Shown here in pieces: positions 1 to 64,000 of a stretch of DNA of 64,000 nt. This DNA is from Eledone cirrhosa. Taxonomy: Eukaryota. Under the pieces are notes generated by a model. That model saw nothing but the letters and a program-made list of their open reading frames with translations, was not told the DNA's origin and ran no database searches. Within the stretch, counting starts at the first letter, position 1, and the number at the start of each line of letters is the position of its first letter. The stretch is from the NCBI GenBank assembly GCA_964016885.1, contig OZ024763.1, forward strand, positions 10,354,001 to 10,418,000. The letters run 5' to 3'. The translations under genes were made by a program, and so were the position numbers.

Positions 1-11
1 TCATGTTCTCC

Positions 12-82
12 TGTTTTATCTGATGAAAACACAAATATTATTGCATGATGATGTTTGTTTTTGAAATGCGCATAATAAAATA
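12..82 (+). ncRNA. Minimal type-I hammerhead ribozyme motif
   Basis: UGUUUUAU-CUGAUGA-[long stem II 27-62]-GAAA-UGCGCA-UA|AUAAAAUA: 8-bp stem I, palindromic stem III AUGCGCAU, NUH site AUA. Confidence 0.75.
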
Positions 83-918
83 TATGGAACTCCTTTAACC
101 ATCTTTTGATCTTATATTATGCATACTCCAGTCCTACAAACTGTAGAGTGCTTCTTATCCGATATCTGCATTGCTTTATTGTACTACAATAAAACTCACC
201 TCCTATATATATATATATATAAAGAAAACATGTATATTTAGAAAACATTGAGTGGAATTTGAAAATAGAAGATCTCGCCGTAATTTTGACTAAGTGTAAC
301 AGTCTAATAATAATTGTTTCTACTTTTGGCACAAGGCCAGCAATTACCCAGTACATTACTGGTACTTTATTTTATCGACCCCGTAAGGATGAAAGGCAAA
401 GTTAACCTCAGCACGATTTGAACTCAGAATGGCAAGGGCCGTAACTATGCGTCAAAGCAAGGCATCCGACCCTCTACCAATACAGTCTAATAATAATGGT
501 GAGTAAAAGATGGGCATCAGCACACATGGGGGTCAAACACACACCACTTGTTTGTGCATCACCATGGGTTCATTGGCGTAAATGGTAGCACACTTGTCCG
601 GCAAACAAGAGGTGGGCTGATGCCCATCTTTTTCCATTATATGGTCTTATATGTCCCGTTATCAGTAGACTATTTTATTTAGTCAAAATTATATATGTGG
701 GTGTGTGTGTCACCGTTTTTAAGTTGGAGGCATATATATATATAAGTTGGAGGCATATATACACACACACATACATACATTCTCGCAGGCAGCAGTTGTA
801 AAGAGAGAGGAGTAGTATGAGGTAGTCAAACTACTCCTCTCTCTTTTTATGTGTTGAGACAGAATTGCAGAAATTTATATATATATATATATAATCTCAG
901 GAATTTTACCTGCCCTAG

Positions 919-960
<42 letters not shown>

Positions 961-1531
961 CTATATATACACACTTATATAGACAGAAAAAGAGAGATAG
1001 AAGTTACTAGTGAAGTGCTGTGTTGATACTTAGCTGGACAGTGGGTAGTGTGGCTGTAACGAAGAGAGTAAGAAGCATCCTGGACAAAAACAGTGAAGAA
1101 GGAAATGTGACATTCTATATAACATATAACAGGCAATGATGGTGGTTAAGTGAGACTGGTGAAAGCTAAGGTTAAAGGTTAGAGATTAGTGCAGACTGGT
1201 ATAATGAAAGCTAGCCAAGGTCAAACGTTAGAGGTTAGATATTCAAAAGTGTAGCCAAATACATATACCAGTGGTCTGTAGGGAGGCAGAGATCGATATC
1301 TGACCCCCCTATAACTGGGGGGGGGGGGGGGATCTGTTCAAAATTCCATGTGCATTGCTGAAACCATAATATTAACCAGTAATGGGGAACCATTGTTTGT
1401 GATTGTTATACTTGCTGTATAGCAATCCAGGCTGGACAGAATGTTAGTTAAGCATCCATGTAGATAGTTGAGGGCCCTGGGAGTTAGGTTCTAGCACATA
1501 TCTATACTAGTGACTATCTATTCTTCTTTAA

Positions 1532-1745
1532 CCCTTTAGCATTTAAACAAGCCGTATCTGGCCAGAATTATCTCACCTCTTTCTCTTCAAACCGGCAGTA
1601 ACCAGTCACTCATGCTGATGTTAAAGTATTGTTCTCAAAATAAATATAAAAATCTCATAGATTCAATATTATGTGAGATAATTATGAGGTAAAACCTTTA
1701 CCATGAAAGTATAAGTTTAAAAGGAGTAATGTAAATGCTAAAGGG
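1532..1745. mobile_element. piggyBac-type MITE
   Basis: TTAA TSD on both sides; TIR CCCTTTAGCATTTA...TAAATGCTAAAGGG. Confidence 0.85.
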
Positions 1746-1904
1746 TTAAGTATGAAGATTTCTCTCTTTTAATTGTGATTCAGACAGTATGAACAATGTG
1801 GAAGGTTGTGGGTGGGGCAATTATAGGGAGAGTCCTTCAACTTCAGGGGGTCTACAAAGGCATTACTAAGGGGTCCGCCACGAGCTAACATCTTTGTTAA
1901 CATC

Positions 1905-2478
1905 TGTTTGACTTAACTTGGTCAGAATATTGATCTCCTGGAAACTGTTGAGAGACGTGCAACCAAACAAATACCCTCCATCAGGCATCTACCATACTTT
2001 GAACACCTTGCTTTCCTGGCCATGGATGCATTAAGGCTCCAAAATCTGGCAACTGACTTGATAGGCACCCACAAAATTATTAACCATCTTGTCAATAACC
2101 CTGAGCACCTTTTTGATTTCCATGTGTCTAACACCTGTGGACATGCTTACAAAATCAGAAAACAGCACAGTTCCCATGACTTTCAGAAACATTTTTCACG
2201 CTCAGAGTTGCTGAAGCATGGAATAAAGTACCTGCATCAATTGTTAGATGCCGGGACACTGCATCCTTTAAAACTTCCATTCTTCTCGAGATTTGCCAAC
2301 ACTACACCAGATATTCCCCCTCCATACACAAGCATGTGTGTGTGTCTGTGTGTATAACATAACTCATACACTGTTCACTTTCCTAACATTTGTACATTAT
2401 TCTATGTACTATAGATGCACCTTTGATGAGTTGTAGTGCACCTGAGCACTGTACACAATAATTTTCATTATATAATTA
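1905..2478 (+). mobile_element. CR1/L2-group LINE 3' fragment
   Basis: IDLLETVERRATKQIPSIRHLPY.E.L..L.M..L...RL..DLI..HKII pattern; ends in a (TTA)-like tail. Confidence 0.8.
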
Positions 2479-2610
2479 TATGTAAATGTGTATATATATA
2501 TATTAGTAATAATAAATACAAAAACCGAAATCCGAACAGGACTTGATAAGGATTGTATATATATATATATATATATAAACTCGTAGGGCAAATATTTATT
2601 ATTAGTACAG

Positions 2611-3188
2611 AGCAATAAATTACTGTTTTCACCCTAAGAGAATCTGAAACTGACAAAATTAATCTGTAGATGCAGAAGTAATATGTATATGCACATATGT
2701 GTGTACATTCGTATATATGCAAACACACACATGTACATATATATGCACACACATACATGCATATATGTGTGTATATCATTTTTATACACTATATCCTCCT
2801 TTATGCATGCATCCACACCAGTCACAGCGTATTTATGTATGGGACTAAATCCCAAAACAGCATTGTTAGTGTTCTCATTATCATTATTAATATCATTTTC
2901 CGTATATAGTAGCTGGAAATCATTTGGCTATTCTAAAAACAAAATTAGTCTCCAGATTTTTTTCATAGCAAGAATTTGTTGTTCTTGCTCCACGTAATGA
3001 CGTAATTCTCCTTGCATGCATTTCGCTCATTTCAAGAGAACATCTTCACACACAATCATTATGTCTTCCTGTTTTCTAAAGGTAATATTTGGTTGTAACA
3101 TTTTTGAAATATTTACTTTTGTATCTATAGATTAATTTTTCTCAGTTTCAGAAGATCCTGTTTAGGGTGAAAGCAGTAATTTATTGCT
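2611..3188. mobile_element. Inverted-repeat-bounded Penelope-like remnant with decayed hammerhead core
   Basis: 2611-2685 is the reverse complement of about 3110-3188; cagaagatcctgtttagggtgaaagcag also occurs near 43320; internal minus-strand peptide VNIS..LQPNITF.KQEDIM..CEDVL recurs on + at about 57630-57720. Confidence 0.55.
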
Positions 3189-3610
3189 TAAACTTTTAAT
3201 ATATATATATATATATATATATTATAAATGTAAGGAGAAAATAGACAAAATCTACCTAATTTTTTCTCCAAAGTCCCGACTGCAGTTTTATTATATATAG
3301 TTATAATAGTTAAATAGATCTGATTGAATGGTTATTTTTTTAATTCTTTCAGTCATTGGGCAAAACTGGTTACGGCAGGATACACACACACACACACACT
3401 TATGTATCTGTGTGTGTATCTTATTATTATATATATCATCATTATTTTACGTCCGCTTTTAAAATGATGATGATGATATATATAATAATAAGAAGATACA
3501 CATGCAGATACGTAAGTATCTATATATATATATATTGTCTAACCCCTGCTAGCATGGAAAATGGATGTTAAGCGATAATGATGATGATATATAGGTACGT
3601 GTGCATGGTG

Positions 3611-3646
<36 letters not shown>

Positions 3647-5152
3647 CATGGTATATATGTATGTGTGTGTGTATATATATACATATATAAAAAATATACA
3701 CACTCACACTATTAGATACCCATTCTTCTCTAAGTATAAACATTTATCTTTCGATTTGTAGAGCCCTCCCTACTTCCAGGAGTTGAAGGACTCTGGGTGC
3801 TATTTAGATGTACGATATTGTTGGTAGTGTAAAGATTGGGTAGCACTGGTATGTCATATGACAATCTAACAGGCAATCACATAACAGGAAATAACAGGGA
3901 TATCACTGGGCTAAATTAAATAGAGCAATTTATTATTCAGGAAAACAGTTTTTATTTATTAATCTTTGGTAAGCATTAGTTTTAGGCAAGTACATATAAA
4001 TATAAATATATAGTAGCTATGTATTGTTTACAACAGACTGATACAAACATACAGACTGTCTGAAAAATAGAAACAAACATGTACATACATACAAATATAC
4101 ATACATTCTCTCTGTATATATAATGTGTGTGTGTGAGAAAAAGAGAGAGATTGGGAGTTACCAGTTTAGACTAGTCAGACCCCATTATTCAACTATGTAA
4201 TCGGGAAAGTAGAGTAAACAGTTATTGCCCAATGGCTGAGCTTCTCCACTTGGTGTTTAAACGTTAGGTGCTCAGCACTGGGCAATAACTCTTTATATAT
4301 ATATATATATAAAACATATGCGTACAGTTAAACATTTAAATAAATGTAAACCACACAAACCTTATGTTATAAAGTGAAAAGTCTGTCTTTTAACATCAGG
4401 GCAGGGAATACCTGACTTCACTTCATTTTGAGTAACTGAGACTATATAAGTCTGCTTTACACATTTATATACATATTTCTGCAAACATGTTATACAAACA
4501 TCATGACTGTTTGATGGGGGGGTTATTAAAGATATTTTGTATATTGTAATTAGTTCCTTATGTTTGGTTTGGACCATTAGTCTTCCTAAATCCACTATTA
4601 AATGTTTCGAGATCCTCACAACCCTATCTTCAGAAATAATGGTGTGTTGTTCATGTGATATCATGCGAGTAATAGTAATCAATGCTGAATTTAAATAAAT
4701 TATTCTGAAGATGGAGCTGAGAAGGTTTTGAAATGTTAACCATTTTAATACCGAAGTACCTGAAAATGTCCCTGATTCTATGATACAGAAATGTTTATTT
4801 GAAAGTGTTTATATTTATCTAAAAAAATGTACCATCATAATTTTATGTAAGAACCTTTGTTAAGTTACATTCCAAACACCAGATTAATAAGCTAATCATA
4901 ATACAGAATCTGACCAAATTCTTCATTATTTTCAAAACTTTGAAAATCGTAGAGAAGAGAATCTTTCATTAGAAATATTGTAATGAAAGTGTTGAAACAC
5001 ACAGGGACTTTGGAGCAGCATTGTTCCAAAACTAAAGTAAAGAACTGATAAGGAAATATGTGCAATATTAAATAAAAGATCAAATGGAGCACAGTGGTGT
5101 TTTAAATATAATGTTTGCAAAAAGCTGTTCCCTTCTTACATATATATATATT

Positions 5153-5397
5153 GTTATAAATGTATTCTCAGTACTGTTGCACGTTACCTAAGTTTTTGAA
5201 GCCCACTCTAGCATAGGTTTAGAGACAGTGTATCTGCTAATGTTGCTTATCTTTCAGGCAAGTAATACTAATACCATCATAGTATTGCTTGCCTGGGAGA
5301 TAAGCAACTACTAGTAGATATACCATCTCTAAACTATGCTAGAGTAGGCTTCAAAAACTTAGGTAGCGTGCAACAGTATTGAGAATTTATCTATGAT
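5153..5397. repeat. Long imperfect hairpin (about 115-bp arms), MITE/foldback-like
   Basis: attctcagtactgttgcacgttacctaagtttttgaagc... pairs with ...gcttcaaaaacttaggtagcgtgcaacagtattgagaat. Confidence 0.85.
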
Positions 5398-5480
5398 AAT
5401 ATACTTTACCTCTCTACTTAATAAAGAGCAGTCTTTTTCTTTTATCTAGTCTATGGAAATTCTTGACACTACACACACAT

Positions 5481-5528
<48 letters not shown>

Positions 5529-6796
5529 TGCACGTTACTAAGCCTCTATCTTTCCACATATTGCAGGTAAATATAAAATATAAGTGGCTTGTCTCCAGTT
5601 TTGACATTAAATACCACTGCATCAATCTCAGATGTCTGTCTATCTATTGCCAACAGATAGGTGAACTGGGCCATATGGAACAAAGTGCTCTACAAAGGAG
5701 GGCAACGAAATAGCAGTAATGAGTTTGATCTGACTACATCTCCTTGGCTACCTTGAATTTTAAGGTAGCAATGGTGTCCTCAACTTGACATAAATAGCAG
5801 CGAAATCTCCTTTGTGTCACACTTTACTGTCTTAAAAAGAAGACGCTAGATAATACAGCCATAGATGAAATGTGTCTTAGAAAACAGATAAGATGGTCAT
5901 GACTGGAGTGTCTTTGATGATAGATCAGCTTCATCATGGCTGACCATGGGCTAAGTAAAAGTAAGGAAATAAAGGTATACTTAGGAATACTCAGCCAAGT
6001 AATCCCATCCCCTCCTTAAGATTGGGACATAACTACAGAGTGTTTATTACTCCTTCAGACACCATATATATGTGTGTGTGCATATACACACATGTATAAA
6101 TGTACCTATGTATATTGTAATTAGCAGTAGCACTAAGATAACATATTATCCACCCACTAATATAAATATGTATACATATATTTATTAACATTATTATAAT
6201 TACTATAATTATTCTTGGTACATTTAGGCTTACATTAATTTCAGACATGTAATTTATGGGCCGTGGGGCACAGGTGGAAGAAAAGGGAAGGGGGCAGTGA
6301 GTGTAAGGAGAAAAAGTGGGCGGAAGAATGGCATAAAAACAATACAAAAATAGCAAATTAAAAAGAGGGGGAGACAACAATGAACAAAACTAAACCACAA
6401 AATAACTAGGCAAACTGGTTTTTGTTTTTTTAAATACAAACACACTAACATATGCATGCTTACACATTCATGCATACATATTTAGACACACATGCATGCA
6501 AACATACAAACACATTGAAACTCAGACAACCATACATGTAAACACACACTGACAAACACAGACACATTAGGAAACATGCAGTTACTGTGAGCATGCCTGC
6601 CTACATAGTCATTTTATCACTGTGTTCATGTTTAACAGATGATCGGGGGAAGGCATTGTGGCAGTTAATATTTACTAGTAGTAGTAGTAGTGGTAGTAGA
6701 AGTAGTAGTAGAAGTTGCCAGAGAATGACATTTCTTTTGCACATCATGTGATGTCAGTCCAAAGAAATCGAGCAAAGAAGCTAATTCTGGGCCTAC

Positions 6797-6963
6797 CCTT
6801 AGTGTAGTCTGTTCGTCTAGCTGCTGTGTTAAGGCATTGATGAGCTGTTTCGACTTTGTTTGGATCTTCTTCAGGGACTGATCAGAGTCCCGTAATTTTG
6901 TCTCTGTCTCAGCCCGCACTGAAGACTCTCGCTCCAGTTCAGACTTGCAGCTCTCCAAAATTG
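6797..6963 (-). CDS. RABEP1: RABEP1 exon (167 nt, phase 1-0) [11 protein letters not shown]...EQTTLR; last exon found in window
   Basis: gtttcag| acceptor, |gtaggc donor; the C-terminal QRDFV.LSQ exon was not found in 1-6796, so the gene presumably continues left of the window. Confidence 0.9.
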
Positions 6964-9900
6964 CTGAAACAACACAATACAACAAGATTTGAATTAACAA
7001 ATTTTAGATATTTTCTCCTCTATCATTACAGGATGTTAAGTGTTAAATAAATAAGTATTATCAAATGGAGACAACACAGGGTAAAAAAGACACTTTAGTC
7101 TTGTCAAGGACATGGCAACCTCTCTAGTGTTAGTGCCTCAATAAATTATAAATGTTGCATATAAAATAGTGACTTATACATGAGTATAATGTTGTATATA
7201 AAATAATGACTTATACATGAGTATAATATTGCATATGAAATAATGACTTATACATGAGTATAATGTTGTATATAAAATAATGACTTATACATGAGTATAA
7301 TGTTGTATATAAAATAATTACTTATACATGAGTATAAAATTGCATATGAAATAATGACTTTGACTTATACATAAGTATAATGATGTATATAAAATAATGA
7401 CTTATACATGAGTATAATGATGTAAATAAAATAATGACTTATACATATAAGTTCTCTCTACATTTGGCTTCAACAATGATGAAAGAAAATATGGACTTAG
7501 CCTACCTAACCGCTCCTGTAAAGTACTGACTTCCTGCGACAAAGTCTCTTCAAGTGTGTTCTTCTCTTGTTGGTCGGCCAGAGCCCTGTCTTTCAGAAAC
7601 AAGATCTCACTCTTTAAAGTATCCTCTAAGTGTTCTTTAGCCACCTTTGCTGCAATAATCTCTTCTCGGTACTTCAATAATAACAGCTGCATTTCCTGGA
7701 AAACAACATTCAAAGGAAATTGATAGAGGAAGAATAGACCCCAGTACTGGAGTGCTACTTTTTTTATCGACCTCAAAAGGATGAAAGGCAAAGTTGACTA
7801 CGGCGGGATTTGAACTCTGAGTGTGCAATGAGGTGGGACAAATGCCGTAAAGCATTCTATCCAATGTCTGAACGACTCTGCCAATTTGCCACCTTATAAA
7901 ATGTTGATATACACATCATCATCATCATCATTTTTACGTCCGCTTTTCCCTGCTTGCAAGGGTGGGACGGGAACTGGTTCTGGCTTGATTTCTACAGCTG
8001 GATGCCCTTCCTAACACCAACCACATTTACAGTGAGTGCTGCATGCTTTTTTTCCGTGGCGCCTCCACGACCACTTTGCAGTGTGGGCTGGGTGCTTTTT
8101 TGCTGTGGCACCTCTACAACCACTTTACAGTGTGGGCTGGGTGCTTTTTTGCCGTAGCACCTCCACAACCACTTTACAGTGAGGGCTGGCTGCCTTTTTG
8201 CCGTGGCCCCTCCACGACCACTTTGCAGTGGAATGATAGGGACCCCAGTCCTATCATCTCATTTCTACAGCTGAGTTAACTGGAGCAATGTGAAATAAAG
8301 TGTCTTGCTCAAGGAAACAACACATCACCCGGTCTGAGAATTGAACTCACAACCTTTCGATTGCAAGGCCAATGCTCTAACCACTAAGCCATGTGCCTCC
8401 ACACACACAAATATTACTTGCAGCATGAAGACATACATATCCCCCCCCACCATAAATACACACCCTCCCCATATATGTCAATCCGCCAGACAGATGTTGG
8501 TGTTATAATATCAAAAGTTACGACATACTTCAAGGTTGTTAGGAAGGTTGATATCTTCATTCTGTAACTGCTGGGAATGCTTGGAATGCTTGCCGATGAG
8601 GGAATCATTTTCATGGCTTAGCCGATTTAACTGCAAGAAAATATATAGAGAAATATTGGGTTAATTCGGGCCAAATATATAAATGTGATAATTGTGGGGA
8701 ATACATATATAACTATGTACCTATTATCTCATATAACACTATAACTATATACCCAGTCTCTATGTTAACACTATAACTATATACCCAGTCTCTATGTTAA
8801 CACTATAAATATATACCCAGTCTCTTTGTTAACACTATAACTATATACCCAGTATATATGTTAGCACTATATACCCAGTCTCTATGTTAACACTATAACT
8901 ATATACCCAGTCTCTATGTTAACACTATATACCCAGTCTCTATGTTAACACTATATACCCAGTCTCTCTGTTAACCCTATATACCCAGTCTCTCTGTTAA
9001 CACTATATACCCAGTCTCTATGTTAACACTATATACCCAGTCTCTCTGTTAACACTATATACCCAGTCTCTATGTTAACACTATATACCCAGTCTCTCTG
9101 TTAACACTATATACCCAGTCTCTCTGTTAACACTATATACCCAGTCTCTATGTTAACACTATATACCCAGTCTCTATGTTAACACTATAACTATATACCC
9201 AGTCTCTATGTTAACACTATATACCCAGTCTCTATGTTAACACTATATACCCAGTCTCTATGTTAACACTATAACTATATACCCAGTCTCTATGTTAACA
9301 CTATAACTATATACCCAGTCTCTATGTTAACACTATAATTATATACCCAGTCTATCATATATCTGAGTCTATGTAATCACAAGATATTGGTCAACCAATG
9401 GTGACATGCAAGGTGGGCCATTTTGGAGGAGAGTGAGGGGGGCAAGGGCAAACCTATTCCCCTTAAGTACATACATACATACATACATATACCAACTATA
9501 TATACATATACCAACTATATGGATGTGTACATATATGTATAGGGATGTGTATATGGATGTGTGTATATGGATGTGTATATATATGGATGTGTATATATGG
9601 ATGTGTATATATATGGATGTGTATATATGGATGTGTATATATGGATGTGTATATATGGATGTGTATATATGGATGTGTATATATATGGATGTGTATATAT
9701 GGATGTGTATATATGGATGTGTATATATGGATGTGTATATATATGGATGTGTATATAGCCTGTAACCCAAACCTAAATTACATTATATATAACACTGATG
9801 AATAAAATACTTTACAAACAAATTAAAATAGAGCAAATATTTCATATCTGGCCTGGAGCTACACACCTGGAGCTACACACCTGGAGCTACACACCTGGAG

Positions 9901-12900
9901 CTACACACCTGGAGCTACACACCTGGAACTACACACCTGGAACTACACACCTGGAGCTACACACCTGGAACTACACACCAACACAGTGATATAAACACAC
10001 AGAACTACACACCTGTGATATAATTACAATAAAATATTAAGACAACCCTACCTCAACTTGGACTTCTTCCCGTGACTCAGTCAATGTTTTCTACAATAAA
10101 TAATATAAAATTATATATATATATACACACACACAAAACAATATGAAACAATACATATAATATATATATACTAGCTTACTGGTTAAAGTGTTAGGCTTAC
10201 AATTGTGAGGCTGTAAGTTTGATTCCTGGACCAGGTGATGCGTTGTGTCCTTGAGGAAGGCACTTTATTCCATGTTGCTTCAGTTTACTCAGCTGTAGAA
10301 ATGACGTCACTGGTGCCGTGTTGACCAGTGCCTTCCCCTTAGATAACATCTGTGGCATGGGAAGGGGTGACTGGTTTGCATGGTCTTCCACAAACAACCT
10401 TGCCCCAACAAAAAGCATCCAGTCAACCCTGTAAAGTGGTTGTGTTGGTGACAACAAATAAGCACCCAGTTTTCCCTGTAAAGTGATTGTGCTGGTGACA
10501 TGACAAAAAGTACCCATTCTACCCTGTAGTACCTAGCTAAAAGTAAACGCCTCTACTTAGCTTTTGTTGACTTGGAGAGGGCCTTTGACAGAGTTCCCTG
10601 TTCCATTATCTGGTGGGCTCTTAGAAATGAGATGAGTGGCTTATGAAAGCTGTATAAGCCATGTATAGAGAAACAGTCAGCAAGGTCAGAATTAACAATG
10701 ACTATAGTGAAGAATTTAGTGTGCAGGCATGTGTCCATCAGAGCTCTGTCCTCAGCCTTCTCCTGTTTATTATTGCACAACAAGCTATAACAGAAGAGTT
10801 TAAGGCTGGCTGCCCATGGAACTTCTGTATGCAGATGATCTAACACTAGCTGAATCTATGGCAGAATAGAAGAAATTCCAAACCTGGAAGCATGGCCTAA
10901 AATCAAAAGGTCTTAAAGTTAACTTGTCAAAGTTCTAGTATGTAGAAAGGAACATAGGGCCTAGATCCCCTCAGGGAAATGGCCTTGATCAGTGTGCAGG
11001 AAAGGAGTAGGTAGAAATTTCATCCTCTGTCCCAAGTGCAAGCTATGGGTACATAGAAATCACAGGTAGGCTATCAAAGAATGTAGGTTTTATATGCAGT
11101 CGATACACAGGTGCAGTAAGTAGCAAGTGCCCACAGGATACTAGCTCTTTCAAATGCCCAGATGGCTCTGTTGAAATAGTCAACAGTTTCCGTTACCTGA
11201 GTGACAAAATCAGCAGTGGATGAGGGTGTTCCGAAAGTACAGTAGCCAGAGTAAGAACAGGATGGAGAAAGTTCAGGGAGATACTGCAGCTGCTTTTTTC
11301 CCTTAAAATGAAGGGCAGATTGTATGATCCATGTTTATGAACAGCAATGTTTCATGGTAGTGAGACCTGGGCGCTGTGTGTAGAGGACCCGCGAAGATTG
11401 GAAAGAAATGAAGCTTGCATGATTCGATGGATATGTAATAGTAATATACACGAATGGCAAAGCGTAAATGAACTAAGTGAGAAATTAAGCAGAAGAAGGA
11501 TCAGATGCAGTATACTAGAGAGGAGATTGTGTTGGGATGGTCATGTGATGCATATGAAGGATGACAGCAGTATAAAAAGGTGCAGGCCGATCAAAGTTGA
11601 TGGAAGCTATGGAGTAGGAAAACCAAGGAAGAGGTGATAAAAGCTGACCTTGCATAATTCTACCTCTCAAAAACAATGACACAAGATTGAGATCTTCGGC
11701 ATTATGCAGTAATACAGAAAAGCTGCCTTCCCAGGAGCACAGACTGAAACATATACCATTATGGCTCTATCACTTGGACGCTAACGTCGAAACTGGAGAA
11801 AAAGCTAGACGGGGCATACACACGTATGCTCCGTGCTGCTTTAAACGTATCTTGGAGGGAACACCCAATAAATAAGGATCTCTATGGCAATATACCACCT
11901 ATCAGCAGGTCAATACATGGACAGAGACTCAGATTTGCTGGCCACTGTGGACGCAAGGAAGAAATAGCAGGTGATGTGTTGTTATGGAGTCCATCTCGTG
12001 GAGCAAGAAATGCTGGTCGTCCCAAGAAGACATACGTCAAGCAACTTGAGGACGATACTTGGTGCACTGCGAAAGAACTGGCAAACGCTATGAGACAGAG
12101 ATGGATGGAGGAAACGTGTCGTAGAAAGCCGAGCAAGCTCGACCTGATGATGATGAGTAGGCACCTCTTAACCACTATACCACCCCTTCTATACACATCC
12201 CATGTTCCAAAACCCAGCCACATCTGATCACACCACTGTTACACTGTAAAGTTGTTGTGTTGGTATCACAACAAAAAGCATCCAGCCCACACTGTTAAGT
12301 GGTCATGAAGGTGTCACGACAAAAAGCATCCAGCCCACACTGTAAATGTGGGTGGCATTAGCAAGGGCATCCAGCTATAGAAACCAAGCCAGAAACAGTT
12401 CTCTGTGAGCAAGACACAGTCTCCTGACCCAACTTGCCTCAAACAGGACAACCTATCTAACCGACACAAGCATGGAAAATAGACGTTAAATGATGATGAT
12501 GATATATAGTTAATACTGCCAAGTTTCAAGCTCAATGTGTTTTTGTCATTTTAGATAGAAACAGAAATTAGATTATTTAAATAGAATCCAGAGACATATA
12601 ATAAGACAGAACATAAATCTACTCTGTCATTTCATATAGTTATATAATAGCTTTACGTGTGATGCAATACATATTTAATTAATGTTTATGTTATTTCAAT
12701 TTAATTAAGGAGGAAAAAACATTGAGTAAATAATTACACAATGACCTGGAAATTCGGCAACCCTAAATGTTATACGTTCGGTAGACTACAACATTTATAG
12801 TGCCTCTGAAGATATACAATATTTTCCTCGTTAACTAAATTGAAACAACATGAACTTTAATTGAATATGTAATGAAATATGCAAAGCTATTAAATTATTT

Positions 12901-15900
12901 AAAGAAATTTACTCTGTCAATATATATATATTGAAGTCAGCAGCTGTGATCTCATTATCACAGTGGATGACTTCAATGGATATGTTGGGAAACATCACGA
13001 CAGATTCCCTACTGTACATGGAGGCTAGAGTTATAGCACAAGAAATTAGGGGAGGAAATGTTTTTGATGCTCTCAAATTAATGATCTGTAAGACAAACTT
13101 CAAGAAACCAATCAACCACCTGATTACTTGCAATCAGGGGGTCATACAAGCCAAATAGACTTCATCCTCACCAGGTAACAGTCAAATGGTTATAAATGCC
13201 AAAGCCTTTTAGTTGCCTCTTACTGCCCACCAAGATATCGTATCCCTATTCTATTAGATGATTAGAGATTAAAACAACATAAAGATGATCCACTTACCAG
13301 TTGGTCTTGTAGCTCCAGGTGGGATTGCATCAACTGCTGCTTCACTTCCGTTGTGAACTTCTCAGATTCTTGAAGTTTGGTCATAACAGTAGATATCTAG
13401 AGATTGGGGAAACACGGTTGATGTAGAGAATGGTCATAACATATCTATATAATATATATAAATGTTTTAAGCTAAGATCATGTCACAGCAATCTCAGCTG
13501 CATATTGTAAATGTATGTGCCAATGTGTACAAACTGTATATGGTCATCTAGAGAGGGTCATCTGTAGAGAAGTAGACAAGGATAGTATAGGCTGTCCAGA
13601 ATTCAATGTAGTCGATTGTACAGACCATAAATTTGTGATGTGTACAGTCAACTTAGGTTTTATAGATAGGGACCTGCTTACTGAAAAGTGATCATGTTCT
13701 TTCTGGCACACAAAGCCTACAAGGACTGGATTAAAAAACTAGTTAAGCAGGAGTTGACGGAGGCAATCGTCAACATTTTGTGGTTCACCCAGAAGGGGGC
13801 AATTAGAGTATAATCGGTAATGAGTAGTGATAGAGAAAACTAGACTAAAGGGAGAGCTAGTTAAAAAGCTAGAAGAGGCATTTAGGAAAGGCAATGCAAC
13901 TGATGTGTTTGCAGCGAGATTGCCTCTCAATTAATTCTACACTGTAAAGCTGCATTGTCAGAGCTAGGGCACATGCTCGTAGACATAAGGGGATATAAAC
14001 TGTTCAATGTGTCTGGGTGGAAGAGGTGCAGTGTGGCAACAAAGCCACAATTGAGTCTTTGGTAGACCACGACAGGTGGAGGTGCAGTGTGGCAACAAAG
14101 CCACAATTGAGTCTTTGGTAGACCACGACAGGTGGAGGTGCAGTGTGGCAACAAAGCCACAATTGAGTCTTTGGTAGACCATGACAGGTGGAGGTGCAGT
14201 GTGGCAACAAAGCCACAATTGAGTCTTTGGTAGACCATGACAGGTGGAGGTGCAGTGTGGCAACAAAGCCACAATTGAGTCTTTGGTAGACCATGACAGG
14301 TGGAGGTGCAGTGTGGCAACAAAGCCACAATTGAGTCTTTGGTAGACCATGACAGGTGGAGGTGCAGTGTGGCAACAAAGCCACAATTGAGTCTTTGGTA
14401 GACCACGACAGGCGCATGTTACTCAATCATAAGCTCAACTGTTTGGAAATAAAAGTGGACTGGATTGTGAGATGGACTTCACTGCTGACCTCAATAACAG
14501 CTGCTGAGATATGGGAGGCAATGTGTACAGAGTTGTCACCCGATTTGATGGTCTGCTTTACGAGCTTTACGCTTATATGCCAGGCTTGTTTGGTGACATC
14601 TTGGCAGACACCTACTGCAGCTGGCAGCAGGACAGGGGGACAGTCCCAATTATGTTATGTGAACCAAGTTTATATTGCACACCTACCGACATGAGTAGAA
14701 GAGATCTGGCTATCAGCTGAGTCCATTGTAAAGATCATCCCACCACCTTCCTTTAGCAGTGAAGGACAGTCTTTATCTGCTTGATGGCCATGGCAAAAGA
14801 GGTCATGTGGTGGACACATTTGAAAGGATTGAAGACTAGAACTTTCCTCTTCGCTTGAAGAGAAAAATCAATGTCGAGGGGAAGTGCTAACTTTCAGCGA
14901 GTTTGTTGAAAGGTGGAGGAGAGTGGCGAGCATGGCCTAAGTGAATGGGCCTGTTCTTAGAATACACCTGTAGATTGGAGGAGGAGAACTGGAAAGGAGC
15001 ACTTGCCCTACCAGTCAGGGTGACTCTGGAATTTTGTGGACTTTTTCTATGAGAGATGTTTAGAAATTTTCCTCCTATTGGGGAATTTGATTTTGTTTGT
15101 ATTCTTCATTGATTCCTTAAAAAGTTTTTACGTGCAAACACCCAGTACCATCTTGTGTTGTCCTTGTTTTCTTGATGGGAGTCCTGTGTGGCTAATAAAG
15201 AAATCATTATTATTATCATTATTACCTGTATGCGTGCATCTTCGGCCACTTCTTTGAGATTATTCTCCAGTTCCTCCTGGTATTTACGCTGATTCACTGA
15301 TGCTTGCTGCTCACTCTTCAAGAAACGGTTTAGCTGTTGGACCTTAGATTGAGATTCTTTTAACTGGGCCTGGACTGACTGGAGCTGTGCCTCATAGTTG
15401 TTGCACATGTCACATGGTCGCCCCAACTTTTCTCGGGCACTTTTCAGCTAAAATAATAATAATAAAATCTCTATATAATACTAGTAAAATTTAAATGAAA
15501 AAAAAAAAATGCCAGCACCAGAGTAAAACATACTACAATAACACTGTATTAGTTTATCATTTATAGGAAACAATAAAAGAAATCTTGGTTTTTTTATCTA
15601 CAACACATGTAATCCATATAATATCAATAAGTGACACTTGCAATACAAATTGCTGACAAATCCTTTGGTGAAACTTGTATTACAAGAAGCTGCCACTTAT
15701 TGATATATATATTATTAATATAGTTATAATATTAATGGTATACTGATTTACAGGTTGATCTACAGCTCAATGGAGTAGGGATCTCGCAGAGCTGTTATAC
15801 ATTAAAATTTAAATGACACCAAAGATTTAAAGCATTTTTAAACTGACAGCTGTTTCTACCTGTACAGAGCCACAGGTTTCATCAGAGTTTATTAAAACAT

Positions 15901-18094
15901 TAGGAACATCTAATACATAAAATCATTTTAAAAAATACAAAAGTTTTTTAAAAACAGTTAAAAAATGCTGATGAGAAAGAGGTGTATATTATTGTGAGAG
16001 AAGCATATGATGTTTGGAGGGAATGTTATTTAAAGGTTTTATACTGATATTTCAAATTTTGCTAGTCATTATTAATTAAAGTTTTTTATTAATAAACCTG
16101 TAAACATACATCTTACAAAGTGTAATATTCAATCTTATATGTTTGTTCAAACATATATTACATGGACATAAAACAGGTGAACATCCGTGCAGGGAGATTC
16201 AGTCTGGACTCGTGTGGAGATGGAAAGGTAGGTCCCTTAAGTGCACTTGTCACACTATGTCCTCAAACAATTTGGAACTTTTTGAAACTGATCTGAAAGA
16301 TTTCCTGGCATGATTTGTAACCTTGAGCAAGACTTGGGTCCATCACTACCAACCTGGAACAAAGGAGCAGTCTAAACAGTGGAAGCACCCATCCTCACCC
16401 ACCCCGAAGAAGGTCAAGATCACACCATCAGCAGGAAACGTCATGGCTACCATTTTCTGGGATGCACAAGGAATGTTGTTGGTGATTATATCCAAAAGGG
16501 CCACACCAAAATGTCTGCATGAGAACATCAAGAAGAGGCCCTGATTGCTGACAAAAGGGGCCTTGTTCCATCATGGCAATGCTCCTGCCCACATCGCGGT
16601 AGTGGCAATAGCAATAATCTGTTACTGTAAGTTCTAACTCCCTCATCTACCCTACACACCAGACCTCACACCCTCCAACTTCCACCTGTTACCAAACATG
16701 AAAAAGGATATGGCTGGACAACACTATGCCACAGATGACGTTGTCATAGATGCTGTGGACACCGACATGGGGGACCAAACTAAGGAGTTCGACTTCAGCA
16801 CCGGTGGAAAAAGTGTGATTCAAACGGAGACTATGTGGAAAAATAAAACAAGACAATATTTGCATATGCTACCGTTTGTTGGAGGTTCAAAACTTTTCAG
16901 TCACCCCTCATATCATCATCATCACCGTTTCACATCCATTTTACCATGCTTGCATGGGTCAGATGGGTCATCCGTGTTGAGAGACAAGTCTGGCCAGGAT
17001 TGGCTACACCGTATGTTGCTCGAACGGGACTATAAATTCAGTCAGGGTTTTAGCAGCTGGATGCCCTTCCTAACACCAACCAACCATCATCATTTCATTT
17101 TACGTCCGCTTTTCCCTGCTTGCAAGGGTGAGACGGGAACTGATTCTGGCTTGCTTTCTACAGCTGGATGCCCTTCCTAACACCAACCTCATTTACAGTG
17201 TGGGCTGGGTGCTTTTTTGCTGTGGCACTCCCACGACCACTTTGCAGTGGAATGATAGGGACCCGAGTCCCTATCATCTCATTTCTACAGCTGAGTAAAC
17301 TGGAGCAATGAGAAATAAAGTGTCTTGCTCAAGGAAACAACACATCACCCGGTCTGAGAATTGAACTCACAACTTTTCAATTGCAAGGCCAATGCTCTAA
17401 CCACTAAACTTATATATATATATAAATCATTATCATCATCACTGTTTAACATATTTTTTCCATGCTGGCATAAGTTAGATAGCTTTCAAATACTGTAACA
17501 TGTGGAGGGTGTCTGACATAATGTGGAGTGTGCTTGGTTTCCCTTGATGGCCCACAAGGGGTGTTTATATACTGCTTAGAGCAAGTGGATGAGTGATGTC
17601 TGTCATTTTGGTGTGTGCCAGGCTTTGCTGGGTTGGGGGGTGCAAGGGTGCAGCAGGTGGAATGGGATGAATCAGTCAAGGTTCATTCTAGCTTTCCATG
17701 CAAGCATGGGTCGTGCAAAGAGGTTATTAGCAGGCGAGGACCTCAGAGTTATTCCTTCTTCAGGTTTAGGGTGGAGGAGATCACAAGTATGCTGATAGGG
17801 AATTCAGGCGTGTACTGGCAGGAAAAGGGCGACGACCTGAGTTTTCAACCACTTCTATACATACAACTAAATTATGACATATACACCAACTTGTATATGT
17901 GTGCCTGTCAGTATGTGTCGGTGTGTGTGTGCCTGTGTGTGAGTGCGCGAGTCCCTGTCTCGGTGTGTGTGCATGTGTGAGTGCCTGTCTCAGTGTGTGT
18001 GTGTATCTGTGTGAGTGCCCGTCTCAGTGTGTGTGTGTGTGTGTCAAAGTACGTGAGTGCCTGTGTGTGTGTGTATTTGTGTGAGTGCCTGTCT

Positions 18095-18144
<50 letters not shown>

Positions 18145-21100
18145 CAATGTACTTGTGTGCCTGTGTGTGTGAGTGCCTGTGTGTATGTGCATGCATGTAT
18201 ATCAATATTTTACCTCCTGTTGTAGAAGTTCCCATTCTTTGTCACTAACCATACGTCGTCCCTCCAGAGAGAATCCGTCAGTCTTGGACTTCACACTTGC
18301 CAACAGTGAGTTGTGGGCCTCAACTTCAGGAGTTGGGTCTGAAACACACAAAACATTCAACAAATTCACAAAAAATAAAATGTAAAACACATCCCTCCCC
18401 TGCCCCCATCAAAACACTCATCTGAAATCCTAATTTACACCTATATTTCTATACTGGCCTGTGTCAGATGGGTCGTTATGGTATAGGTCAGTAATTGGAG
18501 TTACTGTCCTCTTAGACAGACCAGGGTAGTATGGGATCTGCAGCTGTGATATGGTTTATACAGCTAGATGCTCTTCTACACAGCAACCACTTTACAGAGT
18601 GTACTGGGTGCAACTTATGGCATATTTACAGTGGTTAAGTCTTTCAAGTGGCTCACTGCTCAGTCACCAATAACTTTACAGAATGTACAGGGTATATTTT
18701 ATCAAGGTGGCAACACTGAACAGGTTGTAATGCCCAAGATGTCCCTAAAGAGTATACATGTCCCTGTTTCCCTATTCATTACCTAACTACTTTACAGAAT
18801 GTACTCAGTATATTTTACCATGATACCAGCACTGAAGAGACTATCATGTCCCCTGCAAAACTAAAGATCCCTACCTATTCTATATAGTCTCTGTTCCTCT
18901 AAGGAATGATGACCAGTTTAAATTACCCCTTTTGTTACAGTATTTCTAAAAGGTTCTGCAACCAACTAGAGCCCCTTAACACTTTCGTTTTATTTCTAAG
19001 GGGGTTCTGCAACCAATATAGGACTAGAATCCCCACCATGGGAACCTCCTATAAGATTACAACTGATAAGAGGCCATCTAAACCTCTGCATATATGTGAC
19101 CCATAACAACAACAACCAACGTACCTGTAATTGCACGCCTCTGAGCCTCAGTCAACGAAGGAAGCGTTATGGTCTTCTCGGGACTAATCCGGATTGTGTT
19201 GTATACCGTGTGAGCCAAACTAGTATTTAGTAAGGAGGAGTCAAATGATTCATTGTTGATATCACTGACATCAGAACTGGAAAAGGATTTCTTCACCCCT
19301 GTACTGATCTCATTCTTCTGTACAGTGAGGTCAACCAGGCTGCTGGACACGGTGGAGGTCTTACACTGAGGGTCAGCACTAACAGTCTTCATAAGTGAAC
19401 TCTGGCAGGAGGAAGGTGGCGAAAATAGAGAGAAAAATATAAAATATAGACATTTAATAAAATATACAAACTGACAAAGATGAAGATGAGAGGGAAAGAG
19501 AGAGGGAAAGAGAGAAAGTGAGACAGAGAGGGATAGAGAGAGAGATGAAGAGAGAGGTGGACAGAGAGAGAAAAAGGTAGAAATGTCAATAAAATGATGA
19601 TGGTGGGGGTGTTGTTAGTGTTGCTGTTGGGGGTGGTGGTGATAGTAGCAGTGATGGTGTTGGTGGTGTTGGTGTGGTGGTGGTAATGGTGGTGTTGGTG
19701 TTGGTGTGGTAGTGGTGGTAATGGTGATGGTGGTGTTGGTGTGGTGGTGTTGGTGTTGTAGTGGTGGTGGTGGTGGTGGTGGTGGTGGTGGTGGCGGTGG
19801 TGTTGGTGTGGTAGTGGTGGTGGTGGTGTTAGTGGCATTGGTAGTGGTGGTGTTAGTGGTATTGGTAGTGGTGGTAGTGGTGGTGGTAGTGGTGGTAGTG
19901 GTGGTGTTGGTGTGGTAGTGGTAGTGGTGGTAATGGTGGTGGTGGTGTTGGTGTGGTGGTGGCGGTGGTGGTGGTAGTGGTGGTGTTATTGTTAGTGGTA
20001 TTGGTAGTGGTGGTAGTGGTGGTGTTGGTGTGGTAGTGGTAGTGGTGGTAATGGTGGTGGTGGTGTTGGTGTGGTGGTGGCGGTGGTGGTGGTGGTGGTG
20101 GTAGTGGTGGTGTTATTGTTAGTGGTATTGGTAGTGGTAGTGGTGGTCGTGGTGGTATTGGTAGTGATGATGGTGATGGTATTGGTAGTGGTGGTGGTAG
20201 TGATGGTGGTGTTAGTGGTATTGGTAGTAGTGGTGTTGGTAGTAGCATTGGTAGTGATGGTGGTGGTATTGGTAGTGATGGTGATGGTGGTGTTGGTGAT
20301 GGTGGTATTGGTAGTGGTGGTGGTGATAGTGTTTTTGAGGGCCAGAAGGAAGGAGTGGTAGAGATAAGAGCAGTAACAACAATAAAACTGCCAACAACTA
20401 TAACGTTATTCAATTTAGGCACATGGCCAGCAATTTGTGGGGAAGTTTGATCATATTGAGCCCAGTATATGACTGGTATTGTATTTGATCAACTCTGGAA
20501 AGTTGAAAAGCAAAGGTGACCTGGATAAGATTTGAAACCAGCATGGATAGCACCCCAATAAAATACTGCAATACATTTCATCTGATTCTCTAACAATTCT
20601 GGTAATAAACCAACCTACCAGCGATGCTGATAATAATAATAATTGTTTCTACTTTAGGCACAAGGCCAACAATTTTGGGGGAAGGGAAAATTGATTAAAT
20701 CGACCCCAATATTTTTCTTTATCGACCCTGTAAGGATGAAAGGCAAAGTCAACCTCAGCATGATTTGAACTCAGAACATAAAGAGACGTAACTATGCCGC
20801 GAAGCATGTTGTCCAGCGCTCTACCGATACTGCCAATCCACCGTTAATAACATCATCACTGAAACAAACCAACTAATCATAGCAGCCACTAATGTCATTG
20901 CTGACATAATAGGATACAAGTGGAAAAGAAAGAACCATGTTAGAGGAAGAGAAAATGAAGTTGGAAAATACACGGATAGAAGTGAGGTAGACAGGATAAT
21001 GAGAGGGGAAATAATGAGGCAATAGAGAGGAAACTGAATGGTCAGTAGAGGTTAGAAGGTGAAGGGGAAAAGAGTAGGTAAAACAATGTCACAGATGAAG

Positions 21101-24100
21101 TGATGCTAGATGCAAGAGATTTGTTCTGAAATAGATTATTTCAATCAAATAGAAGATGCCTTTTTGATGGGAAAACAACATCAGGAAGTGATTCCTGATG
21201 TCAAAGAAAGTACAACATTTTAGGGAGAACTTTGGGGCAGGCCAGTGAGTCATAATGAAAATCCAGAGTGGCTAACACAGGTAGAGACAACTTAGTAATG
21301 TGATGTAACAGAGGCACGTGGGAATTGATCTGAACTCAAGACCAGGCCCTGATGGAGTGCAAGGTGATTGGATGAAGACGTTGACAAAGTTACATGAAAG
21401 GACTGTAGCACAACTTGAAGAATGCTTACAGCAAGGACAAGTGTGTCTTAACCCTTTACCATTTACATTACTCTATATTTATTATTGTATTTTAACGGTA
21501 AAGGCCTTATCTCACATAATATCGAATCTATGAGATTTTGATGTTATTCATTTTGAGAACAATACCTTAACATCAGTATGAGTGGCCAGTTGCAGCCAGT
21601 TTGAACAGAAAGAGGTGAGAGACTTCTGGCTGGATACAGCCAGTTAAATGCTAAAGGGTTAAAGATCCAATAAATTGTAATTTGGTGGAAATGTTATACC
21701 ATTGTAACAGTTTACTTCCAAAGGAACAGAAAAGATGTAGCAGAAGTAATGAAAATAAAGATCAGTTAATTGATAATAGACCAGAGAGAATATAAGAAAA
21801 GGAGACATAATTAAGTTGTAAAAAATTTACACTGAAAGTTTTGTGAGAAATGTTTGAAGCAGGAAGTATGTGGTACAATCAGTGAGTGGATTGAGTATTT
21901 CAGTGGAGGTTGTCAGGGATTGATCTCATTTGAATGGCACATGTCTACACCTCCCCTACCAGACAATCAATGACAAGTGCCCTGCATTTAGCCTAAAATT
22001 ATCAATATAATCCTTTTTGTTTGGGTGCTTTCTCAGCAGTGCCACTGAGTGGCCCCTCTATGCCTTTGTCAAGTTTACAAACTTGAACAAAAGGTCAGAA
22101 CCGATGAAAAAAGAAAAATCTTTGGAAAATTTTTGAGATCCGTAATTAAGTGTGCTTCTACTTCAGTAGTCAATAATAATAATAATAATAATAATAATGA
22201 AGATTGAGCACAACAAACTAGATAATATTATAATTGAGGATGGAGTGAGAAACTGTACCTTCATAGATGTAATGTGTGCTTTTGACACCAGAATTGAATG
22301 GAAAAAAAAGGGAGAAAGTAGGAGTTTATACTGACTTAAAACATGAGATGTTGAAATGCTGGAGTAACCATTGTCCCAGTGGTGATTGGTGCTCTTGGGG
22401 GTGAAGAACCTTGAAAACTACCTGTTGAAGATAGACATTGCACCAGGGCTTGAACCACTCCAGAAGTCATGCCTACTGGAAACAGCTCGAATATTGAGAA
22501 AGGTGCTGAATTACTAGCAGCAGTGAAATGACAAGGAATGATATGAAAAAGTTGGGGTTATTCTAGGTTACTAGTTGTAGCCCAGTATTCCTTAAAATAA
22601 CCGGATCAAAGCAACATCAAAATTGGTCGTCATAAATAGTCAAATAATAACAATGATTTGTACTATAGGTAACAGGCCAGCAATTTGGGGAGAGGGCAAA
22701 GTTGATTAAAACAACCCCAGCACTTGACTAGTACTCTATTTTATTGACCCCGAAGGATGAAAGGTAAAGTTGATCTCAGAATGTAAGGAGCCAGAAAAAA
22801 TACTGCAGTGACATTCTATCCACCATAATAATAATAATAGTAGTAAAAATGACAAACAAGTAGCTTACCTTTACTGGACTGGCCTGTTGTCGCTGTAGAA
22901 TCTCTGTAGAAACAAAGAGAAAACTACTCAGAAACTTACATTACAAAACCATATACTGTATGTGTGTATACACACATACGCATTTATATATTGCATCTTT
23001 TTACATGATATGATGTGTAAAGTCAGTGTATGACCTACAAAACCTCAATTCAAGATATATGGTACATTGTAAATGTAAGTAAAATGGAGGTGTGATTTAT
23101 CTACTGGACCTATAAAACCCTAATTTAAAATTAATAATAATAGTGGGTAGTGATTTCAATCAGTACCACAAAGCATGATGACCCAGCCCTAGATGAGCCC
23201 CAGCCAACAGTGCCTAGAACAGGCCTTTATCCAGGGTTAAAGAATTTCACACACACACCCCCACACCCCCTCTGGGGTAGATGGGCATCACGACATATAA
23301 GGTAAAGCTGTGATGGTGGCAACTCATCTAGGACAAGGAAAAGTTTGATATAAAGCCACTGGAATGGTGGCCAGCGTATGATAGCCTTAGTTAAGGGTAG
23401 ATAGAAGTCTTGGTTGATAACTTATCTAGAGATAAGTGACTCAATAAAAACACTGGTCTTTGTGGGACCTTACTTGTAAACCCTTCATGTTATCATAACA
23501 TCACAAATCATACCAGATTGATCATTGCTCGGGTCAACAAGGACTGCGTTCCTCTGAGAGGAACCAATTTGAGGTTGGAAAGTTGGCTAATAGATTAAAC
23601 TCTTCGACAAAAGATGGAGCCTGGTCACGAAATCCAGAACAATTCCAACGATAGACCACCGAACTCTCCATCAAATACATCTATAAGAATTTGTGAGAAA
23701 CAGACTCACAAAGAATATAACCAAGTTATGACAGCATTCTACTCAGCCCAAAGAAATCCAACCTCTAACATCACAAATCAAACTTACGATATCTGGAGGG
23801 AAATATTAGGAATGAGACAAGGTTGTACATAGATGCAATTAAACTCTCTAATGTCCTCGGGAATACCATGCAAAATAACAGGTTTACCAGAGGAGAATTG
23901 GAGCAAATAAAATGAAATGTTAAACTCACCACAAGAAACGAACCCATTACCAAAGATTAATGTAATTATTGGAGTTCATAAGTTTTATCCTGAAGAAGTC
24001 AACCAAAAAATAATAGAAATAAATGGTAACCCAGTGCAGATCAACAATAACTAAACCTGAACAACTGGACACTAGAGGAGCTACATAAACTCAGAAATAT

Positions 24101-27100
24101 AATGAGATGAGCATGAAAATATTTCACAGCAGCAGAAAGTCATATACCTGAAGCAGTAAACAAAACCAGTCATACAAAATTATATGACAGGCAATATCTA
24201 CCAAAAATCCAATCCACAAGCCTAACAAGAAAATCATTGATATATATATATAATGTTGCACTACAAGAATATCTCGGTGTTGATGACCATCGTAATATAA
24301 GTATCATAAACTATATAATATATTCAACACGACCAACTGTAACTGAAAAATTAAAAATAAACAAAGAAGAAAAACATTTGTAACAGGCACAAAGAGCCTG
24401 CTTTGGAATGTAAAACTAAAGAAAGAAATAGAGATACTGAAGAGTGACAGCTCAGTACTTCATGAAATGTTAATTGAAATCCAGAAAACTAAAAAGAAAA
24501 TACAAAATAACAGACATACACAACATCTCAGAAATAAAAGAAACATTGAAGCAAAAAGTACAAGTGAAATCACAAAGGATAAGGTGGTATGAAAAAAGAA
24601 CACATTTTTATAGGTAAGAACAAGATTTTTGAAATAGATGACAAAAGGTTCTATAGAGAAATAGGAAATCACGAAATAAAAATAAAAAAGGCACCTTTAA
24701 TGTAAGAAGTAGACAAATTCCTCGAAAACATCTGGAGTAATCTAAAGAAATGCAATCAAAATTCTGAGTGGATTGAATGGCAGAAAATATGAATGAGGGA
24801 TATATGTGGGTCAGTTAAAAAGTTCCTAGGCTGACCAAGATACTCTCATGGAATGTGACCAGGAGATGTCCAAGAAAGAAGTAACAACAAAGAGGAAGAA
24901 CAACCCAATTGAAAAGGCCCTTCATAGCATCTTTTTAAAGAAAACAGAATTCAGGGATCTGCAGACATGGAACTGGTTAAAGAAAAGGGACCTTAAGAAA
25001 GCTGCAGAGGATATGCTACTAGCTGCACAGGAGCAAGCTCTTAAAATGAAGTGGGTGAAACACCATATTGACAAGGAGGAGGCTTGCCCACTCTGTAGGA
25101 TCTATGGAGAGAGGGAGAGGAAACTGTGGCTCACATTGTATCCAAGTGTAAACACCTAGCCCAGACTCACTATTTAGGATGGAGGCATGACATCATAGGA
25201 AAAGTGGTTGACTGGTATTTATGAAAACTGAACAAATTACCTCATCCTGAGAAATGGTATGAGCATAAGCCAGAATCGGTGATAGAAAATGACCAGTTGA
25301 AGGGGCTGTGGGATTTCAGGATACAGATTAACAAAGAATTAGAACACAACAGGGCCTGACCTGGTGGTTTTTGACAAGGAAAAAAGATCTTGCTTCATTA
25401 TAAAAGTAGCTTGCCCCTTTAACACAAGAGTGCAAGAAAAAGAGAGGGAGAAAATTAACTGGTAAACAGATTTGAGACTGTCATGAGATCAATGTCGTCC
25501 CCATTGTCAGAGGAGCACTGGGTACTGTCTCAAAGAGCTTCCAAAGTTGGTTAAAGAACATTAGCCCGGCCCCACTTTTTGGAACATTTCAGAAGGCCTG
25601 CCTACATGCCTACTGGGAACAGCAAGATCCTCCGATATGTCCTGAATATGTGAGGCTGCAAGTAATGGCTTGATGTTCATTCGGGCAAAATTTTTGGTTA
25701 AATAACAACAATGACTGAGATATCAAAGTAATAATAATAATTTTAATTTAGCCACAAGTCCAGCAATTTTGGGAGAATGGGAGAAGAGAGGGCACTTAAA
25801 TCGACACCTGTGCTTGGCTAGTAGTTTATTTAATCAACTACAGAAGGATGAAAGGCAATGTTGACCGAAAGAGGGTTTGAACTGAGAACATGTCTGAAGA
25901 AAATACATCAAAGTGTGATGTTTGAAATAAGAGAGAGAGGTTCAATCCTGCCTGATAACAAGAAAATAACATCAACCTCAACAACAGTCTATACAATATA
26001 TAGTGCCAACCTTTTCGCCTCTGTTCTTGTTCTCGTTGTTGTTTCTCTCTCATCTCTTCCAGTTCCTTAACTCTACGTTCCTGGGCATCTCGTTCCAGAT
26101 CTTTCTGTTGAAGTTCTAAAAAAATACACACACAGGACAGTGGAGGAATTTAGTAATATAACAAACTTTCTCATTATTAAACTGACATTTGGAAGATTCT
26201 TACAAAGATTCTTACATAAAATATAAACATTTCAAAAGGAACAAAGGTTTTTAAATAAAAATAAACACTTTAAAACAGTTTCAAATGGATTGAACCATGT
26301 GATGTGTTGTGTGTGAAAAATAATATACATTATAAAACTTGTAGATTCCTCCCTAACCCCACCGACCCTTGACTTTTTCACCCTTAATATACCTATTCTG
26401 CCCAACCCATCCATGGAAAGCTGGTAATGCTCCACATTTGCTCTCCCATGATGCTGTTGCCATGACAAGAGAAAAAAACACTGACCACCTTGTATGGTGA
26501 TCTGGTGCCACAACAAAAGCACACAATCCACCCTGTAAGTGACACGACAAAAAGTGGCCAGTCCACCTTGTAAGGTGGTCATGCCAGTGACACAATGAAA
26601 AAGTACTCACTCCACACTGTAATGTGTGTAACATTAGGAAGGGAATCCAGCTATAGTAACCAAGCCAAAATACAGATCCATATGAACAAGACACGGTCAA
26701 CTGAGGTGATTTGTTTTATAACATCTAACCTGCAAGCATGGAAAAGTGCAAGTTAAACGATGATCTTTTTCTTTCATGTGAGACATCAACCATGTGACAT
26801 CCCCCATGTGCTGCAACCAGCTCACAGTAGTGGGGTTAGGGTGTGTAAAGTCCACACTCTCAGGTGGGCAGAGATCCAGACACTCACTTAGTATGTGTTC
26901 TGCTGTCTGCTCTGGCAAGCAACACTACTAAGCTGCTGATGGCTGCAGCCCTCAGCGTTGCATGGTTGCATTGAATTGGCTGAACCAGGGCTCCCACTCC
27001 CTCCGAGAGCAGTTAGCACCTGGTGGGAGGGCTGTATTAGGGTTAACATTCAATTAGGCCAGTTGAGATGTCTGTTGCCAGCTAGCTCTCAACGTCTGCA

Positions 27101-30100
27101 GCATATTGAAATTTGAGTTTCACAGTTTTTCTGTGTGACGTGAGAATGGGTGGCATGGTATCAAGTGATGGGGGTCTAGTAGCTGAGAATCCTCAGCCCC
27201 GTCATGGAGCGGACAACGATTCTATTGACGCTTTGGTTACCAACCTATACATGTAAATACCTGAGAGCACAGGTTGATATTCAGTTGATGTAGGCCAGAG
27301 ACAACTAGTGATGAGCATTACGGTGTTGTTCAGCAACAGCATTCTACCTGTATACCAAAGAAGCCAATCACCAACTCGCAATTAACCCTGATGGCACATT
27401 CTTCCCATATAATGCCACAGCTATCTATCTTGGAGTGACAGCTGATCTACAGACAGCACCTCAAGTCCTTACATGCAAAGGTATCCACAAGGAACAACCT
27501 TCTACACTACTTGGTAGACTGGTAGGCCCTAGCATTGGTCTACAGTACTGTAGACTATACCAACCCTGTATAGTGCAGGTGCTCTTATACTAAGGAGCTA
27601 GATACAGCCCTGAATAGCCCTTTAGCATTTGAACCGGCCATATCCGGCCAGAATTCTCTCACCTTTTTCTGTTCAAACTGGCTGTAACCAGTTGTTCATA
27701 CTGATGTTAAGGTATTGTTCTCAAAATAAATAATATCAAAATCTCATAGATTCGATATTATGTGAGGTAAAGCCTTTCCCATGAAAATACAATAGTATAT
27801 ATAGAGTAATGTAAATGGTAAAGGGTTAAGGATCATCACAGTAAGTCTCCATCCTATAACTATTGAATATCTACCTGTGAAACATGTGCTCTACAGTTGT
27901 GAGGTGGGAGGGCAGTTATGAGGTGAGAGGTCAGTTGTGAGGTGGGAGGTCAGTTGTGAGGTCGGAGGTCAGTTGTGAGGTCGGAGGTCAGTTGTGAGGT
28001 GGGAGGTCAGTTGTGAGGTGGGAGGTCAGTTGTGAGGTAAGAGGTCAGTTGTGAGGTAAGAGGTCAGTTGTGAGGTAAGAGGTCAGTTGTGAAGTGAGAG
28101 GTCAGTTGTGAGGTGGGCGGTCAGTTGTGAGGTGGGCGGTCAGTTGTGAGGTGGGCGGTCAGTTGTGAGGTGGGCGGTCAGTTGTGAGGTGGGAGGGGAG
28201 TTGTAAGGTGGGAGGAGAGTCAGTTGTGAAGTGAGAGGTGAGGTGAGAGGTCAGTTGTGAGGTGGGCGGTCAGTTGTGAGGTGGGAGGGGAGTTGTGAGG
28301 TGGGAGGAGAGTCAGTTGTGAAGTGAGAGGTGAGGTGAGAGGTCAGTTGTGAGGTGAGCAATCAGGTGAGAGGTGAACAATCAGTTGTGAGGTGAGCAAT
28401 CAGGTGAGAGGTGACGTGTGATATCAGGCTTACCTACAACCTCTCCCCTGTTATTCTAAACCAGTTTATTTCAAGGTGAGATGTGAAGCAAGAGGTTGTG
28501 AGATCAAATCTTACCTACAATCTGCCTCTGTTGTTCTGTAGTTAATACACTCTCCATGCGCCGCATGTCCATCATCATTAACCTTTGGGACTCTAGGAAC
28601 TGGTCGTTAGCCATCTGCCAGGTACGTTTCAAATCACTGTGAACACGTTTCTCGTCTTCAAACAGTCGACAAACTAACAAACAAACATTATTATTACTTT
28701 TTTTCCTTTTTGTGAAAGAGTTGAGAGAAGCCTTCAATTGTATGGTGTCATGTCTAATACAGTGGTGGTGTCATGTCTAATACAGTGGTGTCATGTCTAA
28801 TACAGTGGTGGTGTCATGTCTAATACAGTGGTGGTGTCATGTCTAATACAGTGGTGGTGTCATGTCTAATACAGTGGTGGTGTCATGTCTAATACAGTGG
28901 TGTCATGTCTAATACAGTGGTGGTGTCATGTCTAATACAGTGGTGGTGTCATGTCTAATACAGTGGTGTCATCTCTACTACAGTGGTGTCATCTCTACTA
29001 CAGTGGTGGTGTCATGTCTAATACAGTGGTGTCATGTCTAATATAGTGGTGGTGTCATGTCTAATACAGTGGTGGTGTCATGTCTAATACAGTGGTGTCA
29101 TCTCTACTACAGTGGTGTCATCTCTACTACAGTGGTGGTGTCATGTCTAATACAGTGGTGGTGTCGTTACACAATACAACTTCTGTACACGGTAGAATGC
29201 AGGAATGTATTTAAGAGAAAGTGTATGACTGTGTGACTGTATGCGTGTGTATCTGTGTACGTCTGTGTGCATGTATGTATGTGTGTGTGTGTGTATTTGT
29301 GTATGTGTGTGTATCTCTGTACGTGTGTATGACTGTGTACATGTATATGTGTATATCTGTGTATGTGTGTGTATCTCTGTATGTGTGTGTGTATCTGTGT
29401 ATGTGTGTGTATCTGTGTATGTGTGTGTATCTGTGTATGTGTGTGTATCTGTGTATATGTGTGTGTGTGTATCTGTGTATGTGTGTGTGTGTTTATCTGT
29501 GTATGTGTGTGTATCTGTATGTCTATCTGCATGTGTGTGTATCTCTGTATGTGTGTGTATCTGTGTATGTGTGTGTATATATGTATGTGTGTGTATATGT
29601 GTATGTGTGTGTATCTGTGTATGTGTGTGTATCTGTGTATGTGTGTGTGTGTATCTGTGTATGTGTGTATCTGTCTATGTGTGTATCTCTGTATGTCTGT
29701 ATCTGTGTATCTGTGTATGTGTGTGTGTGTATCTCTGTATGTGTGTGTATCTCTGTACATGTGTGTATCTGTGTGTGTATCTCTGTATGTGTGTATCTGT
29801 GTGTGTATCTCTGTATGTGTGTATCTCTGTATGTCTGTGTATCTGTGTATGTGTGTATCTGTGTATGTGTGTGTATCTGTGTATGTGTGTATCTGTGTAT
29901 GTGTGTGTATGTGTGTGTATCTGTGTACATGTGTGTATCTGTGTACGTGTGTGTACGTATGTGTATATGTGTGTATCTGTGTACGTGTGTGTATGTGTGT
30001 GTATCTGTGTATCTGTGTGTATGACTGTGTACATGTATGTATGTGAGTGAGTGTAATCCAATACTGACCTTCATGTAACTCAGTGCGTAATGTGTCATTG

Positions 30101-33100
30101 TCATTCTGCAGAACAGACTTCTGTGTGTTAAGAACTGCCACAAACATCTCCAGGTCAGTCCGAGAAGATTTCTCTGCCTTCAAATATTTCATCAATTGCT
30201 GGATCTGACCACAAAAACAATAACAAACATCAAACAAATAACTCAAGCTGTACAGTTAAGTAAATAAGTAATTAGCCTCAGTCCATCTCGTTATGGCTGT
30301 GTAGTTAATTAACTAGACTCAGTCCATCTCGTTATGGCTGTGTAGTTAATTAACTAGACTCAGTCCATCTCGTTATGGCTGTGTAGTTAATTAACTAGAC
30401 TCAGTCCATCTCGTTATGGCTGTGTAGTTAATTAACTAGACTCAGTCCATCTCGTTATGGCTGTGTAGTTAATTAACTAGACTCAGTCCATCTCGTTATG
30501 GCTGTGTAGTTAATTAACTAGACTCAGTCCATCATGTTATGGCTGTGTAGTTAATTATTCTCAGAGATTTGGGAGAGGAGGCACTCGAGAGAAGAGGCAC
30601 TCGAGAGAGGAGGCACTCGAGAGAGGAGGCACTCGAGAGAAGAGGCACTCGAGAGAAGAGGCACTCGAGAGAAGAGGGACTCGGGAGAAGAGGCACTCGG
30701 GAGAGGAGGCACTCGGGAGAGGAGGCACTCGGGAGAGGAGGCACTCGGGAGAGGAGGCACTCGAGAGAGGAGGCACTCGGGAGAGGAGGCACTCGGGAGA
30801 GGGGGCACTCGGGAGAGGGGGCACTCGGGAGAGGGGGCACTCGGGAGAGGGGGCACTCGGGAGAGGGGGCACTCGGGAGAGGGGGCACTAGGGAGAGGGG
30901 GCACTCGGGAGAGGAGGCACTAGGGAGAGGGGGCACTCGGGAGAGGAGGCACTAGGGAGAGGAGATACATACCTTCTCTTCAGGATCAGTGTTTTCATCA
31001 AACTCCGGTAAAGAAGGAGATTTTTTTGTATAATACACTTTAGCCATTGCTTCATCAACAGATACATCAGATAGCTGGAGGTGAGATACAGAGAACGATA
31101 GTATATATTTCTATAACAGTGATATAGTAAATAATATATAACATCAGTGATGTAGTAAATAATATATAACATCAGTGATATAGTAAATAATATATAACAT
31201 CAGTGATGTAGTAAATAATATATATTATAATAATATCGAACATTAGAGATACTAACAGAAAAATCACCCTGCAGGCAGTTTTCTGCTAGCATGTGTACAT
31301 ATAGATATTATATGCAAATATAAATGTATATAGATATGATACGTAAACTGAAAAGTAAATTATCTTCACTGGCGGCTTGACTAACAGAGGTAATTGGTGA
31401 TGCTCATGAAGGTGCTTGGCTGTTCCAGCGCATCAGTCTTGCCATCACCCAAGGTAACGCTGCAAGTGTGCCAGCTTGCCTCAAAAATTATTAGAGAGGT
31501 TTTCCAGTGCTCCTCGTGATATTGTTATCTTTTGTTCTGGCAGCAATTCATTTGTCCACCCCTTTCGCTTGCCTTTTGTTGTATGTGGTCCTAAATGAGT
31601 GTATTACCTGCTTATGCATTTTATTTCTTTTTATTTCTCTTTATTTTTTCTTATGTTTGCAAAACAATAAAATAAAACTACATTTATAATGATATTTACA
31701 CAACTGTGAATAAAATCGTAATTGACAATATGAACAGAAATTGAACGAAGACTGTGTTACACTTTCTTCTCTAATCAGTAAAGTAATCCATAATACATTA
31801 AAAAAAGACAATATTATATATAAATGGCATTACGGCGCAATGTAATGAAAATGGTATAACGAAGGCTAATGGATGTATTGACATTTAAAAGTCTTAACAG
31901 AAGTGTATCTTGAAATAAGCAATACATTTTATATATAAGATTATTTATGTTTAATCAAGAGCAACGAAATTTAGTGGATAAATTACATAATATTCCTTCA
32001 TGATTTATTCAAAGTAATCCAACTTATTTTAATAACATGATAAAAGAATATAAAGAGGACATAGTGTCACAGTTCTCCAATCATTATATATTAGATACAG
32101 GGCGGTGAATTGGCAGTGTCGGTAGAGGGTCAGACACCCTGCTTTGACGCATAGAGTTACGATCCTTTACGGTCTGGGTTCAAATCCCGCCCAGGTTAAC
32201 TTTGCCTTTCATTCTTAGGGGGTCGATAAAATAAAGTACCAGTAATGCACTGGGATAATTGCTGGCCTTGTGCCAAAAGTAGAAACAATTATATATTAGA
32301 TAGTAAATAATATACAATATATTTGTATAACAATAGTGATATACTAAATAATATATAATCTAGTTGTATAAGTACAACCCAACCAAACTTGCTTGGTGAG
32401 GAGGGTGGTTTTTGGACACCTAACAGGATGAAAAACAAAACCTGTCAAAGGGCAGCAGAACTCATGAGAGACAATGACCATCCAATAGAGTGTAAAAAAA
32501 AAAACCCCAAAAAAACCCAAGTAGACAGAATTTGTTAGTCTTGGTTAGCTGTCTGTCTAGGGGAAGGATCACTAATTCCTAAACCAGACTTGATGGTACT
32601 CTTTTGTCACCTTAATGGTCAATGGCTTTATCCTTGTGATGAAGGTGGATGAGCCATATACCTGTGTGTATGTATATATATATTTCCGACTTTATAGAAA
32701 TCCCCACTCCCTGACCCCTTTAAATCGTGGCTCAGTGGTTAGAGCATTGGCCTTGCAATCGAAAGGTTGTGAGTTCAATTCTCAGACCAGGTGATGTGTT
32801 GTTTCCTTGAGCAAGACACTTTATTTCACATTGCTCCAGTTTACTCAGCTGTAGAAATGAGATGATAGGGACAGGGGTCCCTATCATTCCACTGCAAAGT
32901 GGACGTGGAGGTGCCACGGCAAAAAAGCACCCAGCACTCACTGTAAATGAGGTTGGTGTTAGGAAGGGCATCCAGCTGTAGAAATCAAGCCAGAATCAGT
33001 TCCCGCCCTACCCTTGCAAGCAGGGAAAAAGTGGATGTAAAATGAAATGATGATGATGATGATGATGATAACTATCTTTGTACATTTATTGACTTCTCTT

Positions 33101-36100
33101 CATTCTTTTAATCTTGTTTTTATCTGCAAACCCAGAAAATAAACTTGAACTGTGGACACAATGGGCCCCACCTATTCTCTCACACACACTACAAAACAAA
33201 AGAAAAATTCACAACCTTCTTAAAAACATCACCACACCAAAAACAATTCTTTACGATTGAAAAACATTTCTCCTCAAAAGGTTTTCTATTTTATTAATAT
33301 CATCCATTTTTCATAACTGTTGCTTGCGGTGGTGATAGGATTAGCAATATCTTGTCGATGTTGTCAATATCCCCAAGGCTGCAGCATGGACGCTCCTATC
33401 TTGACCATTTTGCAAGTCACTCTTAGACTCAAGGACAAAGATCAATAATTGATTTTGTTATTGTCTCTGATCTCTTCAATTCTGTGCTGGATGTTTGTGT
33501 TAAGAGCTGAGCTGAGCTGTAAACTTATCACCATCTAGTAATCTTCAACTTGAGACTAGCTACAGCCATAGAAACTCACAAAATTGGCAGGTCCAGAGCG
33601 ACCTACAGGATAAAGTGGGAAGCATTGGTGGATAAGGAAGTCAGGACCAGGTATGGTATGCAGATATTATTGCATCCGAATTCAGAGAACTCTCTGAGCA
33701 AACTGAAGATGTTGAGACAGATTGGAGATTGTTCAGCTCAGCAGTTTCTGCTTCAGCTGTTAGATGCTATGGGCGAAAAAGGCTTGGTGTGGCTCAAAGA
33801 AGGAGGCCTACAAAGCTTGGCTAGAAAATAGGCCCTCATTCTTGAACTTGCAGTACAAGCAAGCACGAAGAATCACAGCAAAAACTGCAAAGGTGTTCAA
33901 AATTAAGACATGGGAGGACTTTGGGGTTAAGCTGGAATCCGACTTCAGAGCAGCAAATAAAGTATTCTGGCAGACCATCGTCGACTTGGTAATAAGTGCT
34001 CCTCCACACCTACTATCAGAAACACGTCTGGGGTTCTTCTCTCTTCAGAAAAGTGCTTCTTCACAAGGTGGAAAGAATTCTTTGCACCTCCTAAACCCAA
34101 TCATAACAACATCTTCTGATATACATGAGGTGCAGCTGGAAGAAGTGACTAATCTCTCAGAGGCTTAGATCACAAGAGCAATTAAAGAGTTCAAATGTGG
34201 CAAGGCCACTGGGGAAGATGAAATCGTAGAAAATGTATTCTCTGGCTGACTCATGTATGCCGGGGATCCTGGATCTCTGGAAAGGCACCTAAGCAATGGC
34301 AACCAGGAGTGATAATCCAATTTTCAGAAAAGGAAACAAGAGAGATTATTCCAATTACAGAAGGATCTCCTTGTTAAGCCTCACTGGTAAAGTCTATGCT
34401 AAGTCTCTAGCAAAGAGATGCAGAGAGATTGTTGAGTGCAAGCTAGCTGTGGTTTTCGCCCCAGACTCACGACAGCTGACCAAATATTCACACTGTGGCA
34501 GGTCTTTGAGAAATTGTGAGAGTATTGTCAAAAATGATATTCTTGTTTTGTAGACCTTGAAAAGCCATATGACTACATTCCTCAGGACCTGTTGTGGAAG
34601 ATTCTTCAGGAGTATGAATTGAGAGATCACAGCTCCGATATTATGAGCAGCTGGTTAGAATGTCTCAAGCTGGTCTTGCTTGGAGATCCAGTTGTATTAG
34701 TTGGAGATGGTTGCTTCTGATAGGACCCAGTGGAAGAAGTGTTTGAGGACTCTGCCCTGAGGAGAAGGAGGAGAAGAAGGTAGTGGTAGTGGTGTTGGTG
34801 GTGGTGGTGTTGGTTGTAGTGTTGGTGGTGTGGTCTTGATGGTGGTGATGATGATGTGGTGGTGTATTGTAGGTAAAGAAATTCTTACTTGTTTTTCTAA
34901 ATCTTTAATTTTCTCATCTGATTCTTGAACCTTGTTTTTCAGAAGTTTAATTTCTTCTTCCAATGGCAGAACCACAGATTTTAGGATCTCAGCATCTTCT
35001 TGGGCCTACAAAAACAAAGATAATAATAATTGTTTCTACTTTTGACACAAGGCCAGCAATTTGAAGGGTAGGGGAAAGTTGATTAAATTGACCCCAGTGC
35101 ATTACAGTTACTTTATTTTAATGACCTTGAAAAGGATGAAAAGTAAAACTAAACTTGGTGGGATTTGAACTCATAATTTAAAGGTATGTAACTATATGCC
35201 ACAAAGGATGTTGTCTGTTGCTCTACATCAAAGAGTTCACATGAAAAAAACATTAAGGATAAATACAGGATAAAACATTGAGTGTGTCCTACTCATACGG
35301 GCCTAGAAGATGGATGTTAAATGATGATGATGATGATGATGAATGGCGGCGACGACAACAACGATGAGCGTGTGGGTGGAGAAGGGGTGAATGTAAATAG
35401 GTTTAAAAATAAAAAGGGGGTAACAATAAAATTCCTCAATAGGGAGATGTCTAAAGGTTACTTGTGGAAAAAACCCCATAAAACCACAGTTGCTCTGACC
35501 ATTAGGGCAAGTGCCTTCTCTTAGTTCTTCTGTTCCAATTTACAAGCATATTCAGGGCATGCCATTCACCCGGACCACACTCATCACTCTCCTACACCTT
35601 TCAATAAAATGGCTGGAAGGCAACACTTCCCTTTCCAGTCTGATTTTCTGTTTCAAGTAAAACTTAAAGATGTTGATGAGGGATTGGCCAAAGAGGGAAC
35701 TGTTTGTCTCCAATCCATTCCATTGTGTCCAACATACAACCTCATTCGCCGTGGCCACCAGGCAGATAAAAATTGCTGGTCCTTCCCATCTAAAAAAAAA
35801 GAACAGTGGGTCAATGTTCACAATGGACTTGGCTGATAGCCAGATCTATCCCACATGTGACAGCAGCTGTTCGACAAACCCACAGGTCAGCAATGCTTGG
35901 CTACTGGATATGTGCATGCAGGGTGGTTTTGTCCTCCAGCTGATAACAGTTCTGTGTTTGTAGAGTTTATCTTGAACTGGTAATGCTCCTTGGTAGCACT
36001 GCCAAACCAAGGATTTCTGGAAGTTATTCAAAAGGCCTGGGTCAAACATTCCCCAAAGGTGTGTTAGTTGATTGTCTTTGCTACTCAGAGTCTCTCCAAG

Positions 36101-39100
36101 AGTGGTGTCAATTATCCCCACCACTAATCCTCAATAGAACTGATCGCAGGGCCTGAATAGTAGAAGACTGAACGCTTGACAAAATTCCAATTGCCAAGTA
36201 ACCTAAGATTGCAACTCCATCAAGGGGATGAGCTGGGGAAACATGCTTGGTGAACAGTGACCACACCAGTTCACCATCAAGGAAACGGAGTTGTAGCTTC
36301 AGTGCATGCCATCAGCATGTCCCGATCTCCACACAGCAGATAGACTGTCTAACTATTGCAATTTATATAAAGGCAAAGAATAATTCAAAGCGCAAATGTG
36401 ATTTTATAGTCCACAACAAGATAGGCAAAAAGACAATCGAGAGTTTAAACCAATCGGTAAATTTCCAATCAGAGTAGCTTTATAATACCACAGTGCACAT
36501 ATATAATGAATAAAAATAACCAGGATTAAATTACATTAAATTATTTAATTAATTTACGAATGTTTCTATCAATGCAGTAAGAAAATACATTTCCTCTGTA
36601 TTGATTTCATCAGAATCTATCAAACAACATAACATAATTATTTACCAGCCACATGTCTGTACATCTCCATTTACCAGCCACATATCTGTACATCTCCATT
36701 CCGTAAACAAATTTAATTATACAGTTGGGAAAATGTTAAAACTTTATGGAAGACTAACCACGCAATTAAAATTTATTCGTTATAAAAATATAACATATAA
36801 TGACTAAAGATATTGTGCTAGATCATTACACCATTACACACTGATACAAATATACTACAGAAATGTATTCTCTTGTACTGAATGAAACGTTTGTAATCAA
36901 TTAAATAATATAATATAATCCTGGCAATATATATTCTAACCCATGCAAGCGTGGAAAATGGACATTTAATGACAATGATGACTTATATGTGTGTGTGTGT
37001 GTATATATATATATATACCCATGCAAGCATGGAAGATGGAAGTTAAACGATGATGATGATGTACGATGATGCAGCCGATCCTTCAGACTTTAATGAACCA
37101 CTGAGGGGATAAATTTAATATAAAGAGTTGTGTGCTTATGCATGGAGATGCTACAAAATAGCTTATAAAATAGGATGAGGACCCTTCAAGATAGAAAGAA
37201 AAGTTGCCACCAACTGCTACAAGGTAAAACACTTCATATCTCCTGGATACTGGCTATGGTAACTTCTTCTTCCGTCTTTAAAGGTCTTCACCTTATTTGA
37301 TAGCTCCTCTGCACATGAGCACACCACTCTTTAGTATGCACCAATTTCCCCCTACCTTCCCCCCTCTTCCATACACCTCCCACGTCCTAACACCCCACCC
37401 TAGATCTACCTCTCCAATTGCCACGCACCTCCTCCACCCCAGTCCACACTGTAGATGTGGTTGGTGTTAGGAAGGGCATCCAGCCATAGAATCCATCTGG
37501 TCTGGCTTGCCTTGCAACAGGACAGCTCATCTAATCCATACTAGCCTGGAACAATGGATGGTACATGGCGGTGATGATGATGATGATACTTGCAGAGGTT
37601 AGGCAGGATGTAATGAGGCTAAACTGGTCAGATGAACATGTCTTGCTCATATGTTCCATTTGGGCTGGATGCCCTTCCTACTGGTACTACCACTTTACAG
37701 CATATACTGGGTGATTTTTATTGTGGTACTAATACCACCACATTACAAAGTGGGCTGGGTGCTATTATGGCACCAGTACTATCATATTACAAGGTGGGCT
37801 GGGTGGTATTATGGCACCAGTACGACATTACAAGGTGGGCTGGGTGGTATTATGGCACCAGTACCACCACATTACAAGGTGGGCTGGGTGGTATTATGGC
37901 ACCAGTACGACATTACAAGGTGGGCTGGGTGGTATTATGGCACCAGTACCACATTACAAGGTGGGCTGGGTGGTATTATGGCACCAGTACGACATTACAA
38001 GGTGGGCTGGGTGCTATTATGGCACCAGTACCACCACATTACAAGGTGGGCTGGGTGCTATTATGGCACCAGTACGACATTACAAGGTGGGCTGGGTGCT
38101 ATTATGGCACCAGTACTACCACATTACAAGGTGGGCTGGGTGGTATTATGGCACCAGTACCACATTACAAGGTGGGCTGGGTGGTATTATGGCACCAGTA
38201 CCACATTACAAGGTGGGCTGGGTGGTATTATGGCACCAGTACCACCACATTACAAGGTGGGCTGGGTGGTATTATGGCACCAGTACCACATTACAAGGTG
38301 GGCTGGGTGGTATTATGGCACCAGTACCACATTACAAGGTGGGCTGGGTGGTATTATGGCACCAGTACCACATTACAAGGTGGGCTGGGTGGTATTATGG
38401 CACCAGTACCACATTACAAGGTGGGCTGGGTGGTATTATGGCACCAGTACCACATTACAAGGTGGGCTGGGTGGTATTATGGCACCAGTACCACATTACA
38501 AGGTGGGCTGGGTGGTATTATGGCACCAGTACCACATTACAAGGTGGGCTGGGTGGTATTATGGCACCAGTACCACATTACAAGGTGGGCTGGGTGGTAT
38601 TATGGCACCAGTACCACATTACAAGGTGGGCTGGGTGGTATTATGGCACCAGTACCACATTACAAGGTGGGCTGGGTGGTATTATGGCACCAGTACCACA
38701 TTACAAGGTGGGCTGGGTGGTATTATGGCACCAGTACCACATTACAAGGTGGGCTGGGTGGTATTATGGCAACAGTACCACCACATTACAAGGTGGGCTG
38801 GGTGGTATTATGGCACCAGTACCACATTACAAGGTGGGCTGGGTGGTATTATGGCAACAGTACCACCACATTACAAGGTGGGCTGGGTGGTATTATGGCA
38901 CCAGTACCACATTACAAGGTGGGCTGGGTGGTATTATGGCAACAGTACCACCACATTACAAGGTGGGCTGGGTGGTATTATGGCACCAGTACTACCACAT
39001 TACAAGGTGGGCTGGGTGGTATTATGGCACCAGTACCACATTACAAGGTGGGCTGGGTGGTATTATGGCACCAGTACCACCACATTACAAGGTGGGCTGG

Positions 39101-41094
39101 GTGCTATTATGGCACCAGTACCACCACATTACAAGGTGGGCTGGGTGCTATTATGGCAACAGTACTACCACATTACAAGGTGGGCTGGGTGCTATTATGG
39201 CACCAGTACCACCACATTACAAGGTGGGCTGGGTGCTATTATGGCACCAGTACCACCACATTACAAGGTGGGCTGGGTGCTATTATGGCACCAGTACCAC
39301 CACATTACAAGGTGGGCTGGGTGCTATTATGGCACCAGTACTACCACATTACAAGGTGGGCTGGGTGCTATTATGGCACCAGTACCACCACATTACAAGG
39401 TGGGCTGGGTGGTATTATGGCACCAGTACCACCACATTACAAGGTGGGCTGGGTGCTATTATGGCACCAGTACTACCACATTACAAGGTGGGCTGGGTGG
39501 TATTATGGCACCAGTACCACCACATTACAAGGTGGGCTGGGTGGTATTATGGCACCAGTACCACCACATTACAAGGTGGGCTGGGTGGTATTATGGCAAC
39601 AGTACTACCACATTACAAGGTGGGCTGGGTGGTATTATGGCACCAGTACCACCACATTACAAGGTGGGCTGGGTGCTATTATGGCACCAGTACTACCACA
39701 TTACAAGGTGGGCTGGGTGGTATTATGGCACCAGTACTACCACATTACAAGGTGGGCTGGGTGCTATTATGGCACCAGTACTACCACATTACAAGGTGGG
39801 CTGGGTGCTATTATGGCACCAGTACTACCACATTACAAGGTGGGCTGGGTGCTATCATGGCACCAGTACCACATTACAAGGTGGGCTAGGTGGTATTATG
39901 GCACCAGTACCACATTACAAGGTGGGCTGGGTGCTATTATGGCACCAGTACCACATTACAAGGTGGGCTGGGTGCTATTATGGCAACAGTACTACCACAT
40001 TACAAGGTGGGCTGGGTGCTATTATGGCAACAGTACTACCACATTACAGGGTGGGCTGGGTGCTACTATGGCACCAGCACCACCTCATTACAATACTAGG
40101 GTGCTCAGTGTGTCTTGGGGCTATGGGTGAGGGATTGATGGGTAGGTGCAAGATAAAAGGGGTATAGGCTATGTGCTATTTGCTAGGGAAAGAGACATGC
40201 CACCTTGAGAAAGGAAACATTGGATGATGGATGTGGCCTTGTAGCAAGTGGGTAGTGTCTGACATTGAGGGATGTGCCTGTTTTCTATGTTGGCATGGGG
40301 GTATGGGGAGCATGGGTTGGAAGGTGAATCAAATAAATGAGAAAAGAGGAACAGGTATGCTAACCTCCATACTGGCATGTTGGCTGAGGAAGGGCTAAGG
40401 TATGGCCTTAGTGAGGAGGGGAAATTGGGAGAATAATGGCAGTGTAGGGGAGGGCATCCTCTATATGTTTGTTTCTCCCTGTTGCATGGAAAGGCAAGTG
40501 TCCTACAGTATGACATGTTTCCAATCACCTCAATCCTGGGTCAACCAGATATATGAGTTCAGGTCAATCTTTCATCTCATCTCCCTACTTTTTTCTGTCT
40601 TCATCATCCACTTCAAGTGCCCTGTATTTCTTTATGCAGCTGTCATTGTCCATGTGCATGAAATAGCAATATCAACGCAGTAACATCTCCTGCACAATGC
40701 ATTTCATGTCATCATGTGATGCACAGTATTTTTCACTCAGTTGCACACAATGTGAAAATAGGTAGAAACATGTGCTTACGCCGTATTTCACTAAATAAAA
40801 TTAGTCTGTTAGTTGGGATTATAAAAAAACCCTCTGAATGGAAAAGGGTTGAGTATTGACGTACAGGGGACACAAAGCCACATCTTTGGTTTGCCAGACC
40901 AATGTGCTAAAACAACAACACTACACAACCACAGAATCACTAACACCACTACACAAACACTCCCACCATTACCACACTATACTGCCATCAGCAAATACAG
41001 AAAAAGAAAACAAGACAAAAAGCAGATAAAAGCAATGTCTACAAATAAACAATAGCAGGTAACTACAGCATGTCTGTGTAGGTGTATGTATGTA

Positions 41095-41154
<60 letters not shown>

Positions 41155-44126
41155 CACAGTGTGCATGTGTGTATATATATATACACGCACATACATATAT
41201 ACACATACATGTACACACACACATATATATATATATACACACATAAATATAAACACATATATATAGAGAGAGAGACAGATACACACACACACATATCTCA
41301 ATATATATACAAAAATATATATGGATGTATATATATATATATATTATACACATACATATACATGTCAATATATATATATATATATATGCATATATACATA
41401 CATATACATGTCAACACACACATATATATATATATACATATATACATACATATACATGTCGACACACATATATATATATATTTATAAATACATATATATA
41501 TGTCTATATATATATTTACATAAACTCCCAGACATACATATACCTATACATATATATACACATACACATATATATCTGGTGCCGTGCGCCTTACTTGCAG
41601 TTCCTTAGGGTCACCATCTTTCCTGAAGGCTGTTAGCAAAGTTTTCAGGTTGGCCTGTGGTGGCTTCGATTTCAATGTAGGAGATGATGGTAAAAGAAGT
41701 GTCTTCATTTTGTTGCTGGCCTGCACGAGAGGGATAGTCCACGATATATATATGTGTATGTATATGGATGTATCTACATATGTATGTATGTATGTATGTA
41801 TATATATATATATATATATATGCAGAAATACAGAAAAAGAGGGGAAAAAATAAGTAGTATATATATATATATATTGTTATACTTTGGGAGGGTCATGTTG
41901 CCAATAAGAAACACATGCACCAGTTGCTTTTTTTTTTTTTATAAATTTCCGGTTGGTTGGTTGACTGGTTCCACAACCAGACGGTTGTTCATATATTGTC
42001 AAAGTTCTTTCGTCACACATTCTGTGACCTCTTCAGTGACTGGGGATTCTTTTCTTTGTTTTGTGCCTCTCCTTTGTTCTGTCCTACGCCATCTTGAAAA
42101 AACAAGATGGCGTTGGACAGAACAAAGGAGAGGCACAAAACAAAGAAAAGAATCCCCAGTCACTGAAGAGGTCACAGAATGTGTGACGAAAGAACTTTGA
42201 CAATATATGAACAACCGTCCGGTTGTGGAACCAACCAACCAACCAGAAATTTATAAATTTAAAAAAAAAAAAAAAATTTTTTATTTTTTTTATTTATAAT
42301 AAATTGGAGTGAAAGCAACTGGTGCATGTGTTTCTTATTGCCAACATGACCCTCCCAAACTATAACAATATCGGTTCAACACAAGTTTTCAGATAAAGAA
42401 TCTTGGTAAACAAATTCAGAAACAAAATATATATATATATATATATATATATCATAATCATCATTGTATATATATATACACAGATAAATATATATATATA
42501 TATTTATAATTATATATATATATATATATATATATTTATTATTATAAAAAAACACACACAGTCCACACTGTAATGTGGCTGTGTAGGTAACACGGTAGAA
42601 AGTTCCCAGTTACACACTGTAAACGTGGTTAGTGTTAGGAAGGGCATCCAGCCGTAGAAAACCTGCCCAACCTTGCCTCAAGTGGGACAACTCCCGTCTA
42701 ACCCATGCTAGCGTGGAAAATGGACGTTAAACAAAGATGATGATGATGATGATATATATATATGAAAGGAATATGTTTGAAACACAGTAAGCAAAGTTTT
42801 AGAATTGAAATGGAAATGTCGCCATAACATTGACTACATAATACAGTTTAATGATCAGGAATATAAACCCACTGAACAGAAAAACACGGATATTAGCTTT
42901 CTGTTCTGTGTGTTTATATACCTCATTATTGGACTATATTATGCAGTCAATGTTAGAGTGACACATCTATTTCTATTTCAATTCTACACACACACATACA
43001 CACACATATACATATATATATAGTAATTGTTTCTACTTTAGGCACAAGGCCAGCAACTACCCAGTGCCTCACTGGTACTTTATTTTATCGACCCCGTAAG
43101 GATGAAAAGCAAAGTCAACCTCGGCGGGATTTGAACTCAGATCGTAAAGGGACGTAACTATGGTAGAAAGCATGGCGTCCGACCCTCTACCGATACTACC
43201 AATCCACCGCCCTACATATATATATAGTAATAATAATAAATTTGAAGACTAAAATCCAAAGAGGGCTCGATAAGGATAAATATATATCAAATATATAAGA
43301 ACCGTAGAGCAAATAGAGTTTCAGAAGATCCCGTTAAGGGTGAAAGCAGCGATTCTTTGCTTAAACTTTAATCTGTTATTTTAATAAATATATATATATA
43401 TATTTTTTTTTTCATTTTCATTTCATTTTACGTCCACTTTTTCCCAGCTTGCAAGGGTGGGACAGGAACTGATTCTGGCTTGATTTCTACAGCTGGATGC
43501 CCTTCCTAACACCAACCTCATTTACAGTGAGTGCTGGGTGCTTTTTTGCCATGGCACCTCCACGACCACTTTGCAGTGGAATGATATGGATCCCAGCCCC
43601 TATCATCTCATTTCTACAGCTGAGTAAACTCAGTAAACTAAAGTAAACTAAATTTATATATATATATATATATATATATAAATATAAATTAGCGAGAATG
43701 GTATTTCGGCTTTGGAATTAGCGAAAAACAACTTCCGAGATGTGTGGCAAGCGCTCAATAATTCTGACGAACCAGTGCTACAACATACGTTAAAGGCCAA
43801 ACACACTGAGACGATGGTTAAACTGTCATCCGCACACCCATAGAAACGACCAAGTAATTCGGGTCAAACAAATAAAAAAATATGTGATTGAAAAAATTTA
43901 CCTGTAGATATATATATATATAGTTTCCAAAGAAGACAGTCTGATCGAAGCTATATATAAAGTCTGATCGAAGCTATATATAAAGTCTGATAGTATACAG
44001 TTATATAACTGGTATAGATCAGACAATATGTCAATATGATTGACCCTCTGAAACGATCGTAAAACAATGATATGAATAGGTAAAATAACTTGACTTTGTT
44101 GTTATTTTCATTGGTAATGTAATACC

Positions 44127-44177
<51 letters not shown>

Positions 44178-47100
44178 TCATCATTTTATGTCCACTTTTC
44201 CCAACTTGCAAGGGTGGGACGGGAACTGATTCTGGCTTGATTTCTACAGCTGGATGCCCTTCCTAACACCAACCTCATTTACAGTGAGCGCTGGGTTCTT
44301 TTTTGCCGTGGTACCTCCACGGCCACTTTGCAGTGGAATGATAGGGACCCCAGTCCTATCATCTCATTTCTACAGCTGAGTAACATGTGCCTCCATGTAT
44401 ATATATATACATTTATATATATATATAAATATATATATATAAATATAAAAACATATATAAATATAAATACACACACACATATATCATCATCATCATCATC
44501 ATCGTTTAACGTCCATCTTCCATGCTAGCATGGATTAGACGGGATTACCCCACTTGAAGCAAGAATGGTCGGGTGACCGTGTCTCGCTCATATAGAACTG
44601 TCCCTGGCAGGTTTTCTATGGCTAGATGCCCTTCCTAACACCAACCACATTTACCGCATGGACTGGGAGCCTTTTTACTGTGTCTCCTACCTGACCACTC
44701 TACAGTGTGGACTGTGTGCTTTTGTTATGACACCTACACAACCTCTTTATTTTGGACTGGATATTGTGGTACCAACTTTACAGAGAAAGGGTGGTGTTGG
44801 TGGGAGTGGGAGGATGGAGTAGGGGTAGTGGATTAGGGTGTATTTTTGGTTAAGAGGCGTCTACTGACTGTAGGTTTCGCTTTGTACATAGGCAAGGCGG
44901 GTCTTCTGTATTACTGCGTAGCGCCAAAGGTCTCGGTCCAGTGACATTGTCTTAGAGAGGTGTAAGTATGCAAGGTCAGATTTTATCAAATCGTCCCAGG
45001 TTTTTCTGGGTCTACCTACTCCGTAACTACCATCAATTTTGATCGCCCTGCACATTTTTTATACAGCTGTTATTCCTAATTTCTCACTTAGTTCATTTAT
45101 GTTTTGCTGTTCACGTATATTACTATTACACATCCAACGGAGCATGCATGCTTCATTCTTTTCCAGTCTGCGCAGGTCCTCTGCACACAATGCCCATGTC
45201 TCACTGCCATGTAGCATTGCTGTTCATATACAGGCATCATACAATCTGCCTTTCATTTTTAGAGAGAAACCTTTTGTGGCCAACAGCGGTATAAGCTCTC
45301 TGAACTTTTTCCATCCCGTTCTGACTCTGGCTACTGTACTTTCAGAACACCCTCCACCACTGCTGATTTTGTCACCCAGGTAACGGAAGGTGTTCACTAT
45401 TTCTATAGAACCATCTGGGCAGTTGAAGGTGCTGGTATCCTGTGGGCACTTGCTGCTACTTATTGTACCTGATATATATAAAATCTACATTCTTAGATAG
45501 TTTACCTGTGATCCCACTACATCATTTATGTACCCATAGTTTGCATTTGGGGCATAGAATGGAATTTCTACCTACTCCTTTCCTACACACTGAGCATGGC
45601 CATTTCCCTGAGGGCACCTGTGCCCTATTTTCCTTTCTACATACTATAACTTTAGTCTTAGACAAATTAACTTTAAGGCCTTTAGATTCTAGGCCATGCT
45701 TCCATGTTTGGAATTTCTTTTCTAGTTCAGCCATAGATTCAGCTATGAGAGTTAGATCGTCTGCGTATAGGAGTTCCCATGGGCAGCAGGTCTTAAACTC
45801 TTCTGTAATAGCCTGTAGGGCAATAATAAACAGGAGGGGGCTAACGACAGAGCCTTGATGAACACCTACTTTAACGCTAAATTCTTCACTATATTCATTG
45901 TTAGTTCTAACCTTGCTGACTGTTCCTCTATACATGGCTTGTATATATATATATATATATGTATATCATCACCACCGTTTAACATCCATTTCTCCACGCT
46001 AGCATGGGTTAGATGAGTTGTCCTGTTGTGAGAAATGCCATGTCAGGTGATGGTTTTGCACATACAGAGTTAATTTTGGGTTGGTTTCTACAGCAGGATG
46101 CCCTTCCTTACACCAACTACATTTACAGTGAGTACTGGGTGCATTTTGTTGTGATACCAACACGACCTCTTTACAGTGTGGGCTGAAGGCTTCACTAGAT
46201 GTATACGTCAGCCTGTCCTCATTGTAGATGTATGGAAGAGTGTGGTGGAGGAGTGCATACTGTATATATGTTTCAGTTTCAGCATGTGCCCATGGGAAGG
46301 TGGGTCTTCTATATTACTGCATAACGCCAGAGATATCGGTCCTGTGTCATCATCTTTCAGAGGAGCAATTGAGCAAGGTCAGCTTTTATCACCTCATCCC
46401 AAGTGTTCCTGAGTTTCCCCATTCTTAGGCTTTCATCGACTTTGAGCACTCTGCACCTTTTTCTGCAGCTGCTATACTTCATACGCATCACATCTCCTCT
46501 CCTGCACACTGTATCTGATTCCTCTTATGCCTAGTTTCTCTCACTTCGTTTATGCTTTGCTGTTCACATATATTACTATTACACATCCATCAGAGCATGC
46601 AAGCTTCATTTCTTTCCAATCTTCACAAGTCTTCTACACACAGCACCCACGTCTCACTATCATGCAACATTGCTGTTTGTATGCATGCATCATACACTTT
46701 GCCTTTCATTTTGAAGGAATAGCCTTTGTAGCTAGAGAAATAGATATAAGCCTTTCCTCACTTAAAAAAGCTTCAAACACACAGACATCACTTGATATGT
46801 GACATTTTTTTGTGATGTATGGCATTGCTGGCCATAGGCAAGTCCATAGCAGGACTGAAAAGCCATGTCCGTGATGCTCATGCTTAAGTATCAAGTGATG
46901 GCATTACTTGAAATCGAGTTGCAGCCATCATATATATCTATATCTATATACCATATAAAAAGCAAGTTTGTTTGTTTGTGGACTGGGAATTACACAAACC
47001 CCTGAATACATTAGTAATAAAGTATTGACTGACACTTCTCTCTCAAGATCTACATCATTGTGTCTTTCCTTCTCACAGTATATCTTTTAATTTTAATAGA

Positions 47101-50100
47101 TTTTTTTCAATATTTTTTACATTTTTCCCCAATAACATTAATAAAAATGTAAACGAGCTTACTCATATATTTTTTAAGATTAATTACAGAATTATGGGAT
47201 TTGCTAATAACTGTTATATACACATATTGAGTCATACATTTGTGTATACACATATTTATACATGTGTGAATACATATATATTTATACATGTGTATATACA
47301 TGAATATATTTAAATTCGTAAATTCTCAGGGAGATTCACTATGTGTACCCTTAAATATAATTCTCAGGGTGATTCAGCATATGTATCCTTAAATGTAATT
47401 CTCAGGGAGATTCAGCATGTGTATGCTTAAATGTAATTCTCAGGGAGATTCAGTAAGACACGGTAATTGACAGGGCTGAATATTTCACACACAGACATGA
47501 CCAAAAGAGGACATGAATGAACACCAACACATTGACACACCTGTCACACCACACAACATATGCCCCATTAAATACGTGGTGGTACCTAGAAGAAAAGGGG
47601 GTAATAGGAAGAGCACAGGGACCCAGTAAAGGAAAAGAGACTATAACATATGGGGGTCTATATACTCTAAATTAGTAGGAAAGGGACATATATATCCATG
47701 GTTAATGACATTCTTACATATATCAAGAGAATGTAGAGCGTTTATCTACATATATAGTTGTTATCTACATGTGTGTATACTATATATACACACATACATG
47801 TATATACATACATAGTTATTATCTACATCATCATCATGTTACGTCCGCTTTTCCCTGCTTGCAAGAGTGGGACGGGTCCTATTCAGCACAGCATCTCTCC
47901 ATTCGTCACAGTCCTTAGTCATCTCCTTGTGAACTTCAGCGATCTGAGGTCAGTCTCACCACCTCCGCCCATGTTTTTTGTGGTCTTTTACTGTGTCTTC
48001 CTTCCACTGGGATTTCTTGGCACTTCTTTACCCAGCGGCCATCCTCCATGTGCATCACATGTCCATACCAACGCAATCCTCTCTCCCGCACACTACAGTT
48101 TATCCCTCTTAGACACAGTTTCGCTCTCAATTCGTCTATGCTTGGTCGTTCATGTACATTGACATTACACATCCATATATTATCTATATACATACATAGT
48201 TATATTTACATGCATGTGTATAATATATAAACACACATACATGTGTATATTATCTATATAATATTTGCAAATGTCTGTGTATTTGTATGTCTGTTCCACA
48301 AAGCATAATAGTAATTGTTTTCAGAAACACTTCCCACCCTCTTTTTCTTCCTATTTTCTTTTTTCTCCCTCCCTTTGCTCTCTTTCTCTCCCTCCTCTCT
48401 CTCTCTTGAAAAATGACGCTTATTAATTCCAAAACAAATGTATGTGAATCTTCATAAAAGTTCATATTTTTCATGAATGATCGTTTGTGTTCCAAAAGAG
48501 TCTAAAACCCTCTTAAAAGATATAAAAACAATATTGTATGAACAAAGTATCAGTTGAACTTCAGCCAGATTGCGTTAGCTTTTATAAAGTCATTTTACAT
48601 CAGTCATAGAAAGTCAAGCAAAGTGAGGTGATACTAACTGCATCACTAACACACTTTACCACAAAATGACATGGAGCTATTTGGTGTTGTCAAAGTGCAG
48701 TGATATTAATAAGCACAATAACACACTAAGCTCCAATGATGCTAGCCTTCCAATGACAACTTAAATGGGGTAAGCTTCGTCATTGATTTATATCTCCCTG
48801 GTGAAGATATTCATGTAATTTGGGATCAAAGAAGCAATCAAAGAGATAAAGAATGTCAGGACCATCAGACATAGTTGCTGAGACGCTGAAGGCATTGGGA
48901 GAAGTAGGAGTCAATATAGTAGCTTGCATAGTCTATCAGGAAATACAGGACGGTGTCATACCCAATAACTAGCACAGCAGTACAATCATAAATTGCTACA
49001 AGGGCAAAAATGATGTTCTAGAAAGGAGCAACTACAGAGGAATAAAACTAATGGACCAAGTTATGAAAATGACAGAAAGAGTTATAGCGCAGCTAATTAG
49101 GAGAAGAGTTAAATTAGAAAAGACGCAGTTTGGTTTTATGCCTGGGAAAAGTACTACAGATGCCTTCTTCTTAGTGAAGCAACTGCAAGAGAAATTTCTA
49201 GCCTAGAATAAGCTGCTATATTTAGCTTTTGATGATCTAGAAAAGGCCTTTGACAGAGTGCCTTGCTCTTGTGGTCCTTAAGGAAATTAGGTGTAGAAGA
49301 ATGGCTTGTGAGAGCAGTGCTAGCCATGTAGAGAGGAGCTGTCAGAAAAGTGAGAGTAGGAAGTGAGATTAGTGAGGAATTCAAGGTACAGGTAGGAGTT
49401 CATCAAGGTTTGGTTCTTAGCCTACTGCCGTTCATCATAGTTCTCCAGGCCATAACAGAGGAGTTTAAAAACTGGCTGTCCATGGGAACTTCTCTCTGCA
49501 GATGATTTGGTCCTTGTAGCAGAATCAATAAAAGAACTCAAAAATATGATCTGTCTATGGAAACGGAATTTGGAATCAAAAAATCTGAGAGTAAACTTGG
49601 CCAAAGCTAAAGTGCTAGTGAGTAGGAAAGATAAGAACCCAATCCCTTTAGGGAAGTGGCCCTGCACAATATGTAGAAAAGGAGTAGGCATAAACTCCAT
49701 ATGGTTTACACAATGTAAATTTTGAGTACACAAGAGATGTAGTGGGAAAACGGGTAGACTAACAGGAAAGGAAGACTTTGTATGTAAAAGATGCTCAGGA
49801 CTAATCAAAGTGAAGAGTGTCAGTGATATAAACCTCTTCAAGTCACAGAAGAGGGGGGGGGGGGGGGTCCATAGAAGTGGTTGATAGCTTCTGCTATCTA
49901 GGTGATATAATTAGCAGTGGAGGAGGTTGCTTCAAGAGCATAGTAGCTAGAATCAGGATAGGATGGAAGAAGTTTAAGGAACTGATACCTATGTTGACAA
50001 CAAAATGTTTCTCTCTATGAACAAATGGTTGGCGCTATGACGCCTGCATGCGAAGTGCCATGATGCATGGTAGGGAAACATAGGAAGTGACCGCAGAAGA

Positions 50101-53100
50101 CATGCATAGACTGGAGAGAAATGAAACAGCCATGCTTCGTTGGATGCGCAACGTAAATGTGAAGAAATGCAGAGCTTGGATGAACTGAGGGAGAAGCTGG
50201 GTTTAAGAAGAATCTGAGGTGGTGTGCTGGAAAGAAGATTGTGTTGGTATGGACATGGGTGAAGAAGTGCCAAGAAATCCTAGTGGAAGGAAGCCACAAT
50301 AGAGGTAGACCAAGAAAGACCTGGGCAGAAGTGGTGAGAGCTGACCTCAAATAGCTGAGGCTAAGAAGAGATGACAAAGAAATGGCAATGAGTGGAAAGA
50401 TGCTGTGCTGAAAAGACCCGTCCAACCCATGCATGGAAAAACAAATGGAAAAATTATGATACCTCTTTTGAGTTCGGCACCAACGTCTTACAGTAAGCCA
50501 CCTGCTCTGCCTCCCGGGCCAAACAATAACTTATCTGTATAGGACCGATGAGGGATCCTTAAGTTGCACAAGTGGCAGCCCATGATCATCTGGTGTAGAC
50601 GAGGATCTAAGAGAGCAGTTAGTCCTGAATAAAATAAAACTGTATGGGACAGACATGGACCCCATTAGCTGTAGTGAAGACAGCCCATCTAGGAGGGCAG
50701 AGAGAATAAAAAATGATTTAGGGGGAAAGGATCCTTGAGTCCAATAAATGCAGCCCATCCATGCTTAATGATAGGAAGGGCATCCAGCCAGAGAAACCCC
50801 TGCCAAAATTATGAAAAGCTCAATACATATGACTCACACTAATTGCATATACAGGACTAACATTTGTCATATTAGTGGTGTGCATGGTAATATGGTGGCT
50901 AAAGTAGCTATGTGAGAGAACCCTTCGACCACCATCAAGTAATTGCACACCATTTTTCATTTCCAAGTACAAAGAAGTCACCATCAAGTAAGACATCTCA
51001 GGGTTGCCACTCTGAAATGTAGATCAGGTGAAGATGTGGAGATGCTAGAGAGGAGAGAAGTGGATGTATGTTGTGTAGAATAGGTGAGATAGAGGAGTGC
51101 CTCAGCAAGACCACAGGCAAACAGTATAGTTACAAGTTCTTCTGGGTAGGAAATGATGGGGTAGGTGGTGCAGGCATTCTACTAGTTGAGAAATAGATAA
51201 TGTAATAAATGTAGTTAGACTGACAGAATTATCAAACTTGGATTAGTTGGAGGCAACAGAATAGGAAAGTCAGCAATAATGACCTCAAACAAGTCCACTA
51301 CACATTCTACCATTAACTTTTGTTTTGTCACATATTTCTCACCTTATGGGTGGGAAGGGTGGGTGGAGAGGGTGGGTTGAGAGGGTGGGTGGAGAGGGTG
51401 GGTGGACAGGGTAGGTGGAGTGGGAAGATGGACAGGGTGGGTGGAGAGGGTGGGTGGAGAGGGTGGGTGGAGAGGATGGGTGGACAGGGTGGGTGGACAG
51501 GGTGGGTGGAGAGGGTGGGTGGAGAGGGTGGGTGGAGAGGGTAGGTGGACAGGATGGGTGGAGAGGGTGGGTGGAGAGGGTGGGTGGAGAGGATAGGTGG
51601 AGAGGGTGGGTGGAGAGGGTGGGTGGAGAGGGTGGGTGGAGAGGGTGGGTGGAGAGGGTGGGTGGAGAGGGTGGGTGGAGAGGGTGGGTGGACAGGCTGG
51701 ATGGAGAGGGTGGGTGGAGAGGGTGGGTGGAGAGGGTGGGTGGAGAGGGTAGGTGGACAGTGAGTAAACAAACATATTCCATGCAGGGACATTACCTTCG
51801 GAGAGGGTCATATTGTTATATTGCCAGAAATATACAATAAAACACTCAATGTTTGGCTTGGAATGGTTTTCACTTCTGTATCTATTACATCCCTATAGTT
51901 AATTTAGCTGGCAATCTATGTTTATCATTGATTGACCAACGGTTAATAATATAGATATAAATATATATATATAGTCTCTCAAAGTTCTTTCATCACACAC
52001 CTGTGTCATCATCAGTGGTACTATTATGTTTCCTCCCATTGTATTGCTGTAATATTTTCTTATTCTATTTTATTTATTTATTTATTGTTGTCTCTGTTTG
52101 TGTGTGTTTGTGTCTGAGTCTGTGTGTTTGTGTCTGAGTCTGTGTGTTCTTGTATTTTATCTTTGGTCATTAGTTGTGTTTATGTATTGTTGTTATTATT
52201 TTACCTGTGTATATTTATTTAAAGATTAAAGTGGTAGAAAAGCCAGGAACTATCATAAAATCCCTGATCTGCAAAACTTACCCCTTTAAGAAAGCCCACT
52301 GTACTAGTAAGAAATGTGTAATATGTAGAATAAATCCTCAAATAAATTGTAAAACTAGAAATGTAGTCTATAGCATAAGATGTACAACATACATAGGAGA
52401 GACAGCCTGGAGCATAGGGGAGAGTAGAGACCAACACTGGGGTGAACTAAAAGGACAAAAAGACAGTTTGGTACTATATGAACATGCCAGACAAAGACAT
52501 GATGGTAATATAGACAACATAGAAATTAAAATAATATCTAAATATAAAAATGACAACAGATAGACAAATTAGGGAAGCAACTGATATAGTCTATTATATA
52601 TATATTTATATCTATATTTTTAACCATTGGTTAATCAATGATAAACACTGATTGCCAGCTAAATTAACTATAGGGATATAGAATATACAGAAGCGAAAAC
52701 CAATCCAAACCAAACATTGAGCGTGTTTTATTATATATTTCTGGCAATATAACAATATGACCCTCCCCAAATATAACAATATTTGTTTCAACACATGATT
52801 TCATATCTAAAACACTTGCAAAACAAATTCATCACCGACATTACCTTCCTCATACTGTCTTCTAAACTTTCTGCTTCAACCGATGCATTTGTACTGGAAA
52901 CACTTCCACTGACACGTTTCAGGGACTTTGCTACAGAGGCTAGAAAACCTTCCCTGGAAATAACAAGAGGAAACAATAACTCAGACATTAAAAATATAAA
53001 TCAAACAAACAAAACATTACACATTTGCATTAGTTTTCCTGTATTCTGTTACTGCTTTCAGTCACACCCTGCTGATGCCCTGCTTTGAAGGGCTTTAATC

Positions 53101-54418
53101 ATATTGATCCCACTACTTTTTTTCAAGCTTGATATTGTGTTTACTGATCTTTTGTTAAACTGCTAAGTTAAAGGTTATAAAGACACAGACATACACACAA
53201 ACCCATATATATATATATATATATTATTAAGGGTGGTGGATTGGCAGTATCGGTAGAGGGTAGACGCCATGCTTTGCAGCAAAGAGTTATGACTCTTTGT
53301 GGCCGGAGTTCAAATCCCACCGAGGTTAACTATGCCTTTCATCCTTATGAGGTTGATAAAATAAAGTACCAGTCACACACTGGGGCCGATTTAATCAACT
53401 TTCCCCTCCCCCAAAATTGCTGGCCTTGTGCCTATATAAACTATCATTATTATTATTAGCGCAGTGGATTGGGAGTATCAGTAGAGGGTCAGACATCATG
53501 CCTTGCAGCATAGAGTTACGGCCCTTTATGGTCTGAGTTCAAATCCCGCCGAGGTTGACTTTGCCTTTCATCCTCAGAGGCACCCCAGTTTCGGAGCCTG
53601 GCACTGGATGACACCACAATGAGGAGAGAGGCCAGTTGGCCATGCCAAACCCCTTTCACAGTGGCACCCCAGTTTCGAAGTCAGAGAAGCACCACGCAAC
53701 AAACCCTTTTCAATACAAAACTGCATGTGACACCACTCCGAAGAGAGACAGGTCAGTTGGCCACGTCAAACCCTTCTCTCGGTGGCATCCCAGTTTCGGA
53801 GCTGGACACTCTCCACGTGGTGAACCCTTCTCAATACAAAATCACATTGTGTGAGCCAGGGGCTAGTGTCACCCCAGATTTAGGGCCAGGTGCTCTCCAT
53901 GCAGCAAACCCTTCTCACTTCGATGCCACATTGTGTAAACCTAGGACTGGGGGACACCACTATGAGGAGGGACAAGAGTGGATCCTCAATTCGGGTGTTG
54001 GATGTCGCGAGGGCTGGGCGTTTCCAATATGACTTTGTTTATTATGAATATTATATTCCAGTCAGCAATATTTGGCATGTGGGGGTGTGTAGGTGATGTG
54101 GTTGACATGTGCATATATATGTGTGTATATATATATCTACGCGCGTATATATATATACATATGTACGCATGCACATGTGTGTGAATATATATGTATGTAT
54201 ATGTATAATGATATTGCTTCTTGTCCAGGTGTGTGCATCTGAATGTGAGATTTTGTGTGTATGTGTATGTTTATATATATGTGTGTGCGTGTGCGTGTCT
54301 ACACGATATGTATATGTGTTCACATTTTTATATGTATCTTTATACTGAGTGGAGGTATCCATGCAAGGGTGCTGTGTGTGCGTATATGTATGTGTGTATG
54401 TATGAATGGGTGTATGTA

Positions 54419-54450
<32 letters not shown>

Positions 54451-54486
54451 AATATATATCATCATTTCATCATCATTCATCATATG

Positions 54487-54529
<43 letters not shown>

Positions 54530-54697
54530 GTTTGTGTAGTGTGTGTGTGTGTGATTTTCTGGCCAATATATGTATCTTTCATTCAAAGTATCTATGCATT
54601 GCTTGTCGGAAAAATATCAATTTTTATATATTGTTTTTTTTATATATTGTTATTTTTTATTTTATTTTAAAATAATATCTATGCATGTCTTTTCACA

Positions 54698-54741
<44 letters not shown>

Positions 54742-56406
54742 ATAGAGTACTGAAGATGGATACCCAACATCCACAGTGAATCGACTTAAGAATCGAAGGC
54801 GCTGCAGACATTTGATCTCCTCTAAAACCTGCTTCATGAAATTAACACATTTCAGCGAAAGCATAAACACAGCTATCTGCAGAGCTATCCGCAAAGGACT
54901 GGACATACAATTAGCACACTCCGGCCCTTCACTGAGTGGATACCTGTCTAAAAAGCAATCCAGAGACAACAACAACCAATGTTCACTGACTAACTGCCCT
55001 ATCCATGACATAGGTGTGTGCCAGCGGACACATGGTATACTGGATCGAATGCAACAAATGTAAGGAGTTCTACATTGGTAGCAGGACTCCAGCACTCCAC
55101 ACTCGTATTAAAGAACACCTCAACACACGTGCATCCTCATTCAAAAAACACATCAACAAATGTAGAAACATCAACCAACATATTAGTCAATATTAAAGCC
55201 AGTGATAGAAATGTGGGCAACTTAAGAATTAAGGAAGTCTTGCTCATACGAAGGCTCAACCCACAAATAAATAATAGATATCGTGTAGACACATACACAC
55301 ATACACAGTATGTTACATGTTTTCCATATTTTAAACTGACTATATTGACATCTGGAGGTTTACAGAGCCAACAGGAAGAACTATACTTTTAATAATACCT
55401 TTAGAAAAGGACACATTAGATAAAGTAGTCCGAGTACACTGGGTTTGTAAAAATATAAATATATACTTTTTGCAGTTTGAAAACCTTACATCTTGTGTCT
55501 ACTAAATGAAGAATGACCATGGGCTAAAAAACAAGAACAATGGAATGATCACAGCTGGAATAACTTTGGTCATAGGCCTTCTTGGGAGCTGACCTAGGGC
55601 TAAACAACAACAACAAGAGATATATCAGTCCACTACTGACCTAGGGCTAAACAACAACAACAAGAGATATCAGTCCACTACTGACCTAGGGCTAAACAAC
55701 AACAACAAGAGATATATCAGTCCACTACTGACCTAGGGCTAAACAACAACAACAAGAGATATATCAGTCCACTACTGACCTAGGGCTAAACAACAACAAC
55801 AACAACAAAGGATATATCAGTCCACTACTGACCTAGGGCTAAACAACAACAACAACAACAACAAGAGATATATCAGTCCACTACTGACCTTTCTTGATTT
55901 AACTGCATCTTTAGATCTTGAAGTTCTTGCTCCGATTTCTCATTCATCTTCATCATTCTCTGCCAGACACTCTCGTATTGAGCTGCTGTCTTCCTTGAGG
56001 CTTCATCAGCTGCTTCTGTAACACACACACATTTTACTTGTCAACTCTCTCCTTACTTTTCTGGGTTTTTTCTACACTTTTCTTCTTCCTCTTTTCACCT
56101 AATGAAGGACATAGCCCAAAACATTATCAACTGACATTTTTTGTCAGAGTTAAAACAGTATCCTTGAATTTTACTGTATTCTATCTTGATTTCGTTTTTT
56201 CAGTCTATTCACTCACTATATGTGACTATGTGTATATATGTATATATTGGAAAATGTGTGAAACCCTTGGTACAGTTAGGTATATTTTAAAAAAGGAAAA
56301 GAATTACTTCACTTGTAGTTCTAAACAATTTGATAAATCATAATATTATAAAATTAAATTAAATTGTTTAGAACTGAAAGTGAAGTCATTCTTTTCCTTT
56401 TTTTAA

Positions 56407-56439
<33 letters not shown>

Positions 56440-59400
56440 AAGAGAGAGAGGTGCTGAGATCAGGGTGACTACTAAAAATACTCCTTCAGTATCTAAGCTC
56501 TGTTTATACATAACCTCACTTCCTCCACCCCTAATTCAGATGATCATTTGTACTCCTGAAGAAGGAGTAAAGCCCGATACATCAAATTTTGTTTCCTCTT
56601 TTCCATATTAAGTTGGAAACTAATAAGACTTTTTGTATCTCTGTTTTGTCCTTTTCTTGAACTATATTTTCCACGCTTATGCGGGAATCCTTGTATTTTG
56701 AAGCCTTGTGACTGCTCTATTTCACTATCCTGTCCAGCCAACAGATTACCCATGAACTCTGAATATTTGGATTTTTATTGGACTGCTCTTCTCTGCACTA
56801 ATTACCTGCGACCTGTTCTCTCTCTATATATATATATATATACTTATATATCTCCCCTTTTTCTTCTTGTCAACCTCACTCATTCCTACTTCCCACCATG
56901 CCTAGTCAACTACTCACTATCTTTTATTTTCTGTATCTTTCTTTTGTGATATTTTTGTACTCCAGAAGAAGGACTAAAGTCCGACACATCAAACTTTCTC
57001 TTTTTCCATATAAAGCGTGTCATTACCTTCAACTATATATATATAAGAATTTAGATGAGTTCATAATACAACTATATAAAAGTAAATAATATTTCAAAGC
57101 TCAAAGTGATTTTATAATCCACAGATAGACTAAACAACAATGAATATTCCTGTTATTTTAATTGAAGCATTCGTCAATCAATTAAATGATTTAATTCAAT
57201 TTAAATTCTGGTTTATATATATATAGACAAATGAAGTATTTCCGTTGGAAAGGTACAGGAAAAAAGAGTGTTCTATGTAGGCTACAGAGCTTTTTAGTTA
57301 TTTATTCATTTGACAACTGAAGACAGACATAACATCTGCCTTCAAGAAACCACAGGTAAATGAAATAATTATCTTATGTTGTTTATTACATAAATAAATA
57401 AATATATATATAGATAGATAGATAGATAGATGGATAGATGAACAAATATATAATAAATAATGGCATATAAGGAACTCAATACATTCATAAAAATGGAATA
57501 TAGAGAAATGACTTCTACAGGACTATTATTTCTATATGAAATAAATAATTAAATGTATTAAGCAAACAATTTCTGCTTTGAACCTTAAGTCAGATCTTCT
57601 GAAAATGAAAAAATATCAATCTGTGGACGAAGAAGTAAATATTTCACAACAATTACGTCCAAACATTGCCTTTGGAAAACAGAAAGACATAATGGTAACA
57701 TGTGAAGACGTTCTCGTGAGATGCAGCAAAATATATGCAAGAAGAATTTTTATTACCTCCCTTGGACATGATGAGATCTCATATATAAAATGTCAGCCAT
57801 CTTATTTCTTGCCAGAACAATAAACAAAAACTAGCATGGAGAGTGTTGTTAGAGAAAAAGAATACATCACACCCCCAAAAAGTCACACTACTCACAAACA
57901 TACAAATCCCATTTAAAATCCAAATTCTGATTCAATTGGAGACTTCAAAGGGACATTCTCCAAAAGAATCTATACCAACATTTCAGTGCTGGGGACCACA
58001 ACTGGCAGGAAAGATGGATCAACCTTCCTCCAAAATATCTAAGGTAAGTCACCCTCCCCACTTTTTCTGCCTCTTCATCGAACATGGTTTCACACAAGAT
58101 AGGCAGTATAAATGTACGTGGCCTAGGGACGTCTTGGAAGTAGGGCCACCTGCACAACAACCTTAGGTCACTGGATATAGATGTGGTGGCTATCAGGGAG
58201 ACCAGATGCTACCAAGTGTATTTCCAAACCGTCTGAGATCTGGAGGTGGAGTTGCCGTGTTACGAAGATGAAGAAGGAGAAGAAATAATTGTAAGAAATT
58301 GTAAGTATTTCGTTTCATCTATTTTATTAATTAATTATTGAAATATTTGAGGTGGGTACTATTTTTATATTTTCTTCTTTAATTACTCTTGGGTCCCAAA
58401 TAACAGTGATTGGGGAACATTTGCTTAAATTCTTATAAGCAGGGGAGGGGGGCATTTACTTAAATTCTTATAAGCAGGGGAGGGGGCATTTGCTTAAATT
58501 CTTATAAGCAGAGGAGGGGGCATTTGCTTAAATTCTTATAAGCAGGGGAGGGAGGCATTTGCTTAAATTCTTATAAGCGAGGGGAGGATGGGTTTCTGTA
58601 ATTGTATAGTGTACGTTCGTAAATATGGGATTTCTTGTAACGTTCTTTTTTTGTCATATATAATGTTTTAATGTAAAATAAAATTATTAGATTCTAATAA
58701 TTAAAGTACCAATAAATTAAAATAAAGTACCAGTAATGCACTGGGTAATTGCTGGCTTTGTGCCAAAAGTAGAAACAATTATTAGATTCTCCAGTTGCTG
58801 TATCGATATGAATCACTTACAATAAAATTTTGCCAGACATAGATTAGTAAAAATTAATTAGTGGGAAGGAAGAGGAGGGGGGTGTATCCTGATCTGAGAG
58901 TACTTATCGTGATAAGCAATTGTAACTATTTCATCATCATCATCATCATTGTTTAACGTCCATCTTCCACACTAGCATGGGTAGGACGGGCTGTCCCTTT
59001 GTGAGGGATCAGGTTAGGGGACCATGATTCGCTCACACAGAACTGATCTGGCTTGATTTCTACAGCTGGATGCCCTTCCTAACACCAACCTCATTTACAG
59101 TGAGTGTGCTGGATCCTTTTTGCCGTGTCACCTACATGACCACTTTACAATGTGAACTGGGTTCTTTTTGTCGTGACACCTACATGAGCACCTTAGTGTA
59201 GGCTGGGTGCTTTTTGTTGTGACACCTACATGACCACCTTAGTGTGGGCTGGGTGCTTTTTGTTGTGACACCTACATGACCACTATAGTGGGCTGGGTGC
59301 TTTTGTCGTGGCTTCAGAGGGGATCACGTTATAGAGGAGGTTGGGAACTTGGGAGGGGTGGGGAAATTTGGGACGTGGGTATAGGAGAGGTTTATGGGAG

Positions 59401-62241
59401 GGGGAGAAGGTAGGGAATGGTGTTGCCTACTAGGTATATGCCTCAGCCTGAGAATAATAGAGGGCAGGTCTTCTGTAATACTTCATAGCGCCAGAAGTCA
59501 TGGTCCTCTGTCATCGCCTTAGTGAGGTGTAATTGAAATATTATAATTGGTATTCTATTTTATTTATTTAACTAATCATTGAAATATTTCAGGTAGGTAC
59601 TTTTATTTTATTTTATTTTATTTACTTCTTTAATTACTTATTATTTTAATAAGGTAGAAGCTAACATATTTTTTTCATTTGTTTCTTATGAAACCCCAAT
59701 AAAATGCACGAAAATACGAATATTGCTTATGAAAATGTAAACAAAGGTCAACGAAACTAGAAATTGAAAGAATTAGAGAATGTTCAGTGTATTGAGCTTG
59801 GCTAGGGGTTCTCCATCAAATTAAGGAGTCTCTGCAGAGTTGTGACTTTCTGAGAACTTTGACATAGATACAGCAAAAAAAGAATGAATTTTTTCATGCC
59901 TACATGCTTATTAGGCCAGACATGGACCACCTGAGCCAGATTTTCATAGAGAACACAAAAGACGACAACCAAAAATACGAGCCACAAAGGACCCACAGAA
60001 GCCCAGAAGGCTCTGAAAGCCACTGAGAGGGAGATGTCCTGCGATGCAGACAATATCAGTGAAAACGATGAAAAGGAAAATGAAACACTGGAATGCAGCA
60101 AAGGTAAACTAAAGAACCACTAGAAAAACACAAATAAATAGACAGGAGATGGCCAGTGGGTAAATGCTAAGGTGAAGAAGACTAGAACAAAGAAAACTAG
60201 AGACCCTGGGAAAAAGTACTGTAACATGTATAGAAACAAGGGGGACGAAAAGAGACTGTAACAACTACACAGACATCTCTCAGCATAATCAATAAAGTTT
60301 TCATGATAATCATTCTGAAGCATTTGCATAGATTAGCAGAATGATATATATATATCATATATACATTCTGGTGGACAGCTAGTCTTAAACTCCTCTCTTA
60401 TGACAGTTGTGACTTAGGAACAGGAGTGAGCTGATCACTGAGCCCTAATGGAGACCCACTAAACTCACTTCCTACTCTTGTTTGACAGCTCCTCTGTACA
60501 TGGCTTGCACAGCTCTCAGAAGTCACTCTTCTACACTTTGTTTCCCGAGGGACTAGATGACAGATTGGAGTACTCTGTCAAAGGTCTTCTCCAGAGCAAT
60601 ATAAGCTAGCCATAGCAGCTTACACTTAGCTAAGAACTTCTCTTGTAGTTGTCTCACTAAAAAGAGGGCTTTTGTAGTGCTCCTCCCTGGTACAAAACAG
60701 AATTGCATCTCATCTATTTTGACTCTTTCCCTAATTAGTTTTGCTAGAACTCTTTGTCACTTTCATAACTTGGTCTATTAGTCTTATGCCCTATAGTTGC
60801 TCCTTTCTAGGGCATCACCTTTTCCCTTGTAGCAATTAATGAGTATACTACTACACCAGTCATTGGGTATGACACCATCCTGTATTATCTGATTGAGTAT
60901 GAGAGTGAATAGTTCAGTTCCCCAGATTTCAACATGTCAGCAATTATCTGTCTGACTGGTGGCTTTATTATTCATTTCCTTGATTTCTCCTTTGACCCTA
61001 TAACTGTCAATTTCGATAGCTGGTCCCTCTATTGGCTCAGTTAGGGCTAGTCTCTCTTCCTTCTACTCATTCTTCACATTCATTAACCTCTCATAATACC
61101 ATTTCCAGGCCTTTTTCTTTTTTCCATCAATGATGCTAAGTGCACCTTCAACCCTTGCTTCTCCATCTTTCAACATCCAACATGGAGAGATGGAGCAGCC
61201 CCCACAATTGGCTTCCCCCATTCACATCCTTTGTCCACACCCCACATACATCCACAACTTTCTTGCCCAGCCCAGACAAGCATGGAAAGCTGGGCACACC
61301 CCACAATATATAACCAGATGTCACTAACGTTCTTCAAGACCAGCCATATAACCTTGCTCTAGCTGTCCTACCATGGGATGACTCTACTCACTTCCCATCA
61401 CTGCTTTCCCAGCCTGGCAGAGGACTCAATGAGCACCCTACACTTGTAATGGGGTAGTGTTGTTGCCATGAAAAAATGCATCCAGTCCACACTGTAAAGT
61501 GACTGACCTAACCGCAAATCATGACAAGCCATGAAAGCATAGAAAATAGAAGTAAAACGGGAATGATGGTGGGGTGTGTGTGTTGTTGTTGGACCTCCTT
61601 AGGTTCCTACATGTGCCCCAGCAGTGCAAACAGAATAGCCTGCTGTGACATTAATGTGCAAGTGGCTGCGCATTCCACAGACACATGTACCTTTAACATA
61701 GTTTTCAGGGAGATTTAACATAACAAGATTGGCCCTTTGAATTACAGGTACAACTCATTTTTGCAAGGTGAGTGGGCTGGAGCAATGTGAAATAGTGTCC
61801 GATACAAGGACACAATATGGTACTGGGACTCAAACTCACAACTTTACCTTTCATGATACTTTGTAGACTTGCAATCTCCTCCTGACATTGGCGACGAATA
61901 TCTTCCACCTCATCTTGTTTGTTTTCTTCAGAGACTGCAGCTGCCGCCTTCAGGTCCTCAAGTTCACTCTGGAGTTTCTTCAGGTCAATCAACAGAGAAT
62001 TGTTCTTACCAATTGCCTCAGCTGTGGTGTCACGCTCACGCTTCAGTTCCTCTGGGTGAAGAATTGCAGAAAATATCAGGAAATATCAGGAAATAATGAA
62101 AAATAATGGGAACATATCAGGAAATAAGAGAGATTGTGAGAGCATGAGAAAGTGAGTAGGATATATATGTATGTATGTATATATATATATATACATGTAC
62201 CTAAACACAGACATGTATGTGTGTGTGTATATACATACATA

Positions 62242-62300
<59 letters not shown>

Positions 62301-63852
62301 TTAGGAAAGCCCTTCAAGATGTGTATGACGAGAAAGATGAATTAGAATTGTATGATATAGAAGATAAATCGAAGTTCTTACGCGACAACTTACTGCAAGC
62401 AACTGAAGAGACTTGTAGCTGGAGCTAAGCTCCAAGCAGACAGAGGGTGACTTGATGGTAGAACAGCATGGGAGATAGAGCCATTAAAGACAAAAGACAA
62501 GCATGGAAGGATATGAAAAATGGGGGGAGTAGAGACCGATACTCAGCTGCTAAAAGAGAGGCTAGATGTCAGGTATACATAGCACGCAGGGATGCTGAGA
62601 GCAGGAGGTTTGCCAATGTTCTGTGACAAGAGGATCAGAGACGTGAGGTGTTCTGCATTGTACAGCAGTGTGTCAGTGAGAATCAGGATGTTGTTGAAGA
62701 TAAATGTGTTTGAAATGATGCTGGTGCACCTAGCATCACTGATACTCAGAAAAAGGAGGCTTGGAAACGTCATTATGAGAGACTGATGAATGTTGAGAAT
62801 GAATGGGAGAGAGGGAAATTAGACCCAACAGAGATTGAGATTGATGACTATAGGGTCAAGGAAACAAATAAAGAGATGAAAAGTGGTAAGGCCGCTGGAC
62901 CATCAGGGATAGTTGCTGAGGTGTTGAAGGCATCAGAAGTAGGAACTAAACTAGTTGCACCCATAGTCAATTAAGTCATATATGGCCGAAAGACTGGTGC
63001 AGCAGTATTCTTGTTAATTGTTACAAAGGTAAAGAGGATGCTCTGGAGAGGAGCAATTATAGGGGCATAAAACTGATGGATCTGGTTATGAAAGCAACAG
63101 AAAGGGTGCTAGCACAACTAATTAGAGAAAGGGTCAAATTAGATGAGATGCAGTTTGGTTATATGCCTGGGAAAAGTACAACACATGCCCTCTTCTTAGT
63201 GAGACACCTACATACATTGCCCATTTCACAAATATATATTAGATATATATAAAAATGAGAAAACTCATCGCTAGAACTGTCATTAAAACAGCTAAATGCT
63301 GTCTAAGAGAGAGACCAGCAGCCAGTGGTCAACAAGAGAGAAATCCACAAGGTGGGTGACAGGCAGATGAAACACAGAAAAGATCAAAAGAGGAGGACAA
63401 GGAGAAGAGCGCTAGTGCACAGGACTAACTGGAAGAAAGGAATAAAGAACAAGACAAGTTTACATATCTCTACCCTCATCAGCTGTCAAACCAGCAAAAT
63501 GGTTTTGCACAATCTAATTGAGAGTACCATTTTAAAATGCTGGATTGTGCAACAGAAAAATAAATCTCTCTGCTGGTATGATGTGTGTGTGATAAAATAA
63601 AGAGTACAAATAGGATGAAAGAAAGCAAAGAAAAGAAAATAATAGGACAGTGAAAACAGCACAGATAGAAGGACATATATATAAAAAGAAAACAAGAAAT
63701 GTGAAGAAACTGACCTTCTTTCTGCAGAAAGAGTTCCCTCAGTTTGGCTCTTTTTAAGCCAAACTCCTTCTCTTGATCCTCCTTCTCCCGAATCAGTTCA
63801 CGCTCCCTTCGTTCCAGGTAGGCCAGTCGTTCATGTAGAACCCTCAGCTCTT
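6797..63852 (-). CDS. RABEP1: Rab GTPase-binding effector protein 1 (Rabaptin-5), multi-exon, 5' and 3' partial in this window
   Basis: 18 exons with GT-AG sites and consistent phases join into one ORF. It carries Rabaptin-5 hallmark motifs recognised from memory of the human protein: [108 protein letters not shown]. Confidence 0.95.
7145..7450. repeat. Minisatellite, about 37-bp unit, about 8 copies
   Basis: tataaaataatgacttatacatgagtataatgttgta tandem. Confidence 0.93.
7506..7695 (-). CDS. RABEP1: RABEP1 exon (190 nt, phase 0-1) [12 protein letters not shown]...TLQERL
   Basis: ttttccag| acceptor, |gtaggc donor; [10 protein letters not shown] motif. Confidence 0.93.
8529..8630 (-). CDS. 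RABEP1: RABEP1 exon (102 nt, phase 0-0) [16 protein letters not shown]...LPNNLE
   Basis: tttcttgcag| acceptor, |gtatgt donor; conserved NDSL.GKHS. Confidence 0.93.
8735..9355. repeat. Minisatellite, 26/32-bp unit
   Basis: aacactata(actata)tacccagtctctatgtt tandem. Confidence 0.95.
9852..10015. repeat. 14-bp tandem repeat ctggagctacacac
   Basis: About 9 good copies next to micro-exon 10052-10090. Confidence 0.9.
10052..10090 (-). CDS. RABEP1: RABEP1 micro-exon (39 nt, phase 0-0) [13 protein letters not shown]
   Basis: attgtag| acceptor, |gtaggg donor; resembles human LMQSREQVSEE. Confidence 0.85.
10535..11715 (+). mobile_element. RTE-clade LINE, decayed RT
   Basis: [40 protein letters not shown]...WDGHVMHM with stops and frameshifts. 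Confidence 0.9.
11720..12155 (+). mobile_element. RTE/RTEX-like LINE 3' fragment (second family)
   Basis: [16 protein letters not shown]...QRLRFAGHC...[11 protein letters not shown], (GAT)n tail. Confidence 0.8.
12925..13245 (+). mobile_element. RTE-type AP endonuclease fragment
   Basis: DFNGYVG...[12 protein letters not shown]...QIDFIL motifs. Confidence 0.7.
13298..13396 (-). CDS. RABEP1: RABEP1 exon (99 nt, phase 0-0) [13 protein letters not shown]...LELQDQL
   Basis: atctctag| acceptor, |gtaagt donor. Confidence 0.88.
14023..14412. repeat. Minisatellite, 56-bp unit, about 7 copies
   Basis: ggtggaggtgcagtgtggcaacaaagccacaattgagtctttggtagaccaYgaca tandem. Confidence 0.95.
15226..15447 (-). 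CDS. RABEP1: RABEP1 exon (222 nt, phase 0-0) [19 protein letters not shown]...EDARIQ
   Basis: attttag| acceptor, |gtaata donor; CDMC.NYE motif. Confidence 0.95.
15839..15891 (-). ncRNA. Minimal type-I hammerhead ribozyme motif (pre-mRNA sense)
   Basis: UAAACU-CUGAUGA-A-ACCUGU(8-nt loop)ACAGGU-A-GAAA-CAGCUG-UC|AGUUUA: 6-bp stem I, palindromic stem III, GUC site. Confidence 0.75.
16190..16910 (+). mobile_element. Tc1/mariner transposase remnant (mariner type)
   Basis: [47 protein letters not shown] motifs; TIR-like end followed by TA. Confidence 0.9.
18214..18338 (-). CDS. RABEP1: RABEP1 exon (125 nt, phase 1-0) DPTPEVE...[12 protein letters not shown]
   Basis: gtttcag| acceptor, |gtaaaa donor; VS.kEW.LLQ.E motif. 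Confidence 0.92.
19125..19401 (-). CDS. RABEP1: RABEP1 exon (277 nt, phase 0-1) [10 protein letters not shown]...AQRRAIT, Ser-rich linker
   Basis: cctcctgccag| acceptor, |gtacgt donor; open frame. Confidence 0.85.
19600..20330. repeat. Degenerate (GGT)n tract
   Basis: ggt/agt/tgt triplet low-complexity sequence. Confidence 0.93.
21090..21445 (+). mobile_element. R4/Dong-like non-LTR fragment (region N-terminal to RT)
   Basis: [12 protein letters not shown]...[20 protein letters not shown]. Confidence 0.65.
21452..21658. mobile_element. piggyBac-type MITE, same family, opposite orientation
   Basis: TTAA-CCCTTTACCATTTA...TAAATGCTAAAGGG-TTAA; internal sequence is the reverse complement of the 1532 copy. 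Confidence 0.85.
22200..22650 (+). mobile_element. R4/Dong-like 3' fragment (restriction-like endonuclease end)
   Basis: FIDV.CAFDTRI..K..EK...Y.DLKHE...[10 protein letters not shown]...[16 protein letters not shown]; flanked by (TAA)n. Confidence 0.75.
22869..22903 (-). CDS. RABEP1: RABEP1 micro-exon (35 nt, phase 1-0) [12 protein letters not shown]
   Basis: tttctacag| acceptor, AAG|gtaagc donor; supplies the phase change needed between the flanking exons. Confidence 0.82.
23140..25740 (+). mobile_element. R4/Dong-like non-LTR retrotransposon, internally deleted and decayed
   Basis: [24 protein letters not shown]...[29 protein letters not shown]; begins and ends in (TAA)n. Confidence 0.85.
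26011..26115 (-). CDS. RABEP1: RABEP1 exon (105 nt, phase 1-1) [10 protein letters not shown]...EQEQRRK
   Basis: ttttttag| acceptor, |gttggc donor; coiled-coil composition. Confidence 0.85.
26765..27885. mobile_element. LINE RT/C-terminal fragment with internal inversion
   Basis: + part 27330-27885 reads YLGVT.D...KVSTRNNLL...ALVYSTVDY; - part 27330-26770 continues to [10 protein letters not shown]. Confidence 0.65.
27618..27825. mobile_element. piggyBac-type MITE, same family, nested in a LINE
   Basis: CCCTTTAGCATTT...AAATGGTAAAGGG-TTAA; interrupts an RT reading frame. Confidence 0.8.
27893..28410. repeat. About 19-bp tandem repeat ggtcagttgtgaggtggga
   Basis: Direct tandem array. Confidence 0.93.
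28515..28673 (-). CDS. RABEP1: RABEP1 exon (159 nt, phase 1-1) [10 protein letters not shown]...EQQRQIV
   Basis: ttgttag| acceptor, |gtaaga donor; [15 protein letters not shown] motif. Confidence 0.95.
28744..29165. repeat. 20/23-bp tandem repeat (tgg)tggtgtcatgtctaatacag
   Basis: Direct tandem array. Confidence 0.95.
29221..30055. repeat. Compound (TG)-rich microsatellite
   Basis: tgtgtatctgtgtatg-type units. Confidence 0.93.
30069..30204 (-). CDS. RABEP1: RABEP1 exon (136 nt, phase 0-1) [20 protein letters not shown]...TELHE
   Basis: ggtcag| acceptor, |gtcagt donor; strongly conserved motif. Confidence 0.95.
30277..30555. repeat. 41-bp minisatellite, about 7 copies
   Basis: agactcagtccatctcgttatggctgtgtagttaattaact tandem. 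Confidence 0.95.
30569..30962. repeat. About 16-bp purine-rich tandem repeat gagaggaggcactcgg
   Basis: Direct tandem array ending 10 bp from an exon donor. Confidence 0.93.
30973..31074 (-). CDS. RABEP1: RABEP1 exon (102 nt, phase 0-0) [10 protein letters not shown]...NTDPEEK
   Basis: cacctccag| acceptor, |gtatgt donor; open in phase. Confidence 0.8.
31368..31495 (+). mobile_element. CRE-clade non-LTR 3' fragment
   Basis: [25 protein letters not shown], typical CRE C-terminus. Confidence 0.7.
32099..32290 (+). mobile_element. tRNA-derived SINE family B; other copies at about 306-490(-), 7735-7895(-), 20390-20845(-, two), 22660-22830(-), 25740-25920(-), 35020-35225(-), 43022-43212(-), 53229-53580(+, two)
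   Basis: gggcggtgaattggcag...gggttcaaatcccgcc..ggttaactttgcctttcat...gtcgataaaataaagtaccag...ggccttgtgccaaaagtagaaacaattatt. Confidence 0.85.
32727..33070 (+). mobile_element. tRNA-derived SINE family A; other full or partial copies at about 7915-8400(-), 10170-10530(+), 17085-17410(-), 43415-43630(-), 44175-44395(-), 58930-59310(-)
   Basis: A/B-box head tggctcagtggttagagc...gagttcaattctc, core ccttgagcaagacactttatttcac, gttaggaagggcatccagc, (GAT)n tail. Confidence 0.85.
33400..34700 (+). mobile_element. RTE-like LINE remnant
   Basis: [45 protein letters not shown]. Confidence 0.85.
34889..35005 (-). CDS. RABEP1: RABEP1 exon (117 nt, phase 0-0) [12 protein letters not shown]...IKDLEKQ
   Basis: tttgtag| acceptor, |gtaaga donor; conserved motif. 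Confidence 0.95.
35470..36350 (-). mobile_element. L1/Tx1-like LINE 3' remnant
   Basis: [28 protein letters not shown] (zf-RVT-like) region. Confidence 0.65.
36551..36617 (-). ncRNA. Hammerhead ribozyme motif (pre-mRNA sense)
   Basis: GAUU-CUGAUGA-A-AUCAAUACAG...CUGCAUUGAU-A-GAAA-CAUUCG-UA|AAUU; 9/10-bp stem II, weak 4-bp stem I. Confidence 0.6.
37725..40090. repeat. Minisatellite, 40/43-bp unit (ACCACATTACAAGGTGGGCTGGGTGG/CTATTATGGCACCAGT), about 55 copies
   Basis: Direct tandem array with no unique spacers; flanked by SINE family A sequence. Confidence 0.97.
41595..41720 (-). CDS. RABEP1: Candidate cassette exon (126 nt, phase 0-0) [42 protein letters not shown]
   Basis: ccctctcgtgcag| acceptor and CAA|gtaagg donor; stop-free, multiple of 3, matches the phase-0 intron; unique sequence within AT microsatellite; no homology support. 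Confidence 0.55.
41998..42040 (-). ncRNA. Mirror hammerhead motif in left arm of foldback element (pre-mRNA sense)
   Basis: Exact reverse complement of 42159-42201. Confidence 0.65.
42159..42201 (+). ncRNA. Minimal hammerhead motif in right arm of foldback element
   Basis: GUCA-CUGAAGA-G-GUCACA(gaaug)UGUGAC-GAAA-GAAC-UU|UGAC. Confidence 0.65.
44860..45940 (-). mobile_element. RTE-clade LINE, relatively young copy of the 10.5-kb family
   Basis: [16 protein letters not shown]...WELLYADDL...GRPRKTW. Confidence 0.9.
47320..47452. repeat. About 38-bp tandem repeat, about 3.5 copies
   Basis: aattctcagggagattcagcatgtgtatgcttaaatgt. Confidence 0.85.
48830..50460 (+). mobile_element. RTE-clade LINE, decayed RT
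   Basis: [42 protein letters not shown]. Confidence 0.9.
51348..51760. repeat. 13-bp G-rich repeat gggtgggtggaga
   Basis: Direct tandem array, G-quadruplex prone on +. Confidence 0.93.
51797..52782 (+). mobile_element. Penelope-like element remnant: GIY-YIG endonuclease fragment between inverted pLTR copies
   Basis: [17 protein letters not shown]....EH...IREA at about 52220-52585; 51800-51975 is the reverse complement of 52590-52770. Confidence 0.8.
51978..52019 (-). ncRNA. Degenerate hammerhead motif, same family as the 42-kb pair
   Basis: CA-CUGAUGA-U-GACAC...GUGAU-GAAA-GAAC-UU|UGAG; stems I and II partly broken. Confidence 0.5.
52845..52953 (-). CDS. RABEP1: RABEP1 exon (109 nt, phase 2-0) EGFLASVAK...LEDSMRK
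   Basis: tttccag| acceptor, |gtaatg donor; LEDSMRK corresponds to human LENEMKK. Confidence 0.9.
54745..55280 (+). mobile_element. Penelope-like element remnant (thumb end plus GIY-YIG endonuclease), frameshifted
   Basis: LK(N)GYP, then [26 protein letters not shown] ... [19 protein letters not shown]. Confidence 0.85.
55590..55890. repeat. About 45-53-bp minisatellite, about 6 copies, that includes the exon donor site
   Basis: agggctaaa(caa)n gagatatatcagtccactactgacct tandem; the last unit ends at the exon boundary 55889. Confidence 0.93.
55889..56015 (-). CDS. RABEP1: RABEP1 exon (127 nt, phase 1-2) EAADEASRK...MQLNQER
   Basis: gttacag| acceptor, |gtcagt donor; frame matches neighbouring exons. 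Confidence 0.88.
56281..56410. repeat. Inverted repeat (about 50-bp arms)
   Basis: aaaaaaggaaaagaattacttcactt..agttctaaacaattt pairs with aaattgtttagaact..aagtgaagtcattcttttcctttttt. Confidence 0.8.
57845..58290 (+). mobile_element. Decayed LINE 3' end (RTE-like)
   Basis: Degenerate C-terminal motifs and a (GAA)n tail. Confidence 0.45.
58418..58585. repeat. About 34-bp tandem repeat, about 5 copies
   Basis: catttgcttaaattcttataagcaggggaggggg. Confidence 0.88.
60370..61160 (-). mobile_element. RTE-clade LINE fragment
   Basis: Reverse complement matches the RT N-terminal part of the 48.8-kb and 62.3-kb copies. Confidence 0.8.
61848..62051 (-). CDS. RABEP1: RABEP1 exon (204 nt, phase 1-1) EELKRERD...[11 protein letters not shown]
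   Basis: ttcacccag| acceptor, |gtaaag donor; [26 protein letters not shown] motif. Confidence 0.93.
62300..63210 (+). mobile_element. RTE-clade LINE fragment
   Basis: [39 protein letters not shown]. Confidence 0.85.
63715..63852 (-). CDS. RABEP1: RABEP1 exon (138 nt, phase 1-1) ELRVLHERL...RELFLQKE
   Basis: tgttgtag| acceptor, |gtcagt donor; N-terminal Rabaptin coiled coil. Confidence 0.93.
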
Positions 63853-64000
63853 CTACAACACAAACATGAAACAACCAGTAACACATAGAACAACACTGAA
63901 GAACACATGTTTTAAAGATCTAACTTGCATGTGTTCCAGGAAGGAACATGATATCAAAATGGTTAAGTGAATAAATGAATAAACAATATACATGCAACAA

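Follow-up and report, generated by a model that had tools for sequence, protein, structure and literature searches.

Minimal hammerhead ribozymes (min-HHRs) are carried by the terminal repeats of metazoan Penelope-like elements (PLEs). These share with the locus described here a type-I topology, CUGANGA and GAAA cores, a bulge before helix II, a short or palindromic helix III, mostly single motifs and many families per genome (Cervera and De la Pena, 2014; PMC4209133). Opposite-strand pairs lie 100-700 bp apart, as here, and molluscan examples include Lottia and Crassostrea, with no cephalopod min-HHR in the searched portion of the supplement (PMC4209133). In the giant squid, 235 "hammerhead 1" ribozymes were reported and not tied to PLEs (PMC6962438). 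The initial annotation of the locus knew of no such description in cephalopods; hammerheads had already been counted, but the PLE link is absent from that paper.

Insertions of EN+ PLEs likewise show a head-to-head 5'-truncated inverted copy, a tail at one end and a short target-site duplication (TSD) (PMC3846280; 10.1101/2021.04.23.441226; PMC11167929). A C-terminal GIY-YIG after a Zn-finger corresponds, by domain order only, to the Neptune/Nematis type. The locus differs in having nothing but stubs, with tails of ~50-70 nt where 30-40 nt are described, and a TSD of 12 bp, longer than the 8-10 bp of the rotifer insertions. Animal non-LTR retrozymes are also non-coding repeats with type-I hammerheads, and 42-44% of Xenopus retrozyme copies overlap introns (PMC7229834; 10.64898/2026.07.22.740005). 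Unlike them, the locus lacks tandem units with intact motifs, and in its sole direct pair (56556/56963) neither copy retains an unbroken GAAA box. The ultraconserved intronic hammerheads of amniotes are HH9 and HH10. Amniote intronic hammerheads share the intronic position but are reported as conserved, whereas the copies here are dispersed, mostly antisense fragments unrecognized by Rfam (PMC6765202).

Hammerhead motifs of the RABEP1 introns

The window, a 64-kb stretch of Eledone cirrhosa DNA, was scanned with a descriptor consisting of an exact CUGANGA, helix II of at least 3 bp, GAAA, 2-8 nt, UH and helix I of at least 4 bp. It matched exactly the five near-intact motifs of the initial annotation, each in its place (Table 1), and nothing else. 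Dinucleotide shuffling (300 whole-window and 300 1-kb-block shuffles) gave a mean of 0.02 and a maximum of 1 match, so that the count exceeds the shuffled level, as had been anticipated; the enrichment of 5 over 0.02 is post hoc because the descriptor was composed after the sites were known. The five motifs are real. They reflect four independent insertion events, since a single palindrome contributes two of them, 42036(-) in one arm and 42163(+) in the other. Type-I order with intact CUGANGA, GAAA and UH and closed helices I and II occurs in 5 of the 15 listed sites, all of which are intronic in RABEP1, as first proposed. A second scan, tolerating one core mismatch and requiring helix II of at least 4 bp, recovered four of the five (0.6 matches expected from 40 shuffles); the motif at 20 was missed because of the helix II rule.

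Table 1. Features of the window, with position, strand and basis or remarks (motifs named by the positions used in the text)
Position	Strand	Feature	Basis or remarks
12..82	+	Near-intact type-I hammerhead motif (20)	Antisense to RABEP1; anatomy and self-duplex computed
2592..3224	.	Inverted pair (2592-2710 -, 3004-3224 +) of hammerhead-like repeat family (3148), U4 = A	Pairwise similarity
4595..4750	.	Head-to-head degenerate cores 4633 (-) and 4705 (+), helix I open	Pairwise similarity
6797..63853	-	Coding exons, octopus RABEP1 (Rabaptin-5)	Gene extends past both window ends
15698..15965	-	Solo fragment of multi-copy repeat carrying 15885 hammerhead	Summed contig depth; boundaries approximate (33-nt bins)
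15839..15891	-	Best sense-strand hammerhead motif (15885)	Descriptor, folding
36551..36617	-	Near-intact sense hammerhead motif (36613)	Long helix II, extra A before GAAA, helix III insert non-palindromic
36841..36919	+	Decayed inverted partner of 36613 motif (36840), core broken	78% over 64 nt; pairwise similarity
41871..42424	.	Young palindromic PLE-type insertion in (TA)n run	Arms, centre, one-sided tail
41998..42040	-	Sense hammerhead motif, left arm (42036)	Descriptor, folding
42159..42201	+	Identical antisense copy, right arm (42163)	Descriptor
51788..52848	.	PLE insertion unit related to 42-kb palindrome	Inverted arm, direct copy, tail, TSD
51979..52018	-	Degenerate hammerhead (52015), helix I cut to 2 bp	Inverted arm of 51788..52848
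52174..52560	+	GIY-YIG endonuclease remnant	RT-protein relatives
54951..55184	+	Second, frameshifted PLE-type endonuclease remnant	33/150 queries match, best E 2.7e-6
56547..57015	+	Pair of decayed copies in direct orientation (56556 and 56963, spaced by 407 nt), GAAA broken in both	Antisense to gene

In the Rfam search suggested at the outset, no hammerhead family reached its gathering score in the window, and none was among the best 150 of 181 matches at E<=10. Four local scans with the same E<=10 limit likewise gave no hammerhead match. Fold z-scores were modest in the four intact motifs folded (-0.8 to -2.2). None of the five fits in full the published >80% consensus (unpaired H after A9 and G10.1-C11.1): 42036/42163 possess G10.1-C11.1 but have a G bulge, 15885 and 36613 combine an A bulge, an A-U first pair and an extra A, and the motif at 20 has no bulge. 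Each single departure (G bulge, A-U first pair, no bulge, 8-nt palindrome) has precedent in the 56 rows of Fig. S3 of PMC4209133, where the unpaired A ahead of GAAA occupies one AGAAA cell, against two families here (15885 and 36613). As the departures have published rows, the motifs are less "typical" and not less apt to work like the known ones. The palindromic helix III expected of such elements is found in 20 and 15885, with 8-bp self-duplexes of -10.5 and -11.1 kcal/mol, and not in 36613 (+0.3 kcal/mol) or 42036/42163 (+1.3 kcal/mol).

Several distinct ribozyme-bearing families are present, as the initial annotation held, the minimal type-I architecture occurring in unrelated families. 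Stems do differ between copies while still pairing, but this reflects their membership of different families rather than covariation within one alignment. The motif at 20 consists of helix I (12-19/75-82), core (20-26), a long helix II (27-62) interrupted by a single C-U mismatch, GAAA (63-66) and an 8-nt palindrome (66-73), with the predicted cut after 74; it abuts the window edge and has no relative elsewhere in the window. In 15885, a 6-bp helix I is followed by the core (15885-15879), a bulged A (15878), helix II (15877-15871/15864-15858), the extra A (15857) ahead of GAAA and a perfect 8-nt palindrome (15853-15846), with C at position 17 and the predicted cut at 15845/15844.

The 15885 motif belongs to a multi-copy repeat family of ~270 bp found in two organisms. 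Summed contig depth over 15665-15928 was 130-885 versus 13-20 in the flanks in run X1, and depth was raised in two of four runs (X1 and X5). Four opposite-strand joints, two in each of these runs, connect 15777-15780 to 15861-15872. Among the 40 of 85 variants listed, seven fall inside the motif, four in loop II and two in helix III with G-U pairing kept, and none in the core or helix I. A U-to-C variant at 15858 disrupts the first pair of helix II if the opposite base stays as it is, and no partner change is among these unphased variants, whose helix changes are one-sided and G-U-compatible. In this family the extra A ahead of GAAA looks fixed, and a genome-wide look at it could repay.

Degenerate sites

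None of the ten sites annotated as degenerate cores passed the one-mismatch descriptor; most are nonetheless related to other motifs when pairwise similarity is scored against 300 shuffles. No shuffle scored as high as the pairing of 36840 with 36613, of 52015 with 42163 (hammerhead 85% identical over 40 nt), of the direct copies 56556 and 56963, or of 3148 with 43322. The last two form one family, which comprises the inverted pair at 2592..3224 and copies at 43317-43404 (+), the site of 43322, and 57524-57748 (-); its motif is not a hammerhead as present, A standing in place of U4. The scores of 4633/4705 (35) and 56099 (29) are low, though again matched by 0 of 300 shuffles, a test inflated here because both sides were picked for a common core; chance or near chance possibly lies behind 56099. 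It probably does so behind 57310, which found no support, 24 of 300 shuffles scoring as high.

Insertion units and endonuclease remnants

The 42-kb palindrome has head-to-head arms (41871-42096 and 42103-42371) that align with 217 matches and 5 substitutions, a 6-nt centre and a tail of ~50 nt on the right arm only. Its sense motif has a 6-bp helix II closed by G-C, a non-palindromic helix III insert (GAAC) and U at position 17, and is predicted by folding to be fully sequestered by the opposite arm. The unit at 51788..52848 comprises an inverted 5'-truncated arm, a direct copy bearing an endonuclease remnant, a tail and a 12-bp TSD (51788-51799 and 52837-52848, 12/12 nt identical). Its arms share 160 matches with 15 substitutions, and a deletion has removed the hammerhead from the direct copy. 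Both insertions have the 3' end and tail in common (63/79 columns), and in both a short ATG frame opens just ahead of the tail. This start of the ORF at the pLTR/tail resembles a published arrangement in which 12 initial codons lie in the pLTR and the frame runs on into the tail (PMC3846280).

The GIY-YIG remnants reported initially found support. For the ORF at 52228-52560, a search at E<=0.001 gave 307 relatives; three of five inspected by eye (P0085, P0122 and P0145) have an RT core and, C-terminal to it, a region with Zn-finger and GIY-YIG. P0097, a shorter protein, appears by eye to keep the same domain order. The remnant corresponds to the C-terminal part of RT-bearing relatives, in canonical PLE order, the RT itself being absent from the truncated copy. 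Atlas look-alikes at 0.95 and 0.93 have GIY-YIG on 11% and 19% of members. Pfam gave no match on the remnant itself and any match on 2 of 20 relatives (GIY-YIG, E 8e-4; RVT_1, E 2e-4), both below the curated cut-off. No intact hammerhead lies beside the second remnant.

The 42036/42163/52015 family is of Penelope origin, and such an origin is strongly indicated for the 15885 family. The annotation had extended it to all motifs, but no PLE coding sequence is linked to 20, 15885 or 36613 within the window.

Origin and fate of the motifs

Very probably, the five motifs are pLTR ribozymes of at least three unrelated PLE families, left in the RABEP1 introns as short 5'-truncated stubs that are predicted to be inert and decaying. 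By analogy with published work, the motif in a parent element would cleave tandem RNA of that element at a slow rate, two copies forming a dimer through the helix III palindrome. Reverse transcription would begin near the tail and stop early, producing a direct and an inverted copy and hence head-to-head pairs. That the AU-rich motifs 20, 15885 and 36613 are instead non-autonomous, retrozyme- or SINE-like hammerhead repeats borrowing PLE enzymes, not pLTRs of coding PLEs, is rather unlikely. The lack of a linked ORF in the window and the small extent of the 15885 family fit this origin, as does a 2026 preprint deriving animal retrozymes from PLE pLTRs (10.64898/2026.07.22.740005), but retrozymes are defined by tandem units each with a motif, an arrangement these three do not have, and the inverted 5'-truncated joints of the 15885 family follow the PLE insertion pattern. 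The two classes intergrade, and little therefore hangs on the choice. Chance matches in AT-rich, repeat-rich DNA would agree with the Rfam result, the modest z-scores and the post hoc descriptor; they are largely refuted by the shuffles, none of the 600 having given more than one match, and are highly improbable for motifs that belong to insertion units with an endonuclease, a tail and a TSD and that, in the 15885 family, have listed variants outside the core. The probability that the motifs containing UGAUGA are intronic C/D-box snoRNAs is close to nil: the intronic position and weak local Rfam matches through that word would suit them, but the best score is 24.8 of 51 bits, all lie far under the gathering score, 20 lies on the strand opposite to the host gene, and the 15885 motif is part of a dispersed repeat.

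Cleavage or processing of the RABEP1 pre-mRNA, raised by the initial annotation, is unlikely on these predictions. The exons run on the minus strand from 63853 to 6797 (residues 838-968 lie outside the window, and GT directly follows the last exon), and 10 of the 15 sites are antisense. No two intact copies of one family lie on the same strand, the three intact sense copies being one each of three families. In equilibrium folding within windows chosen by the analyst (281 nt for 15885), the probability of helix I was 0.00 for 42036, 36613 and 15885, versus 0.45-0.96 when folded alone. In the pre-mRNA the antisense arm would be made before the sense motif and then zip it up, while a solo copy would have no partner for a dimer, although on paper the 5' arm of 36613 can pair with the 3' arm of 15885 over 6 bp. 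PLE hammerhead monomers gave no cleavage in vitro and dimers cleaved poorly (PMC4209133), and RNA-seq of an anole PLE gave no reads with an end at the site of cleavage (PMC11167929). It is improbable that at least one sense copy of the same origin forms a dimer, either with another pre-mRNA molecule or with transcripts from its own repeat family, cuts this pre-mRNA and so tunes splicing or expression. The best candidate would be 15885, with its intact core, helix I, C at position 17 and stable palindrome; its core lies 438 nt ahead of the exon that starts at 15447, and its family is multi-copy; amniote intronic hammerheads have also been proposed to act on pre-mRNA (review PMC6765202). Against it, this copy differs from most family contigs at at least five nearby positions (15773-15785), as expected of a drifting copy, besides a helix I predicted to be open in context. 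The sense strand is not depleted of intact copies (three sense, two antisense), numbers too few to weigh much.

Significance

The known pairing of PLE terminal repeat and minimal hammerhead is extended to octopus, and two clean cases of PLE insertion with inverted arm, tail and TSD are supplied. Four intact-motif insertions in 64 kb amount to ~60 per Mb, in a window picked for its motifs and with descriptors that differ from published ones. The Xenopus tropicalis genome spans about 1.5 Gb. About 9,000 motifs were reported from it (PMC4209133); ~60 per Mb exceeds the density implied by published totals, and a genome-wide look could repay. The importance would be much greater only if host RNA cleavage were shown. 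It is a long shot that octopus PLEs carry a distinct hammerhead subtype with an unpaired A on both sides of helix II, an 8-nt palindromic helix III and tens of copies per Mb, whose intronic sense copies, 15885 among them, are cut in trans; if so, transcripts of the same family would supply the second half of the dimer, coupling transposon activity to host pre-mRNA cleavage genome-wide.

Near-intact hammerheads and their degenerate relatives

The five near-intact hammerhead motifs (core positions 20 and 42163 on the plus strand; 15885, 36613 and 42036 on the minus strand) were found as the initial annotation had described them. A strict descriptor, composed post hoc with the sites already known, recovered exactly these five motifs in the window, whereas 600 dinucleotide shuffles gave 0.02 on average and never more than 1. 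Two of the five represent one event, which leaves four independent motif events. None of the ten sites annotated as degenerate cores was gained when one core mismatch was allowed; most are recognizable only as relatives of a neighbour (see table), and 57310 is unsupported. Similarity between motifs 20 and 15885 was not significant (11/300 shuffles), and that between 36613 and 15885 was marginal (2/300 shuffles). The Rfam hammerhead families were unmatched in the window at the gathering score, among the 150 of 181 matches listed at E<=10 and in four local scans at E<=10; this speaks against membership in the curated families, although minimal forms may lie beyond the reach of their models. Motif scans of JGI metagenomes gave no matches. 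Matches to MIR7725 and other miRNAs at 42030-42169 were rejected, as they reflect the perfect hairpin there.

All 15 named sites lie in introns of the host gene RABEP1 (Rabaptin-5), as had been claimed. The exon at 15229-15447 has a 97% match to Octopus proteins annotated as Rab GTPase-binding effector protein 1, and full proteins mapped onto the window place the coding exons from 63853 to 6797 on the minus strand. The window had no match for residues 838-968, and the last exon is followed by a GT; bases 1-6796 are therefore intron. In many molluscs RABEP1 ends in a FYVE domain (PF01363) at the C-terminus, the exons of which lie outside the window. When 22 open reading frames were searched with Pfam, a mariner transposase and a fragment of RVT_1 were the only two to score above the cut-off.

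Repeats of the window and degenerate sites recognized as relatives of other motifs
Feature	Position	Strand	Basis
Relative of 36613	36840		Pairwise similarity
Relative of 42163	52015		Pairwise similarity
Relative of 56556	56963		Pairwise similarity
Relative of 3148	43322		Pairwise similarity
Weak relative of 4633	4705		Pairwise similarity
Weak relative of 56556	56099		Pairwise similarity
Mariner transposase remnant	16104-16900		Pfam Transposase_1, E 4e-10
LINE-type reverse transcriptase remnant	45525-45965	-	Pfam RVT_1, E 1.5e-15
Similar LINE-type RT fragments	near 11000-12200, 33500-34700, 48900-50500, 60500-63200		By eye
SINE-like repeat, tRNA-like head	32727-33029, 17110-17405, 7944-8391, 43384-43688		Rfam tRNA, 29.6 bits at 32727-32788
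Minisatellite, about 2.5 kb, 41/44-nt units	37614-40200		
Minisatellite, 56 nt	13967-14475		
Minisatellite, 16 nt	30493-31020		
Minisatellite, 13 nt	51268-51838		

A Penelope-like insertion and a related palindrome

At 51788-52848 lies a textbook insertion of a Penelope-like element (PLE). It is flanked by an identical 12-bp duplication and consists of an inverted arm (160 matches and 15 substitutions) and a direct copy with about 70 extra bases of tail. Its open frame at 52174-52560 has 307 relatives at E<=0.001 and aligns near the C-terminus of the long ones; in the four long ones inspected by eye, a reverse transcriptase region precedes one with a Zn-finger and GIY-YIG. The degenerate hammerhead 52015 lies in the inverted arm and has been lost from the direct copy. 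The palindrome at 41871-42424 is a stub of a related subfamily: it shares with this unit the hammerhead (85% over 40 nt), the 3' end and tail (63/79 columns), and a short ATG frame opening just before the tail. Its arms lie head to head around a 6-nt centre, and it is inserted in (TA)n.

The published PLE layout of a direct terminal repeat (pLTR), an adjacent inverted pLTR, a one-sided tail and an ORF start in the pLTR is matched (PMC3846280; 10.1101/2021.04.23.441226; PMC11167929). The Penelope origin proposed in the initial annotation stands for this unit and the palindrome, and the GIY-YIG remnants that it noted are supported as well. For the endonuclease remnant itself, Pfam gave no match (2 of 20 relatives matched, both under the cut-off) and a word-indexed protein search found none; its Atlas look-alikes indicate GIY-YIG. 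The arms diverge by 2.3% in the palindrome and 8.6% in the larger unit; at a distance of 0.09 per 25 million years (PMC13282606), the insertions would be about 3 and 12 million years old, respectively, if the arms have not been homogenised. The 15885 element, the 36613 pair, the 3148 pair, 4633/4705 and 56556/56963 showed no convincing target-site duplication.

Both palindrome arms start at the same 10-mer (in 42087-42112), which resembles a YY1 site and lies about 60 nt before the hammerhead core; it is possibly the RNA start of the element. In the pre-mRNA, 41871-42371 is predicted to fold into an almost perfect hairpin, about 220 bp long and some 150 nt upstream of exon 41580-41723, an exon that the O. 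vulgaris isoform P0007 (1010 aa) has and P0004 (968 aa) lacks. The hairpin may be a substrate for A-to-I editing or may modify splicing.

The 15885 repeat and the 3148 family

The 15885 motif was shown to belong to a dispersed family of about 270 bp. Contigs of four public sequencing runs were aligned to 15170-16130; those of X6 and X8 left the exon uncovered and were uninformative. Run X1 confirmed the locus letter for letter over 15825-15923, and its summed contig depth, which does not equal copy number, reached 130-885 within 15665-15928, up from about 13. The family is also present in X5, where the exon differs at 18/244 bases and its contig ends at 15464. Four contigs join plus strand 15777-15780 to minus strand 15861-15872, the hallmark of a truncated copy lying inverted beside a direct one. 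Among the 40 of 85 variants listed, which are unphased, seven lie within the motif. Loop II holds four of these; two in helix III leave it paired by way of G-U, and the one at 15858 disrupts the first pair of helix II unless the partner base changes with it. The same 40 include none in the core, helix I or the extra A before GAAA (15857), and no contig lacking this A was listed. Given the dispersed family, the joints and the variants, 15885 is a repeat fragment rather than a conserved intronic ribozyme that occurs once. Motifs 20 and 15885 are each followed, about 45-50 nt downstream, by a second hairpin (116-160, plus, and 15750-15795, minus, respectively), and the inversion joints concentrate in the latter.

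The extra A, also found in 36613, appears to be a family trait of the 15885 repeat. PLE hammerhead variants have reportedly been described by Lunse, Weinberg and Breaker (RNA Biol), and these may already cover the extra-A form. One of 56 GAAA cells in Fig. S3 of PMC4209133 reads AGAAA, so the insertion has a precedent, if a rare one.

Four copies of the 3148 family are present, including 2592-2710 (-) and 57524-57748 (-). Core position U4 is replaced by A in all three copies retaining the segment, the helix III insert is non-palindromic and helix I is not directly adjacent to the core; as it stands, the family is therefore not a hammerhead. A frame opposite its motif had no match in a word-indexed protein search, and the 77% DNA identity of the copies may be all that makes it similar from one to another. 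Upstream of the motif, at 3080-3152 (+) and 57524-57748 (-), an intron-like stretch with GT or GC after AAAG, a U-rich tract and CAG was seen by eye; its AG would coincide with the altered U4. In D. virilis, PLE introns end at the hammerhead.

Proposed cleavage of the host RNA

It had been proposed that some copies could cleave or process the RABEP1 pre-mRNA, and this is unlikely from the strand split and from folding predictions. Ten of the 15 sites are antisense and five sense. PLE minimal hammerheads do not cleave as monomers and cleave weakly as dimers (PMC4209133). A dimer would require two copies on the same strand whose helix I arms and helix III inserts are compatible. The only kin pair among the sense copies is 42036 and the decayed 52015, 10 kb apart; in both subfamilies the helix III insert is GAAC (42004-42007 and 51983-51986), which is not a palindrome, so tandem A-A mismatches would be expected in such a dimer. 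The 5' arm of 36613 and the 3' arm of 15885 pair on paper over 6 bp, in one direction only and 20.7 kb apart. Folded alone, the three intact sense motifs have helix I probabilities of 0.45-0.96; in context, equilibrium prediction gives 0.00 for 42036, 36613 and 15885, and helix II is also lost for 42036 and 36613, because the inverted partner, transcribed first, is predicted to pair with them. An anole PLE hammerhead cuts in vitro, is dispensable for insertion and has no RNA-seq reads ending at its site (PMC11167929). The copies in the RABEP1 introns are probably passengers.

Penelope hammerheads in cephalopods

Minimal PLE hammerheads occur by the thousands per genome from cnidarians to reptiles, molluscs included, mostly singly, with some pairs on opposite strands at spacings of 100-700 bp (PMC4209133). 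Penelope-like elements are annotated in octopus genomes (PMC13282606, PMC8967140), and the word hammerhead does not occur in the main text of either paper, the former being the O. vulgaris repeat paper. Our literature search on cephalopods found no description of octopus PLE hammerheads, only the count of 235 'hammerhead 1' ribozymes in the giant squid (PMC6962438). The suggested novelty in cephalopods is limited, as hammerheads had already been counted in the squid, though not linked to PLEs. The motifs in the E. cirrhosa RABEP1 introns are real motifs of a known kind in a new host.

Follow-up and report, generated by a model that had tools for sequence, protein, structure and literature searches.

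Closest described systems

Insertions of Penelope-like elements (PLEs) show a recognizable shape. The general scheme in PMC8557442 gives a 5'-truncated copy in inverted orientation, a tail on one side and a bias toward (TA)n targets as standard, and the account of Adineta PLEs in PMC3846280 gives head-to-head palindromes as the most frequent arrangement. In Schistosoma, dual hammerheads on opposite strands, 100–700 bp apart, are described as related to truncated PLEs (PMC4209133). For O. vulgaris, 31 recently active Penelope-like families are reported. Both the dual opposite-strand hammerheads and the foldback shape considered here are, in other words, already known for PLEs.

The window analyzed is a 64,000-nt stretch of the Eledone cirrhosa assembly (GCA_964016885.1, contig OZ024763.1, positions 10,354,001 to 10,418,000, forward strand); coordinates below count from its first letter, and features are collected in Table 1. 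It contains a foldback that is best explained, with reasonable though far from complete confidence, as a routine head-to-head PLE insertion product of 550 bases in a (TA)n run, probably carried as a passenger in an intron. Like the EN+ PLEs as described (Adineta Pen2/Pen2a and the general scheme), it combines a head-to-head inverted 5'-truncated copy, a junction palindrome, a one-sided tail and an AT-rich target. Unlike these PLEs, it has no ORF, and its pLTR-like arms meet directly to give one long hairpin. No target duplication is readable within its (TA)n flanks, and its tail of ~50 nt exceeds the 30–40 nt quoted for EN+ PLEs in PMC8557442, which counts somewhat against this explanation.

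Table 1. Coordinates of the foldback, the related remnant and the neighboring exon in the window
Feature	Position	Strand	Remarks
Cassette exon of Rabaptin-5 (RABEP1)	41595..41720	-	126 nt, in frame, AG/GT bounded
Left (TA)n flank	41858..41874	.	4-nt overlap with terminus
Inverted arm	41871..42096	-	element sense on minus strand; ends at short family terminus against (TA)n; no tail
Mirror hammerhead copy	41998..42040	-	host pre-mRNA sense; predicted to be held in duplex
A6 spacer	42097..42102	.	at head-to-head junction
Direct arm	42103..42371	+	pseudo-LTR-like; no ORF match
Minimal type I hammerhead motif	42159..42201	+	motif and stems
A/T tract	42251..42299	.	own small hairpin; mostly absent from left arm
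One-sided tail	42372..42420, end approximate	+	~50 nt; homologous to end of 51.8-52.8 kb element
Right (TA)n flank	42427..42452	.	
Target duplication of related remnant	51788-51799 and 52837-52848		12 bp
Related Penelope remnant	51800..52836	.	inverted arm, GIY-YIG fragment, direct arm with tail, 12-bp target duplication
Hammerhead of related remnant	about 51975-52018	-	within inverted arm; appears decayed
GIY-YIG fragment of related remnant	52213-52560	+	

Foldback geometry

Global alignment of the two arms pairs 217 of 222 aligned bases, with five substitutions and a 4-nt indel, and places 47 extra nt of the right arm within its A/T tract. The repeat finder reports the innermost part (41954–42096 and 42103–42245) as ungapped inverted arms of 143 nt, 97% complementary and 6 nt apart. 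Both agree with an earlier sequence-only reading, which had described inner arms of about 155 bp, outer arms of about 60 bp and an A6 loop. That reading placed the whole element at 41871..42371; the arms are as it described them, but the element continues ~50 nt further, to about 42420, in a tail that is confined to the right arm and whose homology to the 51.8–52.8 kb element reaches 42418–42419. Since both flanks are (TA)n, any target duplication would be hidden inside the TA repeat. Folded as minus-strand RNA, 41871–42371 has a predicted energy of −388 kcal/mol (z = −50.6), equaled by none of 100 shuffled sequences, and the longest unbroken pairing run in the predicted fold is 105 bp.

Three As of the spacer appear to belong to the family sequence and the other three to be extra, judging from loose ends at 42100 and 42096 in one sequencing run (X17). 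Complementing three of its bases (42097–42099) would turn the A6 into a perfect T3A3 palindrome. Where the family state of an arm difference is known (42085/42114, 41901/42341 and 41882/42360), the change is always in the right arm and always to the complementary base.

Terminal inverted repeats are also what a MITE or foldback DNA transposon, or a microRNA precursor, would present, and the Rfam model MIR7725 matches with a score of 87.2, above its gathering score of 77. These identities are nonetheless scarcely credible. The MIR7725 alignment is carried by the pairing, and many unrelated miRNA models match the same hairpin; the Rfam miRNA matches were rejected as hairpin-driven. The transposon candidate was rejected as well: instead of symmetric fixed termini and a uniform length, the element has a one-sided tail and variable junctions. 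The hammerhead motif, the variable arm lengths and the homology to an RT-associated endonuclease element likewise speak against both.

Hammerhead motifs

A motif scan places hammerhead cores at 42163–42191 (+) and 42036–42008 (−). The plus-strand motif consists of a 4-bp stem I, CUGANGA, one unpaired G, a 6-bp stem II, GAAA and a CUU triplet; its stem III is rudimentary. The core alone is not unique, since a loose CUGANGA...GAAA scan finds five further matches in the window, but both foldback motifs are distinguished by the 4-bp stem I, the unpaired base before stem II, the G-C closing pair and the UH site, features that PMC4209133 describes for metazoan minimal hammerheads. None of the 117 matches of an Rfam search (E <= 1) is to a hammerhead family, which is a point against the preferred explanation; the ribozyme call thus rests on motif and stems rather than on a model hit.

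The closest described counterparts are the Schistosoma PLE hammerheads of PMC4209133, also type I and minimal, with a 6-bp helix II, a 4–5-bp helix I, an unpaired base before helix II and a G10.1-C11.1 pair; the pair of motifs on opposite strands, 100–700 bp apart, is shared with the truncated Schistosoma PLEs of the same account. Unlike the Schistosoma motifs, that of the foldback has GAAC as its 15.2-loop-16.2 sequence, which is not a strict palindrome, and a CUU triplet. Many family reads have CUA in place of CUU. Among 30 of the 102 family variant rows, those within the hammerhead affect N7, loop II, the edge of stem I and the cleavage base, leaving the invariant core and stem II free; one common variant would lengthen stem I.

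The core positions bear out the earlier observation that, in a transcript of either strand, the antisense arm is made first. It had also been proposed that the ribozyme would be locked in dsRNA, and the folding predictions agree: the pairing probability of stem II is 0 in the full hairpin versus 0.96–0.999 in the sense arm alone. In minus-strand pre-mRNA, the antisense arm would emerge first, the arms would zip into a duplex of ~215 bp, and the hammerhead would not fold. Because minimal hammerheads are described as showing no monomer cleavage in vitro (PMC4209133), self-cleavage is unlikely with or without such locking.

The foldback also resembles the non-LTR retrozymes of bioRxiv 10.64898/2026.07.22.740005 in being short, non-coding and pLTR-related with a type I hammerhead, and dispersed monomers are described there. 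Retrozymes are described as head-to-tail tandem units, however, whereas the foldback is head-to-head, so that no sense dimer is possible. No second sense hammerhead copy lies near it, the arms being inverted, and the tandem arrangement of a retrozyme is absent.

Affiliation with a Penelope remnant in the same window

It had been claimed that the foldback shares its ribozyme and terminus with a GIY-YIG Penelope remnant at 51.8–52.8 kb. The likeness is real but short, at 85% over 40 nt for the hammerhead and the same for the terminus. By nhmmer, the terminus matches at E = 5e-4 and 6e-7 in the two directions, and the hammerhead region at E = 0.038 and 0.018. Homology to the endonuclease-bearing element is limited to these two segments, which tempers the preferred explanation. 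The stems of the remnant's hammerhead, which is in pre-mRNA sense, look decayed, and it lacks an antisense partner, the corresponding part of the direct arm having been lost at a microhomology.

When 153 endonuclease-related proteins were compared by tblastn (E <= 0.01), none matched 41860–42430, while 151 matches were obtained in the sister element. No ORF was found in the foldback, in keeping with the earlier view of it as non-autonomous: having neither an RT nor a GIY-YIG ORF, it is not an autonomous EN+ PLE but a PLE-derived, ORF-less insertion. Its minimal hammerhead motif, head-to-head inverted 5'-truncated copy, one-sided tail and shared termini are all traits of PLE insertions. The Penelope origin suggested by the sequence-only reading is thereby upheld, through the inverted pseudo-LTR anatomy, the one-sided tail, and the hammerhead and terminus in common with the GIY-YIG remnant.

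The sister element allows a closer assignment. A CX4CxxC linker precedes its C-terminal-type GIY-YIG, and its endonuclease fragment has 414 relatives at E <= 0.001; in the longer of these with both motifs readable, the endonuclease lies downstream of the RT YxDD motif. A Pfam search of the fragment itself gave no families, and two homologues (P0116 and P0170) have sub-threshold GIY-YIG and RVT_1 matches. The linker, which fits the CX2-5CxxC form of the Neptune clade, and the motif order point to a Neptune-like PLE, with no RT present in either element. The foldback's (TA)n location also recalls Neptune, a (TA)n bias being described for the clade in PMC8557442. Its own link to Neptune runs only through the hammerhead and terminus, and Nematis also has the linker motif. 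The likely source of this ORF-less insertion is a Penelope-like retroelement, likely one of the Neptune type. No protein link between the family terminus and a PLE ORF start was found, nor, in the material examined, a full-length RT/EN partner sharing the hammerhead and terminus. Another GIY-YIG-type Penelope remnant, with 65 weak tblastn matches, lies at 54746–55392.

The family in sequencing runs

The element was compared at 85% likeness with 4 of 19 listed sequencing runs (X1, X4, X5 and X17); runs X6–X16, with small shares, were left out, as were the intervals 41741–41885, 42229–42304 and 42416–42560. The runs yielded matching contigs (8725, 378 and 9630) and RAD reads (131,635), almost all of them falling on the element; neither these counts nor the summed depths are copy numbers, and the RAD stacks may come from few loci. 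They show that the foldback belongs to an abundant family. Pattern scans of JGI metagenome contigs gave no matches. The main texts in the open literature on octopus hammerhead ribozymes and octopus Penelope/Neptune elements held no description of the family, which may already be annotated, given the 31 Penelope-like families reported for O. vulgaris.

Most of the matched family sequence is not palindromic. Past the position of the foldback's center, 22,153 reads (agreement 0.95) and 11,029 reads (agreement 0.94) share one non-palindromic continuation, and contigs of X1 and X5 also continue past it (74 and 122), with lower agreement. The center is thus a truncation point rather than the usual form of the family. 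At the other end, 35 contigs of X1 and 2190 reads of X17 pass from the short terminus at 42371 into (AT)n, while other sequence enters the tail, which is covered by family sequence in all four runs compared; the family thus has two ends, and each side of this foldback uses one of them. A pile of read ends at 42415 was dropped as evidence, since it adjoins one of the intervals left out (42416–42560).

Head-to-head joints were also found elsewhere. There are 10 antisense-to-sense arm joints among 15 of 189 joints, each at a different point, although the joints come from single contigs whose sides are short (22–44 nt), at 85% likeness. One organism B contig (X5 record 21, 42052–42185, 20 differences) crosses the center without a gap. 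The junction of this foldback therefore exists at least once more, as an orthologue or paralogue, or predates the age implied by arm identity.

These data bear on the proposal that the element is a palindromic Penelope derivative, the whole 550-bp palindrome being a mobile unit that is copied intact and forms a palindromic, non-autonomous subfamily of PLEs. The missing ORF and the organism B contig, which has the same spacing at its gapless center, would fit such a unit, and the contig is to that extent a point against a routine insertion product. Most family sequence passes the center without a palindrome, however, and the antisense-to-sense joints are all at different positions; a fully duplexed RNA would presumably also be a poor template. 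A fixed unit is accordingly very unlikely, and of the original proposal the Penelope origin stands while the fixed palindrome is weakened.

The runs are also relevant to whether the palindrome was created by sequencing or assembly, as an inverted duplication of a single arm. The three changes private to the right arm for which the family state is known, and half of the spacer, all go to the complementary base, an odd pattern that might raise this suspicion. No record spans the locus with its flanks, and no empty site appeared among the matches, although the flank intervals were left out of the comparison and the missing span is thus uninformative. Against an artefact, the arms differ by five substitutions and by indels, the left end is the family terminus while the right end has the tail, and head-to-head joins occur in independent runs, all of which makes it highly improbable.

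Two-strand priming or snap-back

A Poseidon PLE protein is described in PMC11167929 as cutting and extending both target strands in vitro, favoring AT-rich DNA, and its RT as starting at two sites, the interval between them being the tail. By analogy, the foldback was probably formed by two-strand priming. The RT-endonuclease of an autonomous partner would nick the (TA)n target on both strands, and one cDNA would be primed from each: that of the right arm starting at the tail-proximal site (to about 42420) and that of the left arm at the internal site (the mirror of 42371). Both cDNAs would stop near the same template point and be joined head-to-head with three extra As. A weakness of this account is that the mechanism is borrowed from in vitro work on a Poseidon element.

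The same Penelope origin could also lead to a foldback by snap-back, in which the first cDNA folds at its 3' end and is copied, before the endonuclease resolves the intermediate at the short terminus. PLE palindromes are read as self-priming in PMC3846280. The two arms end no more than 3 nt apart and have in common variants rare among family reads (42209/41990), which snap-back explains at least as well as two-strand priming does. The A/T hairpin missing from the left arm would fit a template jump during copying. However, the family has no native hairpin at the center, where its continuation is non-complementary and offers almost nothing to prime on, and the foldback's left end is a terminus found against (AT)n in many copies. 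With both target strands extended in vitro (PMC11167929) as a further objection, snap-back is somewhat unlikely, though it is the main alternative.

As a single locus the foldback is of little weight, since it cleanly illustrates a shape already known for Penelope insertions. Its family may be more useful, being abundant, with two termini and many junctions, and a census could separate two-strand priming from snap-back; the cited papers treat this part of the PLE cycle as unresolved.

Host gene and cassette exon

The host gene is Rabaptin-5 (RABEP1), on the minus strand, with 17 matching segments mapped across the window; the best named relatives are from Octopus and Argonauta, at 95–97% on the query exon. 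The foldback begins 150 nt from the 3' splice site of an exon, as had been noted. The consideration of this exon as a Penelope remnant was dropped on account of its matches to octopod Rabaptin-5 proteins, and a Pfam search with it gave no families. The exon is included in P0001 and P0004 (O. vulgaris), P0005 (Argonauta) and P0006–P0008 (O. bimaculoides), and absent from P0002 and P0003 (O. vulgaris), P0009, P0011, P0012 and P0014; these are mostly gene models, and 4 of 16 proteins are unreadable at the exon anchor.

Run X4 contains a 183-nt contig with the exon, with no mismatches and no intron coverage. This is the length expected of a de Bruijn arm unique to inclusion where skipping is also present (27 + 126 + 30 = 183 nt), from which we infer that X4 is RNA holding both isoforms. 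What had been called a candidate cassette exon is a true one, both by this contig geometry and by its inclusion and skipping in O. vulgaris models. Elsewhere in the gene, P0001 of O. vulgaris matches a shorter part of exon 19126–19413 than do P0003 and P0004, which suggests a second alternative splice.

Age and possible effects on splicing

The element is probably young, as had been thought, its arms being 2.3% apart. With the calibration given in PMC13282606 (a distance of 0.09 for 25 million years), the insertion would be roughly 3 million years old, if the arms began identical and stayed unhomogenised. The exon is present in both O. vulgaris and O. bimaculoides, whose split is put at 13.3–33.5 million years by the same source; the exon and its skipping thus likely predate the hairpin, and the exon was likely alternatively spliced without it.

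The earlier suggestion that the hairpin's position could let it influence exon inclusion is not supported, with skipping and inclusion both found in O. vulgaris, the exon present in Argonauta, and a hairpin that closes upstream of the acceptor. That it now tunes inclusion, through ADAR recruitment or access to the acceptor, would be compatible with any of the origins discussed. The hairpin lies 150 nt from the acceptor, and in the predicted fold AU repeats carry the pairing to within about 75 nt of it; for squid, common editing of introns and repeats is described (PMC9068888), and both isoforms appear in X4, to judge by contig geometry. Yet O. vulgaris models show the two isoforms and Argonauta has the exon too, while the arms are only 2.3% apart. 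There is some resemblance to the exon-looping inverted Alu pairs described in PMC13019027, in that an intronic inverted repeat lies near a skipped exon, but both arms of the foldback are on one side of the exon, so that it would not be looped out. At least ten SINE-like inverted matches, unlike the hairpin, do flank the exon (10 inverted among the 19 pairs listed). On this evidence tuning of inclusion is quite unlikely, although a modest effect of the hairpin on splicing may exist. The literature on Rabaptin splicing, on hairpins and exon skipping, and on solo head-to-head pLTRs held, in the text available, nothing specific to the locus.

The duplex is a plausible candidate ADAR substrate in view of such editing in squid. 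X4 change spectra, compiled without matched DNA, contain no obvious A>G excess. A census of the family could show the amount of intronic dsRNA offered to cephalopod ADAR. On the most far-reaching reading, a very abundant ORF-less hammerhead pLTR family of octopus genomes would integrate as self-silencing foldbacks, partly as fixed palindromes, and seed thousands of long duplexes in introns, with this copy having shifted the inclusion of the Rabaptin-5 exon. If true, such duplexes would lie in an animal where A-to-I editing is extreme; as a joint reading it is very improbable.

The target duplication of the sister element spans the 5' splice site of another Rabaptin-5 exon (52845–52953, minus strand). 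The insertion lies 8 nt into the intron, and as a result the donor recurs about 1 kb downstream; an effect on splicing may be more plausible for this insertion than for the hairpin.

Other foldbacks and repeats in the window

An older foldback lies at 5147–5403, with 105 of 121 aligned bases paired. It begins at (TA)n with the same 11-base terminus as the foldback at 41871–42371. This 11-mer occurs six times in the window versus 0.11 expected, always within three elements (5147–5403, 41871–42420 and 51800–52836), and from these sequence features the older foldback is a possible third Penelope-type insertion of head-to-head form. It has no visible hammerhead, and its G-U wobble skew is not significant (10 versus 5, p = 0.30). 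Further short foldbacks at 3398–3517, 42800–42986 and 56281–56411 have no detectable homology to that at 41871–42371, local alignments of other window foldbacks to the element being within the null range. A long 41/44-bp minisatellite occupies 37614–40250, in the intron downstream of the cassette exon.
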